In this document: positions 1-64,000 of the stretch, piece by piece
Layout: the number at the start of each line of letters is the position of its first letter
How positions within the stretch are numbered: position 1 is the first letter of the stretch
NCBI GenBank assembly: GCA_025450035.1
Contig: JANWIF010000012.1
Coordinates: 7,317-71,316 of the forward strand
Source: Gemmatimonadaceae bacterium
GTDB taxonomy: Bacteria > Gemmatimonadota > Gemmatimonadetes > Gemmatimonadales > Gemmatimonadaceae
Direction of reading: 5' to 3'
DNA length: 64,000 bases
The notes under the pieces: model-generated
Told to the model about the DNA's origin: nothing
The model's database searches: none
What the model saw: only the letters and a program-made list of their open reading frames with translations
Made by a program: the position numbers and the translations under genes

Positions 1-1
1 C

Positions 2-1804
2 GGCGCCATACGCGCGGGTAACTTCGTCGCAAGTGTCTCGGGAAAGCGTCGCGGGAAAGGCTCGTCCCGCGAGCAGTCCCCGTACGCAGAACTCATGGCC
101 GGCATACGACTCGTCATCGCGGAGAACATCGAACGCATTTATCGCGAGAACTGCCAGAACCTCGGCGTCTTCACATCGACCAACTTCGGGCTGATCGAAC
201 GCGTGCGCCGCGGCGAAGAAATTCCACTCTCCGAGTTCACTCACGGCGAAGGCGGCATCTCGCGCGGCATCATCGAGTACGGAGGACTGTTCAACTACAA
301 CCTGGCCCGGCTTCAGAACAAAGTGACCGTGCCCGCGGTCAATACGGCCCCGCACCCCATGACCATCGCGGAAAAGATCTTCGCACGCCATTGGGTCGTG
401 GACGCCGCCGCTGGCAAGCTCGGCGTACCAGCGGTACAGCCCTGTGACCAGGGATTTGTGCGTACCGACATCCGATTCAGTCACGAGTACGTCACCCCGA
501 TGGCCGCGATCTTCTTCGATCAGCTCGTAGGTCCAAACGAGCCGGTCAATGACCCATCGTCGGTGTTCTTCTTCCGCGACCACCTCACGTTTCTCGACCA
601 GGTAATGCGCCCCGAACACCTCGAGATGGGGTTGCTCGATGTGGCCAACCAGCTCGAGGCCAAGCAGCGCACGTTCGCCGCCGCCAAGGGCATCAAGCTG
701 TACGGCCAGCTCGATCACCGACTGAACCTGCACGGCGCGATCGCGGCTGCAGGATCAGAGGCGATCTGCCACTCCAAGATCTTGGAGGCACACGCGCTTC
801 CCGGACAGATCATCATCGGATCTGACTCGCACACGCCGCACGCGGGCGCGGTGGGCTGCGTGGCGTTTGGCGTCGGTACGACCGCGATCTTCAACTCGTG
901 GATCACCAACGACGTCCGCGTAGAAGTCCCGAAGTCGTTCAAGGTGATCGTGCGCGGCAAGAAGCCGTCGAACATCACCGCCAAGGACTTCATGCTGGAG
1001 ATCCTGCGCCTTCCATACATCAAGAGCGGCGAGGCGATCGGCCAGATCATCGAGTACGCCGGCGAAGCGGTGGAAGCGCTGTCCGTCGACGAACGGGCCA
1101 CGATGACCAACATGGCTGCCGAAGTTGGCGCGTTCACCGGGATCATCGCGCCCGACGAGAAGACCGTCGGGTACCTGGTCGCCCAACGCGGCATGACGCC
1201 GGCGGCCGCGCGTGCGCTGTGCGACGGACTCGCCTCCGATCCGGGCGCATCGTACGTGAAGATCATCGAGCTCGACGCGTCCAGCATGCGCCCCATGCTG
1301 GCACTCCCCGGTGATCCTGGGAACGGTATGTACGTAGATGAGCTGCCGGCCGACGTGCGCGTCGACATCGCCTACGCAGGCTCGTGCACGGCCGGCAAGA
1401 AGGAAGACATGGACATGTACGCGCGCGTCTTCCGCGAGGCCCTCGAACGCGGCGATCGCGTAGCGCCGCACGTGCGTTGCTTCATCCAGTGCGGATCGCG
1501 CGAAGTATTCGAGTACTGCCAGGCCCTGGGCTACGATCAGGTCTTCGCCGACGTCGGCGCGACGTTCGTGGAACCGTCGTGCGGCGCGTGCATCAATGCC
1601 GGACCCGGCGTGTCGCGCACCAAGGTCGAAGTGACCATCTCGGCCATCAACCGCAATTTCCCAGGCCGTTCCGGACCGGGGCAGCTCTACCTCGCCTCCC
1701 CGTACACTGTGGCCGCGTCCGCGATCGCCGGCCGCATCGTCGAGTGGACGTCGGGCCACGGTCAACGTGACACCGCTGCCGCGGATGAACTCGTCCACGC
1801 CTAA
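2..1804 (+). CDS. Aconitase/isopropylmalate-dehydratase family hydro-lyase with an N-terminal swivel (LeuD-like) domain; 5' end lies outside the window
   Basis: The frame is open from the window edge (..GNFVASVSGKRRGKGSSREQSPYAEL-MAGIR..). The LeuD-like GSSRE motif is followed by aconitase catalytic motifs GSDSHTPHAG, AGSCTAGKKED and CGACINAGPG. Confidence 0.8.
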   Translation, partial: GAIRAGNFVASVSGKRRGKGSSREQSPYAELMAGIRLVIAENIERIYRENCQNLGVFTSTNFGLIERVRRGEEIPLSEFTHGEGGISRGIIEYGGLFNYNLARLQNKVTVPAVNTAPHPMTIAEKIFARHWVVDAAAGKLGVPAVQPCDQGFVRTDIRFSHEYVTPMAAIFFDQLVGPNEPVNDPSSVFFFRDHLTFLDQVMRPEHLEMGLLDVANQLEAKQRTFAAAKGIKLYGQLDHRLNLHGAIAAAGSEAICHSKILEAHALPGQIIIGSDSHTPHAGAVGCVAFGVGTTAIFNSWITNDVRVEVPKSFKVIVRGKKPSNITAKDFMLEILRLPYIKSGEAIGQIIEYAGEAVEALSVDERATMTNMAAEVGAFTGIIAPDEKTVGYLVAQRGMTPAAARALCDGLASDPGASYVKIIELDASSMRPMLALPGDPGNGMYVDELPADVRVDIAYAGSCTAGKKEDMDMYARVFREALERGDRVAPHVRCFIQCGSREVFEYCQALGYDQVFADVGATFVEPSCGACINAGPGVSRTKVEVTISAINRNFPGRSGPGQLYLASPYTVAASAIAGRIVEWTSGHGQRDTAAADELVHA

Positions 1805-1865
1805 CGTGACGCGTCCGCCCCGCGCCGCCCGGTCGTCGCCGCCGGCCCTACCCGCATGACCGCGC

Positions 1866-2687
1866 ATGCGCGGTGAGTTCGTGGATGTGGGGGGGGTGCG
1901 GCTGTACTACTACGCCGCCGGTACCCGCGGCGCGGGAGAGCCGGTGGTGCTCATCCATGGCTTCCCCACCTCATCGCACCTGTGGCGCGATGTCGCGCCG
2001 CTCATCCCGGACGGACATCGGGTGGTGGTGCTCGATCTGCTCGGCTACGGCCGCAGTGACCCGCCTAACGGAAGGGACCTGAGCATCAAAGGGCACGCCG
2101 AGCGGGTGATCGCGTTGCTCGACGCCCTGCGCATCTCGTACGCCGCGATCGTTGGCCACGACCTGGGCGGCGGCATCGCGCAGTACCTCGCGGTGCGGCA
2201 TCCGACGCGCGTCGCCCGCCTCGCGCTCATCGACTCGGTAGCCTTCGACGACTGGCCGACGCGCCAGCTGAAGCTCGCCCGCACCACGCTCCCCCTCACC
2301 CGCTACCTCCCCGCCACCTGGATTCTCTCCATGTTGCGCTCGGAGTTGGAACGGGGCTACGCGCACGAGGACAGCGGCGCCCGCTCGATCGAGATTTACG
2401 TTCGTCCCTTCTGCCAACCTGAGGGATGCGATGCGCTCGTGGAGCATCTCGAGGCGCTCAACTCCGAGGAAACCGTGGCCCTTCAGCCGCGGCTCAAGGA
2501 CATCGTCGCACCCACCGCCGTGCTGTCCGGCGCCCACGACCCGTTCGTGCCGTCCGCCCTGGCTAAGCGGCTCCACGACGCGATCCCCAACTCGTCGCTC
2601 GACATGCTGCCGGACGTCCGCCATTTCACTCCCGAGGAAACCCCGGAGACGATCGGGGCGATCCTCGCCTCCTGGCTGCGACGTTAG
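1866..2687 (+). CDS. Alpha/beta-fold hydrolase (haloalkane dehalogenase / epoxide hydrolase-like, Asp nucleophile)
   Basis: Motifs VVLIHGFPTSSHLW and the GHDLGGGIA nucleophile elbow, with a C-terminal His region (DVRHFTPEE). ATG at 1866. Confidence 0.85.
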   Translation: MRGEFVDVGGVRLYYYAAGTRGAGEPVVLIHGFPTSSHLWRDVAPLIPDGHRVVVLDLLGYGRSDPPNGRDLSIKGHAERVIALLDALRISYAAIVGHDLGGGIAQYLAVRHPTRVARLALIDSVAFDDWPTRQLKLARTTLPLTRYLPATWILSMLRSELERGYAHEDSGARSIEIYVRPFCQPEGCDALVEHLEALNSEETVALQPRLKDIVAPTAVLSGAHDPFVPSALAKRLHDAIPNSSLDMLPDVRHFTPEETPETIGAILASWLRR

Positions 2688-2698
2688 GCAGGCGCGCG

Positions 2699-2790
2699 CC
2701 ACGCTCCCGCTACGTGCTACGTGCGGCTCTACCACACGACTCCCACGCCGACAGCCCCGTCGTGCTAACAGCATCCGAGACGCGCTCCCT
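2699..2790. repeat. Intergenic repeat, family B copy 1 (core ACGTGCTACGTGCGG)
   Basis: 29/32 identical to 13739-13770 over the first 32 nt and about 70% identical over about 90 nt. Lies between convergent genes. Confidence 0.5.
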
Positions 2791-4702
2791 AGAGCTTCCG
2801 AACCTCGTCGGCGGCCTCGAGCACGTGGCCAATGTCGCGCGAGAGCGCCCGCGCCTCGACAGTCGCGCTGTTCACCTCGCCGATCGCCGCCTGGACCCCA
2901 GACGATCGAAGCTTGAGCAGGTCGAGCTTGAGATTCTGAAGCGCGATCCCCACGCTCTCCAACTGTCCAGCCAGCCGCTCGCGCCGCGCACCCAGCTGCT
3001 GCAACGAGCCCAGTTGCCGCTCGAGGAGCGACAGCCGCCGCTCACGATCCACGGCACCATCCGGCTCCCGCCGGACGGCGGCGATGCGCTCCTCCAGCTG
3101 CGCGAGCGCACTCGGTGAGATGTCGCGGTCGAGGTGGTGCAGCATCTGAGCCACCGACGCCGCCCGCTGCGCCAGCCCGTCCACGGTAGGCACGACATCG
3201 GGGATCAGATCCCTGTCCTCCGTTCCCAACGAGTCGACGATCGACAGGATCGTGACCTTGTCGGCGGCGGCGCGGCGCACGGCGTCACCATACGGACCCT
3301 CCAGCACCTCCCGCGTCCCGAGCTTTGCGGCCTCCATCTCCGCGGCCGATGCCGGCGGCAGCGCCGGATCACCACCCAGATACGAGGCCGCCGATTCGCT
3401 CGCGATCGCGCGGGGATCGGGCTTTGTGAAGATCCGCTTCCACGTGACTCCCTCGGCCCACAACCCGCTCCACTGTTTCATCACCGAGGCGCCCATGCCT
3501 AACGCTGCAAACAGGAACCATGGGAACTGCGGCGAGGTGAGCATGTTGATGCCGGCCAGCATCGCGACCACGACCCCCGTACTCGCGAGGTTGCGGCGAA
3601 ACACGGTAATCCGCTCCGCGATTGGCCGCGCCTGCGAGCGATCGTCCCGCTGCAGTCGCGCATAACGGCGCGCATCCCGCCGCGACATGGGCGGCATGGC
3701 CCATCGCCAATCCTGGTTAGGCGGTTGGACCGTTCCGCCGGGCGCCGGCGCGGGCGCGGGAGGCGGCAGCCGCGGCGGTGCCGCTCGGCCGCCAAGCAGC
3801 GGAGCGGGCGGCGCGCGGCGCGCGGCGACCGATGCGGCGGTATGCTGCCACGGCACAGGCGGCGCCTCGGCACGCATCAGCGCATCGCGAAATGCGGACG
3901 CGGTCGGCCACCGGTCTTCCGGCCGCTTCACCAGCGCGCGCGAGATCGCGCCCTCCAGCGTCGGCGGCACGTCGGGGCGCAGCGCCCGCAACGGACGCGG
4001 TGTCTCGCTGATGTGCTTCATCATCATGGCCGGCGTGTTGGTCGCCCGGAATGGCAGTTCGCCGGACAGGATCTGGTAGGCCACGACACCCAGGGAATAG
4101 ATGTCGCTGCGCCCGTCCACTTCGCGCTCGCCTAACGCCTGCTCGGGGGACATGTACGCCGGAGTGCCCACGGTGACGCCGGTGATGGTGAGCCGCGAGT
4201 CCGCCTCGGCGGCTCGTGCGATCCCGAAATCCGTCACCATGGGACGCCCACTCTCCCGGTCGAGCAGGATGTTGTCCGGCTTCACGTCCCGATGGATGAC
4301 CCCGTGCATGTGCGCGTACGCGAGCGCGTCGGCCACGTCGCATAGAATGCGCCGCGCTTCGGGCACCGGCAGCGGACCGCGCGCAAGGCGACTGGCCAGG
4401 CTCTCGCCATCCACCAATCCCATCACGAAATACACGAGTCCATCGCGCTCGTCTACCGAGTAGATAGGCACGATGTTCGGATGATTCAGTTGGGCGGCGG
4501 TCTGCGCCTCACGCAGAAATCGGCGCCGCACGTCCTCGCGGAACGCCAGCTCCGGAGGCAGCACCTTGATCGCCACCGGGCGGCGCAACCGGGTGTCGGT
4601 GGCCCGGTAGACCACCGCCATCCCTCCGCGCCCCAGTTCGGTGTCCACCTGATACGCATCACCAACTGCCGCAATCACGCGGTCGCGCATCGGATCGGTC
4701 AC
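2789..4702 (-). CDS. Ser/Thr protein kinase with Pro-rich linker, 2TM-like membrane hairpin and C-terminal coiled coil
   Basis: Hanks motifs GRGGMAVVY, AIKVL, HRDVKPDNILL, DFGIA and GTPAYMSPE. Hydrophobic pair VVVAMLAGINML / FLFAALGMGASV. Start is GTG 4702 (GTGA overlap with the upstream kinase) or ATG 4690. Confidence 0.9.
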   Translation of the reverse strand: MTDPMRDRVIAAVGDAYQVDTELGRGGMAVVYRATDTRLRRPVAIKVLPPELAFREDVRRRFLREAQTAAQLNHPNIVPIYSVDERDGLVYFVMGLVDGESLASRLARGPLPVPEARRILCDVADALAYAHMHGVIHRDVKPDNILLDRESGRPMVTDFGIARAAEADSRLTITGVTVGTPAYMSPEQALGEREVDGRSDIYSLGVVAYQILSGELPFRATNTPAMMMKHISETPRPLRALRPDVPPTLEGAISRALVKRPEDRWPTASAFRDALMRAEAPPVPWQHTAASVAARRAPPAPLLGGRAAPPRLPPPAPAPAPGGTVQPPNQDWRWAMPPMSRRDARRYARLQRDDRSQARPIAERITVFRRNLASTGVVVAMLAGINMLTSPQFPWFLFAALGMGASVMKQWSGLWAEGVTWKRIFTKPDPRAIASESAASYLGGDPALPPASAAEMEAAKLGTREVLEGPYGDAVRRAAADKVTILSIVDSLGTEDRDLIPDVVPTVDGLAQRAASVAQMLHHLDRDISPSALAQLEERIAAVRREPDGAVDRERRLSLLERQLGSLQQLGARRERLAGQLESVGIALQNLKLDLLKLRSSGVQAAIGEVNSATVEARALSRDIGHVLEAADEVRKL

Positions 4703-6690
4703 ACGCGATCGCGCGCCGCGCGCCCCGCGCCGGAGCGCCGCGCATCATCCACACCCCGCACCGCGGCGTCGACATCTTCGGCGAGCGCCCGGGCCCGCTC
4801 GGTGAGCATCGTGATCTGCTGGCTCGCGCTCGCCACCCCGCCGGCGCGCAGCCGCAGTACGTCCACTCGCATGCCCTGTAGTGCCAGCGCGCAGCTCTCG
4901 AGTTTGGCCCACGTTTCGTCGCGCCGACGACTCCGGTCTGCCGCTGCTCGGCGATCGCGCTTGAGCCGCGCCAATCGGCGCACCCGATCCTCGCTGGCCG
5001 CAATCTCCAGCGGATTCGCCTGCGCCTCGAGCGCCGAGATCTCCCGCTCGATTCGCTCGGCCTCGCTCGGATCGATCGCCCGATCCTGTTCGCCCACAGA
5101 CAGCGCAAGCGACTGCACGCGCCGGTACAACCCCTCAGCGGCGGGAATCACCCCATCCACCAGGCTCTGGTCCGACTTCGGAAGCGACGTCACAATCTGA
5201 AGAATCTCGCCGCGGTCGACTCCGGCGCGCTGCACCGTGTCCCCGTAGCGGCCAAAGTCCGCGGCCGGCAATCCCCGCGGCGTGCCGAGCGCAGGAAGCG
5301 CGGCACGCTCGGCCTGCGAGCGCACACGGAGCTCGTCGCGCTTGCCGCGATTGAACACGGCCTGCGCATGCTCCATGGTTTCTGATGCCACGTCCACCAG
5401 GCGCCGATCTCGCGGCTGCCGGAACACATCGCGCCAATCGTATCCGGCCGACCACAGCTTCGAATACTTGGCCGCCATGAAGATGCTCCAGATCACGGTG
5501 ACCGAGATCAGATCCGTACTCGTGAACAACGCCGCGACGACAATCACCGCGTTCATGAAAAAGAACTTGGCAAAGCTCGACCGGAATCGCTGCACCTCGG
5601 GTGCCGATTGTCGGGCGATGTCATCGGGCGTCGGCGTGCCGTATCGCCCGGCCAATGTCGGGACGCTCGCGCCGCCGTAGGGCGTGGGATACGGCGCCGC
5701 CGGGATCGGCGACTGCGCGGGCGGGCCCCAGGGAGGCCGCGGTGCGATCGCGGTCGCCGTTCGCACGGGCATCTGACTCATGTCACCGCTCAGCACGGAC
5801 TTGAGCGCGGCCGCACTCGAGAATCGCTGCGATGGCTCTTTCTCCAACATCGTCATCACCGCCGCCGACAGATCAGGAGGAACGCCCGGACGCAATTGCT
5901 CGATCGGCGTGGGCTGTTCAGCGATGTGCTTCATGAGCATCGCCGCCGTGCTGTTCGCCTGGAATGGCAGTTGACCGGTAAGCATCTGGTAGCCCACCAC
6001 GCCCAACGAATACAGGTCGCTTCGCCCGTCAATCTCGCGATCGCCCGCCGCCTGCTCCGGCGACATGTACGCCGGCGTGCCAATGGCCACACCCGTGGCC
6101 GTGAGGCGGGAGTCCGCTCCTTCCTGGATCGCGCGCGCGATCCCGAAATCGGTGACCATCGCGCGGCCGCTTTCACCGAGCAGAATGTTGTCCGGCTTGA
6201 TGTCCCGATGGATCACTCCGCGCGCGTGGGCGTAGGCCAGCGCGTCAGCAACCTCGCGCAGAATTCGGCGTACCTCGTCGACAGGGAGCGGACCTTGCTC
6301 CGCCACGCGCTTGGCGAGCGTATCGCCATCCACGCACGCCATTACAAAGAACACCAACCCTTCGCGCTCATCGACGCTGTAAATGGGCACGATGTTCGGA
6401 TGACTCAGTTGCGCAGCGGTCTCGGCCTCACGCAAAAATCGAGACTTGATCTCCCCGCGAAACCCCAGCTCGGGCGGTAGAATCTTGATCGCCACCATGC
6501 GCTTGAGACGCCGGTCTCTAGCGCGATACACGATCCCCATGCCGCCGCGACCGAGTTCCCGGTCCAGCTCATAGTTGGCCGTGAGGGCACGCTCGACTAG
6601 CGAGCGAAGCTCAGCATCTGAGGAGACGGCGATGGGATCGGGCACCAAGAGGACTCTACGGGAATACAAGATGCTTAGTGTATCATGCAC
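4699..6690 (-). CDS. Ser/Thr protein kinase, tandem paralogue of 2789-4702 with the same architecture
   Basis: Motifs GRGGMGIVY, AIKIL, HRDIKPDNILL, DFGIA and GTPAYMSPE. 2TM-like segment FFMNAVIVVAALF..ISVTVIWSIFMAA and a C-terminal coiled coil. The first ~15 codons are low-GC3, so the true start may be GTG 6645. Confidence 0.88.
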   Translation of the reverse strand: MHDTLSILYSRRVLLVPDPIAVSSDAELRSLVERALTANYELDRELGRGGMGIVYRARDRRLKRMVAIKILPPELGFRGEIKSRFLREAETAAQLSHPNIVPIYSVDEREGLVFFVMACVDGDTLAKRVAEQGPLPVDEVRRILREVADALAYAHARGVIHRDIKPDNILLGESGRAMVTDFGIARAIQEGADSRLTATGVAIGTPAYMSPEQAAGDREIDGRSDLYSLGVVGYQMLTGQLPFQANSTAAMLMKHIAEQPTPIEQLRPGVPPDLSAAVMTMLEKEPSQRFSSAAALKSVLSGDMSQMPVRTATAIAPRPPWGPPAQSPIPAAPYPTPYGGASVPTLAGRYGTPTPDDIARQSAPEVQRFRSSFAKFFFMNAVIVVAALFTSTDLISVTVIWSIFMAAKYSKLWSAGYDWRDVFRQPRDRRLVDVASETMEHAQAVFNRGKRDELRVRSQAERAALPALGTPRGLPAADFGRYGDTVQRAGVDRGEILQIVTSLPKSDQSLVDGVIPAAEGLYRRVQSLALSVGEQDRAIDPSEAERIEREISALEAQANPLEIAASEDRVRRLARLKRDRRAAADRSRRRDETWAKLESCALALQGMRVDVLRLRAGGVASASQQITMLTERARALAEDVDAAVRGVDDARRSGAGRAARDRV

Positions 6691-6870
6691 GCGGTCGTCT
6701 GAAAAGACGATCCGGTCGTCGTGGCAGCGTCACTACGTCAAAGCGACGGGGGGAAGTTGCAAATCCTGCCTGCTTGGCGTAGGTCAGGCCCGATCCATGA
6801 CTCGCGGAACCGGAAGTCGCGCAAGGCGGTTGACGTGTCATTGCAGGCCTTTCTCTCAGGACATACGACT

Positions 6871-9450
6871 ATGGCACAGCGTCAAACATTGCCCGTTCTC
6901 CCACTCCGCGGCACGGTGATTTTCCCGGGGCAGACCGCGCCCATCGCGGCCGGTCGTCCGGGAACATTGCGGGCGATTGAAGCGGCCTTGAAGGCCGACC
7001 GCTTGGTATTCGCGGTCGCGCAGCGTGATAACACTGATGAGCCCACCCCGGAGATTCTGTATGCGATGGGTGTGATCGCGCGCATCGGTCAGGTGCAGCG
7101 CGGCCTGGGCGGCGTTCAGTTGCTGCTCCAGGGCGAGCAGCGTGCTACCGCATTGCAGTTCACCACCACCGACCAGTACCTCGCCGCAGTGGTCGTACCG
7201 GTGGAAGAGATGAACCCATTGGACGAGCACGATCCAGCGTTCGAAGCGCTGCACAAGGAAGCGCGCGAGCGTGCGGCGGAGCTCGGCGAGAAGCGTGGGC
7301 TTCCGGAAGAGGTCGTGAACCAGGTGCTCGATTCGGTTACCGAGTCCGGCCGGTTCGCCGACCTCGTCGCGGGCTACATCGACCTCACCGTGCCGGAAAA
7401 GCAGGGCTTGCTCGAGACGCTGAGCGTCGAGGAGCGCTTGCGCCGCGTGCTGGTCCATGTGCAGCGGCAAATCGGGCTGCTCGAGGCCCAGGAGGAGATC
7501 AAGTCGCAGGTGCAGGAAGAGTTGGGCCAGCGCCAGCGCGAGATGTATCTGCGCGAGCAGATGAAGGCGATCCAGAAGGAGTTGGGCGACGACGATCAGA
7601 GCCGCGAGATCGAGGAGTTGCGCGAGAAACTCTCCAAGCTCGAGTTGCCCAAGTCGGCGCGCCAGGAAGTGGAGCGCGAGTTGGGCCGCCTGGAGCGGTC
7701 GGGCCGCGAGTCCATGGAAGCCCAGGTGATTCGCACGTACCTGGAGTGGATCGCCGAGCTGCCGTGGAACACCAGGTCGGACGACAACCTCGAGCTCATG
7801 CACGCGGCCGCGGTGTTGGACGAAGACCACTACGGGCTCCCGGATGTGAAGGACCGGGTGCTCGAGTTCCTGGCCGTGCGCCAGCTGCGCGCGCAGGAGC
7901 TGGCGGCCGAGGTGGAGAAGACGGGGGAGTTCCCGGCGTACAAGATCCGTCCGAAGAGCGACGAGGCGACCCCCTCGCTCAACAGCGGCGAGCAGGACGA
8001 CCGCGCCATCACCGACAAGCGCGAAGCAAAGGCGCGGGCGATGGCGAAGGGTCCGATTCTGTTGTTCGTCGGCCCTCCGGGCGTGGGCAAAACGAGTATC
8101 GCGAAATCGATCGCCCGGGCCCTGGGCCGCGAGTACGTGCGTGCATCGTTAGGCGGAGCGCGCGACGAGGCGGACATCCGCGGTCACCGGCGCACCTACG
8201 TGGGAGCGATGCCCGGCCGCATCATCCAGGGGATGAAGCAGGCGGGCACCAAGAATCCGGTGTTCCTGCTCGACGAGGTGGACAAGTTGGGCATCTCGTT
8301 CCAGGGTGATCCGGCAAGCGCGCTGCTCGAGGTGCTCGATCCGGCGCAGAACGACACGTTCACCGATCACTATCTGAACGTGCCGTTCGACCTGAGCGAG
8401 GTGTTGTTCATTGCCACCGCGAACTTCATCCAGAACATTCCCGCGCCGCTGCTGGACCGCATGGAGGTCGTGGAGTTTTCCGGGTATACGGAGCGCGAGA
8501 AGGCGGAGATCGCCAAGAAATATCTGATCCCGCGCCAGCTCGAGGAGTCGGGGCTGTCCGGCAAGGGCGTCACCTTCACCGATGATGCGGTGATGACGGT
8601 TGTCAGCAACTACACGCGGGAGAGCGGGGTGCGGCAGCTGGAGCGTGAGATCAGCGCGGTGGCTCGCAAGGTCGCGCGCCGCATCGCGTCCGGCGACGCC
8701 CAGGGACACGAGCTTACCACCGCCGACGTGCGTGAGCTATTGGGTCGGCCGAAGGTCCATCCCGAGCACGCGGCCGAGGAGAACGAAGTCGGGGTCGCGA
8801 CGGGGATGTATTACACCCCGGCCGGCGGCGACATCATGTTCGTCGAGGCGGCGGTGCGCCGATTGTACGGTTCGCCTACGCCGGAGAGCATCACGCAGGT
8901 CAACGCGTTGGGCACGGTGTCATTGATCCTCACCGGCCAGTTAGGCGACGTGATGAAGGAATCGGCGCGCGCGGCGCTCACGTATGCCGCCATGCACGCC
9001 GCGCAGCTCAACATCCCCGAGGACCGGTTAGGCAGCATCGAGGCGCACATTCACGTCCCCGCGGGCGCCATCCCCAAGGATGGCCCGTCGGCAGGCGTGA
9101 CGATGGCTACCGCGCTCGTGTCGGCGCTGTCGGGGGTTCCGGTGCGCCGCGATCTGGCCATGACGGGCGAGATCACGCTCCGTGGGCGCGTGCTCCCGAT
9201 CGGCGGCCTCAAAGAGAAGGTGCTGGGCGCGCACCGCGCGGGCATCACCACCATCCTCCTGCCCAAGGACAACGAGGGAGACCTGGAAGACATCCCCGAA
9301 GACGTGCGGCAGTCGCTCACGTTTCATCCGGTGACCACGTTGGTCGAAGTATTCTCGCATGCGCTGGTGCCGCCACGCGGCCCCGTCTCGAACGCGCCGG
9401 TCGAGGAGATCGAAGAGGACATTCCCGCGGCGGCGCTGAGCGCGAAGTAG
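6871..9450 (+). CDS. lon: ATP-dependent Lon protease
   Basis: LON N-domain ([14 protein letters not shown]), Walker [10 protein letters not shown], and protease motif [12 protein letters not shown] 6871 is preceded by AGGA; the 50 upstream in-frame codons look non-coding. Confidence 0.97.
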
Positions 9451-9458
9451 GCACGGGT

Positions 9459-9489
9459 CGAACGACGCACGTGTCACGTGCGTCGTTCG
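9459..9489. terminator. Perfect 15-bp palindrome between convergent lon and PBP1A genes (candidate bidirectional terminator, no U-tract)
   Basis: CGAACGACGCACGTG-T-CACGTGCGTCGTTCG. It shares the ACGTG-N-CACGTGCGTC core with the family B repeats. Confidence 0.55.
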
Positions 9490-9515
9490 CCTTTCTCCCC
9501 CTGAGCCGCGTGTTT

Positions 9516-11570
9516 TCAGCGCATCCCGATCGGACCCCACGCCCAGAGCGCCCACGCTGCGGCAGTCGTGGCGCCGGGTTGCGTGCCATCGATGAAATAC
9601 TCGGTATAGCGCTGGTCGGGGGGCGTGCTGTCGTTCGCCGGCGTGCCGAGCGCCCGATCCAACTCGGCGGTAGCGACGCCGGCCGGAACATCGTTCCACG
9701 TGTCGCTCGGACTGCTGGCCTGGTAGTACCGGGCGATCATGTCCCCCCAGATCGGCGCGGCGAGCGTGCCGCCCGCCGCGCCGGCCACGATGGACTGGGG
9801 CCGATCGAAGCCTAACCACACACCGGCCACCAGATCGGGCGTCATGCCCACAAACCAGACATCCGTATTGTCGTTCGTCGTCCCCGTCTTGCCGGCCACC
9901 GGGATGCTATCGGGCACCCATTTGCGCACCGACGTAGCCGTGCCACGAGTGACTACGTCGCGCATCATGTCGCGCACGATGAACGCGACGCGCGGATCGA
10001 GCACGAAGCGCGGCGCGTTGGTCGGCGGCACCCACACGGGTCGCCCCGCGCGGTCGTCGATGCGATTCACATAGCGGGGCTCCACCACCGCGCCCAGGTT
10101 CGCGAACACCGTGTACGCTGCCACCAGATCGATCGGCCGCACCGCGCTCGCGCCGATGGCGCTCGACGGATACGGCGCGATGGGCGAGTCGATGCCGAGT
10201 CGTTTGGCCAGCGCGGCCACCGAGTCCATGCCCACGCGCATCCCGAGCTGCACGGCAACGGTGTTCCGCGACCGCACGAGCGCCTCGCGCATCGTGAGTG
10301 GGCCCTCGAACTGCCCGTCGGCGTTGTCGGGACGATAGATCGTTCCGTTAGGCAATGGGATCGCGAGAGCGGTGTCGGAGATCAGCATGTTGGGCGGCAG
10401 GCTGTCGCGAAGCGCCTGCGCGTACAGGATGGGTTTGAACGCCGAGCCCGGCTGCCGGAGGGCGTTCACGGCACGGTCGAACGGCGACGCCGCGTAGTCG
10501 CGCCCGCCAACCAGCGCGAGCACGTCGCCGGTGTGCGGATCGAGCACCACGACCATGCCTTGCAGGTACGCGGTGCTTCCCTTGGCCCGCTTCGCAAACG
10601 TCTCGTGCCCGTACCCCCGCCGCGCCTCCACGCGATCGATGCCGCTGTCGAGCGCCTGCGAGGCATCGCGCTGCAGATCCGGATCGATCGTGGTGATGAT
10701 CCGATAACCGCCGTTCATTACCGGGATGCCGGCATGCTCGGCTTCCTCCCGCACCAGGTCCACCACGTACGGCGCCGCCGTGGGCATCCCGGCGTCGGGA
10801 GCGGTGACCACCGAGTCTCTCGACGCGCCCGCCGCGTCTGCCGCGCTGATGTATCCCTGGTCCGCCATCAGCGACAGCACCAGGTTGCGACGGCCGCGCG
10901 CACGATCGGGATGGCGAATGGGATCGTAGATGGCCGGCCCTTTGGGCAGTGCCGCCAGTGTTGCCGCCTCGGCGAGCGTGAGTTGTGGGGCCTGCTTGCC
11001 GAAATAGTGGCGGGCTGCCTCCTCGATGCCGTACCAGCCGTGCCCGAAATCGATGTCGTTCAGGTACGCCTCGAGGATCTGCTGTTTGTTGTAGTGCCGC
11101 TCCATCTCACGCGCCGCCGCTTGCTCGCGAAGCTTGCGACCAATACTGCGGTCGCTCCGATCGATCAGGTCGGGGTGCATGTTGCCGACGAGCTGCTGCG
11201 TGATCGTGCTCGCGCCTCGCGCGTGGCCGCGCAACGCATCTTTGAGCGCGGCGGCAACTCCCACCACGTCCACGCCATCGTGCTGGTAAAAGCGCTGGTC
11301 TTCGATCGAGATGAATGCCTGGCCGACATACTTGGGCAGCGAGCGGAGCGACACGCTGGTGCGCATCTCCCGACCAATCTCGCCGATGAGCGATGTCCCG
11401 TCGCGCGCGAGCACGAGGCTCGACTGCGCCGGCTGGACGATCTGCCACGCGGCACCTGTCCCGCTGCCGCTCTGGGCGGCAAGCGGGACCGCCACCATGA
11501 CGCCCAGCGCCAGCACCACCGCCCGGCCGCGATACCGCAGCCGGCGCCCCACCGCGCCAGTCACACCCAT
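9516..11570 (-). CDS. mrcA: Penicillin-binding protein 1A (bifunctional transglycosylase/transpeptidase)
   Basis: GT51 motifs (SIEDQRFYQHDGVD, RKLREQ) and transpeptidase motifs SAFK, SRN and KTGTT. N-terminal TM AVVLALGVMVAVPLAA. Start taken at ATG 11570; the longer ORF to 12101 overlaps nadE on the opposite strand. Confidence 0.9.
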   Translation of the reverse strand: MGVTGAVGRRLRYRGRAVVLALGVMVAVPLAAQSGSGTGAAWQIVQPAQSSLVLARDGTSLIGEIGREMRTSVSLRSLPKYVGQAFISIEDQRFYQHDGVDVVGVAAALKDALRGHARGASTITQQLVGNMHPDLIDRSDRSIGRKLREQAAAREMERHYNKQQILEAYLNDIDFGHGWYGIEEAARHYFGKQAPQLTLAEAATLAALPKGPAIYDPIRHPDRARGRRNLVLSLMADQGYISAADAAGASRDSVVTAPDAGMPTAAPYVVDLVREEAEHAGIPVMNGGYRIITTIDPDLQRDASQALDSGIDRVEARRGYGHETFAKRAKGSTAYLQGMVVVLDPHTGDVLALVGGRDYAASPFDRAVNALRQPGSAFKPILYAQALRDSLPPNMLISDTALAIPLPNGTIYRPDNADGQFEGPLTMREALVRSRNTVAVQLGMRVGMDSVAALAKRLGIDSPIAPYPSSAIGASAVRPIDLVAAYTVFANLGAVVEPRYVNRIDDRAGRPVWVPPTNAPRFVLDPRVAFIVRDMMRDVVTRGTATSVRKWVPDSIPVAGKTGTTNDNTDVWFVGMTPDLVAGVWLGFDRPQSIVAGAAGGTLAAPIWGDMIARYYQASSPSDTWNDVPAGVATAELDRALGTPANDSTPPDQRYTEYFIDGTQPGATTAAAWALWAWGPIGMR

Positions 11571-11747
11571 GTCGTTCACGAAAGCTTCATCCCGTCTCAA
11601 AATTCGACGCCGTCTGTCCAGCTTGTGATACCCGTCCCTGCCTCGAAAGACACACGAGCCAGGGACCGCCAAGATAACCGGGCCCTTTGGAATTTCTGTG
11701 ACATTGCTCCGCCGAGCCCGTCGCGCCACCTTTTCCTCATGCCTCCG

Positions 11748-13571
11748 ACCATCCATGTCGCTACCGTCCAGCTCGCCCCAAAAAAGGGCGACTACCACGC
11801 AAATCTCACGCGCCTGAGCGCGCTGTTCGCCCAACTGGACGCACTCGTGCCCCGCCCGCAGGTGCTGCACCTCCCCGAGACGGCGCTGACCGGATATTTC
11901 CTGGAAGGCGGTGTACGCGAGTTGGCGATCACCGCTGGCTCGCAGGCCGCGGATCTGCAGCGCATCTATCGCGCCGCTGTACCGGGTGACCACACGCTCG
12001 AGATCGCCCTCGGCTTCTACGAGCGGTGGAACAACACGCTGTACAACAGCGCGATGTGGGTGCGTGTGGGTGGAGACGCGCCGCTCGTTCGACACGTGCA
12101 CCGGAAGAATTTCCTACCCACATACGGGTTGTTCGACGAAGAGCGCTTCGTCGAGCGCGGTCAATCGTTCCGCGCGTTCGACACGCCATGGGGGCGGTGT
12201 GCGGTGTTGATCTGCGAGGACGCGTGGCACAGCCTCACCGGAACACTGCTCGCGCTGGACGGGGCCCGTGCGATCTTTATCTGCTCGGCGGCTCCGGCGC
12301 GCGGGCCGTGGCCGCGCGAGGATGGAATTCCCGGCCCGTCGAGCGTCGCGCGCTGGGAGCGTCTGGTCCGCGACATCGCCGAGGAGCACGGCGTGTACGT
12401 GTCGTTCGCCAACCTGGCGACGAACGAGGCCGGCAAATCGTTCCCTGGCGGCGCGTTGGTGGCCGGCCCCAAGGGCGACGTCCGCGTCCGCGGCCCGCTG
12501 TGGCGTGAAGCGATCCTCCCCGTGTCGTTCGACCTGGATGATCTCACCCGCGCACGCAGCGACATGCCGCTGTTGGCCGATCTACGTACCGCGATCCCGC
12601 ATCTCATCGAGACGCTGGGGCACATCCGGGCCAACGATCCGACGCCGGCAGTGTTCGACCCCGACGAATCGGCGGCACCGCATTCCCCGGACGCATCGGC
12701 GCCGCCGGCACGGGGCGGAGCCGTCGATGTGGTGCGCGGCCCCGACGCCGCCGGCGCGCCCCCGCCGTTGGACATCGACCCCGAGCTCCTGGAGCAGTGG
12801 CTGCGCGTGTTCCTGCGCGATGAAGTGACCGCGCGCGGATTCCGGACGGGGATCGTCGCGCTGTCTGGAGGTGTGGATTCCGCCGTCACCGCCTACCTGG
12901 CGGCTCATGCGTTAGGTAAAGAGAACGTCGTGGGCGTGCGCCTGCCTTATCGCGCGTCGAGCCCCGACAGTCTGGACCACGCGCAGCTGGTGATTGATGC
13001 GTTAGGCATCGAGTCGCGGACGATCGACATCAGCCCCGCCGTGGATGGCTATCTCATCAACGAGGCCGACGCCGACGCCACGCGCCGCGGCACCGTGATG
13101 GCCCGGATGCGTATGATCGCGCTCTTCGATCTCTCGGCACGCTACCACGCGTTGCCGCTTGGCACGGGGAACAAGACCGAACGGTTGCTCGGCTATTTCA
13201 CCTGGCACGCCGACGATTCCCCGCCGCTCAACCCACTCGGCGATCTGTACAAGACCCAGGTCTGGGCGTTCGCGCGCCATCTTGGCATCCCGCACCAGGT
13301 CATCGACAAGCCGGCAACCGCCGATCTGGTCGCCGGACAGACTGACGAGGGCGACCTCGGCATCTCGTACCAGAAGGCCGACCTGATCCTCCACTGGCTC
13401 CTGCACGGCTACACGCGTGACGAGTTGGTCGCGCGCGGCGTCGTGCGCGCCGAGGTGGACCTGATCTACCAGCGCCTCGAGCGCACCCACTGGAAGCGGC
13501 GACTGCCCACGGTAGCGATCGTGAGCTCGACGGCGATCGGGGAGAGCTACTTGAGGCCGGTCGACGGGTAG
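11748..13571 (+). CDS. nadE: Glutamine-dependent NAD+ synthetase (CN-hydrolase domain + NAD synthetase domain)
   Basis: Nitrilase-like catalytic region (LHLPETALTGY, VLICEDAWH) and PP-loop SGGVDS. ATG 11748; the ORF-track extension from 10533 is antisense to the PBP gene. Confidence 0.93.
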   Translation, partial: TIHVATVQLAPKKGDYHANLTRLSALFAQLDALVPRPQVLHLPETALTGYFLEGGVRELAITAGSQAADLQRIYRAAVPGDHTLEIALGFYERWNNTLYNSAMWVRVGGDAPLVRHVHRKNFLPTYGLFDEERFVERGQSFRAFDTPWGRCAVLICEDAWHSLTGTLLALDGARAIFICSAAPARGPWPREDGIPGPSSVARWERLVRDIAEEHGVYVSFANLATNEAGKSFPGGALVAGPKGDVRVRGPLWREAILPVSFDLDDLTRARSDMPLLADLRTAIPHLIETLGHIRANDPTPAVFDPDESAAPHSPDASAPPARGGAVDVVRGPDAAGAPPPLDIDPELLEQWLRVFLRDEVTARGFRTGIVALSGGVDSAVTAYLAAHALGKENVVGVRLPYRASSPDSLDHAQLVIDALGIESRTIDISPAVDGYLINEADADATRRGTVMARMRMIALFDLSARYHALPLGTGNKTERLLGYFTWHADDSPPLNPLGDLYKTQVWAFARHLGIPHQVIDKPATADLVAGQTDEGDLGISYQKADLILHWLLHGYTRDELVARGVVRAEVDLIYQRLERTHWKRRLPTVAIVSSTAIGESYLRPVDG

Positions 13572-13612
13572 CGTGAACCGGATCACAAATCCGGGTCATC
13601 ACGACGGGCGAT

Positions 13613-13806
13613 CGCCGTGGGGAGTAGTGTGATAGGGGCGCACGTGGGTCGACTCCCGCCACTCGCGCCTCCCTGGTGTCCCGACCCTCACCGTCCGGGG
13701 AGATCACACGGTCGTTGTTCTCCGACGCTCCCGCTCCCCACGCTCCCGCCACGTGCCACGTGCGTCTCTATTCCACTACTCGCCGCGACGGCACCGGGCC
13801 GTGCTA
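13613..13806. repeat. Family B repeats: an inverted partial copy (13613-13660) and a full copy (13738-13806+) forming a long-range inverted repeat
   Basis: 13613-13650 matches the reverse complement of 13755-13790 at about 29/36 positions. 13739-13770 matches 2700-2731 at 29/32. Confidence 0.5.
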
Positions 13807-14256
13807 CCACAATGCGGGATGCGGTCCACTGAGTTCCAGTACCACTCGCGCCCTCCCCACCTCCACCTCCACTTCCACTTGCGTCGACGTCACGGCGTAC
13901 TGGGTGGGTCCACCGGGGGCGGGGGGCGAGAGTGTGAACTGCGAATCGGGGCCGAGGAGTCGGGGGAGCACGTTACCGCAGATCACGTTCGCCATCTCGC
14001 CCAACGCATCCCAGCGCCAGGGCGCGGCGTCGGGACCTTCCAGGCCCAGCATGTTCTCGGCGAGCGCGCGGAAGATGTTGTCACAGACGCGCAGCGTTAG
14101 GCGACCGGAACGCGGGCCGGTGAACGTGACGCAGACAGCGGCCGGAAGCGCGGCGGGATCGGACGGGAGTTCGACGGGCGCGCCCACGCAGAGGAGGCCG
14201 AGCTCCTCGAACGACACGGTGGCCGCCTCGCGCAGCGCGGTCGCGTTATCGATCAT
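13804..14256 (-). CDS. cheX: CheX-like chemotaxis phosphatase (CheC/CheX/FliY superfamily)
   Basis: CheX-like pattern (..VTFTGPRSGRLTLRV.., LGEMANVICGNVL). It is the last gene of the che operon and overlaps the cheY stop by 11 nt. Start taken at ATG 14256. Confidence 0.65.
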   Translation of the reverse strand: MIDNATALREAATVSFEELGLLCVGAPVELPSDPAALPAAVCVTFTGPRSGRLTLRVCDNIFRALAENMLGLEGPDAAPWRWDALGEMANVICGNVLPRLLGPDSQFTLSPPAPGGPTQYAVTSTQVEVEVEVGRARVVLELSGPHPALW

Positions 14257-14698
14257 CGGATTCCTCGCCCAACACCCGCAGCACCGCGTCGCGCAGTTCC
14301 TCGGGCGCGAAGGGCTTGTGGAGAAACCCATGACCTAACCGGAGCACCTCCGCTGCCCGCGCGTCACTGCCATCCGATGACACGACGATCACCGCCGGAC
14401 GGGCGCCGGCCCCCCGCGGGCGGCCGCGCGCCGGCCGGCGCGACCGCGCCAGCATCTCCAATCCGTCGAGCGCCGGCATGTTGATGTCGACGAGGGCCAG
14501 CTCGATGCGGCCGCGCGTCAGAATGCGCAATCCGGTCGCACCGTCGGCCGCCTCGTGCACATCACCGAGCGGCAACCCGGTGAGGCGCAAAGTCCGGATG
14601 ATCATGGCACGCATCACCGCGCTGTCGTCCGCCACCAGGACCGTCATCGGCCGGCGGGCGTCCCCGCTCTGCCGCGCCCGCGTCGCTCGCTGAATCAT
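14246..14698 (-). CDS. cheY: CheY-like single-domain response regulator
   Basis: Motifs VLVADDS, LALVDINMP, VVSS and HKPF. ATGA overlap with the cheD stop. Confidence 0.85.
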   Translation of the reverse strand: MIQRATRARQSGDARRPMTVLVADDSAVMRAMIIRTLRLTGLPLGDVHEAADGATGLRILTRGRIELALVDINMPALDGLEMLARSRRPARGRPRGAGARPAVIVVSSDGSDARAAEVLRLGHGFLHKPFAPEELRDAVLRVLGEESDDR

Positions 14699-15198
14699 AA
14701 CTCACCCTCCCGGTCGCCAGACTTGAGCCACACGCGGCCGGTCGCGATGTCCAACGACACCGTGCGCCAGACGCGGACACCGCCCACGTCGTGTGCATGA
14801 ATGAGCACGCCGTTCTTCCAGAGCAGCTTGCGCAGCACGATCAGGTTGCGTTTCCCGATCTGGAATCCATCCGCATCCACGTCACCGGCAGACGCGCCGC
14901 CCACGACAGCCAGGCGCAGGCGTTCCTTGCGGGCGCCGAGCCGGTAGCAGTCGCGAAACAGCGCCGGCACGGCCGTGTCGACGTAGGTGAGCGGCCGCTC
15001 GTGCGCCCTGGCGGGGTCCGCCGACGACGAGGGAAGCGGCACGTGCAGCAACCCGCCCACGCCGGCGATGGGGTCGAACACCGACACTCCGAGACAGCTG
15101 CCTAACGCATGGGCGACCAGACGGTCGCCCGCCAGGTTCGAGACGCACAGGTCGCCTAAGCCCACGACGCGCTCTCGCGTCGCCCCCGTGATGGTCAT
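14695..15198 (-). CDS. cheD: Chemoreceptor glutamine deamidase CheD
   Basis: CheD family motifs GLGDLCVS, ALGSCLGVSVFDP and GGLLHVPLP. Confidence 0.9.
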   Translation of the reverse strand: MTITGATRERVVGLGDLCVSNLAGDRLVAHALGSCLGVSVFDPIAGVGGLLHVPLPSSSADPARAHERPLTYVDTAVPALFRDCYRLGARKERLRLAVVGGASAGDVDADGFQIGKRNLIVLRKLLWKNGVLIHAHDVGGVRVWRTVSLDIATGRVWLKSGDREGEL

Positions 15199-15199
15199 G

Positions 15200-16081
15200 C
15201 TAGCGGACGTAGACGGCGGGTTGCACGTACCGCAAGCCGTGCGTCATCGCGCCCAAACTTTCCGAGTGGCCCACGAACAGATGCCCGCCCGGCGCGAGCA
15301 GCGCCCAGAAGCGTTCGATCAGCCGCTGCCGGACGGGTGCATCGAAGTAGATCATCACGTTGCGACAGAAGATCGCGTCGAACGGGCCGCGGAGCGGCCA
15401 CTCGCGCATCAGGTTGAGCCGCGCGAACCGCACGATGGCGCGCAGGTCCGCGCGCACCACGAACCGGTCGCCGTTGGGCCGCGCGTCAAACATGCGCCGG
15501 CGCAGTAGCGCCGGTACGGCGGTCAGTGCCCGCGCGCTGTACGTCGCCGCGCGTGCTTTCTCCAGAACGCGCGACGACACGTCGGTGGCCAGGATACGCG
15601 CCCCGGCATACCGGTCGGCGGGCAGATGCTCGCGCAACAACACGGCGAGCGTGAACGGCTCCTCGCCGGTCGAACATCCTGCGCTCCATACGCGAACGGG
15701 TCGCGTACCCGCAGCCAGCGCGGGGAGCAGCACATCGCGCATATACTCGAAGTGCGCCGGCTCGCGAACGAACGCGGTCTGGTTCGGGGTGAGCGCATCC
15801 ACGAGCGTACCGAGTTCCGCGTAGCGTCCCGCCGCGACGTCTCGCTCCACTGCGTCGAGGTACGCGCCAAAGCTCGGTGTTCCGGCGTCCATCACTCGGC
15901 GACCGAGTCGCGAGCGGACGAGCTCTTCCTTGCCCTGCCTTAGACGAATGCCACAGGAGCCATAGAGGAGCGCGCGCAGACGGCGGAACTCGTGCGGGCG
16001 AAGCGCGGGAATCAGTGCAGCGACGAGCGCGACCGGAGCATCCGCCGCTGCGGAATCAGAACTCCTCGAGAACGTCGTCAT
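15200..16081 (-). CDS. cheR: Chemotaxis protein methyltransferase CheR
   Basis: CheR N-domain ([17 protein letters not shown]) and SAM-binding motifs [16 protein letters not shown] and [14 protein letters not shown] 16081 overlaps the MCP 3' end by 26 nt. Confidence 0.9.
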
Positions 16082-18188
16082 CGCCCTCGTCGAACGGGAG
16101 ACGGGCGGTGGGTTGCGGCGGCGTCGAGACGGCACCCGACACTCGACGGCCGCCACCGTTCCCCGGGTCCAGCGGCCGGATGGGCGATGGACCGGCGGGC
16201 ACTCCTCGGTTAGGCGAGCGAGGCGCTCCGCGAGACGCCTCGCGCCGCGGCGACGCAGCCATCGACGCGAGCTGGAAGTGCCCAACCAGCGCCTCCAACT
16301 TCTCCGCCTGCCCCGACAGTTCCTCGGCCGCGCTCGCCGACTCCTCCGCGTTCGCCGCGGTCTGTTGCGTGACCGAGTTCATCTGCTCGACACCGGTCGC
16401 GATCTGTTCGATGCCCTGACTCTGCTGTTCCGAGCCGGCGGCGATCTCCGCCATGGCCACGCTCACCTTGTTCACGTGATCGGTGATGTCGGTGAAGCTC
16501 GTCATCACTTCGCGATTGATGGCCACGCCGCTCTCCGCATTCTTGATCGATTCCTCGATCAACGCCGCGGTACTCTTGGCCGCCTCGGCGCTGCGCATGG
16601 CCAGGCTGCGCACCTCCTCGGCCACAACGGCGAAGCCGCGGCCCGCGTCCCCAGCGCGCGCCGCTTCGACCGCCGCGTTGAGGGCCAGCAAGTTCGTCTG
16701 GAACGCGATCTCGTCGATAGTCTTGACGATGCGCGCCGTGGCCGACGACGCGTTCGTGATGCGATCGGTGGCATCGGCCAGGCGCTTCATGCTCTGCGCG
16801 CCCCGCGCTGCGCTCGCGCGCGCCGATTCGCTCATCTGCGTGGCGTCGCGCGCGCTGATCGCGTTCTGGCGGGTCATCGAGCCCATCTCCTGGAGGCTGC
16901 TGGAGACTTCCTCGAGCGAGCTCGCTTGTTCCGCGGCGCCGTGGGCCAGCAGCTGACTCCCCGCGCTCACCTGTCCCGACCCCGCCGCCACCTGCTCGGC
17001 CGCCATCGCCACTTCCGCCAGCGCTTCATCCAGTTGGCCTAACGCCTTGTTGAGCGCCTGCTTGATACGCGCATGCTCGCCGCGGTACTCGCCACGCATC
17101 CGGGCTCGCAGGTCGCGTGCGGCAACGCGATCGAGCACCGCCGCCGCCTCGTGCACCGGCGCGGTGACCGCATCCAGTGTTTCGTTGAAGCCCGCCACCA
17201 GATCGTGGAACGCCCCGCGATAGGCCGCCGCATCTCCGCGGCGCGTGAGGTCGCCGGCTTTGGCGGCATCGATCAGCGCGCGCACTTCGCGGGTGAGGCC
17301 GGCGAGGGCGTCGACCATCTCCTGGAACGAATGACTCAACACGTCGTGATCGCCGCGCGGCGACACCGCGGCGCTGATGTCGCCGGCGCCGAGGTGTCGC
17401 GCGACATTCGCAAATTCGCGTTGCGCCTCGATGATCCGGCGCAGCCCCTGGGCGAGATCGCCCATCTCATCGTGCGAAGTGATCCACACTTCGACCTCCA
17501 CTTCACCCTTGGCGATGAGATCCATCTTCGTGCATAGCTCCGACACCGGCCAATTCACCCCGCGCTCGAGGATGAACGCCGCGATAAGCGTGGCCAGCAC
17601 GATGGCCAGCGTGCCCCAGAGGAGCGCACGTTCCGCCACCGCGTCGCGCTCCGCGCTCGCCGCGCGCGTCGCCGCCAGCGTCACCCGCTCGCGCACAATG
17701 CCGGTGGCGATCAGTTGACGCATGTCATCGAGCTGCTTCTGTTCGCCCACTGCCGTGCCGTCGTTCGCAACCGCAGCGCGACGCGCACGGAGTGCCGGCG
17801 CCAAGACGCCATCGTGCATGGCGATGCCGCGCTGGCGGAGCTCCTCCCACCGATCGTGCTGCATCGCATCGCCGGCCGAGAGCGCCAGGAGCGAATCGAC
17901 CCGCACGCGGAACGTCGCCCATCCGGCGTCGAACTCCTGCTGCGCCGCATCGCTCGCGGTGAGCATCGTGCCGCGATAGCCGTTCTCCATGGTGAGCAGC
18001 GACGCCATCGCCTCGTTGGCGCCATCGATCACGCCGGACACGTGCTGCGTCTCGACGCGAGAGCGCACCCCGGCGGCGATCGAGCGATCGGTGAGGACAC
18101 TCTGCGTCAGCACGACGCTGAATACGGCGCTGAATGCCACCATCAGCTTCCAGCGCATGCGCAGGTTGTAGAACCAGTTCATCGTCAT
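16056..18188 (-). CDS. Methyl-accepting chemotaxis protein (CHASE3-like periplasmic domain, HAMP, MA domain)
   Basis: Signalling hairpin [35 protein letters not shown] and N-terminal [17 protein letters not shown]. Start is ATG 18188 or 18182. Confidence 0.92.
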
Positions 18189-18228
18189 GACCGTCGTTCC
18201 GAGCTTGAGGTGAATGGCATCGTATCGG

Positions 18229-18732
18229 TTAGGCGACGCCCGGAGATGTAGCGCCGGACGAGGGGTCGGATGGTGCGGCATCGTGTGCGGCGAGTTCGCG
18301 CACGCCAAGGACGCGGTCGATGTCGAGCAGCAGCCGCACCCGCGCGGCTGTATTGGCGATGCCTATCAGGTAGTCGGTGTGCGCGCCGGCGCCCAGGGTG
18401 GGCGGCGGTTCGATCTGGCCATCGGCGATATCGGCCACTTCGGACACCTGGTCCACCAGCAGGCCAACGTGCGCGTCGTTCGCGCGGACGACGATGATGC
18501 AGCTGCGGGGGCCGGGGTCGGCCGGCGCCATGTCGAACCGAAGGCGCAGATCCACAATCGAGATCACCCGGCCGCGCAGATTCACCACCCCGCGGACGAA
18601 CGGCGACGTGCGGGGGACGCGCGTGATCGGCAGCACGCCGATGATCTCGTGGACCCGGAGAATCTCGATGCCGAATTCCTCGGCACCGAGATAGAAGGTC
18701 AGGTATTTGCCGGCGGCGGCGGACGTGGTCAT
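18229..18732 (-). CDS. cheW: Chemotaxis coupling protein CheW
   Basis: CheW-like domain ([37 protein letters not shown]). ATGA overlap with the cheA stop. Confidence 0.92.
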
Positions 18733-20849
18733 GCGACCGCCTGGACGTCGGCCACTGGCACGCGGCGCGCCATGTCCATGAGGCGTGGAATGTCGAGGAT
18801 CAGGCCAACGCATCCGTCGCCGAGGATCGCCGCGCCGGCGATGCCCGGCACGTCGCCGATGCCCGCCGTCGCCGGCTTGGCCACGACTTGCTGCTGCCCA
18901 ACGATCGCATCCACGAGTAGCGCGCATCGCCGCTCGCCCGCGCTCACGACCATCAGCAGCGCGGCCGTCGGGTCCTCGCGCGCACCGGCGACCCCGAGCA
19001 GTCTGTGTAGGCGCACCACCGGCAGCACCTCCTGGCGCAGCCGGGCCATCTCGCCGCGCGCGCCCACCGTGAACAGTGCGCTGCGCTCGGGCCGGACGCT
19101 CACGACGATATTCGTGGTCGGGACGATGTACCGTTCCTCGCCCACGCGCACGAGCATCCCGTCGGTAATCGCAAGTGTGAGCGGAACTCGCATCGTGAAC
19201 GTCGTGCCCTCGCCTAACGTCGAACGAATGTCCACGCGCCCGTGAAGGGCCTCGACGTTGCGGCGCACGACATCCATGCCCACCCCGCGCCCCGAGACTT
19301 CGGTGACGTGCTCCGCCGTCGAGAGGCCCGGCGCGAAGATCAGATCGAGGATGTCTGCGTCGGCGAGCTGTTCGTCCGCGTGCACCAACCCCCGCGCGCG
19401 CGCCTGGTCCAGGATGCGCTCGCGCTGCAACCCCCGGCCGTCGTCGCTCAGCTCGATGATCACCTGGCCATTCACCTGCGTGGCGCATAGCGCCAGGCGC
19501 CCCACCATCGGCTTACCGAGCCCGGCACGCTCCTCCGGCAGCTCGAGCCCGTGGTCGATCGCGTTGCGCACCATGTGCATCAACGGATCCGCCACGAGCT
19601 CTACCATGTTGCGGTCCAACTCGGTCATCTCCCCCTCCACTTCGCAGCGCACCTGCTTGCCCGCCTGTTGAGCGAGGTCGCGCGCCAGACGTAGCAGCTT
19701 GTGGCATGTGGCGCGCAGCGGCACCATGCGCATGGCCATGCTCATGTCGTGCAACTCGCGCACGAGCTTGCCCGCGTGCGCTACCTTCCGCGCCAGCTCG
19801 GGATGAGCGCGTCCGGCGTCCGGATCCTGCGCGATCATCCAGTGCGCGACAACCAGCTCGCCCACCAGATCGACCATCGCGTCCAACCGGTCGAGGCGTA
19901 CGCGCGCGCTCGATGCTCCGCCTGCATCGCGTACCGGGGAGCCGGCGCCCTCCGGCGCCCCGCCCGCCGCTGCGCCGCGTCGAGGACTAGGCGAGCCATC
20001 GGCGTGCCGCAGCGCGGCGAGCAGTTCCTGGAAACCCGGCGGGTAGACGAGCGGCGCCCCCTGCCGCGCGGCGTCTAGTCGTCGCACGAGGTCCGACAGC
20101 GTGTCCAACGCCTGGAGCGCAAGATCGGCAGTGTGACCGGTGAACGCGATGTCGCGGCGGCGCATGTCGGCCAGCAGCGTTTCCCCATGGTGGGCGAGTG
20201 CCACAACCCCGTCGAGTTTGAGAAAACCGGCCGTGCCTTTGATGGAGTGGAACGCCCGTAGCACCACCTGCGCCGCCTCGACATCGGACGGATCGCGTTC
20301 CAACGCGAGCATCGCGGCCTCGGCGCTCTCGAGGTACTCGCGTGCCTCGTCGAGAAAGTCGCCGAGCAACGCACGATCGCTTTCCTCGGGGAGTGTGAAG
20401 GGCGTTAGCTCGCCGGTGCGTTCGGCGTCCGATCGCGACTTCCGGTCGGCGTCGCCGATCAGGTCCGACGTGCGCGGCTGCAGCGTGGGCGAGTTCTCAG
20501 GAACCCCCCGCATGATCGCGAGCGTGGAACGCTCCGGCGATTCCAGCAGCGCCAGCCGATCGCGGAGCGCCGGCGACGTGAGATACTTGCGCACGGCGTC
20601 GAGCAATGCGTGCGCGGACTGGTGCAACGCCGGCTGCCGTGGCCCGCGATCGCGATCCGACCGGAACGCCTCGGCGACTAACCGCAGCGAGACGCACGCG
20701 CGCGCTTCGCGCGCCGGAACACGCGCGATAAGACGCATGACGTCGGCGCGGAGCGCGGCGCGTGTCACGAGGTCGGTTGCTCCGAGGGTGCGGAGCGCGA
20801 CACTCACACGATCGAAGTGGGCGAGTAGGGCGCGGGAGGGTCGGGGCAC
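18729..20849 (-). CDS. cheA: Chemotaxis histidine kinase CheA with a ~150-aa N-terminal extension before HPt
   Basis: HPt motif FHSIKGTAGF, kinase boxes HMVRNAIDHG, DDGRG and GRGVGMDVV, and a C-terminal CheW-like domain. The start is uncertain. Confidence 0.9.
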   Translation of the reverse strand: MPRPSRALLAHFDRVSVALRTLGATDLVTRAALRADVMRLIARVPAREARACVSLRLVAEAFRSDRDRGPRQPALHQSAHALLDAVRKYLTSPALRDRLALLESPERSTLAIMRGVPENSPTLQPRTSDLIGDADRKSRSDAERTGELTPFTLPEESDRALLGDFLDEAREYLESAEAAMLALERDPSDVEAAQVVLRAFHSIKGTAGFLKLDGVVALAHHGETLLADMRRRDIAFTGHTADLALQALDTLSDLVRRLDAARQGAPLVYPPGFQELLAALRHADGSPSPRRGAAAGGAPEGAGSPVRDAGGASSARVRLDRLDAMVDLVGELVVAHWMIAQDPDAGRAHPELARKVAHAGKLVRELHDMSMAMRMVPLRATCHKLLRLARDLAQQAGKQVRCEVEGEMTELDRNMVELVADPLMHMVRNAIDHGLELPEERAGLGKPMVGRLALCATQVNGQVIIELSDDGRGLQRERILDQARARGLVHADEQLADADILDLIFAPGLSTAEHVTEVSGRGVGMDVVRRNVEALHGRVDIRSTLGEGTTFTMRVPLTLAITDGMLVRVGEERYIVPTTNIVVSVRPERSALFTVGARGEMARLRQEVLPVVRLHRLLGVAGAREDPTAALLMVVSAGERRCALLVDAIVGQQQVVAKPATAGIGDVPGIAGAAILGDGCVGLILDIPRLMDMARRVPVADVQAVA

Positions 20850-21031
20850 AGGGCGACCCGGGATGGTGAAGGAACCGATGCCGGCGCGACCGAGCGATGC
20901 GCGCCGGGATATTGCATCGACGCGCGCGCTCGGCCGGACGCAACGCTAGTGCCGCGTCACCACGCGTTGCGCGGCAAATGGATGCTCGTCGCTCAGGGAC
21001 CCATGGACCTTCCTCGAACGAAGGAGCAGCA

Positions 21032-21409
21032 ATGTCGAAGACGGTGCTGGTGGTCGAGGATTCCGCGCTGTTCCAGAAGGCGTACGCAGCCGCGCTGCAA
21101 TCCTACGCGCGAGATTCACTGGAAGTGCTGTACGCATCGAACGGCCAGGAAGCGCTCGCCCAGGTCGAACAACGGCCGGCCATTGACCTCATCGTGCTCG
21201 ACGTCAACATGCCGGTGATGGATGGCCCGGCCTTCCTCGAGCGGCTGCGCCGCGACTACGCCTCCCTCGAGATCCCCGTCATGTTCGCCAGCACGCGCGC
21301 GTACGCAATGCGCGACACCATCGGCGACTCGGCGGGAGTCGTCGCCTACCTACAGAAGCCGTTCGCGCCGCGCGAACTGCACGCGCTGCTCGACGGCATC
21401 TGGTCGTGA
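21032..21409 (+). CDS. Single-domain response regulator, divergent from cheA
   Basis: Motifs VLVVEDS, LIVLDVNMP and LQKPF. AAGGAG lies 6 nt upstream of ATG 21032. Confidence 0.88.
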   Translation: MSKTVLVVEDSALFQKAYAAALQSYARDSLEVLYASNGQEALAQVEQRPAIDLIVLDVNMPVMDGPAFLERLRRDYASLEIPVMFASTRAYAMRDTIGDSAGVVAYLQKPFAPRELHALLDGIWS

Positions 21410-21433
21410 GCCGGCGGCGCCCGCGGCCCTGGG

Positions 21434-21466
21434 GTGGGGCCCCGGCGGCCCCCCCCGCCGCCCCAC
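21434..21466. terminator. GC-rich hairpin between convergent response-regulator and HNH genes
   Basis: GTGGGGC-ccc-GGCGG-cccccc-CCGCC-GCCCCAC, with no U-tract. Confidence 0.35.
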
Positions 21467-21471
21467 GACAC

Positions 21472-21870
21472 TCAGGCTGCGAAGGCGAGGCTCACCGCGC
21501 GCCGCGCACCCCGTTTGAGCGCGCGATGCACGACCCGCGCATACGCCAAGAAATTGAGGCCGGCCGCGGGATGCCGAATGAAGAACTCATGCGGCAGCAT
21601 GTCCCCCTTCATTCGATTGCAAGGTGCGCACGCGACCACGAGGTTGCCGGGGGCGTGCGCTCCGCCATGAGCAAGTGGGTACACGTGATCGATGGTGGCG
21701 ATCGACAGCTCGAGCAGCGCGCCGCAATAGACGCAGCGCCGACAGCAATCGCGCATCATGGCGCGTTTGAGCGCGCGTTTCTCCTCATAGCAGCGAGGGT
21801 GAAGGGGTTTACGGGAAAGCCCGCGTGGAGAACGCGGGAAGGCGATGCGGTGAAGAGCATGTCGTGACAT
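21472..21870 (-). CDS. Small stand-alone HNH endonuclease (132 aa)
   Basis: Motif CVYCG..(11)..DHVYPLAHGGAHAPGNLVVACAPCNRMKG. ATG 21870; the longer ORF to 22563 is a GC artefact. Confidence 0.85.
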   Translation of the reverse strand: MSRHALHRIAFPRSPRGLSRKPLHPRCYEEKRALKRAMMRDCCRRCVYCGALLELSIATIDHVYPLAHGGAHAPGNLVVACAPCNRMKGDMLPHEFFIRHPAAGLNFLAYARVVHRALKRGARRAVSLAFAA

Positions 21871-21887
21871 TGCACCTCGCCGAAAAG

Positions 21888-21931
21888 CAGCGACGCCCAG
21901 CATCGGGGATCTCCCGAGCTGGGCGTCGCTG
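21888..21931. promoter_or_regulatory. 44-nt near-perfect palindrome 18 nt upstream of the HNH start
   Basis: CAGCGACGCCCAGC (21888-21901) pairs with GCTGGGCGTCGCTG (21918-21931) at 14/14. The 16-nt spacer itself pairs TCGGGG/TCCCGA. Confidence 0.5.
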
Positions 21932-22198
21932 GATAACGAGACACGCCTGCACGCTCTCGCGATGGTGCATCGGTCTCGACGTCCGTTCGACCCGTGGATG
22001 GCATTCGTCGCGGATCGTGCGTGCTCATGATCCTCCGATAAGCGTGACGCGACAACTCCGCCGTGCGTCACACCATTGCATTCGGAGCACCGTTCGCGCA
22101 AGAGCTTCCGCTCGTCCCTGCCCGCCCATCGCGATGACCCGCCCCGCTCCCTTTCTCCACGCCTCCGCCGCGCCAACGCGCGCGCGGCCCGGCGACCG

Positions 22199-24322
22199 AT
22201 GACAGCGACCGCCGCCGAGGCCGCCGTCGCACTCCCCAGCCGTCCTTCGTGGCTCACCGATGAGATCGTCCGCCGTCTCGTCGTCACGTTTGCCGCGTTC
22301 GTCGTCCCGATAGGCTTCGCGCTGCACCAGTACGTGCGCCCATTCCCGTGGTTGGGCGCGCTGTTGCTGTTCTTCGTTGCTGCCGCGACGCGTGCCTTCG
22401 GCATTCCGCTTCCCGGGAAGGGCTTCGCCAGCTTCGCCGTCGGCGCCGGGATCGCAGCCGTCATCGCGTTGGGCTGGGCCGCGGGCGCGCTGGTGTCCGG
22501 GCTCGGCATCCTCGTCGGCGATCTTGTGGTGCGCCGTCTGCCGCTACGCAACGCCGTGGGCAACGCGGGTCACGTCACCACCGCCTGCAGCATCAGCGGG
22601 ATCGCATACTACTGGATCGCCAGCGGTGCGCTCGGCGCGAACGTGTTTGCATCGTCGAATTCGTGGCGCCTGGGGCTGTTCATCGCGCTCTTCCTCGGCG
22701 TCGTGAACGCGACGTTTTACCTCCAGCTCAGGTTGTCGCCGGCCATTGCCTGGGTCGACGCCCGCCTAACCGCACGATGGGAGAGTACCGTCGCTGTACT
22801 GGCCACATTGCTGGCGCTGACGGCGCTGCGGCTCGCGTATACCAAAGTCGACTCGCGTTGGTACTTCGTGGAGGGGGCGATCCTGATCGGCGTTGCCGCG
22901 CTCACGCATTGGCTGGTGAAGAAGGGGGCGATCGGAGAAAGTCTGCAAATGGTGCAGCGGTTGTCGCGGGTGATGAGTGCGCGTCCCGAGCTGCACCGCG
23001 CGATGGCCGACATCGAGCGCCTCACGCGCTCGCTGGTGCCGTGGCAGGAGATGGGCATCGCCTCGTACGACGCGCGCACGCACGAATTCGTCGTCCTGAC
23101 GGACACCGAGGGTGTGTTGGCCTCCGGCCTGCGCTACCCCGCGGGCGAGGGGATGCCTGGTCTCGCGCTCCGGTTAGGCCGCGCGGTGACCAGGCGCGAT
23201 GCGGGGAAGGATCTGCGCGAGCTCGCGCGCCGCGACGGCTCAGAGATCGTGATCCCTCTCAAGTACGGTGACCGCCTGGTCGGACTCTGGACCGTGCGCC
23301 ATCTGCGCACCGACATGTACCGCGAATACGACGCCTCGCTCCTCGACGCGGTGGCGCCGCAACTCGCGCTCTCGCTATCGCTCGACTCGCTCATCCAGCC
23401 GGTGCTCGATGCGTCCGAGCACATGACGCAGCACGTCGAGTCGATCACCGCCACCACGCAGCAGTTGCACGCGTCGTCGCAGGCAAGTGCCGATACGGCG
23501 CGCCGGCTCACCTCCACGGTCCGCGCGCTCTCGGACACGCTCTCCAAGGGCGCGGACGAGGCGAGGGCGGCACAGGAAATGGCGGAGAGCACGGTGGTCG
23601 AAGGGCGGGGCACGCAGGAGAGCGGCGAGCAGATGTTGCGCGACGCGCGCATCGTACGCGGCGCCACGCAGCAGGCGGCGACGCAGCTCACCGCGGCGGC
23701 GGCGATCGTGCAGGAGGGCACACAGGAAGTGACGCGGCTGCAGGACGTGTCGAGTGCGGTGCAGAAATTCGGACAGACCATCACGTCGCTCGCCGACCAG
23801 ACCGGCCTGCTGGCGTTGAACGCGGCGGTAGAAGCGGCGCGGGCCGGGGCGCACGGGCGCGGCTTCGCCGTGGTGGCGCAAGAAATTCGCGCGCTCGCGG
23901 ATCGAAGCGCGGCGGAAGCGGAAGCGATGGATCGCGCGGTGCGCGACATTCGCGCGGCCCTGGAGCGCGCGGTGACGCTCATGCAGCGCACGCGCAGCGA
24001 GGTGTTAGGCGTAGCCGAGGCGGGCAGCGGCTGGGTGGACGAGCTGGACAGGATCGTGGCCGCGTCGGAGACCGTGGCGGCGGCCGGCTACCGCATCGTC
24101 GATGCCGCGAGAGAGAATGCCCAACGCTCCGACATCATGGCCCTCGCCCTCGCCGGCGCCCAACAGGAAGCGTCACACGCCGCGACCGAAACCGACGTCG
24201 TCGCCGGTGCCAGCACGCAGCAGGAGAGCGCCATCGAATCACTCAACGACGCGGCGACACGACTCAGCCTAACGGCACATGAACTCGAAGGAGCCGTGAC
24301 AGCAGTCCGAAACGCGGATTGA
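22199..24322 (+). CDS. Polytopic (~8 TM) GAF-domain methyl-accepting chemotaxis protein without a recognisable HAMP
   Basis: Eight hydrophobic segments in the first ~270 aa, then a GAF-like region (..[20 protein letters not shown]..) and an MA hairpin [34 protein letters not shown]. Start taken at ATG 22199; the ORF-track start at 22076 is TTG. Confidence 0.85.
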
Positions 24323-24386
24323 AACCCGGAACGTCGCTACAGACAGTGCGAGCGTAGGCAGCCGAAAACGACGCGCGCCCCGCTCC

Positions 24387-24863
24387 TCACCACGTTCCAA
24401 CCGAGGCGGGAGCAGCGCCGCGCGCCTTACGCATGGGATCCCTGAGATTCGCGATGATCCTCGCCGCGGTTGCATCGAGCTGCGTCCGGTCAGGCATCAC
24501 GGACCCCGCGAAAGGCAGCGGAACATCAAATCCATCCCCTACCCGGCGCGGGATCAGATGGATGTGAAAATGGTAAATGTCCTGCCCCGCCGATTCGCCG
24601 CTCGACACCACCAGGTTCATTCCGTCCGTTCCCGTCACACGACGGATCACGGGACCTAACTGCATGGCCACCGAGAACAGGTGCATTCCGAGCTGCGACG
24701 GGAGGTCGAGGAACGACTCGCAATGTTGGCGTGGCACGACGAGCACGTGGCCGGCGTTCACGGGTTGAATGTCCATGAACGCCAGCGCATCGCGATCCTC
24801 ATAGCACATCGAAACCTCAGCGGCACCCTTGATGATGTCGCAGAAGATGCAGTGGGCCGTCAT
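24387..24863 (-). CDS. HIT-family (histidine triad) nucleotide hydrolase/transferase
   Basis: Motifs CIFCDII, NAGHVLVVPRQH and the triad YHFHIHLIPR. Confidence 0.9.
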   Translation of the reverse strand: MTAHCIFCDIIKGAAEVSMCYEDRDALAFMDIQPVNAGHVLVVPRQHCESFLDLPSQLGMHLFSVAMQLGPVIRRVTGTDGMNLVVSSGESAGQDIYHFHIHLIPRRVGDGFDVPLPFAGSVMPDRTQLDATAARIIANLRDPMRKARGAAPASVGTW

Positions 24864-24978
24864 CGAGCCTCCCTTCGGTGGATCTCATCCTGTGACGCAC
24901 AGCCGGTGCCACCACACCGCACAAGGCATTCGCGATCTCCCTTGCTCGGCCGCCTGACCGCTTCTTATTACTAAGCCA

Positions 24979-27828
24979 ATGACAGCCGTCCAGGCCGCGC
25001 TTGCCCTCACCTTCCTCCTGCAATCGGCCCCCCCCCTTTCGCGCCAGGGCGCAGGGGCGGCGACACAGATCGTTGCATCGGCGACACGGGCCGTCGAACA
25101 CGACAGCCTCGCCCAGGCAAGCGCGACCTGGTCAGAACGGCTGCGGCACGACCCGCGCGATCGCGCATCCCTGCTTGGCCTTTCCGTGCTGGCCGAACGC
25201 ACCTACGATTTTGCGCGCGCCGTCCAATACCTCGATCGCCTCCTCGCCCCCGGCACGCCGCCGGACAGCTACGCGGCATATGGCGCGCTTGAGCAAGCCA
25301 AGACCCTGTTCGGTCGCGGACTCTTGGCCGCTGCCGAATCGGCGTATGTCAGCGCCAAGTCACGCTCGAGAGCGGCTCACGACCGCAATGCCGAATTTGA
25401 GAGCACCTTGGGACTAGCGATGGCTAGAGCACGCACACTGGGCGCGGCGGCGGGAGCCAGCGCCCTGGACAGCTTGAGACGCGTGATGCCACGCGACGCA
25501 CGCCTCGAGGCCAGTTGGCGATGCGAACGGGCGTCCCTGGCAGCCCATTCGGGGGAACGCACCGCTGGCGCACTCGCCACGGCAGGTATCGAACTCGCTC
25601 GTCGCGCCGGCGATGAGCGACTCGCGGCACGCTGCACCTGGATCCTTGCGCAAGACTACGTACGCGAAGGCGACTTGGGCACAGCGGCATCCGTCCTGGG
25701 GCGCGCCGAAACGATGCTCGCGCGCACGCACGAACACGCCGGTCTCGCCGCTGTCCTGCAATGGCACGGCTACCTCGAGGTGTCGGTCGGCAATTTTGGG
25801 TCGGCCCGTCAACTACTCGAGCGCGCGGTGCACGAGGCGCAGACATCGGGCAATCTGTCCTCGCTGGCGTGGTCTTACCTCAACTTGGGTCAGATTTCGT
25901 TTTCGATGAACGACCTGGTCTCTGCCGAACGGCAGGCGGTGCAGGCCGAATCGTCGTTCGAGACCACGCGCGACCGTTGGGGTACGGCGACCGCCATGGG
26001 GCTGCGCGGGCAGGTAGCGTTGGACGTGGGTGACGCGGCGAGCGCGAGCACCCGGTACTCCGAGCTCCTCGACTGGTCGCTTCGGGAGCGCAATCTGCTC
26101 TCTGCCGCCGACGCGCACCTGGGGCTCGCCGATCTGGCGGTGCGGCGCGGCGACTGGCGTGAAGCGCAGGGCCAGCTCGATGCGCAACGCGTTGCATATC
26201 GCAAGAGCGGAGCGACGGGCTGGTCGCAGGGGCTGGGTTTATTCTACGGCATTCTGGCATTGCATCGCGGCGACCTCGGTGCAGCGGCGCGCAACCTGCG
26301 GGCTGACCTCGCCACGCTCGACAGCAGCCAGCATGTGCGCCGCTATCTGTCGAGGGCCACGCTGGCGGAGGTGTCGCTGCGCCAGGGCGACACTGTGGCC
26401 GCGGAGCGCGAGTTGCGCGCGGCGAGCGCGCAGCTGGATGCGTGGCGCGCCACGCTGGGTGACCGCCAGCTCCGGTTGCTCGCGTTCCAGGTTCGCGACG
26501 CCTTTGGCGGGCGGCCGCCGGCTATCGGCTCCCTCATTGCCGGTATCGCACGGTCTGGACGCGTAGACGCGGCGTTCGATCTGGCCGAACGACGGCGCGC
26601 ACGCGTGTTGCGCGACCAGCTCGCGCGGGCGGCCGGACTCCGCCGTACCGCCGATAGCGGCGCCGCGACGCCATCGGGAAGCGCCTCCGCCGTGTCGGCA
26701 CCGGACGTCCAACGCGCAATTCCTAACGACGCCACGGCGGTGTTCGAATACGTAGCCGGGACGGCCGGACAGTCCACCACGCTCTTCGTGCTCACGCGCC
26801 GGGACGTGCGCGCGTACGTGCTCGCTCCGCTCGATTCGATGCGCGATGCGATCGCGCGCTACACCGCGCTTCTCGAGAACGGCGGCGATCCGCGCCCGCT
26901 TGCCAGGCAGCTTGGGGATGCGCTGCTTGCGTCGGCGTTGGACGGATTGCCCGCGACCGTAACGACGCTGGTGATCGTACCCGATGATGCGCTCTGGCGA
27001 ATTCCGTTCGATGCCCTTGCCTTACGCAACGGGCGCTGGCTGATCGAGCGCTACGCCGTCGCCACCTCGCCATCGGCGGGAGTGTCGGTCACGCTCTGGC
27101 ATCGCGCCCTGCACACCGGGCCACCGACGCTGCTCGCGTTCGGCGACCCGAGCTTCGGCGCCGGCGATCGCGAGGACGACACGACTCCGTTGGCGCTCCG
27201 GTCGGCCGCGCGCACGGCCTCCCTGCCCCGACTCCCGGGTACGGCGCGCGAAGTGCGCGAAGTTGGGCGCTTTTTCTCGAACCCGATGATCCGTTTGCGT
27301 GACGACGCGAGCGCGGCCTATCTCGAACACACGACGCTCACCGGGTATCGTGTGATCCACTTCGCCACACACGCGGTCGTGGATGACAACGGAACTACGG
27401 GCGCCGGACTCGCCCTGTCTCCGGGCGACGGCCTCGACGGGTTCGTGAGCGATGGCGATCTCGCCGCCCTGCACCTGGACGCCGATCTGGTCGTGCTCTC
27501 GGCGTGCCACACGGCCGGCGGCATGGTGCTTGGCGGCGAAGGGGTGCGTGGACTCACCGCGCCACTGCTCCAGGCCGGCGCGCGGTCGATCGTGGCCAGC
27601 GAGTGGCCAGTGGACGACGCGCACACGGTGTCGATGGTCGTGGCGTTCTACACGGCGCTCGCGCGCGGTCTCTCCACTGCCGATGCGCTGCGCGACGCGG
27701 CGCTGCGCACGCTCCGCGACGGCGCGGCGCCGCGCGAATGGGCCGCGTTCCGTCTCATCGGCGACCCCACCGTGCGCGTACCCCTGCACGAGCCGCGGCG
27801 CTTGTTCGGATGGCCGTGGTGGCGCTAG
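24979..27828 (+). CDS. TPR-repeat / CHAT-domain (caspase-like) protein with N-terminal signal or anchor sequence
   Basis: The first ~560 aa are helical TPR-like repeats. The C-terminal CHAT domain carries a His (VIHFATHAVVDD) and a Cys (DLVVLSACHTAGG) dyad. Hydrophobic N-terminus MTAVQAALALTFLLQSA. Confidence 0.88.
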   Translation: MTAVQAALALTFLLQSAPPLSRQGAGAATQIVASATRAVEHDSLAQASATWSERLRHDPRDRASLLGLSVLAERTYDFARAVQYLDRLLAPGTPPDSYAAYGALEQAKTLFGRGLLAAAESAYVSAKSRSRAAHDRNAEFESTLGLAMARARTLGAAAGASALDSLRRVMPRDARLEASWRCERASLAAHSGERTAGALATAGIELARRAGDERLAARCTWILAQDYVREGDLGTAASVLGRAETMLARTHEHAGLAAVLQWHGYLEVSVGNFGSARQLLERAVHEAQTSGNLSSLAWSYLNLGQISFSMNDLVSAERQAVQAESSFETTRDRWGTATAMGLRGQVALDVGDAASASTRYSELLDWSLRERNLLSAADAHLGLADLAVRRGDWREAQGQLDAQRVAYRKSGATGWSQGLGLFYGILALHRGDLGAAARNLRADLATLDSSQHVRRYLSRATLAEVSLRQGDTVAAERELRAASAQLDAWRATLGDRQLRLLAFQVRDAFGGRPPAIGSLIAGIARSGRVDAAFDLAERRRARVLRDQLARAAGLRRTADSGAATPSGSASAVSAPDVQRAIPNDATAVFEYVAGTAGQSTTLFVLTRRDVRAYVLAPLDSMRDAIARYTALLENGGDPRPLARQLGDALLASALDGLPATVTTLVIVPDDALWRIPFDALALRNGRWLIERYAVATSPSAGVSVTLWHRALHTGPPTLLAFGDPSFGAGDREDDTTPLALRSAARTASLPRLPGTAREVREVGRFFSNPMIRLRDDASAAYLEHTTLTGYRVIHFATHAVVDDNGTTGAGLALSPGDGLDGFVSDGDLAALHLDADLVVLSACHTAGGMVLGGEGVRGLTAPLLQAGARSIVASEWPVDDAHTVSMVVAFYTALARGLSTADALRDAALRTLRDGAAPREWAAFRLIGDPTVRVPLHEPRRLFGWPWWR

Positions 27829-27836
27829 CATAGCGC

Positions 27837-29609
27837 ATGGCAGATCCGTTCTCGGTCCAGGTCGCTGCGCTTTCCGCCGCGCTTGCCGGCGACTACGTCA
27901 TCGAACGCGAGATTGGACGCGGCGGCATGGGCATTGTCTATCGCGCGCGGGACGTGAAGCTGGATCGTCCGGTAGCGGTGAAGGTACTCCCTCCACACCT
28001 GGCCGATGTGGCCGACGTGCGCGAGCGCTTCCTGCGCGAGGCCCGCACGGCGGCGCGTCTGACGCACCCCAACATCGTGCCCATTCATCGGGCCGACGAG
28101 TTGGGCGGGTTCGTGTTTTTCGTCATGTCGTTGGTGGAAGGCGAATCGTTGGCTGAGCGGTTGCGCGCTCGTGGCCGGCTGTCCCCCGACCAGGCGGTGC
28201 CGCTGCTGGCCGACGTCGCCCGCGCGCTGGGCTACGCGCACGCGCACGGCGTCGTGCATCGCGACATCAAACCCGAGAATGTCCTCATCGACGCGGGCTC
28301 GGGGCGACCCATGGTGACGGACTTCGGCATCGCGCGACTGGCCGAAGCGTCGCCGCTCACGGCGACGGGCCAGGTGCTCGGCACCGTGCACTTCATGAGC
28401 CCCGAGCAGGTTTCTGGCGACACGCTCGACGGGCGCAGCGACCTGTACTCGTTAGGCGTAATGGGGTATTTGGCCCTGTCGGCGCACTATCCGTTCGATG
28501 GAGCGACGGCGTCCGCGGTCCTGGTGGCACACGTCACCAAGATCGCACTGCCACTCCGCGAACTCGCGCCTAACGTTGGGCCGACGTTAGCTGCGATCAT
28601 CGATCGATGCCTCAAACGCAATCCGGACGACCGGTTCGCGACGGGCAGCGATCTGGCCCATGCGCTCGACGCGGCGGCGGGCCGCGGCGGCGCGCCTCCG
28701 GCGCGGGAGCAGCCGCCGGAGAACGCGTTGGCCGCGCCCGGGCTGCCGCCGGTACTCTCCGAACGCGAAGCAATGGCCGTGTGGCAACGTGCCGCGGAGC
28801 TGCAAGCGCTCACGAGTGCCGCGAGCGCGGTGCCCGCCAAACTCGCACCGGAGCAGGCCGAAGCCGCGCGCTCGCTGACCCGCGGCTACCGCCTCGAACA
28901 CGTGCGCGAGGCGGCGATCGAGGCGGGCATCTCCGAGCCCTACGTGCGGCGCGCGGTCGAGGAGGTATTGCGCGCGCAGCCGGCCGCAGCCGTGTCGGCG
29001 AACGCGGGCGCGTCCGCGGGCGAGGTGGCATCGGTGGAGTCGTCCACCGGCAGTCGTTGGGCGAAGATCGCCTTCGGCGCGCCACTCCACATACACCTCG
29101 AGGCCCGGGAAGACGGCGAGGTCCCCGAAGCGGACTTCGATGTGCTGCTCGATGCTATCCGCCGCTCCACGCAGGACCCCGGACACGTCGGCGTGTTCGG
29201 CCGAACGCTCTCGTGGAGCAACGCCGGCGGTCAGCGCCAGCTCAGCATCACGATCTCCTCGCGTGGCGGCCAGACCACCATCCGCGTGGACGAGCGGGTC
29301 GGACCGCTGGCGGGCGCGCTCTTTGGCGGGTTAGGCGGAGGCTTGGGAGGCGGCGGCGCGGGCGGCGTGGCCGCACTCAGCCAATACTTGCTGGGGCCGG
29401 GCTCCATCGGCCTGTCCGTGGTCGCGTACATGGGCGGCGTCCTCCTGCTGGCACGCACGCTCTTCACGCGCGCCGTGCGCCGGCGGCAGCGCCGGCATCG
29501 CGCGCTGCTCGATGAGTTGCGCGGGCTGGTGCGGGGGATGGTCGAGAATCCGGCGCCCGCAATCGGATCCGGTACGGTGGCCAGCGCGGACCGACGCCTG
29601 CTCGGCTAA
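27837..29609 (+). CDS. Ser/Thr protein kinase with a C-terminal uncharacterised domain and Gly-rich/TM tail
   Basis: Motifs GRGGMGIVY, AVKVL, HRDIKPENVLI, DFGIA and GTVHFMSPE. C-terminal GGLGGGLGGGGAGG followed by the hydrophobic SVVAYMGGVLLLARTLF. Starts 9 nt after the CHAT gene. Confidence 0.9.
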   Translation: MADPFSVQVAALSAALAGDYVIEREIGRGGMGIVYRARDVKLDRPVAVKVLPPHLADVADVRERFLREARTAARLTHPNIVPIHRADELGGFVFFVMSLVEGESLAERLRARGRLSPDQAVPLLADVARALGYAHAHGVVHRDIKPENVLIDAGSGRPMVTDFGIARLAEASPLTATGQVLGTVHFMSPEQVSGDTLDGRSDLYSLGVMGYLALSAHYPFDGATASAVLVAHVTKIALPLRELAPNVGPTLAAIIDRCLKRNPDDRFATGSDLAHALDAAAGRGGAPPAREQPPENALAAPGLPPVLSEREAMAVWQRAAELQALTSAASAVPAKLAPEQAEAARSLTRGYRLEHVREAAIEAGISEPYVRRAVEEVLRAQPAAAVSANAGASAGEVASVESSTGSRWAKIAFGAPLHIHLEAREDGEVPEADFDVLLDAIRRSTQDPGHVGVFGRTLSWSNAGGQRQLSITISSRGGQTTIRVDERVGPLAGALFGGLGGGLGGGGAGGVAALSQYLLGPGSIGLSVVAYMGGVLLLARTLFTRAVRRRQRRHRALLDELRGLVRGMVENPAPAIGSGTVASADRRLLG

Positions 29610-29616
29610 CCGGACA

Positions 29617-30228
29617 TCAGCGCGCGAACGTGAGGGGCTCGAGCACCGAACGCAGCTCGGAGCCATCGCCGCGCCGCGCGCGCACCCACCAATGATACGC
29701 CGACGCCGCCGTGAAATGTGCGCTCGCCGGGATCACGAAGCTGGTGTCCCGCGTGGTGTCCCCCGCCATCACGGTACCGCGCGAGTCCAGCACCTCGACA
29801 GTGTAGAAAACGGCTCGCGGTACCGCATGCCACCGCAATTCAGATCCGCCCCCTTTGGGCGCGAGAAGCGCAATGCCGGCGCCTCCGCGCGCATCGCCGC
29901 GCAAGACGCGGCTGGTCTTCGCCGGTCGGAGCATGATTGTGCCCGCCGTGACGGCAACGAGCGCCGACGCCGCGAGCAGCCACCGGGCGTACGTGCGACG
30001 CCGGCGCGCCGCGGGCGACGCCACTCGCAACGCACGTAACAACTCGAGCTCACGGGCACAGGACGGGCACGACAACGCATGATCCAGCGTCTCGAGCCGC
30101 TCCTCCTCGCTCCCTTGGCGCTCCACCAGCGCCCACACCCGTTCGGGAGTGGGACACCCGACGGTGCCCGCGGCGCGCCTCGCGCTGACTGCCTCCTGGT
30201 ACAGCGCCTGCAGCCGTGCATCGGTCAT
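29617..30228 (-). CDS. Membrane anti-sigma factor (zf-HC2/ZAS motif, one TM, ~95-aa extracytoplasmic domain)
   Basis: HALSCPSC (H-x3-C-x2-C) and TM WLLAASALVAVTAGTIML. ATGA overlap with the upstream ECF sigma stop. Confidence 0.7.
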   Translation of the reverse strand: MTDARLQALYQEAVSARRAAGTVGCPTPERVWALVERQGSEEERLETLDHALSCPSCARELELLRALRVASPAARRRRTYARWLLAASALVAVTAGTIMLRPAKTSRVLRGDARGGAGIALLAPKGGGSELRWHAVPRAVFYTVEVLDSRGTVMAGDTTRDTSFVIPASAHFTAASAYHWWVRARRGDGSELRSVLEPLTFAR

Positions 30229-30812
30229 GCGTTCACCTCCGGTCCGATCCCTTTCTCCGTTAGGCGGGCGCGAAGATCCGCCAGCCCCCGATACAACAGA
30301 TTCCGCGTCCGGGCTTCCGACCAACCGAGCAGCGCCGCAATCTCCTCCCGCGTGTAGCCGGTGAGGTACATGCGCACCACCGGGCGGCGCGCCAGCGCGA
30401 GCGTATCGATCGCGGCAGCGACCTGCTGCGCCAACTCGGATGAATCGAGCGTTCGCTCCGGACCCCGCCGCTCCGGCGCGGCGGCCTCGTGGCCGACATC
30501 CTCGAGCGCCGCCTCTCGCGGACGGCGATGGCGCCGTATCACATCGAGCGCAGCCGACACCGCCGTCCGGTACAGGTATGACGACCCCACCACCGAAATC
30601 TGCTCACCAGCGTCTGTCACTGCGTTGGGCGAGACCCGCGTACCTTCGCCGCGAGCGTGCCAGAGGCGGATGCGGACCTCCTGAAACACCTCGTCGACTT
30701 CGCTCTCCGACAATCCGTGCCGAAGCCCAACGCGCCTCACCATCGCCGAGAAACGCATGAGTACCGACTCGATGGCGGGTGAGATCGGGTCGGACGTACG
30801 CGGCGCGCTCAT
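30225..30812 (-). CDS. ECF (sigma-70 family) RNA polymerase sigma factor
   Basis: Region 2 (VDEVFQEVRIRLWHA, YLYRTAVSAALDVIRRHRR) and region 4 (YTREEIAALLGWSEARTRNLLYRGL). Confidence 0.88.
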   Translation of the reverse strand: MSAPRTSDPISPAIESVLMRFSAMVRRVGLRHGLSESEVDEVFQEVRIRLWHARGEGTRVSPNAVTDAGEQISVVGSSYLYRTAVSAALDVIRRHRRPREAALEDVGHEAAAPERRGPERTLDSSELAQQVAAAIDTLALARRPVVRMYLTGYTREEIAALLGWSEARTRNLLYRGLADLRARLTEKGIGPEVNA

Positions 30813-30967
30813 AGGGCGAAGCTAGTGGACGCCATGTCGGTGTGCAAAGCACGATCGAGAATCGCGACCGTGTGCGTGCGTCTATTGGGATGCGCCAGCG
30901 ATCGGATAACCGCCCGCGAGATCACGGCGCATCCGGACTCGTGCACATCCTTCACTCGGGAGCACCT

Positions 30968-31564
30968 ATGCGTACGATCACCCATGGGCTCGCCGCCGCC
31001 GCGCTGGCAACGCTCGCCATGGCAGGTGGATTGCATGCGCAATTCACGACCCCGTCAGGATACGAGCAGCCACACAAGTTGCGCATCGGATTCGGTGGCG
31101 GGGTCGACGTGCCAACCAGCAACGCCGGCGACGCGTTCAAGAACGGCGTGCACGGACAGGCATTCTTGCTCGTGTCGCTCGGCATGCTGCCAGCGCTGCG
31201 ATTCAATCTCGGGTACTCGAAGTTCAACCTCAAGGATGCGCTGAACGGTGGCGGGTCGGGCGACTCGCGCATCCTCAGCGGCACGGCCGGAATGAAAATC
31301 GACCTCCTGCACGGGCCAGTGCGCCCGTACGTCCTGGCCGGCGTCGGGGCGTTCAACATCAAGAATACTTTGACCGCCTCCGACAGCACCGGCAGCGCCA
31401 GCGAAACCAAGTTCGGCGTCGACGGCGGGGCGGGCCTGGCGTTCAGGGTCGGCCGCATCGATGCGTTCGTCGAAGGCCGGGTGCAAAACGTGTTTACCAA
31501 CAAGGGCGTGATAAACGCGAGCACGATTCGGACGGTGCCCGTCAGCTTTGGGATAATCTTCTGA
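30968..31564 (+). CDS. Outer-membrane beta-barrel protein (OmpW/porin-like small barrel)
   Basis: Signal peptide MRTITHGLAAAALATLAMAGGLHA-Q, alternating amphipathic strands, and a C-terminal ..VSFGIIF. Confidence 0.7.
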   Translation: MRTITHGLAAAALATLAMAGGLHAQFTTPSGYEQPHKLRIGFGGGVDVPTSNAGDAFKNGVHGQAFLLVSLGMLPALRFNLGYSKFNLKDALNGGGSGDSRILSGTAGMKIDLLHGPVRPYVLAGVGAFNIKNTLTASDSTGSASETKFGVDGGAGLAFRVGRIDAFVEGRVQNVFTNKGVINASTIRTVPVSFGIIF

Positions 31565-31672
31565 AGAGGGAAGATCAAAAGGGAACGAAGGGAGAGGGAA
31601 CAAGAAAAAGGAATGATTGAGTCGTTCCCGTTCTCCCTTCCCCCTTCCCCCTTCCCTTGCTGTCCCCCGGTG
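31564..31672. repeat. Family A polypurine/polypyrimidine hairpin element, copy 1
   Basis: Purine arm GAAGAGGGAAGATCAAAAGGGAACGAAGGGAGAGGGAAC, an AT-richer centre, and pyrimidine arm GTTCCCGTTCTCCCTTCCCCCTTCCCCCTTCCC. Shares GGGAACGAAG with 59985-59994. Confidence 0.5.
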
Positions 31673-31804
31673 ACCGTCATCGGATAATTGTCGCCTCCTT
31701 TGTAGGCAGGAACTCGTCGAGCCCCGCCGGACGGGAGTATGTGCTTCTCTCCCCAGGCCTCAGTGCTCATAGTATCTTCAGGTGTACTTCACACCTGGGA
31801 TCTA

Positions 31805-33913
31805 ATGGCTACTCAAACACGTGCCGAACGCAGAGGGACTGCGGGACTGAGCCGCGAACAACTGGTGGGCGCGTTCCGGACGATGTACTTGTCACGGCGG
31901 CTGGATGACAAGGAAATCCAGCTCAAACGGCAGAACAAGATTTTTTTTCAGATCTCCGGCGCTGGGCACGAGGCAGCGCTCACTGCGGCGGGAATGGTTC
32001 TGCGCGGTGGGCACGACTGGTTCTTTCCATACTATCGCGACCGCGCGCTCTGTCTGCAGTTGGGCATGACACCGTCGGAGATGCTGTACGAAGCGGCGGG
32101 CGCGGCCGTCGACCCCAACTCCGGGGGCCGGCAGATGCCCAGCCACTGGGGTAGCAAGCGGCTGAACATCGTGTCCTCGTCATCCCCCACCGGCACGCAG
32201 TTCCTTCACGCCGTGGGGTGCGCTGAGGCCTCGCTCCGCGCGTCACTCCTGTCGATTACCGAGGGGTTCCAGGCGGATGAAGTCGCGTACGTCTCGGCCG
32301 GCGATGGCACGACTAGCGAAGGAGAGTTCTGGGAGTCGATCAACAGCGCCTGCACGCTCGGCCTTCCGGTCGTGTATCTCATCGAAGACAACGGCTACGC
32401 CATCTCGGTGCCCGTGGAAGTGAACACGCCGGGCGCTAACATCTCCAAGTTGCTCTCGGCGTTTCCAGGTCTGCTCATCCAGGAAGTCGACGGGTGCGAT
32501 TTCATTGCCAGCCACGCGGCCATGTCGGCCGCCGTCGAGTACGCGCGGGCCCGCCGCGGACCGGCGCTGGTACACGCGCACGTCATTCGCCCGTACTCGC
32601 ACTCGTTGTCCGACGACGAAGTGATGTACCGGCCGCCCGAAGAGCGCGAGTCGGAAGCGGCGCGTGATCCGCTCCTCACCTTCCCGCGGTGGCTGCTCGA
32701 GAAAGGCCACATCACCGAAGATGCGCTCGCGACACTCAAGGAAGACGTGGACGGAATCATCCTCGCCGCCACGGACGACGCGCTCGCCCAACCGCAGCCC
32801 ACGCCGGACACGGTGCTGTTCGCCGTGTACTCGCCCGACGTCGACCCCACGAGCGAGCAGTTCGATACCGAGGACGATCCGCAGTTCGCGGGCGAGCCCA
32901 CCACGATGGTCGACCTGCTCAACAGTTGCATGAAAGACGAGATGCGGCGCGACGGCAAGATTCTCGTGTTCGGCGAGGATGTGGCCGACGTTTCGCGCGC
33001 GCAGTATCTGGACAAGGTCAAAGGCAAGGGCGGCGTATTCAAAGTCACATGGGGACTGCAGCGCGAATTCGGCGGTGACCGCGTGTACAACTCTCCGCTC
33101 GCGGAAGCCAATATCGTTGGGCGCGCAGTGGGGCTCGCGCTGCGCGGCTTCAAACCGGTCGTCGAGATTCAATTCTTCGACTACATCTGGCCAGCATACA
33201 TGCAGATCCGCAACGAGCTCGCCACCATGCGCTGGCGCTCGAACAACGCGTTCAGCTCACCGGTCGTCGTGCGCGTGACGTACGGCGGTTACATCCGCGG
33301 CGCCATCTACCATTCGCAGACCGGCGCGGCGTTGTTCGCGCACTGTCCCGGATTGCGCGTGGTGTGTCCGGCTACCGCGCTCGAGGCCAACGGCCTGTTA
33401 CGCACCGCCATCCGCTGCGACGACCCGGTGCTGTTCCTCGAGCACAAGCACCTCTACCGCCAAACGTACAACAAGGGGCGTTATCCGGGTCCGAACTTCA
33501 TGATCCCGTTCAGTAAGGCGCGCGTGGTGCGCGCCGGCGCTGATATCACTGTGGTGACGTACGGGGCCACGGTGCAGCGCGCGCTGGTGGCGGCAAACCA
33601 AGTAGCCGAGCGCGGCATCGACGTCGAGGTGATCGACCTGCGCACGTTGTCGCCGTGGGATCGCGAGGCGGTGGTAGCGTCGGTGCGCAAGACGTCGCGC
33701 GTGATCGTGGCGTACGAGGACTCGCTCTCGTGGGGCTACGGCGCCGAGATCGCTGCGTCGATCGCGGACGAGTGCTTCGCGTGGCTCGACGCGCCGGTAA
33801 AGCGCGTCGCGTCCGAGGACACGTTCGTCGGCTACGCGCCGTCGCTCGAGGACGCCATTCTCCCGCAGATCGACGACTTCACGCGCGCGTACGAGGAGCT
33901 GGCGGCGTTCTGA
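31805..33913 (+). CDS. Fused alpha/beta E1 component of a 2-oxoacid (branched-chain/pyruvate-type) dehydrogenase
   Basis: N-terminal TPP-binding alpha part ([26 protein letters not shown]) fused to a transketolase-like beta part (KILVFGEDV.., [19 protein letters not shown]). ATG 31805. Confidence 0.9.
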
Positions 33914-33932
33914 GCAGCGGCGCTCGGCAGCG

Positions 33933-34454
33933 CTACTCCTCGGTACCCGAGAACTGCGCGGCGATCGTCGTCGGCGCGATGACGACGCCGTTGGCGGTAT
34001 TCCATGAACATGGCAGCGTTAGGCCACCGGTGAGCGCCAGCGCGCCACCGGACACGGCGCCATCCATGATGCTCGACACGGCCTGCGTGAAGTCGCAACC
34101 GGGCAGCAGCGTCTCCAGGTAGGCGAGCGCCTGCAACGGCGTTTCGTTCGGATCGCCGAAGTGGGTGATCGAAACCCCACCGTTGCCGGCCATCGTGCCG
34201 GTGACGGTGCCCGAGCCGCCGTTGTTCTGGAGCGCGAACGACCCCACGAACGATCCATCCTCGGCCGGCGCGCCCAGGGTGACGGTACCGAGCGCTTGCT
34301 GCAGCGACTGCGTGCTGCTGATGCTCGGCGCGCTGGCAGTGAAGTTGAAGAACGTGTCGTAAGTACCCGCCGCCGGCGGCGCATCCGGACTGGTCAGGCC
34401 GCTGCATCCCGCGAGGAAGACCGCTGCACGCACCGCGATGAGCCCGCTTCTCAT
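33933..34454 (-). CDS. Hypothetical lipoprotein
   Basis: MRSGLIAVRAAVFLAGC lipobox at the start taken at ATG 34454. No recognisable domain. Confidence 0.55.
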   Translation of the reverse strand: MRSGLIAVRAAVFLAGCSGLTSPDAPPAAGTYDTFFNFTASAPSISSTQSLQQALGTVTLGAPAEDGSFVGSFALQNNGGSGTVTGTMAGNGGVSITHFGDPNETPLQALAYLETLLPGCDFTQAVSSIMDGAVSGGALALTGGLTLPCSWNTANGVVIAPTTIAAQFSGTEE

Positions 34455-34603
34455 GCTGATGGCCCCCGTTAGGCGAGGAGATTCACTACCCGTGACGGGA
34501 GACTGATGGGTCGGCGCGAGGTAACGCACGGCCCAGCACGGTGCGCCGCTCGTTGGCGTTGATCGCATCGCCCGGCGCGAACCGGACGGAGCCGATGCCG
34601 CGC

Positions 34604-36280
34604 TCAGGGCCGCGAATACATCTGTACGCCGCCCACGAACGTCATCATCACGTGCGCGTCGCGAATCTGGTCGGGTGGGATACGCGTGAGATCTTTGTCG
34701 ACGATCACGAAATCGGCCAACTTCCCGCGGACCAGCGATCCTTTGATCCCCTCCTCGAACGACGCGTACGCCGCGCCCGTGGTGTACGCGCGCAATGCCT
34801 CCTCGACGGTGATCTTCTGCTCGGGAATCCAGCCACCGGGATGCGCATCATCCAACGTCCGGCGCGTCGCGGCCGCGTAGATCCCCTCGATCGGCGTCGG
34901 CGGCGCGACGTCCCAGTCGGAGCCGAACGCGAGATGGGTGTGGGCATCGAGCAGCGACCGGAACGCGTACGTGGTCCGGCTGCGGTCGTGACCGATCACC
35001 CGCTCGGCCCACCGGCCGTCGTCGATCGCGTGGTACGGCTGCATGCTGGCAATCACGCCTAACTGGGCGAAACGCGGGATGTCCGCCGGCGCGAGGTGCT
35101 GGGCATGCTCGATGCGGAAGCGGCGGTCTCGCGGACCGTTTTCCTGCTCCACCCGCTGGTAGATGTCCAACTGGAGGCGGTTCGCCCGATCGCCGATCGC
35201 GTGGACGATCACGTGCAGGCCTGCGCGGTCGGCGCCGCTGGTCCACCGATAGAGATCGGCCGGCGTGTTGACGAGCAGCCCCGTATCGTTAGGCGCGTCG
35301 GTAAAGGGCGCCAGCATGGCGGCCGTGTGCGAACCCAGCGAGCCATCCACGAACCCCTTGAGAGCGCCGATTCGCAGCCACGCGTCGCCGCGGCCGCGCG
35401 CGGCGACAGTGTCGCGCAGCCGCTCCCAGGTAGCCAACGGAACCGCGGCGTAGATGCGCGTGCGCAGCCGCCCGGCCACCCGCGCGCGCTCGAACACCGC
35501 CAGGTCGTTCCACGTCCCCATGTGGTCGACGGATGTCACACCCTGCGCAGCCACGTACGACATGGCGGCATCCAACGCGCGGTCCTCGATGGCCGGAGAC
35601 GGATCGGGAATCGCATGGTCGAGCAGACCCATCGCGTTGTCCTTGAGCACGCCCGTCGGCTCGCCCGCCGCGTCGCGCACGATCGTGCCACCGTCCACAT
35701 CAGCAGTGGCGCGCGTAATTCCCGCGGCCCGCAGCGCCGCGGAGTTGGCCAGTCCCATGTGGCCGTCAAGCCGTTGGACCCACACCGGATGATCGGGGGT
35801 CACGGAGTCGATCCAATCGCGCCGCGGCAGCTCGCCGCCCCACAACGTGTGGTCCCAGTCGCCGCCCATGATCCACGTGCCCCCTCCCCGCCCCTTGGGC
35901 ACCGTGGCCGCATAGGCCTTGATGCGCGCGATGAACTCGGCAGGCGTGCGCGCGTCGCGTAGCTGCACCGACGAGAGCGTGAATCCGCCGCTCAGAAAGT
36001 GCACGTGCGCGTCGATGAATCCCGGAGCGACGAATGCACCGTGCGCATCGATGATCCGCGCGTCGCCGGCGGCAAGCTTGCGAATTTCCGCGCTCGATCC
36101 CACGGCAGCAATCGTGTCGCCGCTCACCGCGATGGCGTCAGCCCACGGCCGCGCCGAATCGCCGGTCCAGACCCGTGCATTCACCACCGCCAGCTGCACC
36201 GCACGCGCAGACGGCGGATCGGGTAACGCGGACGTCATGAGGAGCAGCAGAGTGAGTAGCGCGATGGAGCGCGCGGGCAC
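34604..36280 (-). CDS. Amidohydrolase-family (Amidohydro_3) metal-dependent hydrolase, exported
   Basis: Signal-like N-terminus, motifs GFIDAHVHF, VHAIGD and the IEHAQH pattern. GTG start at 36280. Confidence 0.88.
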   Translation of the reverse strand: MPARSIALLTLLLLMTSALPDPPSARAVQLAVVNARVWTGDSARPWADAIAVSGDTIAAVGSSAEIRKLAAGDARIIDAHGAFVAPGFIDAHVHFLSGGFTLSSVQLRDARTPAEFIARIKAYAATVPKGRGGGTWIMGGDWDHTLWGGELPRRDWIDSVTPDHPVWVQRLDGHMGLANSAALRAAGITRATADVDGGTIVRDAAGEPTGVLKDNAMGLLDHAIPDPSPAIEDRALDAAMSYVAAQGVTSVDHMGTWNDLAVFERARVAGRLRTRIYAAVPLATWERLRDTVAARGRGDAWLRIGALKGFVDGSLGSHTAAMLAPFTDAPNDTGLLVNTPADLYRWTSGADRAGLHVIVHAIGDRANRLQLDIYQRVEQENGPRDRRFRIEHAQHLAPADIPRFAQLGVIASMQPYHAIDDGRWAERVIGHDRSRTTYAFRSLLDAHTHLAFGSDWDVAPPTPIEGIYAAATRRTLDDAHPGGWIPEQKITVEEALRAYTTGAAYASFEEGIKGSLVRGKLADFVIVDKDLTRIPPDQIRDAHVMMTFVGGVQMYSRP

Positions 36281-36610
36281 TCAGCGACGCTCCATGGCAT
36301 CGCGAATGTCCAACAGAATCTCGAAGTACAGCTGCTCACGCCGGTAGGCGAAGTCGAGCGTGGACATCTGCGCCTGGTCGCCTCCAGTCTTGGCGCGCTC
36401 GAACGCCTCGCGGTACATCTCGTCGAGGTTGGACAGGATGCGGTCGCGGGAACGGGACATACGGATGCTCTCGAGGGCTCTGAGGATGAGACGTGGCGGC
36501 TCGATCTCGGCGGGCGGCCGCAGGTTCGCATCTGCACGCGCGAGAAGGAATCGTTTGGCCGCCCCCATGAGGGCGCGCCGGGGTGGAATGGGCTCGGGCA
36601 AGAATGACAA
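36281..36610 (-). CDS. Hypothetical small protein (start uncertain: TTG 36610, ATG 36568 or later)
   Basis: The ORF abuts the amidohydrolase start and GC3 is high from about codon 15. No recognised motif, and the 5' end overlaps repeat A2. Confidence 0.4.
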   Translation of the reverse strand: MSFLPEPIPPRRALMGAAKRFLLARADANLRPPAEIEPPRLILRALESIRMSRSRDRILSNLDEMYREAFERAKTGGDQAQMSTLDFAYRREQLYFEILLDIRDAMERR

Positions 36611-36716
36611 TAAAGTCGGGACGGAAGAACGGGGGAAGAAGCGAAAGGTAAGAGGCGGGAGGTAAGCGGGGATAGTAGCGCTTCCGCTCCATCTTCTCTT
36701 ACCTGTCTTTATTATC
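36606..36716. repeat. Family A polypurine/polypyrimidine hairpin element, copy 2
   Basis: GACAATAAAG..CTTTATTATC outer arms and AGGTAAGAG/CTCTTACCT inner arms. The 19-mer AGGTAAGAGGCGGGAGGTA (36646-36664) is the exact reverse complement of 39676-39694. Confidence 0.55.
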
Positions 36717-37016
36717 TCCCGGCGGAGCCCGGTACTTGTACGCTTCTACCACACGGCCGCCGATAAGATGCTCGCGCACGATGCGCTCGGCGCCGTGCAC
36801 ATCAACGCCCGCGTACCACACATCGTCGGGATACACCACCACCATCGGCCCATGGCCGCACTGGTTCATACACCCGGCGTGATTGACGCGTACGATTCCT
36901 TTGAGGCCCGCGGCTTTGACACCCAGCTTGAGCGTGGCGTGCACCGCGTCCGCGCCTTGGGTGGGGCACGTCGCGCCTGAAGTGCAAACAAATACGTGAC
37001 GGCGATATTGACCCAT
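36699..37016 (-). CDS. Thioredoxin-like [2Fe-2S] ferredoxin
   Basis: Cys ligand pairs HVFVCTSGATC and GCMNQCGHGP. Start taken at ATG 37016. Confidence 0.85.
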   Translation of the reverse strand: MGQYRRHVFVCTSGATCPTQGADAVHATLKLGVKAAGLKGIVRVNHAGCMNQCGHGPMVVVYPDDVWYAGVDVHGAERIVREHLIGGRVVEAYKYRAPPGDNKDR

Positions 37017-37094
37017 CTCGTAAGATAGGGTCGGCCGACACGCCGGGTGAGGGTCGTCTTGCCCGGCACACGGCGCGTACACTAGCGTTCGATC

Positions 37095-37607
37095 ATGGCC
37101 ACCTCAATCGAACCCTGGCTCCGCGGCCCCGTCGCGGGAGTCGATCCATACTTGCAGCCGGCGGCACACGCGCTGCTCCAGGCGTCCGAAGACATCGAGC
37201 GCGCGGCACGCGACCTTACCCCTGATGAGCTCTGGGTCAGGCCCGCTGGGGCCGCCTCGATGGGGTTTCACCTCCGACACGTCGCCGGCAGCATCGATCG
37301 TCTGCTCACGTATGCACGAGGCAGCTCGCTGAGCGATGCGCAACGCGCCGTGATCGCGACCGAGCGCGTGCCCGGCGATCCACCGCCCGATGCCGCAACG
37401 TTGATCCGTGACACACAAGCGGCGATGGCACGCGCGATCGATGTGCTGCGGGCCACTCCGCGCGATACGCTACTCGAACCGCGCGCGGTGGGTCGCAAGG
37501 CGCTGCCGTCCACCGTGATCGGACTGCTGTGCCACGTTGCCGAACACACGCAACGACATGTCGGCCAATGCATCGTCACGAGCAAAGTGGTGCGCGCGTG
37601 GCGATAG
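37095..37607 (+). CDS. DinB-family (DinB_2/YfiT-like) protein
   Basis: Four-helix DinB pattern with conserved His residues ([22 protein letters not shown]). Confidence 0.8.
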
Positions 37608-37930
37608 TCGATGACTTTCTCTCCCTCGACATTCGTATCGGCACCATCATCTCGGCCGAGCCGTTTCCCGAGGCTCGCAAGCCTGCGATCAAGTTGCGCA
37701 TCGACTTCGGGCCCGCGCTTGGCGTGAAGCAATCGAGCGCGCAGCTCACTCTTCATTATATACCGGACCAATTGGTTGGGCGGCAGGTCGTAGCGGTGGT
37801 GAATTTTCCACCGCGCCGCATCGCCAGCTTCGCGAGCGACGTGCTCGTACTCGGCGCCATGCCGTCGGAACAAGAGGTCGTGTTGCTGGCCGTGGACCGT
37901 CCCGTGGAGAACGGCACCCGGATTGGCTAG
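37598..37930 (+). CDS. csaA: tRNA-binding (EMAP/CsaA-type) protein
   Basis: [33 protein letters not shown] pattern. GTG 37598 overlaps the DinB stop. Confidence 0.85.
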
Positions 37931-37987
37931 TGCGCAGAGCGCGCCGCATCCTTGACTTCGATCGTCCACCGGGGTACTTGTTGAATC

Positions 37988-38089
37988 ATGACGATCAACA
38001 CGCATTGCCCATGCAGCATGGTCTGTATGATGTGCTGCGCTGCGGCTACCCATGGGTGGCCGGGCGGACACGTGCATCGCCACTGTTGA
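37988..38089 (+). CDS. Candidate 33-codon leader peptide MTINTHCPCSMVCMMCCAAATHGWPGGHVHRHC (6 Cys, 4 Met, 5 His)
   Basis: ATG..TGA ORF in a 316-bp intergenic region. A C-M-M-C-C codon run at 38024-38038 sits immediately 5' of alternative RNA pairings and a terminator. No SD, so it may be leaderless. Confidence 0.55.
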   Translation: MTINTHCPCSMVCMMCCAAATHGWPGGHVHRHC

Positions 38090-38125
38090 CGTTCACCGTG
38101 ACGACGTGCATTCCGACCGGCCGCT
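38043..38125 (+). promoter_or_regulatory. Candidate attenuator alternative structures (1:2 hairpin and 2:3 antiterminator)
   Basis: 1:2 pairing: 38043-38050 with 38055-38062 (8 bp including 1 G-U, loop CATG). 2:3 pairing: 38056-38067 with 38113-38124 (10 WC + 1 G-U + 1 mismatch). Segment 3 is also the 5' arm of the terminator. Confidence 0.55.
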
Positions 38126-38146
38126 CCCGTAGCGGTCGGTTTTTTT
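38116..38146 (+). terminator. Canonical intrinsic terminator (10-bp stem, 5-nt loop, T7 tract)
   Basis: ACCGGCCGCT-cccgt-AGCGGTCGGT followed by TTTTTT. It is the only hairpin+U-run of this quality I found in the window. Confidence 0.85.
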
Positions 38147-38246
38147 GTCCCGGGGTGCGAACGCGCGCCGGCGCCCGCTGAGAACCTTTCGGACAGCGCA
38201 CGCGTTCGTCACCAGAGCCCATCACCACAAGCACGAGGACTGACCA

Positions 38247-39140
38247 ATGGCAACCGCAACCGCTCCTGTACCGGATCAGACGATTCTCGCCAAGGGATAC
38301 GTCCACCCGGAAGTGCTGGTGTCCACTACCTGGCTCGCGGCGAATCTGGACAACCCATCGATCCGCATCATCGAGAGCGATGAGGATGTGTTGCTCTATG
38401 ACATGGGGCACGTCCCGAACGCGCAGAAGGTCGACTGGCACGCCGACCTGAATGATCCCGTGGTACGGGACTACGTGAGCCGCGAAAAATTCCAGGAGCT
38501 GCTGCGCTCGCGCGGCATCGACGAGACGAAGACCGTGGTGTTCTACGGCGACAAGAACAATTGGTGGGCATCGTATGCGTTCTGGGTGTTCCAGTTGTTT
38601 GGCTTCGACAACGTGCGTCTGCTGGACGGCGGGCGGGTAAAGTGGGAGCAGGAAGGGCGGCGTCTGGTCACCGATGTGCCGAGCTTCCCGCGTACCAACT
38701 ACACGGCGCCCGAGCGGAACGACACGCGCATTCGCGCCTTCCGCGAGGATGCGCTCAGGCATGCGCAGTCCAAGCGCCCGCTCATCGACGTCCGTTCTCC
38801 CGACGAATTCACGGGAAAGAAGACGCATATGCCCGAGTATCCGCAGGAGGGCGTGCTGCGCGGCGGACACATTCCTGGCGCCAAGAATGTTCCGTGGGGA
38901 CGCGCCGCGAACGCCGACGGTACCTTCAAGAGTTCCGCGGACCTTCGTGCGATCTACGAGAAGGAAGTCGGGCTGAAGCCCGCCGATGACGTCATCGCGT
39001 ACTGCCGCATCGGCGAACGTTCATCACACACCTGGTTCGTGCTCCGGTACCTGTTAGGCTACGACACGGTGCGCAACTACGACGGGAGTTGGACCGAGTG
39101 GGGCAACTCGGTACGTCATCCCATCGAGATCGGCGCGTGA
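38247..39140 (+). CDS. Two-domain rhodanese: thiosulfate/3-mercaptopyruvate sulfurtransferase
   Basis: Tandem rhodanese domains and active-site loop [16 protein letters not shown] upstream of ATG 38247. Confidence 0.92.
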
Positions 39141-39589
39141 AAACGGTGGGAGATCCTTCCGCCCAACCGGCGGCCGCGGCGAAGCATGCACCCAACCGCA
39201 TCGAAGTGAACTGGCGCGGCGGTCATCGCTTCACCGCGGGCCGGCCGGGCGGCCCAACGCTGCAAGTCGACGGGGACGGCGTGGTGGCGCCGGGCCCTGT
39301 GGACACCATGCTCGCATCGCTCGCCACGTGTGCGGCGGTCGACGTGGTGGACATTCTCGCGAAACGGCGCACCCCCGTGGCCTCGATGCACGTCGAGGTC
39401 GTTGGGACGCGCGTGGAAACCACCCCGCGCCGCCTGCAGCACGTGCTCCTTCGCTTTCGCCTAACTGGCGACGGCATCGACCCCGCCAACGCCGAGCGCG
39501 CCGTGGCGCTGTCGGTCGAGAAGTACTGTTCGGTTCGGTCGTCGCTGGATCGCGACATCAACGTGGAATGGGAGGTGGAGGTGGGATGA
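39137..39589 (+). CDS. OsmC/Ohr-family peroxiredoxin-like protein
   Basis: OsmC pattern with conserved Cys residues ([22 protein letters not shown]). The GTG 39137 start overlaps the rhodanese stop (GTGA). Confidence 0.85.
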
Positions 39590-39594
39590 AGCAG

Positions 39595-39710
39595 GCACCA
39601 GGCGAGGGCACGAGGGAAGACGTAGGAGCGGGGAATCAGCAGTTGGAACACTCGCCCCTCGCTTCTCGCTCCTCGTACCTCCCGCCTCTTACCTCTCTTC
39701 TCACCTCTGT
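39595..39710. repeat. Family A polypurine/polypyrimidine hairpin element, copy 3 (between osmC and cysK)
   Basis: Purine arm GGCGAGGGCACGAGGGAAGACGTAGGAGCGGGG and pyrimidine arm CCCCTCGCTTCTCGCTCCTCGTACCTCCCGCCTCTTACCTCTCTTCTCACCTC. Exact 19-nt inverted match to copy 2. Confidence 0.55.
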
Positions 39711-39716
39711 TGTCGT

Positions 39717-40673
39717 ATGACGCTCTACCCTGCGTTTTCCATTTCCTCGGCCATCGGCCGCACGCCGATGGTCCGGCTTCAGCGGGTTGTGGAGCCGGAC
39801 ATGGGCGAGATCTGGGTGAAGGTTGAAGGGACGAACCCGGGCGGGTCGATCAAGGATCGGACAGCACTCGGCATGGTGGTCGACGCCGAGGAGCGGGGGG
39901 TGTTGGCGCCCGGCGGAACCATCGTCGAACCCACATCCGGGAACACGGGCATCGGGTTGGCGCAGGTGGCGGCCGCGCGCGGCTACCGGTTGGTGCTTTG
40001 TTTGCCGGCGCAGATGAGTGAGGAGCGAAAGCGCACGTTGCTGGCGTACGGAGCGGAGCTCGTGCTCACCGACCCCGAGCGCCGCATGCTCGCCGCAATC
40101 GAGGAGGCGGAACGCATTCGCGACACGACAGGCGCGTGGATGCCTAACCAGTTTTCGAACCCGGCCAATCCGCGCATCCATTACTTGATGACGGGGCCGG
40201 AGCTGTGGGAGCAGATGCATGGGCGCATCGATGCCTTCGTCTACGGCTCTGGCACCGGGGGCACGATCACCGGCGTTGGACGCTTCCTGAAGGAGCGCGA
40301 TCGTCGAATCCAGGTCATCACTGTCGAGCCCGCCCGCTCAGCGGTGTTGAGTGGCGGCCAACGCGGGGCGCACCAGTTTCAAGGGATGGGACCGGGTTTC
40401 ATTCCTGACAACCTAGACCGTTCGGTGATCGACCGTGTGGTCACGGCGTGGGAAGAGGACGCATTTCCGCTCGCTCGGCGGCTCGCGCGCGAAGAGGGCC
40501 TGTTCGTGGGCATGTCCAGCGGTGCGATTGCCTTCTGGGCGCGGCGCATCGCGCGCGAGCTCGGTCCCGGCAAGCGCGTGGCAATGATCGCCCCCGACTC
40601 CGGCGCGCGATATCTGTCGACGGCGCTCTTCGAGGACGCGGAGCAGACATCGGGACTCGGGACTGTGGATTAG
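39717..40673 (+). CDS. cysK: Cysteine synthase (O-acetylserine sulfhydrylase)
   Basis: PLP-lysine region NPGGSIKDRTA, plus GNTGIGLA and GTGGTITG. Confidence 0.93.
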   Translation: MTLYPAFSISSAIGRTPMVRLQRVVEPDMGEIWVKVEGTNPGGSIKDRTALGMVVDAEERGVLAPGGTIVEPTSGNTGIGLAQVAAARGYRLVLCLPAQMSEERKRTLLAYGAELVLTDPERRMLAAIEEAERIRDTTGAWMPNQFSNPANPRIHYLMTGPELWEQMHGRIDAFVYGSGTGGTITGVGRFLKERDRRIQVITVEPARSAVLSGGQRGAHQFQGMGPGFIPDNLDRSVIDRVVTAWEEDAFPLARRLAREEGLFVGMSSGAIAFWARRIARELGPGKRVAMIAPDSGARYLSTALFEDAEQTSGLGTVD

Positions 40674-40734
40674 GGATTCTGGACTCGCCCCGACGAGTAC
40701 GGCGGGCCGAGCGCCTTGCGCCGTATCCAGGCGG

Positions 40735-40971
40735 TTACAGATCGAGTCCCGCCTTCCGCAGTTTCGCCAACACCTTTCTTCGTATCAGATTCGGCGCCGG
40801 ATGTTCGCGACGCGTGGCGGCCACGGCATCGAGAAACGTGCGCTCGAAGTCGAACTGCGGATAACACTGCCGGCACTGGGCCAGGTGGCGATGAATTCGC
40901 GCCATGGCCTCGTCGGTCAGCTCGCTGTCGAGATAGTCCCAGAGTTGTCGCACGACTTCGAGGCAGTCCAT
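40735..40971 (-). CDS. Small cytoplasmic ZAS anti-sigma factor (RsrA-like)
   Basis: HLAQCRQC (H-x3-C-x2-C), 78 aa, no TM, 11 nt downstream of the ECF sigma gene. Confidence 0.8.
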   Translation of the reverse strand: MDCLEVVRQLWDYLDSELTDEAMARIHRHLAQCRQCYPQFDFERTFLDAVAATRREHPAPNLIRRKVLAKLRKAGLDL

Positions 40972-40982
40972 GGCAAATCGTC

Positions 40983-41594
40983 CTAACTGACCCCGGTGCA
41001 CGGGACGCCGCTGGTAACGACGAGGCCGGCATCGCGGGCGTATTCGATGAGGGCTTCCTGCAGCAGGCGTCGGCCGCGAAACAGGCGCGAACGAATCGTG
41101 CCCACGGGAACGCCGAGAATCGACGCTGCTTCATTGTACGCCATTCCCTCGACATCGACCAGCACGACCGCCGATCGAAAAACCTCTGGCAGTTCGCCGA
41201 TGGCGCGTTCGAGCGCCGGGGCGAGATCGAGCCGACTGAACAGATCTTCCGCTCCGTCTCCAATCGCGGCGACGCTCACCCGCACCGCGGCCAGTGTTTC
41301 CAGCTGTGCGTCGTCGCCACCGCAGTCGACGCGCTTGCGTTCGCGCTCGCGCACGCGGAGAAAAACATTGCGGCAGATCGTGAACAACCATTTGCGGCAT
41401 TCGCTGCCGGGCTCGAACGTATGCCAGGAGCGGTACGCGCGCAGGAAGGTCTCCTGGACGATGTCGTCCGCGTCGGCCTCATCGCGAGTCATGGAGAGCG
41501 CGAAGCGGTAGACGTCGTCGAGCCAGGGCAGTGCTTCAAGCTCGAAGCGTTTGCCGTCGACGCGATGGGGCTGGGATTGTTGAGTAGTTTGCAT
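40983..41594 (-). CDS. ECF sigma factor (SigR/SigE-like)
   Basis: Region 2 (DADDIVQETFLRAYRSW, WLFTICRNVF) and region 4 (MAYNEAASILGVPVGTIRSRLFRGR). ATG 41594. Confidence 0.88.
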   Translation of the reverse strand: MQTTQQSQPHRVDGKRFELEALPWLDDVYRFALSMTRDEADADDIVQETFLRAYRSWHTFEPGSECRKWLFTICRNVFLRVRERERKRVDCGGDDAQLETLAAVRVSVAAIGDGAEDLFSRLDLAPALERAIGELPEVFRSAVVLVDVEGMAYNEAASILGVPVGTIRSRLFRGRRLLQEALIEYARDAGLVVTSGVPCTGVS

Positions 41595-41890
41595 GATAGG
41601 AGTCCCGTCGTTTCCAGCGCGGTTCCGCGGGCCGTGTTGACTTCGCGACCCAGCGCCGCCAGATGTTACAGGAGTACCCGGGTCTGCAGGAGGAGTGCCG
41701 TGGCGATTCACCTCCTATCTTCCGTCGTAATTCGCGGCCATCGGCTGAACGGATGGCCGCGTGAATCTATCGTTAGTCGTTCGCCACATGCGGAATGTCG
41801 TTCACCATCTTTCTGCCGTCATCTGCCTCATCTTCACCGCTTGGCTCCACGGCGAGGACGTGATTTCTTGACCCTCATGCGGCCGGACAG

Positions 41891-42802
41891 GTGCATGTAA
41901 CAATTCTCGGATCCGCCGCCGGCGGCGGCTTCCCACAGTGGAACTGCTGGTGCCCCACGTGCCGCGTCGGGCGTGCGGACCCGGCGCGCGCCCACGCGCG
42001 CACGCAATCATCGGTGGCCGTCAGCGCCGACACGCGTCGATGGTTTCTGCTCAACGCGTCGCCGGATGTTCACGCGCAGATCGCGCGCCTGCCCAGCGCT
42101 CGCGCGAACGAGGTGCGGTACGTGCCCGTCGAAGGGATCGCACTCACCGATGCCGAGCTGGATCACACGCTGGGCATCGCGCTGCTCCGCGAAGCCGGGG
42201 CGCTGCATCTGTACGCCACGTCTTCTGTGTTAGGCGTGCTCGATCACGATTCACGCGTGCTTCCCGTGACGCGGGCCTTCGCGTGTGTGGACGTGACGAT
42301 CCTCGAGCTCGATGGATTGCCGGCTCCGCTCCGCTATCAGGACGGCTCGACCAGCGGGCTCTCGATTCAGGCCGTCGAGGTGGCCGGCGACCCGCCGCGC
42401 TTCGCCAGCGAATTCGTTCCTGGACACACAGTGGCGCTGGTGGTGCACGACGGCGCGACTGGCGGGACGTGCGCCTTCGTTCCGGGGTGCGGCGCGCTCG
42501 ACGCCGCCCTCCTCGCGCGACTCGCCACCGCCGATCTCGTCGTTCTTGACGGCACATTCTTCACTGACGACGAGCTGCAGCGCCACGGCATCGGCCAGCG
42601 CACGGCGATGCAGATGGGGCACCTGCCCATCGGCGGGCCTAACGGGACGCTGGCAGCCTTCGCCGGCCTCCCGTGCCGTCACAAAGTGTATTCACACATC
42701 AACAACACCAATCTCGTCCTGCTCGAGGATTCCCTCGAGCGCCAGGCCGTCGAGCGCGCGGGCATTCTCGTAGGCCGGGATGGAATGGAGTTTCAGATCT
42801 AG
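41891..42802 (+). CDS. pqqB: Pyrroloquinoline-quinone biosynthesis protein PqqB
   Basis: ILGSAAGGGFPQWNCWCPTC..RTQSSVAVS..WFLLNASPD is the hallmark PqqB N-terminus. GTG start at 41891. Confidence 0.92.
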   Translation: MHVTILGSAAGGGFPQWNCWCPTCRVGRADPARAHARTQSSVAVSADTRRWFLLNASPDVHAQIARLPSARANEVRYVPVEGIALTDAELDHTLGIALLREAGALHLYATSSVLGVLDHDSRVLPVTRAFACVDVTILELDGLPAPLRYQDGSTSGLSIQAVEVAGDPPRFASEFVPGHTVALVVHDGATGGTCAFVPGCGALDAALLARLATADLVVLDGTFFTDDELQRHGIGQRTAMQMGHLPIGGPNGTLAAFAGLPCRHKVYSHINNTNLVLLEDSLERQAVERAGILVGRDGMEFQI

Positions 42803-42803
42803 T

Positions 42804-43556
42804 ATGTCTTCTCTCCTCGATAGGCCCACGCTCTCCGCGCCGCCGCCGCCGCCGATCCCGGTGCTCGATCGTCCGCTCGCCGGCGCCGAGCTTGCCGCTG
42901 CACTGCGCGCGTTCCATTCGTCGTATTACGTGGAGCATCCATTTCACCAGCTGATGCACCAGGGAAAGCTCACGCAGCGCGAGCTGCAGGGATGGGTGGC
43001 CAACCGGCTCGTCTATCAGCGCGCAGTGCCGCTCAAGGACGGGGCGATCCTCTCCAACTGCCCGATTCCCGCGGTGCGGCGTCAATGGATTCAGCGCATC
43101 ATCGACCACGACGGCGCGCGCGAGGGGGAGGGCGGCATCGAGATGTGGGTCCGCCTGGGTATCGGGGTAGGCCTGTCGCGCGAGGAAATGGAGGACGAAC
43201 GCCACGTGCTCCCCGGCGTTCGCTTCGCCGCCGAGGCCTACATCACGTTCTGCAAGACGCATCCATGGGTCGAGTCGGTGGCCGCGTCGCTCACCGAGCT
43301 GTTCGCGCCCGACATCATGCGCCGCCGGTTGTCCGCGCTCCCCGAGCATTATCCGTGGATTCGACCCGAGGCGTACGACTACTTCAAAAGCCGTCTTACT
43401 CAAGCGCCGCGCGACAGCGCGCAGGGCCTGGAGATCGTGACGGCGTATTGCACCACGGTCGACACGCAGCGCAAGGCGTTCGAGGCGCTGCGCTTCAAGA
43501 TCGAGATGCTGTGGGCGATGATCGACACGATCTATCACGCGTACCGCGACGATTAG
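42804..43556 (+). CDS. pqqC: Pyrroloquinoline-quinone synthase PqqC
   Basis: HPFHQLMHQGKLTQRELQGWVANRLVYQRAVPLKDGAILSNCP plus the remainder of the typical PqqC sequence. Confidence 0.93.
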   Translation: MSSLLDRPTLSAPPPPPIPVLDRPLAGAELAAALRAFHSSYYVEHPFHQLMHQGKLTQRELQGWVANRLVYQRAVPLKDGAILSNCPIPAVRRQWIQRIIDHDGAREGEGGIEMWVRLGIGVGLSREEMEDERHVLPGVRFAAEAYITFCKTHPWVESVAASLTELFAPDIMRRRLSALPEHYPWIRPEAYDYFKSRLTQAPRDSAQGLEIVTAYCTTVDTQRKAFEALRFKIEMLWAMIDTIYHAYRDD

Positions 43557-43558
43557 CC

Positions 43559-43834
43559 ATGGCATTCACGTTGGCCTCCCGACCAATGCTCCTGCGCTTC
43601 GCCCGCATCGACTACGACCCGGTGCGGCAGCGGCGCGTGCTGCTCTACCCTGAAGGCGCGGTCATGCTCAACGATACGGCCGCCGAGATTCTGGCCCTCT
43701 GCGACGGCCGGCGCACGATCGATGACATTGCCTCGACGCTCGGGGAAAAGTACCACGCTGACGTCACCGATGACGTGCTCGAATGTCTCGTTAAGTTAGG
43801 CGAGACCGAGCTCGTGCGGGACCTGAGCGTATAG
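43559..43834 (+). CDS. pqqD: PQQ biosynthesis peptide chaperone PqqD
   Basis: VLLYPEGAVMLNDTAAEILALCDGRRTIDDI..L..Y pattern, 91 aa. Confidence 0.88.
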   Translation: MAFTLASRPMLLRFARIDYDPVRQRRVLLYPEGAVMLNDTAAEILALCDGRRTIDDIASTLGEKYHADVTDDVLECLVKLGETELVRDLSV

Positions 43835-43852
43835 CGCCGCGACGCCGACCGA

Positions 43853-45013
43853 GTGTCAGCGCACGCGATCCCGCAGGCGGTCTTTGCCGCCATTGTTTCC
43901 ATCGCCGCCGATGCGATCGTCACGGTAGACGAACGCCACGCCATCGTGCTGTTCAACGAGGGCGCGGAACAGATTTTCGGCTACGTGGCCGCCGAGGCCG
44001 TTGGGCAGTCGCTCGACCTGTTGCTTCCTCCCGAGCTCGCGCAACGCCACGGCGAACACATCCGCCGGTTCGGGCGAAGCGCCGTCATCGCGCGGCGCAT
44101 GGGCGCGCGCGAGGAGATCGTTGGGCGGCGTAAGAACGGTGAGATTTTCCCCGCCGAGGCGTCCATCTCGCGCGTCGACGTCGATGGCACGCGATATTAC
44201 ACCGCCGTCCTCCGCGATGTCACCGAGCGCGATGCCTTACTCAAGCGCGAGCGGTCGCTGCGCGTTGCGGCGGAGGAAGCGGAGGCGGACAACGCGCGAC
44301 TCTACACCGTTGCCCAACAAGCCATCCGCGCACGCGACGAGATACTCGCCGTGGTGTCGCACGATCTCCGGAATCCGCTGAGCGCGATCACGATGTGCGC
44401 CGGTGCATTGCGCGAGCCGGAACCGCCGCGCGCCGAGTCCGTGCGGGAGTTAGGCGAGACCATTGCCCGCGCTACCGAGTGGATGGATCGCATCATTCGC
44501 GACCTGGTGGATGTGGCCAGCATCGAAGCCGGCCGGCTCTCGCTGCGGCGCGAGCGCACGACGGTGGGCGCGATCGTCGAGCAGGCCGTTTTGCTTCTGG
44601 AGCCGCTCTGCGAGGAGCGGCAACTGTCGTTGGGCCGCGAGATCGCGCCCGACCTGCCGATCGTAGCTGCCGATGCCCAACGCATCGTGCAGGTGCTGTC
44701 GAACCTGGTGGGCAACGCCTGCCGGTTTACGCCTCCGGGCGGACGCGTCACCGTGCGCGCCATGCGCGACGACGGCGGTGTGCGCATGTCGGTCGAGGAT
44801 ACCGGCGCCGGGATTCCGGCGGAGGACCAACCGCGTGTGTTCGATCGCTACTGGCACGCCGACCGCGGCACGCGGCGCACCGGCAGCGGGCTCGGCCTGG
44901 CCATCGCGCGCGGGATCGTCGAGGCGCACGGCGGGCGGATGTGGCTGGAGAGCCAGGTCGGACGCGGAAGCGCGTTCTTGTTCACGCTGCCGGCCATCGG
45001 CGCTGTGGCATAA
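43853..45013 (+). CDS. Cytoplasmic PAS-domain sensor histidine kinase (orphan; no adjacent response regulator)
   Basis: PAS region (DAIVTVDERHAIVLFNEGAEQIFGY), H-box VSHDLRNPLSAI, and N/G boxes (NLVGNACRFT, DTGAGI, GSGLGLAI). Starts 18 nt after pqqD. Confidence 0.9.
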   Translation: MSAHAIPQAVFAAIVSIAADAIVTVDERHAIVLFNEGAEQIFGYVAAEAVGQSLDLLLPPELAQRHGEHIRRFGRSAVIARRMGAREEIVGRRKNGEIFPAEASISRVDVDGTRYYTAVLRDVTERDALLKRERSLRVAAEEAEADNARLYTVAQQAIRARDEILAVVSHDLRNPLSAITMCAGALREPEPPRAESVRELGETIARATEWMDRIIRDLVDVASIEAGRLSLRRERTTVGAIVEQAVLLLEPLCEERQLSLGREIAPDLPIVAADAQRIVQVLSNLVGNACRFTPPGGRVTVRAMRDDGGVRMSVEDTGAGIPAEDQPRVFDRYWHADRGTRRTGSGLGLAIARGIVEAHGGRMWLESQVGRGSAFLFTLPAIGAVA

Positions 45014-45163
45014 GGCGCGCGGCGGCTACCCGGAGTCGGCAGCCGCTGATGGTTCCGCATCCCTGGAGCGCACGCATCCGTGATCCGAGTGTATGATTTC
45101 TTCGAGGCCCAAACCCGAGTCCAGACGCCCGACCGTGCTTCCTTCACATCACAACGCCGTAAC

Positions 45164-46639
45164 ATGACCCGTCCGTATGTGCTCGTCCACCTCGCCGCCA
45201 TTGCTGCACTCTGCGTCGCACCGGCGCTGCTTGGTGCCCAACTGACCACGCCACGCACCAGAGCGACGTCCACCTCGCTCACCACGACCGCGGCGTCTGT
45301 CCGGGCGACGCTCGAGAAAGTGATTCACCAGAAGACGCTGGCGAACGGACTGCAGGTCATCGTGATCGAGAACCACGGCGTGCCCCTGGCCACGGTGGAA
45401 ATCGACGTCAAGAACGGTGCCTTCACGCAGAGCCCGGAATACGAGGGGCTGGCGCACATGTACGAGCACATGTTCTTCAAGAGCAATGCGGACTATCCCG
45501 AGCCGGAGCAGTTCGTGCAGCATGCGGCCGACCTGGGTGCGATCTTCAACGGCAGTACACGCGAAGAGGTGGTGAACTACTACCTCACGGTGCCCGCCGA
45601 CAGCGTGCGCGCGGGCCTGCGCTTCCTCGCCTCGGCGTTTCGCAGCCCGCTCTTCCGCTCCGATGAGCTGGAGAGTGAACGACAAGTCGTGCTCGGTGAG
45701 TACGACCGACAGGAATCGAGCCCGTTCTTCCGGTTCACCGACGAGATGAACCACCACCTGTGGCGATCGCAGTACAGCCGCAAGAACATGATCGGCAATC
45801 TCGATGTCGTACTGCACGTCACACCGCAGCAGATGCGCGAGATCCAGCATCGCTACTATATCCCCAACAACGCGGCGCTCATCGTGGCCGGCGACGTCCA
45901 GCCCGACAGTATCTTCGCACTGGCTAACCGGACGTTTGGCAATATACCGCGGGGCCCCGACCCGTTCGTGGCGAACCCCATCCCGGATGTACCGCCACTC
46001 CCCCACGATGACGCGTTGATCGTCGAAGAACCGGTGAGTACGGTGTTCGTGATGGAGCAGTGGTTAGGCCCGAGCGTGCGGAAGGAACCCGAGGCCACGT
46101 TTGCGGCCGACGTGTTTTCCGACGTGATGAACCAGGATGGGTCCACGCTCCAACGGCGGCTCGTGGACAGCGGGCTCTGGCATTCCATCGTCGTCAACTA
46201 CTACACGCTGAATCACACCGGACCCATCACCATCAGCGGCGAGACCACGCCCGACAAGCTGCGCCCAGCGTTAGCCGCGCTCGACGCGGAGATTGCCAAG
46301 TTCGACACGCCGGGCTACTTCAGCGCGGCGGACGTCGCGCTACAAAAGCAACAGCGCATGGTGGGCACCGCGCTGGGTCTCGAGCGCGCGTCAGGCTTCG
46401 CGCACGAGCTCGGGTTCTGGTGGTCGGTCGCCGGACTGGACTACTATCTCGGATACGTGGACAACATGGCGCGGCAAACGCCCGACGACCTTCGCGCCTA
46501 CGTGCGCACGTACATCGCCGGACGACCGCACGTCGTCGGCGTGCTCATCTCACCGGAGGATCGCCGGCAAATCAATCTGACGACGGCCGATCTGCTTCAT
46601 ACCTCGGCGGCCGCGGGCGCGGCGCAGGCGCACCCATGA
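45164..46639 (+). CDS. M16-family zinc peptidase, catalytic subunit, exported
   Basis: HxxEH motif (HMYEH) and signal peptide LVHLAAIAALCVAPALLGA-Q. Confidence 0.88.
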   Translation: MTRPYVLVHLAAIAALCVAPALLGAQLTTPRTRATSTSLTTTAASVRATLEKVIHQKTLANGLQVIVIENHGVPLATVEIDVKNGAFTQSPEYEGLAHMYEHMFFKSNADYPEPEQFVQHAADLGAIFNGSTREEVVNYYLTVPADSVRAGLRFLASAFRSPLFRSDELESERQVVLGEYDRQESSPFFRFTDEMNHHLWRSQYSRKNMIGNLDVVLHVTPQQMREIQHRYYIPNNAALIVAGDVQPDSIFALANRTFGNIPRGPDPFVANPIPDVPPLPHDDALIVEEPVSTVFVMEQWLGPSVRKEPEATFAADVFSDVMNQDGSTLQRRLVDSGLWHSIVVNYYTLNHTGPITISGETTPDKLRPALAALDAEIAKFDTPGYFSAADVALQKQQRMVGTALGLERASGFAHELGFWWSVAGLDYYLGYVDNMARQTPDDLRAYVRTYIAGRPHVVGVLISPEDRRQINLTTADLLHTSAAAGAAQAHP

Positions 46640-48027
46640 TCGCGCGCTTGGCCATGACCGCGCTGGCGCTCGCCGGCGTCGCCGCCCAACCGAATCCCCG
46701 TCTCGACCACTCGGCGCGGTCCGAGGCCATGGCGACGGTCGCGCCAGCCCTGGCGGACACGCTCACGTCCAGTTTCGACATCTCGGGGGTCCACGTCATC
46801 CTGCGCCGCAACGCGGCTAACGACGTCGTGGCGGTCAACCTCTATTTGTTAGGCGGCACCCGCGGCCTCACGGACAGTACGGTGGGCGTCGAACCGATGA
46901 TGCTGTGGGTGTCGGAGCGCGGCACCCGCCACTACTCGCGCGATGCGCTGCGGCGCAAAACGGCGGAAGCGGGGAGCACGATCCTCGTCGAGCCGCACCC
47001 CGATTGGACGATGTTCGGATTCCGCGGTATTCGATCTGCATTCGACAGCACCTGGATGGTGTTCGCCGACCGGCTCATGTTCCCGACGCTCGACTCGGCG
47101 GACGTCGAGATCACCCGTGCGCAGGTGCTGAGCGCCGTGCGCCAGCGCCGCGATTCGCCCGACGATTACCTGGAGTATCTCGCCGACAGCGTCGCCTTTG
47201 CCGGCACATCGTACGGGCTCGCGCCATCGGGCACGGAACGGTCGATTGGCGCGATCACAGCACAGCGCCTGCGGCGCTTTCGCGACTCGGCGCTGGTCAC
47301 GTCGCGCATGCTGCTGGTCGTGGTGGGCAATGTCGACCGCCGCCAACTGGAGCGCGACATCTCACGAACGTTAGGCAAACTCCCAGCCGGTAGCTATCGC
47401 TGGACGCCACCGCCGACCGACACATCCGCCGCCGTCGCAGCGACTGATCCGGCCCCGCCGGCGCAGGTGCCGGCCGCGGTCCTGGAGCAGCGGCCGCTCC
47501 CCACGAACTACATGCTGGGCTACTACACGGGACCCAGCGCCGCGAGCTCGGACTACCAAGCACTGCGCGTCGCCACCGCGGTGCTCAGCGGCCGGCTCTT
47601 CGCCGAGATCCGCTCGCGTCGCAATCTCACCTACGCCGTGGAGGCGCCGTTCATCGAACGTGCCACCGCGGCCGGTGGACTGTACGTCACCACGGTGTAT
47701 CCCGACTCCGTGCTCCGGCTCATGCACGCCGAGCTGCGCGATCTCCAGCAGGGACTCGTGGACCCCGACAATCTGCACGTGATCGTGGCCCAGTTCCTCA
47801 CCGAGTACTTCCTGAACACCGAGACGAACGCCGAGCAGGCGAATTTCCTCGCCCGCGCCCAACTATATCGTGGCGACTGGCGCGCGGCCAACAACTTCGC
47901 CGCCGAGTTGCAGCGCGTCACGCCGCTGGACGTTCAGCGCGCGGCGCGACGGTATATGCACGACATTCGATTCGCCTACATTGGGGATACCACCAAAGTG
48001 TCGCGCAGCGTGCTCGCCAGTTTTTAG
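46636..48027 (+). CDS. M16-family peptidase-like protein lacking HxxEH (non-catalytic partner), exported
   Basis: M16 fold similarity, no zinc motif, signal peptide MIARLAMTALALAGVAA. ATGA overlap with the upstream M16 gene. Confidence 0.85.
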   Translation: MIARLAMTALALAGVAAQPNPRLDHSARSEAMATVAPALADTLTSSFDISGVHVILRRNAANDVVAVNLYLLGGTRGLTDSTVGVEPMMLWVSERGTRHYSRDALRRKTAEAGSTILVEPHPDWTMFGFRGIRSAFDSTWMVFADRLMFPTLDSADVEITRAQVLSAVRQRRDSPDDYLEYLADSVAFAGTSYGLAPSGTERSIGAITAQRLRRFRDSALVTSRMLLVVVGNVDRRQLERDISRTLGKLPAGSYRWTPPPTDTSAAVAATDPAPPAQVPAAVLEQRPLPTNYMLGYYTGPSAASSDYQALRVATAVLSGRLFAEIRSRRNLTYAVEAPFIERATAAGGLYVTTVYPDSVLRLMHAELRDLQQGLVDPDNLHVIVAQFLTEYFLNTETNAEQANFLARAQLYRGDWRAANNFAAELQRVTPLDVQRAARRYMHDIRFAYIGDTTKVSRSVLASF

Positions 48028-48325
48028 GGCTGGCGATTGCCGGCCGGGGACGATCGCAGTCCCCAGGCCCAGTGAATCACCGTTTCAGAATCTCGGCCGG
48101 TCTCGCGAGTGCCTCTCGACACCGACGAGTCGCGGGCGATCGATAGGAGCTGCCCGGAGCGCGGTCATCGGGCGCAGCACGGCGTCGCACGACGAGTGGC
48201 GACGCCTTGTTGGAGCGGATGCGGCGGATGAAAACGGATCGCTTCAGGCGGCGGGCAGGAGCGCGCGTAACGACGGATCATGAAGAACACCCACGGGGCA
48301 CCCAACGCCAGGCAAAGCCCCGATG

Positions 48326-50113
48326 CTACACCTCTTGCATCAGTTCCCTTTCATACGCCCCCAGCACGTCTGCTCGACTCAGAATCCCGACCAACCGCGG
48401 ATGGGATTCACTCTGCACTACCGGAATGACATCGATCGCGCGCGCGTTCATCTTGCGCAGCGCATCGGCGAGCGAATCGCTGGGGAGCACGACTTCCGTA
48501 GGCTGCGCGAGGTCGGCGGCAACCACGACAGCCGCGAGCTCGCCCCGGTCGAGCATTGCCTGACGCAAGTCGTCGTACGTGATCACGCCGAGCAGCGTGC
48601 CGTCCAGATCGATCACGGGAATCGTGGGATGCCGTGTTTGCCCGGCGGCGGCAATGACATCGGCGAGCGTGTCGGCAGGATGGACCACCACGGGATTCGC
48701 CTCCAACGCCTCCGCCGTCCGAATGCGGTGCATGAGCGCACGGTCCGCGCCGTGCGCCAGGTGCTCGCCGCGCCGCTCCAACCACCCGTCGTACAAGCCG
48801 TACGGCGCGAACCGGCGGGCGACAGCGAACGCGATCACCGACACGATCATCAGCGACGGCACGAGCTGATAGTCGTTGGTCATCTCGAACACCATGAAGA
48901 TGGCGGTGATCGGCGCGCGGTTGGCGCCGGCCACGAGCCCTGCCATCCCCACCAGCGCCCACGCCTCGGGATGCAACCCGAAGTTGGGTAAGGCCAGATG
49001 TGCCAGCCGCCCCATCGCGCCGCCAAGCGCGGCGCCGATGAACAGGGTGGGCGTGAACACGCCGCCCGAGCCGCCGGAGCCTAACGTCACGGCGGTGGCC
49101 ACGGACTTTGCAAGAGCGATGCCTAACAGCAGGTACCAGGCGATGCCGCCGAAAATGGGCGTCGGAATGGCGAGGTGCCCGTTCCCGACCAACAGCCCGC
49201 CCGACGCGTACACGATGAGACCCACGAGAAGGCCGCCGGTCACCGGCCGAACCCACTGCGGGCCGGGAAATCGCTGAAACAGGCTGGCGGTCCCGAAATA
49301 CGTGCGCGTATACAGCGCCGACCAGAGCCCGCACACGATGCCTAACAACGGATAGAACAGCAGAATCGCGGCCGGCCGGATCTGCCCATAGAGCGGGATG
49401 TGGAACGCGGGGTGCGAGCCGAGGAACGGGCGGATGGTCAGCGCGCCGGCCACGCTGGCCACGACCACGGGGCCGAAGGCACCAATGGAGAACGAGCCGA
49501 GTACTTCTTCGAGCGCGAAAAACGCGCCGGCGAACGGCGCGTTGAATGCGGCGGCGATGCCCGCGCCGGCGCCGCAGCCCACGAGGATCTTCAATCGTCG
49601 CTGCTGCAATCGGAGCAGCTGCCCGATGAGCGAGCCCACGCCAGCGCCAACAACCGCCGTGGGACCCTCGCTCCCTGCCGAGCCGCCCGAGCCTAACGTG
49701 ATCGCGGAGGCGAGCGTGCGCAGCGCGATGGGACGGATCCGCAATATTCCGCCGCGCTTGGCGACCGCGAGCTGCACGTCCGCGACGTTCTGTCCCTCGG
49801 GAATGCGACGCACCAGCGCCCACGCCGCCCACAGGCCGAGCGCGGTGAGCACCGGGCGGTATGCGACGTGTGTCGTGACGTGCAGCCGCGCCCCCACCCA
49901 TACGATGAAGAAGTCGTACGCCGCGTCGATCAGATGATAGAATCCGACCACGCCTAACCCGGCGCCGACGCCGATCACCAGGGCGAAGGCCATCAGCAGG
50001 GCGCCTTCGTCCCAATCCGAGCGCGCGAACCACGTGACGACGCGCGCCCACGGCGTCTCGAGCCGCGACAGCAGAGCGCCGCGCAGCTGGAGCGGCCCAA
50101 CCCGGTCCCTCAT
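48326..50113 (-). CDS. ClC-family chloride channel/antiporter with two C-terminal CBS domains
   Basis: Motifs GSGGSAGSEGP and GSGGSGGVFTP with a tandem CBS tail. Start taken at ATG 50113. Confidence 0.9.
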   Translation of the reverse strand: MRDRVGPLQLRGALLSRLETPWARVVTWFARSDWDEGALLMAFALVIGVGAGLGVVGFYHLIDAAYDFFIVWVGARLHVTTHVAYRPVLTALGLWAAWALVRRIPEGQNVADVQLAVAKRGGILRIRPIALRTLASAITLGSGGSAGSEGPTAVVGAGVGSLIGQLLRLQQRRLKILVGCGAGAGIAAAFNAPFAGAFFALEEVLGSFSIGAFGPVVVASVAGALTIRPFLGSHPAFHIPLYGQIRPAAILLFYPLLGIVCGLWSALYTRTYFGTASLFQRFPGPQWVRPVTGGLLVGLIVYASGGLLVGNGHLAIPTPIFGGIAWYLLLGIALAKSVATAVTLGSGGSGGVFTPTLFIGAALGGAMGRLAHLALPNFGLHPEAWALVGMAGLVAGANRAPITAIFMVFEMTNDYQLVPSLMIVSVIAFAVARRFAPYGLYDGWLERRGEHLAHGADRALMHRIRTAEALEANPVVVHPADTLADVIAAAGQTRHPTIPVIDLDGTLLGVITYDDLRQAMLDRGELAAVVVAADLAQPTEVVLPSDSLADALRKMNARAIDVIPVVQSESHPRLVGILSRADVLGAYERELMQEV

Positions 50114-50124
50114 CCGCCGTCCGG

Positions 50125-51033
50125 TCACCAGGAAGGCGCCTGCGCCTCGAGCTCGGTGAACAGGTGGCGATAGCTGTCGTACCGCTCGGCGCTCATCGCG
50201 CCCGATGCGACCGCTGCGAGAACCGCGCAATCGGGCTCTTCACGGTGCCGGCAGTCGCGAAAGCGGCACTGGCCGGCGAGCGACCGCATCTCGATGAAAC
50301 AGTGGCCGAGCTCGGCCGGCGTGAGATTCCACAGTCCGACTTCGCGCAGGCCCGGCGTGTCCATCACGTACCCACCGTCGGGGAGCGGATGCATCGTCGC
50401 GCCGACGGTGGTGTGCCGTCCCTTGTCCACCGATCGGCTGATCTCCCCCACCCGCAGCGACAGACCAGGATACATCGCGTTGAGCAGCGATGATTTGCCC
50501 GCGCCCGACGGACCCGTAAACGCCGAGACGCGTCCACGGAGGACATCGTGCAGCGCATCGAGCCCCGCGCGCTGCACGACGCTCGTGGCGTGCAGCGGAT
50601 AGCCGGCGCGCGCGTAGTCGGCGAACGGCGCCAACGGATCGCCCGATACGAGATCGACCTTGTTGATCACGATGCGCGATGGAATGTCGTTGGCCCCAGC
50701 GATCACCAGGAACCGGTCCAGCATCCGCGCGTTAGGCTCCGGGTGCGCGGCGGCGAACACCACGATCACCTGGTCCACGTTCGCCGCCACCACCCGCTCG
50801 CCATACGCACCGCCCGGCGCCCGCCGCGCCAATCGCGAGCGGCGCGGCAGAATCTCGGCGATCGCCCACGTGTCGCCCCGTGCTTCGCGCTCCAGTCGCA
50901 CGTCGTCTCCCACCGCCAGCTTGGGCGCATCGCTCTGCTTGAGTCGCCCGCGCAGCGACACGTCGTACTCCACTCCATCCGCGTCGCGCGCCCGCCAGAT
51001 GCCGCCCGTCCCGCGCAGCACGACCGCGTTCAC
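50125..51033 (-). CDS. rsgA: Ribosome small-subunit-dependent GTPase A
   Basis: Circularly permuted GTPase (NKVDL .. GPSGAGKSSLLN) and zinc knuckle CRFRDCRHREEPDCAV. Confidence 0.92.
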   Translation of the reverse strand: MNAVVLRGTGGIWRARDADGVEYDVSLRGRLKQSDAPKLAVGDDVRLEREARGDTWAIAEILPRRSRLARRAPGGAYGERVVAANVDQVIVVFAAAHPEPNARMLDRFLVIAGANDIPSRIVINKVDLVSGDPLAPFADYARAGYPLHATSVVQRAGLDALHDVLRGRVSAFTGPSGAGKSSLLNAMYPGLSLRVGEISRSVDKGRHTTVGATMHPLPDGGYVMDTPGLREVGLWNLTPAELGHCFIEMRSLAGQCRFRDCRHREEPDCAVLAAVASGAMSAERYDSYRHLFTELEAQAPSW

Positions 51034-51055
51034 GGCTGCTCCGGCGGCACGCCGC

Positions 51056-51445
51056 TCACGATTCGTTCTCGTCGCGCATCACATCCCACCACGGCCGGCC
51101 GGCGTTAGGCGTGTGCTCCGCGATGAGCGCGTCGAGGATCTCCTGCGCCCGGGCAAGGAGCATCGCGCCCACGCGCGCCCGCGCCTCGTCCGCCCCAGCA
51201 GCACGCTCGAGAAAGTCGGTTTCCAGATGGCCGCTGATCCGCGGCTCGCCAACGCTCCACTGCACGAACAACAGATACGCGCCCGCCGGTGCCACGGGGT
51301 CGCCCGTGTCATCGGTCTCGATCGTAACGCTGTAGGAACGCCCATCGCACCCCTGAAATGCCGCGGGCCTGTCGTGGACGGCCATGTACCCGCCGAGCGT
51401 TCGCTCATCGCCTTTCGACGGATCGGGAGGAAGGAACCTACCCAC
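51056..51445 (-). CDS. Hypothetical protein (start GTG 51445 or ATG 51385)
   Basis: High-GC3 ORF in an operon-like position upstream of rsgA. No recognised motif. Confidence 0.5.
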   Translation of the reverse strand: MGRFLPPDPSKGDERTLGGYMAVHDRPAAFQGCDGRSYSVTIETDDTGDPVAPAGAYLLFVQWSVGEPRISGHLETDFLERAAGADEARARVGAMLLARAQEILDALIAEHTPNAGRPWWDVMRDENES

Positions 51446-51472
51446 AGCGCGGCTCTCCGGGCAACTGTGGCA

Positions 51473-52408
51473 TCAATGTCGACCGGCCATCAGCTCGCGG
51501 ACCATGTTCCCCGTGATGAACGCCACGTTCGCGGGACGCTCGGCCAGGCGACGCATGAGATACGGATACCACTGCGTGCCGAACGGCACGTACACGCGCA
51601 TGTTGAACCCCTCGCGTACCAGCTGCTCCTGCACGTCACGGCGTATCCCGTATAGCATCTGAAACTCGAACCGCTCGACTGGAATACTCTCGGAGCGCAC
51701 GAAGCGCTTCACGTCGCCAATGATGGCGGGGTCGTGCGTCGCGATCCCCGGGTAGTGCCCCTGGGCAATCAGCTGATGCATGCAGCGCACGTAGTTCGCG
51801 TCCACATCCCGCTTTTCGGGAAACGCAACCGTAGCCGGCTCGTTGTACGCTCCCTTGCATAACCGGACTCGACACTTGAGCTGGACCGCCCGCTCTACAT
51901 CGGCCTGCGTGCGATACAGGTAGCTCTGCAGCACGATGCCGACGTTCTCCGGATAGTTCGGGTAGAGCCGGTCCTCGAACAAACGCAACGTCCGCTCGGT
52001 GTACTCGCTCGACTCCATGTCCAACCGGACAAAGGTGCCGTACTCGTGCGCGCGATCGAGGATCTGGTGCACGATCTCGACGCACAGTTCCTCGCTGATA
52101 TCGAGTCCCATCTGCGTGAGCTTGACCGAGACGTTGGCATCGAGCCCCGTCTCGTGAATCCGATCGAGCATGTGCAGGTAGTCACTCCCCGCCGATCGCG
52201 CTTCCACCTCGTTGCGCACGCTTTCACCTAACAGATCGAGCGACGCGCGAATCTTCTTGGCATTGAGCTGGCGCACCGCATCGAGCGCCGTGTCCAACGT
52301 CTCGCCGGCCACGAAGCGCGATGCGAATCGCTTGGCCATGCCGTTCCGGCGCACGAAGCGAAAGATATGCGGTTGATTCGAGAGGTACAGAAAGGTTCGA
52401 CGCAGCAT
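51473..52408 (-). CDS. Monofunctional proline dehydrogenase
   Basis: PRODH TIM-barrel pattern (RFVAGET.., SLDLLGE, ..LCKGAY.., FQMLYGIR). ATG 52408. Confidence 0.88.
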   Translation of the reverse strand: MLRRTFLYLSNQPHIFRFVRRNGMAKRFASRFVAGETLDTALDAVRQLNAKKIRASLDLLGESVRNEVEARSAGSDYLHMLDRIHETGLDANVSVKLTQMGLDISEELCVEIVHQILDRAHEYGTFVRLDMESSEYTERTLRLFEDRLYPNYPENVGIVLQSYLYRTQADVERAVQLKCRVRLCKGAYNEPATVAFPEKRDVDANYVRCMHQLIAQGHYPGIATHDPAIIGDVKRFVRSESIPVERFEFQMLYGIRRDVQEQLVREGFNMRVYVPFGTQWYPYLMRRLAERPANVAFITGNMVRELMAGRH

Positions 52409-52487
52409 GTCGCGCGCGCTCAGAGGCGGAAGATGGAGAAAGAGCGGCCGCCGATGCGGCGACGCCCATGCGATGCCGACACCCGCG

Positions 52488-54164
52488 TCACGGGCGCACG
52501 GCTCCAGACAACGGGCCGGCCACGCGAAGAATCGGAAACTCTCCACCGCGGCTCAACTGTGCGTCGAACACGTTCCACGTGGCCAACCCGTCGTCGCTCT
52601 CGGGCTCCAGCAGGTAGAATGCAACGATGCCCAACCGTTGCGAGACCGGCACGACGAACGAGCCCGCCGGAATCGTGCGGCGGTCATCGCTCCACCGCCC
52701 TTCGAGCCGCACCTCGTGGTGCCCCTGGAACGGCCGCGCTGCGACGATGACGCTGTCGATCAGGAACCGTTGTACCGGCGTCTGCCACTCGCTCCGCACC
52801 CGGCCGACGAGCACGCCATGAAGGCGCAGGATGCCGACCGCGGCGCTGTCGGCCGCGGGAATCACGTACCCGTATGGCAGCGAGCGTGTGAGCGTGGCGT
52901 CGAATCGATCGTACACCGGCATCCGCTCCTCGCGGAAATGTCCCGTGCGACGCAGGCCCCGTGGTACGCCGGGCTGCGTGAGCGATGAATCGCCGGTCCG
53001 CACCAGGTCTTCAGTTCTCACCACGTCGTCGTGCGGATGGCGCGTGAGGTCGGCGCGCAACGAGATCTGCGGCGCCGCGGCCGGGTGTTCGCCCCACGCT
53101 CGCACGCTCGAGTCGGCGCGCGCGGACAACGCGGCGATGGCCGCACCGCGCTCGGCCACGAGCGAGAGCACTTCGTGAACGAACGCGTACGTCGCCCGCA
53201 CGCGCCGCTCGAACGGATCATGCGAGAATGCCTCGCTCAGAATCCCGATGCGGCCGCGCAGCCCAACGTAGTTAGTACCGTAGCGTGGAAACGACTCGTA
53301 GCTGTACCAGCCGGTGCGCACGGTGTCGGTGTCGTAGTCCCGGCCGTACTCCTGGCTGAAGTTTCCGTAGTCGAACGTTTCGAACCCGTCGCGCAGCCTC
53401 ATGCGCCGGCGCAGCTCGGGCAGGAGGGAGTCGCGCGCATACACGCCGCCAAACAGTGCGGCCGGGTTGAGCGACGGCGCGTACGTGAGCGCGTATCCGT
53501 GAAAGCTGCCGTCGGTGGTGTGCAGGTCCACGAACACGTCGGGATCCCACGCCGTCATCGCGGCCAGCGAGGCGCGCGTCTCGGGCGCCTCGGCCTTGAC
53601 GTAATCGCGGTTGAGGTCCAGCCCTTGTGCGTTAGGCCGTTGGCCCACCAGTTCAGGTCCGTTCTGCTCGTACCGGTTCTTACTCTGCGGCGCGAACCGT
53701 TCGTTCCCATCGGCGTTGTAGATCGGGTTGGCGATGAGCACGATCGAGTCGAGCACGTTGGGCTGTCCGCCCGGCGCGAACCAGAGATCCCGCATCAACG
53801 CCAGCAGCGCCTCCTTTCCTTCCACTTCACCCGCGTGGATGTTCGCCTGCACGTATACGATCGGGCGGCCGAGCCGTCGCGCCTCTTCCGACGTGTTCAC
53901 CAACGGGCGTGACAATATCACGATCGGAATCGGCCGCCCTTCGGTGGTGTTGCCGATGCTGCGCCATGCCGGCGCACCGGCGCCGTGCAGACTATCGAGG
54001 AAGGCGATGACGTCGTCGTAGTGCGACGTCTCGGCGTACTCCGTCCGCTCGGCGCGCGTGCGCGGGAGGGTGGCGTTCGCCGATGGCGATGAGGCGGCCG
54101 GCGGCGGATGGCCAGCGGCACATCCCGCCGCCATGGCGCACATCACCAACACCCCGCGCGTCAT
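52488..54164 (-). CDS. M14-family zinc carboxypeptidase, lipoprotein/exported
   Basis: HAGEVEG (HxxE zinc ligands), a GNTTEGRPI-type motif, and N-terminal VMCAMAAGC. Confidence 0.85.
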   Translation of the reverse strand: MTRGVLVMCAMAAGCAAGHPPPAASSPSANATLPRTRAERTEYAETSHYDDVIAFLDSLHGAGAPAWRSIGNTTEGRPIPIVILSRPLVNTSEEARRLGRPIVYVQANIHAGEVEGKEALLALMRDLWFAPGGQPNVLDSIVLIANPIYNADGNERFAPQSKNRYEQNGPELVGQRPNAQGLDLNRDYVKAEAPETRASLAAMTAWDPDVFVDLHTTDGSFHGYALTYAPSLNPAALFGGVYARDSLLPELRRRMRLRDGFETFDYGNFSQEYGRDYDTDTVRTGWYSYESFPRYGTNYVGLRGRIGILSEAFSHDPFERRVRATYAFVHEVLSLVAERGAAIAALSARADSSVRAWGEHPAAAPQISLRADLTRHPHDDVVRTEDLVRTGDSSLTQPGVPRGLRRTGHFREERMPVYDRFDATLTRSLPYGYVIPAADSAAVGILRLHGVLVGRVRSEWQTPVQRFLIDSVIVAARPFQGHHEVRLEGRWSDDRRTIPAGSFVVPVSQRLGIVAFYLLEPESDDGLATWNVFDAQLSRGGEFPILRVAGPLSGAVRP

Positions 54165-56419
54165 CGGCGCACGGCGTCCGCCGGCGCGTCCGCGCGCTCA
54201 CGTTGTTCGCCTAACTGTTCCTCGATGAAGCGCGTGAGTGTCTCGTAGAGCTGGTCGCGCGTGTTGCCGCCGGCAATGGCGTGCGTGCGATTGGGATAGA
54301 CCATCATCTGGAAGAGCTTGCCGGCCTCGATCAAGCGATTCGCCAACCGAATGGAATTCTGCGGATGGACATTGTCGTCGCCGCTCCCGTACACCAGCAA
54401 GTACCGCGCGCTCAACCCATCGACGTATCGCAGCGTAGAGCTCACGTGGTAGCCGTCGGGATTGTCGTTGGGCGTGCGCATGTAGCGCTCGGTGTAGATG
54501 TCGTCGTAGAACCGCCAGTCGGCCACCGGCGCCACCGAGATCGCCGCCCGAAAGAGCGGGCCACCCCGGAACGCGGTCATCGCCGACAGGTACCCGCCAT
54601 AGCTCCATCCCCAGATCCCGATATGTGCCGCATCCACCCACGGGCGCGTGGTCAGCCAACGCGCGGCGTCGATCTGGTCCTGGGACTCCCGCAATCCCAG
54701 ATGGAGATACACGGTGCGCCGAAACGCGCTGCCTCGACCGCCGGTGCCGCGGTTGTCCACGGTCACGATCACAAAGCCCCGTTGGGCGAGCATCTGGTAC
54801 CACGCGTACTCGGCGCCGCCGAACGCATCCAGCACCGTCTGCGATCCTGGGCCGCCATACGCGTACATCAGCACGGGGTAGCGGCGCGTGCTGTCGAACG
54901 ACGGCGGTACGATGCGCAGCGCATCCAGGCGCGTACCGTCAGGCATGGGAATCTCGAAGAACTGTGGCGGCCGAGCGTGAAGGGCTGCGATGCGGGCCTC
55001 GAGCGTCGTGTCCGTTGCCAACACGCGCCGCGATGTGACCGCGGACAACGACTGCAGCGTGACCACGGGCGGCGCGGCGGCGGTGCTGTACGAATCCACC
55101 AGATAGCCGGCGCCGGGCGCCATCGTGACGTCGTGCGTGCCCGGCGCATGCGTCATCTGCGTGCCAGAGCCGGCGCGCGAGATGTCGTACGCCCAAAGCT
55201 GCCGCTGCGCCGGCGTTGGGCCGGCTTCGATCACGTAGGCGAGGCCGCGATGCGCATCGACATCGACCAGATTCGTCACGTCCACGCCATCGCGCGTCAC
55301 GCGTCGAACGAGCGAGCCGTCGCGCCGAAACAAGTAGTACTGCCGCCACCCGCTGCGCTCGCTCGGCCACAGAAACATCGTGTCGCCGTTGACCCAGCGC
55401 GGCGCGTCCTCGGCGACATCCACCCACGCCGAATCGGCGCGCTCGGTGAGTACCGTACGCCCGCGGCCGGTCGCCGCACTGCGCATCAGCAGATCGATGC
55501 GGTCCTGACGGCGTGGCAACTGCTGCAGCGTTAGGCTGTCGTTGCCCACCCAGCTCAAGCGCGCGACGTAGCCGCCAGTCGTGGCGCCCGTGTCGGATCC
55601 CAAATCCATCCACGTCACCGACCCGCTGCTCGCGGTGACCACGCCGATGCGAACCACCGAGTTAGGCTCGCCCGCTTTCGGATACCGCACGGGCACGATC
55701 GTCGGATACAGGGTGCGGTCGTCGAGCAATGGGTACACCGGGATCTCCGACTGATCGAACCGCCAGAACGCAATCCGCTTCGAGTCCGGGCTCCAACGAA
55801 ACGCGTCGCGCAAGTCGAACTCTTCCTCGTACGCCCAGTCGGTGACGCCGTTGAGCACCAGCGCGCTCCCATCGGTCGTCAGGGCCCGTTCGACCCGCGT
55901 GGTCAGGTCGGTGACGTACAGGTTGTTGTCGCGCACGAACGCCACCTGCCGTCCGTCCGGCGAAAAGGTCGCGAACATCTGCAACCCCGCATTACTCGAC
56001 AATGGGGCCAACCGGCGAGTGGCGAAATCGACGACCTCGTAGATCCCCCGTGTGTTGAGCCGCCACACGCGCTCCGAATCGTGGAACAGCATCGCCTTCG
56101 TGCCGTCTGCCGAGAGCGTGAGTCCTTCAATCACGATCGGCCTTCCGTCGCCATGCACGAGCGACGATGCCGGAACGAGAACGGTCGATGTGCCGGTGGC
56201 CGCGTCCACGTGCACCAAGTCGTTACCGCCTGACGCGGTGGGTCGAACCTCGACCCATGCCGTGCCGCTGGACAGCCAGTGCATCTCGGGCGATTGCTCG
56301 CCCGAGAATTCGTAGTCTCCCCAGATCTGTCGAACGGTGAGCGCCCGACCGGCGCTCTGTGCATGAGCGCTGCCGGCGCACAGGACGAGTGCCGCGCCCG
56401 CGGCGATGCTGATGCGCAT
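54161..56419 (-). CDS. Dipeptidyl-peptidase IV (S9B) family serine peptidase
   Basis: DPPIV beta-propeller N-domain, catalytic GIWGWSYGGY, a ..GSGDDNVH.. Asp region and a His region. Signal peptide MRISIAAGAALVLCAGSAHA. Confidence 0.9.
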   Translation of the reverse strand: MRISIAAGAALVLCAGSAHAQSAGRALTVRQIWGDYEFSGEQSPEMHWLSSGTAWVEVRPTASGGNDLVHVDAATGTSTVLVPASSLVHGDGRPIVIEGLTLSADGTKAMLFHDSERVWRLNTRGIYEVVDFATRRLAPLSSNAGLQMFATFSPDGRQVAFVRDNNLYVTDLTTRVERALTTDGSALVLNGVTDWAYEEEFDLRDAFRWSPDSKRIAFWRFDQSEIPVYPLLDDRTLYPTIVPVRYPKAGEPNSVVRIGVVTASSGSVTWMDLGSDTGATTGGYVARLSWVGNDSLTLQQLPRRQDRIDLLMRSAATGRGRTVLTERADSAWVDVAEDAPRWVNGDTMFLWPSERSGWRQYYLFRRDGSLVRRVTRDGVDVTNLVDVDAHRGLAYVIEAGPTPAQRQLWAYDISRAGSGTQMTHAPGTHDVTMAPGAGYLVDSYSTAAAPPVVTLQSLSAVTSRRVLATDTTLEARIAALHARPPQFFEIPMPDGTRLDALRIVPPSFDSTRRYPVLMYAYGGPGSQTVLDAFGGAEYAWYQMLAQRGFVIVTVDNRGTGGRGSAFRRTVYLHLGLRESQDQIDAARWLTTRPWVDAAHIGIWGWSYGGYLSAMTAFRGGPLFRAAISVAPVADWRFYDDIYTERYMRTPNDNPDGYHVSSTLRYVDGLSARYLLVYGSGDDNVHPQNSIRLANRLIEAGKLFQMMVYPNRTHAIAGGNTRDQLYETLTRFIEEQLGEQRERADAPADAVRR

Positions 56420-56474
56420 GCGAGATGAGTTCGTGAAGGGACCGTGTAAGGTACGTCGCAGGCCGGCGGGCGGT

Positions 56475-58646
56475 CTAGTAGAAACGTCGACCCTGAGCGG
56501 CACGTTCGACGAGCAGTCGCGCCGGTTCAAAGCGCGGCGCGAACCGCCCGTGGTAAACTTCGAGTTGACGGACGATGTGCGCGATGCCCACGGCGTCGAC
56601 GTATCGGAACGGGCCGCCCCGGAACGGCGGGAACCCGATCCCGAACACGGCCCCAACATCCCCATCGCGCGCCGAGTGCAGAACGCCTTCTTCCAGACAA
56701 CGCGCCGCCTCGTTTACCATGGCAAGCACGCATCGCTGCTGCAGCTCCAGCACCGGGATTTCGGTGCGATGTACGCCCGTGGGGAGCAGCGCGTACACGC
56801 TCTCGTCCACGCCACCTTTCCGGCCGCCGGGCGCGTCATAGCGATAGAATCCGCTGCCACCTTTCCGTCCCTGGCGCCCGGATGCCACTACACGTGCCAG
56901 CGCTTGCGACGGCGCGAGGCGCGCACCGAATGACTCGCGCAGCACCGCACCCACCTTGGCGCCAACGTCGAGCCCTACTTCATCCATCAGCGTGATCGGC
57001 CCGACGGGAAATCCGAACTCGACGAGCGCGCGATCGAGCACATCGATGGCTACGCCTTCATCCAGCAGGTATCCGGCCTCGTTCATGAACGCGGCGAGCG
57101 TACGCGTAGTGTAGAATCCGGGGCCATCGCTCACGACGATGACGTGTTTGCCCAACTGCTTGCCGTACGCCACCGCGGTTGCGGTGGCCACGCCGGACGT
57201 GCGCGGCGTCATGATCACTTCGAGCAGCGGCATCTTCTGCACGGGAGAAAAAAAGTGCATGCCAAGCACTTGCTCCGGCCGCATCGACGACGCCGCAATG
57301 CGGGCGATGGGAATCGTGCTGGTGTTCGAGGCGTAGATCGCATCGCTCGGGATCACGCGCTCGGCTTCCTGCAACACACGCTCCTTGAGCGCGCGGTCCT
57401 CGAACACCGCTTCGATCACCAGGTCGACGTCGGAGAATCCCGAGTAGTCGGTAGTGCCGCCCACCAGGACCATCTGGTCCTCGAACTGGCGGTGCGTGAC
57501 CTGCTTCTTTGTGAGGCGTTCGCGCAGCACGTCGCTCACCGCCTTGAGGCCCTTGGCCACGCGCGCCGGGTCGGCATCCTTGAGGCGCACCACGGTGCCC
57601 TGCATCGCCGCCACGGCGGCGATGCCGGATCCCATGAACCCGGCGCCGAGTATGCCTAACTTGCGAACCGGGCGGGGCGCGATCGGCACCGGCGTGCCCG
57701 GGTCCTTCTTGAGCGCACTCGTGGCGAAAAACAAAAATACCAATTGGCGCGATACATCGGTCATCGCCATGTCGCCGAACAGCCGGGACTCTTCGGCGTA
57801 CCCGCGATCCGACCCCAGGTCGAACCCGGCCTTCACGGCGTCGATGGCGGCCAGCGGAGCCGGATAATTGCCGTGCGTCTTGGCCAGCGCGCCGGCGCGC
57901 GCCTGGCGGAACACGAGCGCGCGGCCGAGGGGATTGCTCTCAAGCACGACGCTCGCGGCGCTGCGCGACGCACGGCGTTGCCGTCGCGGAATCGTGCCGT
58001 CGGCCAGTTGCCGGGCGCGATCGAGCGCGACGTCGCGCAAAATCGCTGGGTGGACCATCTCATCCACCAGGCCCATCTGTAGCGCTTTTTTTGAACGCAC
58101 GTTCCGTCCGGTGAGAATCATGTCCAACGCCGCGCGCAACCCTACCAAACGCGGCAGCCGTTGCGTCCCGCCGGCGCCGGGAATGATACCGAGCTGAACT
58201 TCGGGAAGCGCTAGCACACTCTTTGGATGGTCGGTGACAATACGATACGCGCTGGCCAACGCCGCCTCGAGCCCACCGCCCAGGCACGCGCCATGGATCG
58301 CGACCACGACCGGCGCGCGCAGCGTCTCGAGTCGGCGCAGCAGCGACTGACCGGTCCGGCTGAGCGCCTCACCGTCCTGCGCGCTGCCCAGGGCAACGAA
58401 CTCCTCGATATCGGCGCCGGCGATGAAGTTCTCCGTCTTTCCCGACATGAGGACCACCGCGCGAATCGTCGTATCGCGCTCTACACGATCGAACAGCGCG
58501 GCGAAGTCGCTCATCACCGCGGCGCCGAGCGTGTTGACCGACGCGCCCGCGACGTCCAGGGTCGCGACGGCAATGCCGTTCTCGATGACGACGGAGAGGG
58601 CGCCGCTACCGTTAGGCAGCGAGGTGTCAGGGGCGGCGGCGCTCAC
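56475..58646 (-). CDS. fadJ: Fatty-acid oxidation complex alpha subunit (enoyl-CoA hydratase / 3-hydroxyacyl-CoA dehydrogenase)
   Basis: Crotonase domain (FIAGADI), NAD-binding ILGAGFMGSGIA, and 3HCDH C-domains. GTGA overlap with the thiolase stop. Confidence 0.9.
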   Translation of the reverse strand: MSAAAPDTSLPNGSGALSVVIENGIAVATLDVAGASVNTLGAAVMSDFAALFDRVERDTTIRAVVLMSGKTENFIAGADIEEFVALGSAQDGEALSRTGQSLLRRLETLRAPVVVAIHGACLGGGLEAALASAYRIVTDHPKSVLALPEVQLGIIPGAGGTQRLPRLVGLRAALDMILTGRNVRSKKALQMGLVDEMVHPAILRDVALDRARQLADGTIPRRQRRASRSAASVVLESNPLGRALVFRQARAGALAKTHGNYPAPLAAIDAVKAGFDLGSDRGYAEESRLFGDMAMTDVSRQLVFLFFATSALKKDPGTPVPIAPRPVRKLGILGAGFMGSGIAAVAAMQGTVVRLKDADPARVAKGLKAVSDVLRERLTKKQVTHRQFEDQMVLVGGTTDYSGFSDVDLVIEAVFEDRALKERVLQEAERVIPSDAIYASNTSTIPIARIAASSMRPEQVLGMHFFSPVQKMPLLEVIMTPRTSGVATATAVAYGKQLGKHVIVVSDGPGFYTTRTLAAFMNEAGYLLDEGVAIDVLDRALVEFGFPVGPITLMDEVGLDVGAKVGAVLRESFGARLAPSQALARVVASGRQGRKGGSGFYRYDAPGGRKGGVDESVYALLPTGVHRTEIPVLELQQRCVLAMVNEAARCLEEGVLHSARDGDVGAVFGIGFPPFRGGPFRYVDAVGIAHIVRQLEVYHGRFAPRFEPARLLVERAAQGRRFY

Positions 58647-59944
58647 GAAGCGTTCTCCAGCACCATCGCGAACCCCATACCGCCGGCGGAGCAGACGGTC
58701 ATCATCCCGAACTGTCCGCCCCGGCGTTTCAGCTCGTGGGCCAGCGTCATCGTGATGCGCGCGCCGGTCGCGCCGAACGGATGGCCGATGGCGATCGATC
58801 CGCCCATCACATTGAGCCGCGAGCGGTCCACTTCGCCTACCGGATGCGAGAGGCCGGCCCGCTCGGCCCAGGCCTGGCTCTCGAAGCCGTTGAGGTTTGA
58901 CAACACCTGCGCCGCGAAGGCCTCGTGCATCTCGACCAGATCGATGTTGGCGAGTGCCAGGCCGGCCCGGGCCAGCGCAGTCGGCGCCGCCAGGACCGGC
59001 GCCTGCAGCAGCTGCTCACCGGGGTCAAGGGCTGCGTACGCGTATGAGCGCACGAACGCTAACGGCGCATAGCCTAACGCACGAGCCTTCGCCTCGCTCA
59101 TGAGGATCACCGCCGCCGCGCCATCCGTGAGCGGCGAAGAGTTGCCGGCCGTCACCGTCCCGTACCTCCGGTCGAACACGGGCTTGAGCGCCGCGAGCTG
59201 CTCGAGGCTCGTGTCCGTGCGCACCCCGTTGTCGGCCGACAACCAGGTATCGTATTTCGGCGGCACGTACAGCGTCATCATCTCCGCCGCGAGCCGGCCA
59301 TCCTGCGTCCCCGCAGCAGCCAACCGGTGCGACCGCAGCGCGAACTGATCCTGTTCCTCGCGCGGAATGTGGTTGAGTTTGGCCATCTTCTCGGCCGACT
59401 GCCCCATCGTCTCGCCGGTGGACGGCTCCGCAATCGCTGGCGTGACGGGCACCAGGTCGCGCGCCCGCACGCCCGCGAAGGCACCAACCCGCCCGCCTAA
59501 CGAGCGAGCTCGGCTCGCCTTCATGAGCGCGTCGGAGAATCCCCGCGAGTGCAGGATCGGCACGTTGGACAACGACTCCGCACCGCCCGCGATCGCCACG
59601 TCCGCGTGGCCGAGTACGATCTGGTCCGCCGCGTCCGTGATCGCTTGATTCGCCGACGCGCACGCCCGCCCAACGGTGTAGGCCTGTATGCCCTTCGGCA
59701 GCATGGGCAGCAGCGCCACCTCGCGCGCCAGGTTGGGCGCGAGCACCGATGGCACAACGGTGCCGAACACCAGGAGATCGATCTCGCGCGGATCGAGCGT
59801 GGTCCGCTCCAACAACTCGGCAACCACCGCGCGCCCCATCTGCTCCGTGGTCATCGCCTTGAGCGCCGAGCCGGCCTTTGCAAACGGCGTCCTGAGCCCG
59901 CCGACAATCGCCACCCGCCGACCGCCACTGCTATAGCTTTCCAT
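58643..59944 (-). CDS. fadI: 3-ketoacyl-CoA thiolase (FadI-like beta subunit)
   Basis: Thiolase motifs VGRACASANQA, GGSIAIGHPFGATG and CSAGGMG. Confidence 0.9.
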   Translation of the reverse strand: MESYSSGGRRVAIVGGLRTPFAKAGSALKAMTTEQMGRAVVAELLERTTLDPREIDLLVFGTVVPSVLAPNLAREVALLPMLPKGIQAYTVGRACASANQAITDAADQIVLGHADVAIAGGAESLSNVPILHSRGFSDALMKASRARSLGGRVGAFAGVRARDLVPVTPAIAEPSTGETMGQSAEKMAKLNHIPREEQDQFALRSHRLAAAGTQDGRLAAEMMTLYVPPKYDTWLSADNGVRTDTSLEQLAALKPVFDRRYGTVTAGNSSPLTDGAAAVILMSEAKARALGYAPLAFVRSYAYAALDPGEQLLQAPVLAAPTALARAGLALANIDLVEMHEAFAAQVLSNLNGFESQAWAERAGLSHPVGEVDRSRLNVMGGSIAIGHPFGATGARITMTLAHELKRRGGQFGMMTVCSAGGMGFAMVLENAS

Positions 59945-59965
59945 ACACGTAAACTTAGAACGGCA

Positions 59966-60066
59966 GATGGGGCGGGACTAGAGCGGGAACGAAGCGGGAT
60001 GGTTGATGTTCTTCCCCTCTAGTGGGCTGCGTCCACTGACCCCACTATCTTCTCATCCCCCCGCTC
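59966..60066. repeat. Family A-like purine/pyrimidine hairpin element, copy 4 (divergent fadI/glpD promoter region)
   Basis: CTAGAGCGGGAACGAAGCGGGATGG..GTTCTTCCCCTCTAG hairpin, then CCCACTATCTTCTCATCCCCCCGCTCC. Shares GGGAACGAAG with copy 1, and GGAAGAAC (as its reverse complement GTTCTTCC) and AGCGGGG-type words (reverse complement CCCCGCT) with copies 2 and 3. Confidence 0.4.
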
Positions 60067-60067
60067 C

Positions 60068-61672
60068 ATGCCCGTCGCCTTTTCCCCGTCCTCCCGGCCC
60101 GCCCTCGTCTCCGCCCTCACCACCACGCCCTTCGACGTTCTCGTGATTGGCGGCGGCATCGTCGGCGCGGGCACAGCGCGCGACGCCGCATTGCGGGGGC
60201 TGCGCGTCGCGCTCGTGGAGCGTGAGGATTTTGCGAGTGGCACGTCGAGCCGCTCGTCCCGTCTCATCCACGGCGGACTGCGCTACTTGGAGCACGGGCA
60301 GCTCCATCTCGTGTTCGAGGCGAGCCGGGAACGCCGGACACTCATGCACGTCGCGCCGCACCTGGTGCGTCCGCTGCAGTTCGTGTGGCCCATGTTCGAC
60401 CACGCACGCATCGCGCCGTGGAAGGTGCGCGCCGGGCTGACGCTCTATGACGCGCTGGCGCTCTTCCGCAACGTGTCGCGCCATCGGGTGGTGAACGCAG
60501 GGGCCGTGACCGCGATCGAGCCGGCGCTCCGCCAGAGCGGCTTGCGCGGTGGCGCGGTCTACTTCGACGCCACAACCGACGATGCCCGCCTAACGCTGGC
60601 CAACGCGCGGGCGGCACACGATGCGGGCGCGACGGTCGTGAGCCGCGTCGAAGTGAACCGCCTGCTCCTCGACACGGGCGCGGTGCGCGGCGCCTGCGCC
60701 CGCGACGTGCTCACCGGACGCACGATCGACATCACCGCGCGCATGGTCGTCAACGCGACCGGCCCGTGGAGCGATACCATTCGCCGGCTCGCCGACCCGG
60801 ACGCCACGCCCTCGGTGCGCGGCACCAAGGGCGTGCACATCGCGCTGCCGCGCGCCCGCGTGGGCAACACCGGTGCGCTCACGCTCCTGTCCCCGATCGA
60901 CGGCCGCGTGTTCTTCGTGCTCCCGGCCGGACAGACGACCATTGTCGGCACGACCGACACCGATTACGACGGATCGCTCGACGCGGTGCGCGCGACCCCT
61001 GCTGATGTCGCCTACCTGCTGCGCTCCGCCAATGCGTACTTCCCCGCAACGGCGCTCGTGGCCGCCGATGTCGTGGCCGCGTGGGCGGGAATCCGTCCGC
61101 TGATTGGCGGCGATGCGCACCACCCCGATGCGTTGTCCCGCGAACATGCAGTGACGTTCACTGCGCCGGGGCTCATCACCGTCACCGGCGGAAAGCTCAC
61201 CACGTACCGCGTGATGGCGCACGACGTGGCGAACGCCGCCCAACGCGCTCTCGGCCAACCGGTGCGCCCCGCGGACACGGCGCACCTCCCGCTTCCGGGT
61301 GGCGCGATCACGTCGATGGACGCCGAGCGCGACGACGCGGAGCATCGCACCGGATCGCGCGACCTGGCCACGCACCTGGTGTTCCGCTACGGCACGGAAT
61401 GGCGCGACGTGTGGTCGCTCGCCGAGCACGATCGCGGCCTGGCGCGCCCGCTCGCATCGCCGCTGCCCGACATCGCCGCCGAGCTCCAATGGGCGGTGGA
61501 TCACGAGATGGCCCTCTCGTTAGGCGACCTGTTGATTCGCCGCCTCCACCTGGCGTTCGAGACCGCGGATCACGGCCGCGCCGTCGCGCAGGCGATCGCC
61601 GCGCAGTTTGGGTGGCAGAACACGGAGGTGGAGCGATACGCTGCCGAAGCGCACGCGATCTTCGGCGTCTAA
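60068..61672 (+). CDS. glpD: FAD-dependent glycerol-3-phosphate dehydrogenase
   Basis: DVLVIGGGIVGAGTARDAALRG, GTSSRSSRLIHGGLRYLE, and the GlpD C-terminal domain. Confidence 0.92.
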   Translation: MPVAFSPSSRPALVSALTTTPFDVLVIGGGIVGAGTARDAALRGLRVALVEREDFASGTSSRSSRLIHGGLRYLEHGQLHLVFEASRERRTLMHVAPHLVRPLQFVWPMFDHARIAPWKVRAGLTLYDALALFRNVSRHRVVNAGAVTAIEPALRQSGLRGGAVYFDATTDDARLTLANARAAHDAGATVVSRVEVNRLLLDTGAVRGACARDVLTGRTIDITARMVVNATGPWSDTIRRLADPDATPSVRGTKGVHIALPRARVGNTGALTLLSPIDGRVFFVLPAGQTTIVGTTDTDYDGSLDAVRATPADVAYLLRSANAYFPATALVAADVVAAWAGIRPLIGGDAHHPDALSREHAVTFTAPGLITVTGGKLTTYRVMAHDVANAAQRALGQPVRPADTAHLPLPGGAITSMDAERDDAEHRTGSRDLATHLVFRYGTEWRDVWSLAEHDRGLARPLASPLPDIAAELQWAVDHEMALSLGDLLIRRLHLAFETADHGRAVAQAIAAQFGWQNTEVERYAAEAHAIFGV

Positions 61673-61685
61673 CCGAGCGGCGGCC

Positions 61686-62162
61686 TTACCGTCCCGCGCG
61701 CTCATGAATCGTCGCCAGCTCCATGATCTGCAGCTGTCGCGTCGACGCCGGAAGCTTGAGGAGCGTGACATCGCCCACGCCCTTCCCCACCCACGCGCGC
61801 CCGATCGGCGAGGACATCGTCACGTGCCCCTCCTCGAACTCGACGGCGTCGCCGAACACCAGGTTGTACACCTCGAGCGTGCCACTCTTGACATCCTTCA
61901 CCGTCACGCGCGAGCCTAACCCAACTTTGTCGGTCGGAATCTGGCTAATGTCGATCTGCGACAGCTTGCTCAACCGCTGGCGCAGCTGACCCAGTCGCGC
62001 CTGTACGAACTGTTGGCGTTCGAGCGCAGCCTTGTACTCGCTGTTCTCGCGTAGATCGCCCAGCTCCACCGCCTTCCGAATCTCTTGCGGGAGCACGACG
62101 TTCAACTCGTGCTGCAAGCGCTCGACCTCGCCGTGCAGCTTCTCCTTCAGCTCTTCGATCAT
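61686..62162 (-). CDS. greA: Transcription elongation factor GreA
   Basis: Coiled-coil N-domain (GDLRENSEYKAALERQ) and a C-terminal FKBP-like domain. ATG 62162; the ORF-track start at 62180 is TTG. Confidence 0.92.
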   Translation of the reverse strand: MIEELKEKLHGEVERLQHELNVVLPQEIRKAVELGDLRENSEYKAALERQQFVQARLGQLRQRLSKLSQIDISQIPTDKVGLGSRVTVKDVKSGTLEVYNLVFGDAVEFEEGHVTMSSPIGRAWVGKGVGDVTLLKLPASTRQLQIMELATIHERAGR

Positions 62163-62188
62163 CGGACCATCACGACGCAAAAAGTGGA

Positions 62189-62213
62189 GCGCCCGGCCAC
62201 CGGGGCCGGGCGC
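62189..62213 (-). promoter_or_regulatory. Perfect 10-bp GC hairpin in the greA leader, followed on the gene strand by ..TCCAC-TTTTT
   Basis: GCGCCCGGCC-ACCGG-GGCCGGGCGC, with a T5 run 5 nt downstream on the minus strand, 20-30 nt before the greA ATG. Confidence 0.45.
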
Positions 62214-62384
62214 CTGTCCTCATGCCTGCTGCCGCCCTCTGCCTACCGGGAAAAACGTGTCGGTCCACGACGCGCACCTGGGCGCGCTCCACGGCGCGCC
62301 CGCGCCGACGGCGCGGATCCAAACACTCGTCCTCGAAGGGCAATGCGGCGGCTCATATCTCCATACTAGGCGCCGAACGCGACG

Positions 62385-63215
62385 GTGTCCACCCTGCCAG
62401 GCGCGCACCCGCCGGCGTACACTACGGCGATGCTTCGCCTCGAGATGTACGACGACGTGACGCGCGTCGTGATGTCGACCGCGATCAGCCGTTCGATCGG
62501 CTACGAGGTGAGTGCGTATCTCGTCCGCGGCGTCTTGATCGACGTGGGCTTCCCGGCGGTCGCGCGAGAACTGGCGGCAGTCCTCGAGCAGGCACGGCCG
62601 TCAGGCGCGATGATCACGCATCATCACGAGGACCACGCCGGCAACGTGCAGCTCGCCGCCCATGCGGGCCTGCCCATCGCCGCGTCCGAGGCGACACTCC
62701 ACCTGCTGCGCGCCCGTCCGCGGCTCGCGCCCTACCGGCGCATCATCTGGGGCACCCCGCCGCATCTGCTCGCGCCGATCATTCCGTTCACGAGCGAGAC
62801 GCTCAGGCTCGTGCCGACGCCCGGCCACGCCGCGGACCACCATATCGTGTGGGACGCCGAACGCGAAGCGATGTTCGGTGGCGACCTCTTTCTCGGCGTG
62901 AAAGTTCGCGCCGCGCACGCCGAGGAGCATCCGCGGCAGCTGGTCGCCAGCCTGCGCGCCGCCGCGGCCCTTCGCCCAACGCGGCTGTTCGATGCCCACC
63001 GAGGGCTGGTGCGCGATCCCGTGTCGGCGCTGCTGGCCAAGGCCGATTGGCTGGACGCCACGGTCGATGCCGTCGACCAGCGCATTGCCGCCGGGTGGTC
63101 CGACCGGGCGATCGCGCGGGCGTTGCTCGGACGCGAGGAGCTCGCGTACCATCTCTCGCGCGGCGCCATGTCCAAAATCAATCTGGTGGCCCGCGTGCGA
63201 GCCACGCACCCGTGA
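62385..63215 (+). CDS. MBL-fold metallo-hydrolase (start GTG 62385 or ATG 62430)
   Basis: Motif ITHHHEDHAGN (HxHxDH) and downstream His/Asp ligands (TPGHAADH). Confidence 0.85.
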   Translation: MSTLPGAHPPAYTTAMLRLEMYDDVTRVVMSTAISRSIGYEVSAYLVRGVLIDVGFPAVARELAAVLEQARPSGAMITHHHEDHAGNVQLAAHAGLPIAASEATLHLLRARPRLAPYRRIIWGTPPHLLAPIIPFTSETLRLVPTPGHAADHHIVWDAEREAMFGGDLFLGVKVRAAHAEEHPRQLVASLRAAAALRPTRLFDAHRGLVRDPVSALLAKADWLDATVDAVDQRIAAGWSDRAIARALLGREELAYHLSRGAMSKINLVARVRATHP

Positions 63216-63221
63216 CCATCG

Positions 63222-64000
63222 TTAGGCACCTGCGCCGGCGGCCGCCGCGGCCGCCGCCTCGCGGCGCAACGCGTCCATCATCTCACCACGCCGCTCGTAG
63301 AGACGCTTCAGCGGCCGCGGCGCGCACCTGGCGAGCGCGTACGACGTGAGCAGCGGCAGCGCGATCGTCGCGTCGGTGTAGCACACCACCGCGTCGGGCA
63401 GCCGGTCGGGATCGATCTTCCCCCAACTCACCGCTTCCGCCGGCGTGGCGCCCGATAGACCGCCCGTGTCGGCACGCGCATCGGTCACCTGCAGGAAGAA
63501 GTCGTGCCCCTTCTCGTCGATGCCTAACACTTCCTGGATTTGCGGCTCCGTCTGCAGCATGAAATTCTTCGGGCTGCCACCGCCCATGATCATCACCGCA
63601 CTCTTCCCACCGCCCCGCTTGGCCGCCAGCACGATCGCCGCCGTCTCGTTCACGTCGAGGTTGGGGTCGATCACCAGCGCGTTCCCCTCCAACGCCAGCG
63701 CCGCCACGTTCATCCCGATCGAGGAATCGCCCGGCGATGACGTATAGATGGGCACGCTCGCCGAGTGCGCCGCCGAGAGTAGCGAACGCTGGCCTATGCC
63801 TAACGCATCCTCGCGCTCACGCACGTATCGCCCGCAGAGCCAGTGAAACTCGCCGCTCGACATCGGCCGCTGAAACTCCGGGCTGCGCATGATCTGCCGG
63901 AAGAACGCGTCCGTGGACAGTAACACGTCGTAGTCGAAGAAGATATCATAGATGCGAACGACCCCCTCGGTGCGCAGCACGACGTCGCTCTCCTGCGCGT
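63222..64000 (-). CDS. Deoxyhypusine synthase-like protein; N-terminus lies beyond the window
   Basis: DHS family pattern ([17 protein letters not shown].., [27 protein letters not shown]). The frame stays open to position 64000. Confidence 0.85.

Follow-up and report, generated by a model that had tools for sequence, protein, structure and literature searches.

Occurrence of GTTAGGC in the window

The window, a 64 kb stretch of chromosome from an uncultured soil bacterium of the family Gemmatimonadaceae, carries the heptamer GTTAGGC 61 times (0.95/kb), even where it forces the rarest codons. The count of 33 copies on the + strand and 28 on the - strand (GCCTAAC on the top strand) agreed exactly with the first-pass annotation, in which only three coordinates were slightly off (35056, 39469 and 57655, corrected to 35057, 39459 and 57654). 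As had also been noted, 60/61 copies touch a coding sequence and C is the 5' neighbour of 34/61. The copy at 34468-34474 (+) is the only one that is fully intergenic.

The most frequent reading frame is G-TTA-GGC (Leu-Gly), with 35 cases, matching the earlier estimate. As reported earlier, three of these copies are found in lon and five in the ClC gene. The lon copies, all on the + strand, are at 8148-8154 (a conserved Leu-Gly, common to L013), 8940-8946 (where 15 relatives have CTC/CTG/CTT-GGY) and 9027-9033 (a conserved Leu-Gly). The ClC copies are at 49079-49085, 49121-49127, 49340-49346, 49691-49697 and 49952-49958, all on the - strand. The remaining + strand copies in this frame are at 13001-13007 (nadE), 23173-23179, 24004-24010, 28451-28457, 29330-29336, 39053-39059, 42229-42235, 43795-43801, 44449-44455, 46063-46069, 46848-46854, 47370-47376 and 61519-61525. 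Those on the - strand are at 3497-3503, 4130-4136, 9810-9816 (PBP1; TGG-TTA-GGC, a conserved Trp-Leu-Gly), 15100-15106, 17037-17043, 19212-19218, 35057-35063, 54209-54215, 57654-57660, 59072-59078, 59495-59501, 61914-61920 (greA), 63522-63528 and 63798-63804.

Thirteen copies are read as G-CCT-AAC (Pro-Asn): 3716-3722, 10347-10353 (PBP1), 16209-16215, 35288-35294, 50731-50737, 51104-51110, 53631-53637, 55661-55667 and 58611-58617 on the + strand, and 2063-2069, 28568-28574, 40142-40148 and 42637-42643 on the - strand. Eight are read as GC-CTA-AC (Leu-Thr): 14096-14102, 30259-30265, 34018-34024 and 55530-55536 (+), and 22764-22770, 24267-24273, 39459-39465 (in an uncertain gene call) and 60588-60594 (-). 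Four copies hold the stop codon of a gene, as previously described: that of aconitase at 1799-1805 (-; GCC-TAA-C), of a hydrolase at 2683-2689 (+; CGT-TAG-GC), of cheW at 18228-18234 (+; GCC-TAA-C on the - strand) and of deoxyhypusine synthase at 63221-63227 (+; GCC-TAA-C on the - strand).

The claim that every stop-free frame is used was correct for these three frames but failed for GTT-AGG-C (Val-Arg), in which 0/58 synonymous opportunities are used. Similarly, the statement that TTA and CTA are nearly absent outside the word is appropriate for TTA, 35/54 of which lie inside it, but not for CTA, 38/46 of which lie outside. CCT is likewise not nearly absent there, with 54/68 codons outside the word.

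Enrichment and degeneracy of the word

The enrichment of GTTAGGC persisted against every null model and exceeded the earlier estimate of about 9-fold. Dinucleotide-preserving shuffles gave 2.55 +/- 1.83 copies (maximum 8) and Markov models of orders 0-3 gave 7.2, 2.6, 2.0 and 5.3, against 61 observed. Synonymous-codon shuffling within genes gave 3.1 +/- 1.8, against the 56 copies fully inside coding sequences. In 145 unrelated loci (2.3 Mb) the density was 0.029/kb, and in those with a GC content of at least 60% it was 0.017/kb.

The description of the word as one exact heptamer whose variants are rare, however, proved wrong. One-mismatch variants, put at about 15 in total by the first-pass annotation, sum to 143, and GTTGGGC alone accounts for 51 (0.80/kb, compared with 0.08-0.14/kb in relatives). 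GTTGGGC is itself enriched 3.5-8x: dinucleotide shuffles lead to an expectation of 8.3 copies and codon shuffles to one of 14.7 +/- 3.8 (z 9.6). The other 20 one-mismatch neighbours are at background in the window. The word is therefore degenerate, with R at position 4: GTTRGGC, of which the window holds 112 copies (1.75/kb, strands combined). Their spacing along the window is Poisson.

GTTGGGC fills the frames in which A would create a stop codon or an amino-acid change. At 1181-1187 (-), for example, the word is read as GCC-CAA-C (Ala-Gln), a frame in which GTTAGGC would introduce a stop codon; the copy at 4489-4495 (+) is also GCC-CAA-C, and relatives have CAG. In lon, GAG-TTG-GGC is found at 7521-7527 (a conserved Glu-Leu-Gly), 7581-7587 and 7680-7686, and AAG-TTG-GGC at 8286-8292, where 14/15 relatives have CTC; a further copy, at 8907-8913, lies in a variable stretch where the amino acids of relatives differ (all +). 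Two sites carry the A-form elsewhere: TCG-TTG-GGC at 6001-6007 (-) is TCG-TTA-GGC in L005 and L013, and CCG-CCC-AAC at 10389-10395 (+; PBP1) is CCG-CCT-AAC in L004. The copy at 28575-28581 (+) adjoins the inverted A-form copy at 28568 (GCCTAAC|GTTGGGC). The other + strand copies are at 15473-15479, 22351-22357, 22468-22474, 27262-27268, 28100-28106, 29056-29062, 30624-30630, 32059-32065, 33116-33122, 37775-37781, 44000-44006, 44120-44126, 44629-44635, 53757-53763, 54467-54473, 54781-54787, 55215-55221 and 59732-59738. Those on the - strand are at 11829-11835, 13999-14005 (GCG-TTG-GGC), 14267-14273, 16280-16286, 18896-18902, 24119-24125, 24158-24164, 30725-30731, 32786-32792, 39161-39167, 39252-39258, 44312-44318, 44675-44681, 45236-45242, 46684-46690, 47857-47863, 50095-50101, 52629-52635, 53261-53267, 57150-57156, 59668-59674, 61238-61244 and 62974-62980.

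Origin and maintenance of the word sites

Where this lineage has TTA/TTG, CCT/CCC or CAA at a conserved Leu-Gly, Pro-Asn or Ala-Gln position, its relatives have common codons. The word sites thus arose by point substitution at pre-existing positions. Through divergence, 77-86% of word sites were retained, compared with 41-43% of other synonymous sites, and the sites are thus actively maintained. The trait is limited to one clade of the Gemmatimonadaceae. Other lineages have a stricter "dialect", CGTTAGGY, instead of GTTRGGC, and many others are without any such word.

Possible function of the word

GTTRGGC resembles a "self" tag spread across the genome, comparable to DNA-uptake sequences. We regard a putative tag of this kind as the best reading and give it a probability of about 0.4. 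The resemblance, proposed in the first-pass annotation in preference to Chi or KOPS, holds in the lack of strand polarity, in the dialects among relatives (CGTTAGGY and GTTRGGC), in the origin of sites by point substitution and in their active maintenance. It does not hold in other respects: at 7 bp the word is shorter than any known uptake sequence, it lacks an extended or flanking consensus, it does not form inverted-repeat terminators, and in this clade it is depleted, not enriched, between genes (4/255 sites, against about 18-20 expected). To our knowledge, DNA-uptake sequences have so far been described only in two proteobacterial families, and we found no earlier report of the GTTRGGC word.

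A serious rival to the uptake-tag reading is a HIP1-like intracellular recognition site. The word may also be associated with repair or the nucleoid, which was the alternative offered in the first-pass annotation.

A translational explanation was rejected. When compared with synonymous shuffles, each orientation is enriched independently of the other (35 copies against 1.5 expected, and 21 against 1.4), and the pressure therefore acts on the double-stranded DNA word and not on codons, as had been supposed. Mobile repeats were also rejected as its source. Polar motifs of the Chi or KOPS type are excluded, since the word is non-polar (33:28 for GTTAGGC, confirming the earlier count) within a GC skew that is uniformly negative across the stretch.

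Abundance and degeneracy of the word

The top strand of the 64-kb window carries 33 copies of the heptamer GTTAGGC (hereafter the A-form) and the bottom strand carries 28, as counted in the first-pass annotation; three of the coordinates listed in that annotation were wrong by 1-10 nt. The G+C content of the window is 67.0%. Markov models of orders 0, 1, 2 and 3 predicted 7.2, 2.6, 2.0 and 5.3 copies, respectively, and dinucleotide-preserving shuffles gave 2.55 ± 1.83 copies, with a maximum of 8, against the 61 observed. When synonymous codons were shuffled within genes, 3.1 ± 1.8 copies were expected against the 56 that lie wholly inside coding sequences, and the excess thus persists against codon-shuffled genes. 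GTTAGGC was by far the most deviant 7-mer of the window in terms of the order-3 Markov z-score. Orders 4 and 5 "explain" the count, but only because their 5- and 6-mers are pieces of the word itself (TTAGGC, 62 copies; GTTAGG, 67 copies). A composition artefact was ruled out, since Markov orders 0-3 and the dinucleotide and synonymous-codon shuffles leave an excess of at least 12-fold. In 145 unrelated bacterial loci (2.3 Mb) the background density was 0.029 copies/kb, and the 35 of these loci with at least 60% G+C showed 0.017/kb, against 0.95/kb in the window. A scan of metagenomes with the DPP-IV protein returned only distant homologues (at most 54% identity), which served solely as background.

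The codon-shuffle null was also applied to the 21 one-mismatch neighbours of GTTAGGC. Twenty of them were at background and the exception was GTTGGGC (the G-form), with 51 copies (26 on the plus and 25 on the minus strand) against 8.3 expected from the dinucleotide shuffle and 14.7 ± 3.8 from the codon shuffle (z = 9.6). Its density was 0.80/kb in the window and 0.08-0.14/kb in related genomes. Over-representation is therefore not restricted to one exact heptamer, as had been described, but extends to a word that is degenerate at position 4; it amounts to 18-57-fold for the A-form and 3.5-8-fold for the G-form. We therefore concluded that the functional word is GTTRGGC, in which A is preferred to G and no other base is tolerated.

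The window contains 112 copies of GTTRGGC (1.75/kb), 59 on the plus and 53 on the minus strand. Their spacing was indistinguishable from Poisson (CV 1.00), and they were evenly placed along gene bodies (KS P = 0.75). The 59:53 ratio differs from a Chi-like polarity of 75% (P = 5e-7), and the GC skew was negative throughout the window, which excludes a hidden replichore switch within it. The proposed lack of strand polarity (33:28 for the A-form) was thus borne out for the degenerate word in a window of one-signed GC skew.

The flanks of the A-form were nearly uninformative (at most 0.24 bit), with C at position -1 in 34 of the 61 copies, close to the 60% stated previously, and G at position +1 in 30. 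The word is thus a bare heptamer rather than part of a longer repeat. A longer motif was ruled out by the alignment of 15-nt flanks, which gave only the weak C(-1) and G(+1) preferences, and the information in GTTRGGC is limited to its 7 positions. A dimeric or composite site was also ruled out, as no spacing between copies was favoured except multiples of 3 caused by the reading frame. Among the copies in the window, neither a favoured spacing of inverted pairs nor use in terminators was found. The sole abutting inverted pair, GCCTAAC followed by GTTGGGC at 28568-28581, forms a 14-bp near-palindrome in a Ser/Thr kinase gene.

Pressure on the DNA rather than on codons or peptides

The A-form occupies the frames G-TTA-GGC (Leu-Gly, 35 copies), G-CCT-AAC (Pro-Asn, 13 copies) and GC-CTA-AC (Leu-Thr, 8 copies). 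It was claimed previously that every stop-free frame is used; GTT-AGG-C, however, was found at none of the 58 Val-Arg opportunities. The G-form lies partly in synonymous frames (G-TTG-GGC, 15; G-CCC-AAC, 6) and partly where A would create a stop or a missense codon (GCC-CAA-C, about 14 (13-14); GTT-GGG-C, 12; GC-CCA-AC, 3; GT-TGG-GC, 1). The frame usage of the G-form is thus complementary to that of the A-form. Off-frame "ambush" stops, that is, the TAG or TAA within the word, were ruled out as a cause because the G-form, which contains no stop, behaves alike.

The word is enriched independently in both orientations relative to genes. Synonymous shuffling predicted 1.5 copies of the A-form in the same orientation as the coding strand and 1.4 in the opposite orientation, against 35 and 21 observed. 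The corresponding values for the G-form were 7.6 and 7.5 expected against 28 and 23 observed. Codon choice depends on the neighbouring bases. Leucine following a codon that ends in G and preceding GGC (n = 86) was encoded by TTA in 35 cases, TTG in 15, CTC in 22, CTG in 7 and CTT in 7, whereas TTA was used in only 6 of 93 cases in all other Leu-Gly contexts. Between G and AAC, proline was encoded by CCT (14), CCC (6) or CCG (0), against CCG 9, CCC 8 and CCT 1 elsewhere. Glutamine between GCC and C was CAA in 14 cases and CAG in 1 (elsewhere CAG 64, CAA 11), and CTA was used for leucine between GC and AC in 8 of 16 cases (elsewhere 1 of 90). Val-Gly preceding C was GTT-GGG in 12 of 39 cases (elsewhere 3 of 93). 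The enrichment therefore appears in five frames that encode unrelated dipeptides (LG, PN, LT, AQ and VG), and the word holds 35 of the 54 TTA codons of the window. Cheap synonymous opportunities are near saturation, with 20 of 20 Pro-Asn and 14 of 15 Ala-Gln sites filled.

Four copies of the A-form include a stop codon, as had been reported, in the genes for aconitase, an alpha/beta hydrolase, CheW and deoxyhypusine synthase. The gene calls of PBP1/nadE (9516-13571) and cheW follow the annotation of relatives. Before the cheW and nadE calls were changed, the stop codons of the 52 initially called genes were TGA (25), TAG (17) and TAA (10), a share of TAG and TAA that is high for a genome of 67% GC; after the changes, the word includes three TAA and one TAG. 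Reshaping of the proteome was ruled out, the effect of the word being essentially synonymous: dipeptide frequencies barely differ from those of motif-poor relatives, and only Pro-Asn is mildly raised (observed/expected 1.83, against 1.17-1.28).

The pressure is thus on the DNA, not on codons or peptides, and the force is strong relative to codon bias and weak relative to amino-acid constraint. Even without any role in uptake, a force at the DNA level overrides codon choice at most Leu-Gly, Pro-Asn and Ala-Gln sites where the word could fit. This has to be allowed for when genes are predicted, codon usage is modelled or dN/dS is analyzed in this lineage.

Origin, maintenance and turnover of the copies

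The origin of the copies was analyzed by comparison with relatives. Lon contains eight x-Leu-Gly positions, seven of them conserved, at which the window has TTA- or TTG-GGC and up to 15 relatives have almost uniformly CTC- or CTG-GGC. The same difference was seen at Trp-Leu-Gly in PBP1, and the GCC-CAA-C sites of the window have CAG in relatives. Where conservation is poor, copies of the word also fall at amino-acid differences, such as Pro-Pro-Asn against Pro-Pro-Ser and Ala-Leu-Gly against Gly-Trp-Gly. The substitutions that create the word include transversions and add A/T to a GC-rich genome. These alignments show that point substitutions produced the copies at sites that existed before, often with conserved amino acids, and that they did so against codon preference.

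Conservation was then measured at sites where the encoded amino acids are identical, with other 7-mers as controls, among the window and three relatives of its clade that carry the same word (L083, L084 and L085). Between L083 and L084 (84% nucleotide identity), the motif was identical at 77% of sites and GTTRGGC was kept at 82%, against 41.5% for controls (P = 3e-7). The values were 67%, 85% and 43% between L083 and L085 (84% identity; P about 1e-6), and 72%, 86% and 41% between L084 and L085 (83% identity; P about 1e-6). Between the window and these three loci (79% identity), the motif was identical at 39-50% of sites and GTTRGGC was kept at 67-73%, against 30-34% for controls (P = 6e-4 to 4e-3). 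Retention of GTTRGGC is thus about double that of other synonymous sites. The change most often tolerated is A to G or G to A at position 4. Many sites are lineage-specific, for example 16 of the 23 aligned A-form sites of L083, and the alignments thus point to turnover on top of maintenance. Since retention exceeds that of controls in spite of turnover, the word cannot be a passive relic. Rare codons are held while neighbouring synonymous sites saturate, which also counts against a purely mutational hot spot.

Dialects and distribution among relatives

In the lon loci of L083-L085, which are syntenic with the window (Lon 90-91% identical; 78-84% nucleotide identity), the A-form occurs at 1.2-1.7/kb and the G-form at 0.9/kb; the A-form density across the window and these loci is 0.95-1.7/kb. 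The sister lineage L086 has 0.18/kb of each form. GTTRGGC is confined to one clade; a stricter variant, CGTTAGGY, was found at 0.24-0.93/kb in four other lineages of Gemmatimonadaceae (L088, L013, L005 and L004). In L004, L005 and L013, CG precedes TTAGG in 26 of 27 copies and the G-form is not enriched. C stands at position -1 in about 100% of copies in the CGTTAGGY lineages; L083-L085 show this base in about 75% of copies and the window in about 55%. From this series, the specificity of the word appears to have been relaxed stepwise. At least 12 other Gemmatimonadaceae loci contained neither form and no other hyper-abundant 7-mer. Lineages with and without the motif are intermingled in a neighbour-joining tree of Lon. 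As a tree of one gene it is weak evidence, but the pattern suggests repeated loss of the reader of the word, or its transfer. The word would be a ready marker for the binning of metagenome-assembled genomes (MAGs) and for detection of foreign DNA in them, and the dialect series would help to find the reader protein by phylogenetic profiling.

Only 1 of the 112 copies in the window is fully intergenic. When the window and L083-L085 were pooled, 4 of 255 copies were intergenic against 18-20 expected (P about 1e-5), and 8 further copies straddle stop codons. Words one or two mismatches away from GTTRGGC have equal density in coding and intergenic DNA of motif-poor relatives, and the supply of precursors was thus ruled out as the cause of the scarcity. 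By contrast, 8 of 21 copies in L088 are intergenic against 3.2 expected, and the intergenic share in L013, L005 and L004 is roughly proportional. Since intergenic DNA totals only 4-9 kb, we regard the intergenic scarcity as genuine but with modest support, and as peculiar to the clade of the window.

A supposed dialect in L087, a motif-free relative, was rejected. The word ATCCCCGC (22-27 copies; 22 against 1.9 expected) belongs to clusters of a REP-like palindromic repeat, roughly GTCATCCCCGCGAAAGCGGGGATCCATG, at about 2159-2260, 5579-5680 and 12659-12680 of that locus, with others in reverse complement. This family of intergenic stem-loop repeats is of the classical type and has no relation to GTTRGGC. 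In L088, CGTTAGG directly follows near-identical sequences that resemble tRNA 3' ends (GCCGGTCAGGTTCGACTCCA and GCCGGTCAGGTCCCACTCCA) at 15033-15059 and 17159-17185. ARAGORN called no tRNA in this locus. The stretch has few genes and many motifs, and these sequences may be what is left of att-like sites.

Possible function of GTTRGGC

Genome-wide words at about one per kilobase are rare and, where understood, mark DNA uptake (DUS/USS), break repair (Chi) or segregation (KOPS). The properties of GTTRGGC, namely a word of double-stranded DNA with A preferred to G, an origin by point mutation at all positions, near-saturation of cheap sites, maintenance with turnover, absence of polarity and clade-specific dialects, imply a sequence-specific protein whose interaction with the word is favoured genome-wide. 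The closest match is the uptake-sequence model: GTTRGGC may be an uptake-sequence-like word read on double-stranded DNA by a DNA receptor of the clade, the reading that we find most likely and to which we assign a probability of roughly 0.4. The reader would be the receptor of a natural-transformation machine. Conspecific fragments carrying the word would be taken up preferentially and would recombine into the chromosome, and molecular drive would follow, with alleles that gain the word transmitted in excess until rare codons or amino-acid changes became costly enough to balance it. Such a balance would fill nearly every cheap synonymous opportunity, leave the costly Val-Arg frame empty and place the weaker G-form where the A-form would be a stop or missense codon.

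The DUS of Neisseriaceae (GCCGTCTGAA and its dialects) and the USS of Pasteurellaceae (AAGTGCGGT and ACAAGCGGT) occur at a density of about 1/kb. They resemble GTTRGGC in that they are non-palindromic, lie equally on both strands, occupy the least costly frames of genes and are maintained. The uptake reading would account for a density near 1/kb, strand symmetry, dialects, a point-mutational origin and use of the cheapest frames, and most of these features have been described for DUS and USS (PMC3630211, PMC1939737, PMC1626085, bioRxiv 10.1101/2025.10.24.684340). DUS dialects share a core (PMC3630211), as do CGTTAGGY and GTTRGGC, and both DUS and USS evolve by point mutation of pre-existing sequence with a preference for low-cost frames (PMC1939737; bioRxiv 10.1101/2025.10.24.684340). 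The intergenic excess in L088, as in known uptake sequences, favours the same reading. Homologous recombination, tied to ComEC homologues, is reported to be common in abundant soil bacteria (19 species), in a study whose set includes Gemmatimonadetes (PMC7305173).

Several facts, however, count against uptake. GTTRGGC is degenerate and, at 7 bp, shorter than the known uptake sequences of 9-12 bp. Its enrichment is only tens-fold, below that of the known sequences, whose over-representation drops 82-92-fold upon a single mismatch (PMC1939737). It has no extended flanking consensus, no inverted pairs and no role in terminators, where about half of the known DUES sit (bioRxiv 10.1101/2025.10.24.684340). 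It is depleted between genes in the clade of the window, even though near-matches are as frequent in intergenic as in coding DNA of motif-poor relatives; under an uptake drive alone, unconstrained DNA would be expected to fill up before the rest. The patchy Lon tree would also force the uptake reading to assume several losses.

The hosts differ as well: GTTRGGC belongs to another phylum, Gemmatimonadota. In a survey from 2025, Neisseriaceae and Pasteurellaceae are still the only families with uptake sequences. In the literature that we searched, no natural transformation or uptake sequence was reported for Gemmatimonadota, and GTTAGGC, GTTRGGC or GCCYAAC was not described as an over-represented bacterial word. 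Hyper-abundant chromosomal words are a known kind; new here are the phylum, the unusually short degenerate word, the bias to coding regions and the visible series of specificities. We tentatively suggest, with rather more doubt than assurance, that this clade of soil Gemmatimonadaceae might have sequence-specific uptake or self-recognition, which would be the first such system outside the Proteobacteria and the first to use a degenerate signal of 7 bp, and that its specificity would be seen evolving from CGTTAGGY through a CGTTAGGC-biased form to GTTRGGC. Such a word in Gemmatimonadota would be a sign that abundant, mostly uncultured soil bacteria exchange genes selectively by sequence. If uptake were true, natural transformation that prefers own-kind DNA would be frequent in an abundant, little-studied soil phylum, and the word added to donor DNA would be a handle for genetic tractability.

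Alternative explanations

The word could instead be an intracellular site comparable to HIP1 (GCGATCGC) of cyanobacteria, recognized, for example, by an orphan methyltransferase (with the asymmetric target GCCYAAC) or by a chromosome-maintenance or repair protein and kept by selection without uptake. This is the main rival; we regard it as unlikely, but it deserves serious consideration. An asymmetric R/Y-degenerate 7-mer is typical of the recognition sites of methyltransferases or Type IIG/III enzymes, and GTTRGGC would fit such a target. Intergenic depletion is easier to understand if an intracellular binder or modifier disturbs promoters, and the patchy distribution suits a gene that is easily lost or transferred. 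The phenomenology is shared too: HIP1 occurs at about 1/kb or more, in several frames, is conserved above controls, is 15-300 times hyper-abundant relative to composition-aware nulls and has one-mismatch and lineage variants, its function being unsettled (PMC5861425, PMC4390886) and HIP1 itself unresolved after 30 years. On the other hand, HIP1 is an 8-bp palindrome within which two orphan methylases have their palindromic targets, and its enrichment extends to non-coding DNA (PMC5861425), whereas GTTRGGC is asymmetric, not self-complementary and, in the clade of the window, nearly confined to coding DNA. HIP1 spacing is reported as quasi-periodic and that of GTTRGGC is Poisson. Sites linked to restriction are normally avoided rather than accumulated, the 64-kb window holds no methyltransferase or partner gene, and the intergenic enrichment in L088 does not fit.

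A non-polar signal of the Chi kind and a neutral by-product of mutation are both less likely than a HIP1-like site. In the former, which we consider improbable, a helicase-nuclease of the RecBCD, AddAB or AdnAB type would read the word, switch from degradation to recombinational repair and so mark self DNA; equal strand use would then be a sign of breaks with two ends, as from desiccation or radiation, and not of collapsed forks. Like Chi (GCTGGTGG in E. coli; 5-8 nt in Firmicutes), GTTRGGC is short, non-palindromic, lineage-specific and over-represented in the core chromosome; it is also maintained, and its correctly oriented sites number about 1 per kb. To our knowledge, however, every characterized Chi word runs in the direction of replication and is enriched just a few-fold, in part through the use of favoured codons, whereas GTTRGGC shows a 59:53 ratio in a one-signed GC skew and an 18-57-fold enrichment in the rarest codons, against codon preference. 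The strand bias of Chi sites is also described in the literature (PMC5861425). KOPS and related architecture-imparting sequences, the octamers that orient FtsK, are also frequent short asymmetric words, but their extreme strand skew switches at ori and dif and GTTRGGC has no skew.

The neutral explanation, for which we likewise see little prospect, is that a context-specific bias in mutation or repair, such as VSP-like repair or a deamination hot spot, turns near-matches into the word, as has been proposed for HIP1 (PMC4390886). The two commonest steps are indeed of the C-to-T type (CTG to TTG and, on the other strand, TTG to TTA), and GTTGGGC and GTTAGGC interconvert at orthologous sites. The word is nevertheless built at all seven positions, from several precursors and by transversions (CTC to TTA, CCG to CCT, CAG to CAA). 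It creates A/T in a genome of 67% GC, opposite to short-patch repair of T:G to C:G, and two different contexts would need to be hot. Such a bias should also act between genes, where the near-matches of the clade remain unconverted.

A translational or protein-level effect, that is, a favoured TTA-GGC codon pair or a selected peptide, would explain why the single frame G-TTA-GGC holds 35 of the 61 A-form copies, but it is refuted by the enrichment of the reverse complement on the coding strand, and the five frames, the dependence of TTA on the last base of the preceding codon, the nearly unchanged dipeptide frequencies and the copies that span stops leave it hardly credible. The idea that the word is a piece of a mobile repeat scattered over the genome (a REP, a MITE or an IS end) has only high copy number in its favour and is refuted by the flank alignment: REP and MITE repeats share extended sequence and are mostly intergenic and often palindromic, whereas the copies of GTTRGGC have unrelated flanks beyond C(-1) and G(+1), sit in the reading frame of conserved housekeeping genes, are orthologous to ordinary codons of relatives and look quite different from the genuine REP-like repeat of L087.

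Gene content and assembly of the window

The window is ordinary chromosome of an uncultured member of the Gemmatimonadaceae, with a Lon 74-84% identical to those of MAGs of this family. No competence, pilus, restriction-modification or recombination gene was found in the 64 kb (including comEC, comEA, dprA and type IV pilus genes), nor any tRNA or Rfam match. The housekeeping genes encode aconitase, three Ser/Thr kinases, Lon, PBP1, NadE, a chemotaxis operon, a CHAT protein, an E1 dehydrogenase, ClC, PQQ proteins, M16, M14 and S9 peptidases, beta-oxidation enzymes, GreA and deoxyhypusine synthase. The three kinase paralogues (2789-6690 and 27837-29609) cross-match in every BLAST comparison, and the arrangement of two adjacent kinases upstream of lon is conserved across Gemmatimonadaceae loci.

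About 2 kb upstream of aconitase, just beyond the start of the window, L083 (425-841), L084 (407-823) and L085 (336-752) encode a protein of 138 aa whose hydrophobic N-terminus resembles that of prepilins and which gives a faint Pfam match to GspH/FimT (minor pseudopilin). Homologues are also present in the motif-poor relatives L003, L006 and L007. Minor pilins are known or proposed DNA receptors in Neisseria, Pasteurellaceae and also Legionella. A stand-alone gene for a 95-aa HNH endonuclease lies between chemotaxis genes at 21475-21759 on the minus strand; since a homologue was found in a different neighbourhood of the motif-free relative L089 (16811-17095), this gene is not linked to the word.

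The kinase protein has exact matches in the soil MAG GCA_036553705.1 and the JGI metagenome 3300035175, on contigs 99.8-99.9% identical to the window. Comparison of the window with the loci L081 and L082 (99.8-99.9% identity) showed about 7 true SNPs, none of them in the word. The last ~85 bp of L081, which correspond to 34919-35003 of the window, diverge sharply (~24 differences) from a sequence that is otherwise 99.8% identical. The probable cause is either an artefact at the end of the assembly or a junction that varies between strains.

Follow-up and report, generated by a model that had tools for sequence, protein, structure and literature searches.

A predicted cysteine-sensing leader-peptide attenuator upstream of a rhodanese-osmC(-cysK) locus in Gemmatimonadaceae

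Introduction

Leader-peptide attenuators are classical regulators of amino-acid operons, represented by trpL, hisL, leuL, thrL, ilvL and pheL. For cysteine, the mycobacterial "Cys ribulon" comprises the polycysteine leaderless short open reading frame (sORF) attenuators Ms5788A, Rv0815A and Rv2334A; stalling at the Cys codons was proven in 2020 to lift repression, acting on translation, and the authors leave the mechanism at the other mycobacterial loci open (Canestrari et al. 2020, 10.1101/834739). In Rhodobacterales, uORFC-8-2 upstream of cysS is a predicted Cys attenuator with a terminator (Brewer et al. 2021, PMC8632094), and comparative genomics has yielded candidate Cys leader peptides for actinobacterial cys and cbs operons (Seliverstov et al. 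2005, PMC1262725).

Here we analyse a leader found in a window, by which we mean the whole stretch of DNA under study: 64,000 nt from a Gemmatimonadaceae bacterium (GCA_025450035.1, contig JANWIF010000012.1, positions 7,317 to 71,316, forward strand). Gemmatimonadota are an abundant soil lineage in which, to our knowledge, almost no gene regulation has been studied. An initial annotation of this DNA had proposed a trpL-like attenuator responding to cysteine and methionine and had presented it as novel, a claim that proved overstated since leaders of this kind are known elsewhere (PMC1262725, 10.1101/834739, PMC8632094). Three aspects are new here, namely the phylum, the genomic setting, and the combination of a canonical terminator with an sORF that is probably leaderless; going by the literature searched, no regulatory leader has yet been described from Gemmatimonadota, and this one would be the first.

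Like members of the trpL class, the locus combines a 5' leader ORF rich in codons for the regulated amino acid with mutually exclusive 1:2, 2:3 and 3:4 helices, a U-tract terminator and downstream biosynthesis genes; unlike them, it would sense Cys (perhaps Met), its sORF is probably leaderless rather than led by a Shine-Dalgarno (SD) sequence, and it belongs to Gemmatimonadota. With the mycobacterial Cys sORFs it shares, by architecture, consecutive Cys codons (C16-C17) and a position upstream of a cysteine/sulfur operon, the operon of the mycobacterial prototype containing the rhodanese gene cysA2, and its frame may likewise be leaderless. In the dissected mycobacterial case, however, control is by base-pairing of the Cys tract to the SD downstream, without a terminator, whereas the present leader, from another phylum, has a terminator and an antiterminator and no stable SD pairing, its Cys tract being unpaired with the downstream SD. 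The design is likewise that of uORFC-8-2, in which two tandem Cys codons (near positions 14-15 of the uORF; 16-17 in the present sORF) precede an intrinsic terminator stem with its U run; by its published description, uORFC-8-2 is an SD-led alphaproteobacterial leader of different sequence and fold that would regulate cysteinyl-tRNA synthetase. The actinobacterial candidates are also short ORFs with runs of Cys codons before cysteine biosynthesis genes; they are without a recognisable terminator and Rho dependence was proposed for them (PMC1262725), whereas here terminator and antiterminator are explicit and conserved. A search of the whole window against Rfam 15 returned no match at gathering thresholds, and the best score in a permissive Rfam search was 20.9 bits against a 52-bit cut-off, for the terminator region only.

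Results

Gene context of the leader

The csaA-like gene upstream ends at 37930 and the rhodanese gene starts at 38247, in agreement with the gap of 316 bp given by the initial annotation. The genes downstream belong to the pathway of the amino acid that would be sensed (rhodanese and CysK), and the locus reads as follows.

38235-38239 (+): Shine-Dalgarno GAGGA of the rhodanese gene, read from the sequence and kept in the alignment of relatives
38247-39140 (+): SseA/CysA-type thiosulfate sulfurtransferase (rhodanese) with two domains, the first gene under the proposed regulation; Pfam PF00581
39137-39589 (+): OsmC-family protein, its GTG start overlapping the rhodanese stop (GTGA); Pfam PF02566
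39717-40673 (+): cysteine synthase A (CysK); TIGR01139, 424 bits, over cut-off
40735-41001 (-): zf-HC2 anti-sigma factor, convergent with cysK; Pfam match
40983-41711 (-): ECF sigma factor, convergent with cysK; Pfam match

Among PDB entries, the rhodanese is closest to sulfurtransferases such as M. tuberculosis SseA 3hzu and 3aax, and the relatives at 88-73% identity returned by a protein search carry Gemmatimonadaceae names. The rhodanese-OsmC gene pair is also kept in relatives, and the ECF sigma and zf-HC2 anti-sigma pair adjoins the locus in L082, L084 and the P0002 contig as well. Read-through had been proposed to reach sulfurtransferase, OsmC and cysK; whether cysK shares their transcript is uncertain, since the 127 nt that separate it from osmC are occupied by a stable hairpin.

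Candidate promoter P1 and the leader reading frame

The 5' part of the gap contains a candidate promoter, P1, and a Cys-rich sORF.

37952-37957 (+): P1 -35 hexamer TTGACT; TTGAC(A/T) at the same place in relatives
37975-37980 (+): P1 -10-like hexamer TACTTG; family pattern TA(C/G)NNN then TT
37988-38089 (+): leader sORF of 33 codons, MTINTHCPCSMVCMMCCAAATHGWPGGHVHRHC followed by a stop, read from the sequence, with its ATG 7 nt past the -10 hexamer
38018-38038 (+): candidate regulatory codon cluster M11-V-C13-M14-M15-C16-C17; CC or C-x-C-C in all family members
38006-38008, 38012-38014 and 38084-38086 (+): the other Cys codons of the sORF

The two hexamers (TTGACT and a weak -10, TACTTG), the ORF itself with its six Cys and three internal Met codons, the C-M-M-C-C run at 38024-38038 and the lack of an SD before the ATG had all been described in the initial annotation, and each was found again at the same coordinates. 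The P1 spacer in the window is 17 nt. The -10 hexamer fits the E. coli consensus weakly and is without the usual final T, yet its position and its TA are invariant in relatives; TTGAC(A/T) is present in 17/17 related leaders that have the promoter, with a spacer of 17 nt (18 in L142), and the geometry TTGACA-N17-TAsNNN is thus conserved in the family. In the window 7 nt separate the ATG from the -10 hexamer, which makes a leaderless sORF probable, and promoter geometry places the likely transcription start at or beside the ATG. Among distinct relatives the ATG lies 7-8 nt past the hexamer in 11/16, and in L142 a GTG in frame is found at 6 nt. Another arrangement, with 30-39 nt of untranslated leader ahead of the sORF, occurs in six family members. 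SD sequences are used by only 22% of Gemmatimonadetes genes (PMC10783764), and we take the sORF to be translated.

From the window alone, a Cys-rich sORF is not beyond chance, because three of the 224 ATG-sORFs of 20-60 aa in its six frames hold at least 6 Cys; the question is settled by the recurrence of the whole architecture in about 20 distinct related loci. Every family member has Cys-Cys or C-x-C-C with Met codons close by, with synonymous TGT/TGC variation, and the sORFs (19-42 residues) stay in frame across indels in at least 14 distinct loci. Cys accounts for 13.8% of family sORF residues and Met for 7.7%, as compared with 0.48% and 1.8% in the window's proteins; for Met this is a 4-fold enrichment. 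The three Met codons inside the window sORF all fall within the 8-codon zone (codons 11-18) in which, as described below, the fold is sensitive to the ribosome. Of the Cys/Met sensing originally proposed, the Met part is suggestive only.

Alternative folds of the leader RNA

Directly 3' of the codon cluster, the RNA can adopt competing pairings built from the following elements.

38039-38050 (+): segment 1, 5' arm of an anti-antiterminator hairpin; pairs with 38055-38065, -18.0 kcal/mol
38054-38068 (+): segment 2 (GGGTGGCCGGGCGGA), which pairs with segment 1 or segment 3 in the computed folds; encodes "WPGG"
38072-38110 (+): central hairpin inside the antiterminator, holding the sORF stop codon (38087-38089); RNAfold of 38052-38127
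38112-38126 (+): segment 3, at once the antiterminator 3' arm and the terminator 5' arm; folds and covariation
38115-38146 (+): intrinsic terminator, stem 38115-38125 with 38131-38141, loop CCCGT, T7 at 38140-38146; fold and family covariation

The core of the 1:2 hairpin joins 38043-38050 to 38055-38062 by seven Watson-Crick pairs and one G-U pair; this is the 8-bp pairing reported initially, which RNAfold extends to 11 bp. The 2:3 pairing is as it had been described and belongs to an antiterminator helix of -37.7 kcal/mol, and the terminator, noted earlier as a 10-bp stem followed by T7, has 11 bp and -18.8 kcal/mol. Both strands of the 64 kb were scanned for stems of at least 7 bp with at least 4 GC pairs and at least 6 T in a 9-nt tail. 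The element at 38115-38146, located in a 5' leader, is the only strong intrinsic terminator on either strand, so that the scan agrees with the earlier claim of a single canonical terminator in 64 kb, bar one marginal 7-bp terminator-like site at 46371-46351 (-).

The energies of the competing states are balanced in the window, the 1:2 (-18.0) and 3:4 (-18.8) helices together standing against the 2:3 helix (-37.7). The leader folded without a ribosome forms the 1:2 hairpin and the terminator, and a ribosome footprint on codons 11-18 flips the fold to the antiterminator. With the ribosomal A site on these codons (MVCMMCCA), and nowhere else, the probability of the terminator drops to 0-24%, codon 14 (63%) being the exception. 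Computation in the window thus reproduces both the alternative folds and their dependence on ribosome position.

A ribosome at the sORF stop codon leaves segment 2 uncovered. Unlike in trpL, about 20 nt separate segment 2 from the stop codon on its 3' side, which leaves the segment unmasked by a terminating ribosome, and transcription termination under plenty would have to rely on transit timing or on refolding of the 1:2 hairpin. At equilibrium, the 2:3 helix wins whenever segment 2 is uncovered, and equilibrium folding of truncated transcripts, used as a kinetic proxy, did not tell a stalled ribosome from an absent one.

Conservation and covariation in related loci

A look-up of the window's rhodanese by identical sequence returned no entry. 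In the closest species-representative genomes (up to 72% identity), the leader is absent and another gene lies upstream; closer relatives were gathered by protein search and by a metagenome scan with the N-terminal 80 residues of the rhodanese. Among these, the same layout precedes the orthologous rhodanese gene in about 20 distinct Gemmatimonadaceae loci: P1, a short ORF, Cys-Cys or C-x-C-C, a GGCCGG-rich segment complementary to the terminator 5' arm, and a GC hairpin with a U-tract, within a leader of ~300 nt common to syntenic relatives. Alignment of the relatives thereby bears out what the attenuator proposal had led one to expect, with Cys codons, sORF, segment 2, terminator and promoter geometry conserved and compensatory changes present. 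Searched with a covariance model, the window contains one copy (96 bits), and 20 related loci reach 53 bits or more; one of them, L092, had been left out of model building. There was no second copy in the 64-kb window, and a scan for further CC-containing sORFs there returned only frames within genes; these 64 kb therefore give no evidence for a multi-locus Cys regulon.

Covariation across the relatives strongly supports the predicted terminator, in which 91.9% of cells are paired across 18 sequences with 4 compensatory pairs, a result reached by 0/500 shuffles. Support for the predicted antiterminator and 1:2 hairpin is moderate, because the sequences are related and the GGCCGG core is near-palindromic and nearly invariant. 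In the antiterminator, pairing amounts to 83-86% and falls to at most 58% on sliding; it has 4-5 compensatory pairs, with shuffle counts of 13/500 and 2/500, and the complementarity of segment 2 to the terminator 5' arm beats 500 dinucleotide shuffles in 16/16 loci (z -1.3 to -4.7). For the 1:2 hairpin, which lies directly 3' of the CC codons in L081, L085-L093 and L094 and shows A-U/G-C/G-U exchanges, the covariation score is matched by 1/500 shuffles and 6 pairs are changed on both sides. Segment 2 begins 11-15 nt past the CC codons in most loci, and in L085-L089 flanks equivalent to the central hairpin lengthen the 2:3 helix by 6-7 bp.

Equilibrium folding predicts termination at any ribosome position in L081, L085, L087, L089 and largely L123, which have very stable terminators, and for L082 and L084 the zone of predicted sensitivity falls 5' of the CCC codons; in these loci the model would need kinetic arguments. 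Across loci, the attenuator went together with a downstream cysK (9/10 loci vs 5/31 others; Fisher 5e-5, with loci treated without correction for phylogeny).

A putative second promoter between terminator and rhodanese gene

Past the terminator, the relatives share a further element, P2.

38182-38207 (+): P2, putative ECF-sigma-type promoter, GAAC (-35), 17 nt, CGTTC (-10); invariant blocks in 14 loci

Both blocks of nGAACC-N16-CGTTC and their spacing are invariant in these loci while the spacer sequence varies, and P2 is not covered by any consensus RNA structure (RNAalifold, 14 leaders); the single occurrence of the motif in the window is not significant by itself. Actinobacterial sigmaE/sigmaH promoters have the form GGAACN-N16-cGTT (PMC10012870, PMC4803200), and the SigH regulon of M. 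tuberculosis contains cysteine biosynthesis genes (PMC4803200). P2 resembles the promoters of ECF sigmaE/sigmaH(R) factors with ZAS anti-sigma factors in its equal geometry and in the adjacency of ECF sigma and zf-HC2 genes, and differs from their GGAAC in that the first G is not conserved. Adjacency makes the ECF sigma factor (40983-41711) and the anti-sigma factor (40735-41001) candidate regulators of P2; a P2-like autoregulatory motif was sought upstream of the ECF sigma gene and none was found. P2 is probably active as a promoter. Because it is located past the terminator and ahead of the rhodanese gene, its transcripts would bypass the attenuator, and the operon control first proposed would apply to P1 transcripts only.

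Proposed mechanism

The reading that we favour, with a probability of roughly 0.8, is a ribosome-mediated leader-peptide transcription attenuator that senses charged tRNA-Cys, possibly also tRNA-Met, and governs read-through from P1 into rhodanese-osmC(-cysK). This trpL-like cysteine reading is supported because the architecture is conserved, the helices covary, the fold is sensitive to a ribosome at codons 11-18 and the element is associated with cysK. The model of the initial annotation fits these results, in that a stalled-ribosome footprint on codons 11-18 frees segment 2 and the parts are conserved with compensatory changes.

The stalling, termination efficiency and cysteine response that we envisage from the computed features would unfold as follows. 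Transcription from P1 (TTGACT-N17-TACTTG) would begin on the A of the sORF ATG or on a neighbouring nucleotide, so that the mRNA is leaderless. With Cys-tRNA plentiful, the ribosome would pass the M-V-C-M-M-C-C cluster and segment 2, which would be covered or re-paired with segment 1; segment 3 would then pair with segment 4, and RNA polymerase would stop at T7 to leave a transcript of ~160 nt. With Cys-tRNA scarce, the ribosome would stall with its A site on codons 13-17, masking segment 1 and not segment 2, which could capture segment 3 as it emerges, so that no terminator forms and transcription goes on. When the leader is not translated, the 1:2 and 3:4 helices would both form and termination would result. 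Outside the reach of the attenuator, these genes are probably also expressed from P2, past the terminator, plausibly under thiol or oxidative stress.

Alternative explanations

Translational attenuation as at mycobacterial Ms5788A is the alternative that survives best, although we consider it unlikely. The leader would then govern ribosome access to the rhodanese SD, instead of or besides termination, by pairing of the terminator 3' arm and U-tract, which antitermination leaves unpaired, with the SD/start region. Such a mode is that of the only experimentally dissected Cys sORF, and the minimum-free-energy fold of 37988-38260 does pair GGUCGGUUUUUUUGUC with the GAGGACUGACC region. RNAalifold recovers the same SD pairing from 14 leaders (GCCG-UGGC and GUUUU-GAGGA, with 3 pairs changed on both sides), yet at a consensus energy of about zero (-0.23 kcal/mol), and we rejected SD sequestration by the terminator 3' arm as too weak. 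Masking of the SD would moreover hit the read-through form, which is the wrong sign, and the conserved promoter P2 lies between the U-tract and its pairing partners at the SD; the Cys codons take no part in this pairing, and the conservation of a canonical U-tract terminator in about 20 loci also speaks for transcription attenuation.

We give still less credence to a free-standing small gene from P1 to the terminator, encoding a Cys/His-rich metal- or redox-active micropeptide, as the initial annotation had offered for an alternative, or a ~160-nt trans-acting sRNA, with no control in cis. The unit does own a promoter and a terminator, the window peptide is both Cys-rich and His-rich, and P2 could alone explain expression of the rhodanese gene. 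Peptide sequence and length, however, vary among relatives outside the CC motif, and a 4-nt deletion in L084 relative to L082 rewrites the whole sORF C-terminus while the RNA segments are kept, which disfavours the micropeptide; the apparent conservation of "WPGG/RPGG/RPDG/GPGE" reflects the RNA of segment 2, which is coding here and covaries with the arm of the terminator. The unit also matches no Rfam family; it always immediately precedes the rhodanese gene in the same orientation, and its occurrence follows that of cysK. That the hairpin instead terminates the upstream csaA-like gene, with P2 as sole operon promoter and the Cys-rich ORF as a chance frame in GC-rich DNA, would suit the chance sORFs counted above and the decayed relatives (L105 and L091 retain only hairpin and P2, and in L117 the hairpin directly follows P1), but is the least probable reading of all given the conserved sigma-70-type promoter between csaA and sORF, the persistence of ATG position, frame and CC motif across indels and synonymous changes in at least 14 distinct sequences, and the presence of the attenuator without an upstream csaA in L092, L104, L110 and L154.

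Discussion

The conceptual advance offered by a cysteine attenuator at this locus is modest, because attenuation of this type, also in response to cysteine, is already established in other lineages. It would fill the case left open by the mycobacterial work, that of a leaderless Cys sORF acting via a terminator/antiterminator switch. The about 20 natural variants, decayed ones included, amount to a mutational series for the coupling of leaderless translation to termination, and the layout offers a simple rule by which cysteine-responsive operons can be annotated in metagenomes.

More tentatively, the leader could belong to a wider, uncatalogued class of attenuators that read Cys and Met codons together and have been recruited repeatedly before SseA-type rhodanese (and cysK) genes in Gemmatimonadota, Chloroflexota and Gammaproteobacteria, standing in Gemmatimonadaceae in series with a thiol-stress ECF promoter. 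If this were true, two signals would meet at one operon, the ribosome reporting sulfur starvation and a ZAS anti-sigma factor reporting thiol or oxidative stress. Hints of such a class are the 4-fold Met enrichment of the sORFs and the location of the window's internal Met codons in the sensitive zone. The look-alike leaders of Chloroflexota and Gammaproteobacteria are candidates only, as their antiterminator complementarity is not significant. The leaders from other phyla are, like that of the window, rich in Met and Cys: MMTMPLYPPAVCCPTCCC, MSEKTSSQKFMCCMCA and MMIIMICYCCCKN.

Locus layout and gene neighbourhood

The leader described in the initial annotation agrees with the sequence on every point. 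The features that define the locus, including a promoter ahead of the leader sORF (P1) and a second, ECF-type promoter candidate (P2), are as follows:

37930: end of the gene for a csaA-like tRNA-binding protein
37952-37957 and 37975-37980: P1 (predicted), TTGACT-N17-TACTTG
37988-38089, + strand: leader ORF (sORF), encoding MTINTHCPCSMVCMMCCAAATHGWPGGHVHRHC*
38115-38141, + strand: intrinsic terminator, a GC-rich 11-bp hairpin, followed by T7 at 38140-38146
38182-38207: P2 motif, nGAACC-N16-CGTTC (GAAC 38182-38185; CGTTC 38203-38207), 3' of the terminator and 5' of the rhodanese SD
38247, + strand: start of the two-domain rhodanese gene
40735-41711, - strand: ECF sigma and zf-HC2 (ZAS-type) anti-sigma pair, convergent with cysK

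The csaA-like and rhodanese genes are separated by 316 bp. The rhodanese stop overlaps the GTG start of the next gene downstream, an OsmC-family member, which is followed after a 127-nt gap by cysK (TIGR01139 match above cut-off). The nearest species-representative genomes are Gemmatimonadota MAGs at 72% identity or less, while a large protein collection yielded relatives at 88-73% identity, labelled Gemmatimonadaceae by their sources. The window belongs to Gemmatimonadaceae and not to Actinobacteria. Contigs carrying the closest proteins share the order DinB, (GT87), CsaA, a gap of ~300 nt, rhodanese, OsmC, CysK and convergent zf-HC2 anti-sigma and ECF sigma, so that the sigma/anti-sigma pair beside cysK is kept in relatives.

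When a uniform criterion was applied to both strands, 38115-38146 was the sole strong intrinsic terminator in the 64 kb, with one marginal site besides, which upholds the claim that it is the only canonical one. Since canonical terminators are so scarce here, the leader terminator is conspicuous, and gene ends in this lineage are probably terminated by other mechanisms. An Rfam search of the whole window gave zero family matches.

The leader belongs to a conserved family

For comparison, the gap was aligned with four syntenic contigs, and 80 loci were added from a metagenome scan using the rhodanese N-terminus. The -35 box, -10-like box, Cys codons, segment 2, terminator and a block farther downstream are all conserved in the gap alignment, and a simple scan showed that some of the loci combine a Cys-containing sORF with a terminator, each at a constant spacing from the rhodanese start. 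Sample leader peptides from these related loci are MTSDTRCAKACMMCCAMAAPWRPGGLVHRYC, MSIHRPLFACRSARACMGMCCCAPAGRLGGLVRLE, MSLTMMPSRTGQCMCACCRAAYGWPGGLARSRC, MIEHSQPRRVCCMYMRRPAACVRPDGLAHPM, MSIARMRPCCPHPANGPGECARLV, MRAELCCACTCCYALARRRDEHARMG and MCCSPATAAQRPARVRRRM. A covariance model built on 18 leaders scores the window leader at 96 bits and picked up a leader outside its training set (locus L092) at 56 bits; it detected no second copy in the window.

Relative to the window's proteins, the sORFs of the family are enriched 29-fold in Cys and 4-fold in Met. Within the peptides, conservation is limited to what segment 2 encodes and to a CC (or C-x-C-C) motif, and a 4-nt deletion in L084 relative to L082 alters the entire C-terminal peptide while keeping the RNA segments. 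Selection therefore acts on the Cys codons and on pairing of the RNA instead of on a peptide product.

Several loci carry decayed leaders, natural "mutants" of the switch. In L117 (2316-2423) P1 is followed directly by the hairpin, the sORF and segment 2 being deleted; in L105 (2311-2424) and L091 (705-742) only the hairpin and P2 remain. The U-tract is degraded in all three.

Three predicted, mutually exclusive RNA pairings

The proposed pairings involve segments 1 (38039-38050), 2 (38054-38068), 3 (38112-38126, the terminator 5' arm) and 4 (the 3' arm), and covariation across relatives backs them to different degrees: the terminator helix (3:4) is firmly supported, and the antiterminator (2:3) and 1:2 helices are moderately supported, because the sequences are related and their GGCCGG core hardly varies.

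Table. Covariation support for leader helices (helix; alignment; cells paired versus best slid control; pair changes; shuffles reaching the observed value)
Terminator 3:4; sequence-only MAFFT; 91.9% versus 61.6%; 4 compensatory pairs; 0/500
Antiterminator 2:3; sequence-only MAFFT; 83% versus 58%; 4 compensatory pairs; 13/500
Antiterminator 2:3; model-fitted, biased towards the structure used for fitting; 85.9% versus 54%; 5 compensatory pairs; 2/500
1:2 hairpin; sequence-only MAFFT, poorly aligned here in distant members; 64% versus 57%; 6 pairs changed on both sides; 1/500 (covariation score)

The free window leader folds as the 1:2 hairpin plus terminator (-66.9 kcal/mol), and the alternatives are balanced: -18.0 (1:2) and -18.8 (3:4) versus -37.7 kcal/mol for the 2:3 helix including the hairpin it encloses. 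We then placed a 30-nt ribosome footprint at successive positions on the sORF and computed how probable the terminator stem is at equilibrium. This probability was 55-98% at every position outside codons 11-18 (M V C M M C C A), and dropped on those codons to 0-24%, save 63% at codon 14. Half of the six Cys codons, and each of the three internal Met codons, fall within this stretch.

In 16/16 loci, the terminator 5' arm is more complementary to the sORF region past the CC codons than in 500 dinucleotide shuffles (z -1.3 to -4.7); segment 2 usually begins 11-15 nt past the CC codons, at about the point that the front of a stalled ribosome would reach. The 1:2 hairpin lies directly 3' of these codons in the window, L081, L085-L093 and L094. 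Equilibrium folding gives termination at any ribosome position for five relatives whose terminators are near -25 kcal/mol, L082 and L084 have their sensitive zone 5' of the CCC codons, and folding of truncated transcripts did not discriminate between states. Given these limits, switching must be kinetic, as it is in all attenuators.

Probable transcription and translation start of the sORF

All family members share the P1 pattern TTGAC(A/T), 17-nt spacer, TA(C/G)NNN. For 11 of the 16 distinct loci, the sORF ATG starts 7-8 nt past the -10 hexamer; an in-frame GTG lies 6 nt past it in L142, and no SD precedes the sORF. A published survey of Gemmatimonadetes found that only 22% of genes use an SD (PMC10783764). 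On these grounds together a leaderless sORF is the likeliest reading, with the P1 start site inferred and the -10 box atypical. A 30-39-nt leader takes the place of the leaderless start in six members (L082-L084, L094, L162, and L142 if read from ATG). In two with a 39-nt untranslated leader (L082:1706-1747 and L094:1448-1489), the frame just past the -10 box meets a TGA overlapping the sORF ATG (ATGA), which may reflect termination-reinitiation coupling, or chance; in L094 this region contains an in-frame GTG mini-ORF.

Comparison with known attenuators

Cys-rich leader peptides without terminators were predicted upstream of actinobacterial cys operons in 2005 (PMC1262725). In M. smegmatis, leaderless polycysteine sORFs were later proved to be attenuators that respond to cysteine; the dissected case, whose operon also has a rhodanese, acts by SD sequestration, and transcription-level action at other loci was left open (Canestrari et al., 10.1101/834739). 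A tandem-Cys uORF with an intrinsic terminator has been predicted upstream of cysS in Rhodobacterales (Brewer et al., PMC8632094). The Gemmatimonadaceae leader shares the Cys sORF design, probably also leaderless, of the mycobacterial class but lacks its SD pairing. It has the testable defining features of a trpL-type attenuator and is predicted to work like one. In contrast to trpL, its stop codon lies ~20 nt beyond segment 2. The element is thus of an already known kind, while its phylum and gene context are new. The initial observation stands, and its interpretation as an attenuator is supported computationally, with a probability of roughly 0.8.

A putative stress promoter downstream of the terminator

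The GAAC and CGTTC blocks of P2 are invariant and 17 nt apart in 14 loci, some without the sORF; the spacer is variable, and RNAalifold gave no structure across the block. This geometry is the same as that of actinobacterial sigmaE/sigmaH promoters (GGAACN-N16-cGTT; PMC10012870), and the M. tuberculosis SigH regulon takes in cysteine biosynthesis genes (PMC4803200). From this geometry and the adjoining sigma/anti-sigma pair, we infer that P2 is a stress promoter that would allow operon transcription independent of the attenuator. The adjacent pair may itself read P2; this is only a lead, since no P2-like motif was found upstream of the ECF sigma gene.

Near the rhodanese start, weak pairing is possible between the terminator 3' arm plus U-tract (38131-38146) and the SD/start codon (38235-38251), as GCCG:UGGC and GUUUU:GAGGA. 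All 14 leaders compared retain it, a few of its pairs having changed on both sides, and its consensus energy is about zero.

Association with cysK

Counting only loci whose downstream sequence is long enough, rhodanese-osmC is followed by cysK in 9/10 attenuator-bearing loci versus 5/31 others (Fisher 5e-5, without phylogenetic correction). Of the five exceptions, L117 has a decayed attenuator, and for two more the upstream sequence is too short for a verdict. The osmC-cysK gap (39575-39712) is almost wholly one long imperfect hairpin (-71 kcal/mol, z -2.7), with a purine-rich 5' arm and pyrimidine-rich 3' arm, that ends just ahead of the cysK ATG, itself without obvious SD. This hairpin leaves cysK co-transcription and translation uncertain. 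A non-homologous 13-bp GC hairpin occupies the same position in L082-L084.

Candidate similar leaders in other lineages

Orthologous rhodanese genes in Chloroflexota (MMTMPLYPPAVCCPTCCCTQRF..., MMTVMLYPAMLCGGPC..., MSEKTSSQKFMCCMCA...), in a Cellvibrionaceae gammaproteobacterium (MMIIMICYCCCKN) and in another Gemmatimonadales lineage are likewise preceded by an sORF rich in Cys and Met and then a U-tract terminator; the loci across these groups are L022:402-548, L023:2258-2393, L030:2238-2378, L071:2108-2226 and L034:2288-2454. Their antiterminator complementarity was not significant in a crude test; in the Chloroflexota the ATG again lies 7 nt past a -10 box. Other Gemmatimonadales rhodanese loci (L042, L065, L075, L026 and L024) are without the sORF and have in common another conserved block, TTGACATTCCGAC...CTCGTATTTA, ~60-110 nt upstream of the rhodanese start. 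This block could be a promoter that includes a site for a regulator, and would in that case hint at a protein-based alternative for controlling the same gene.
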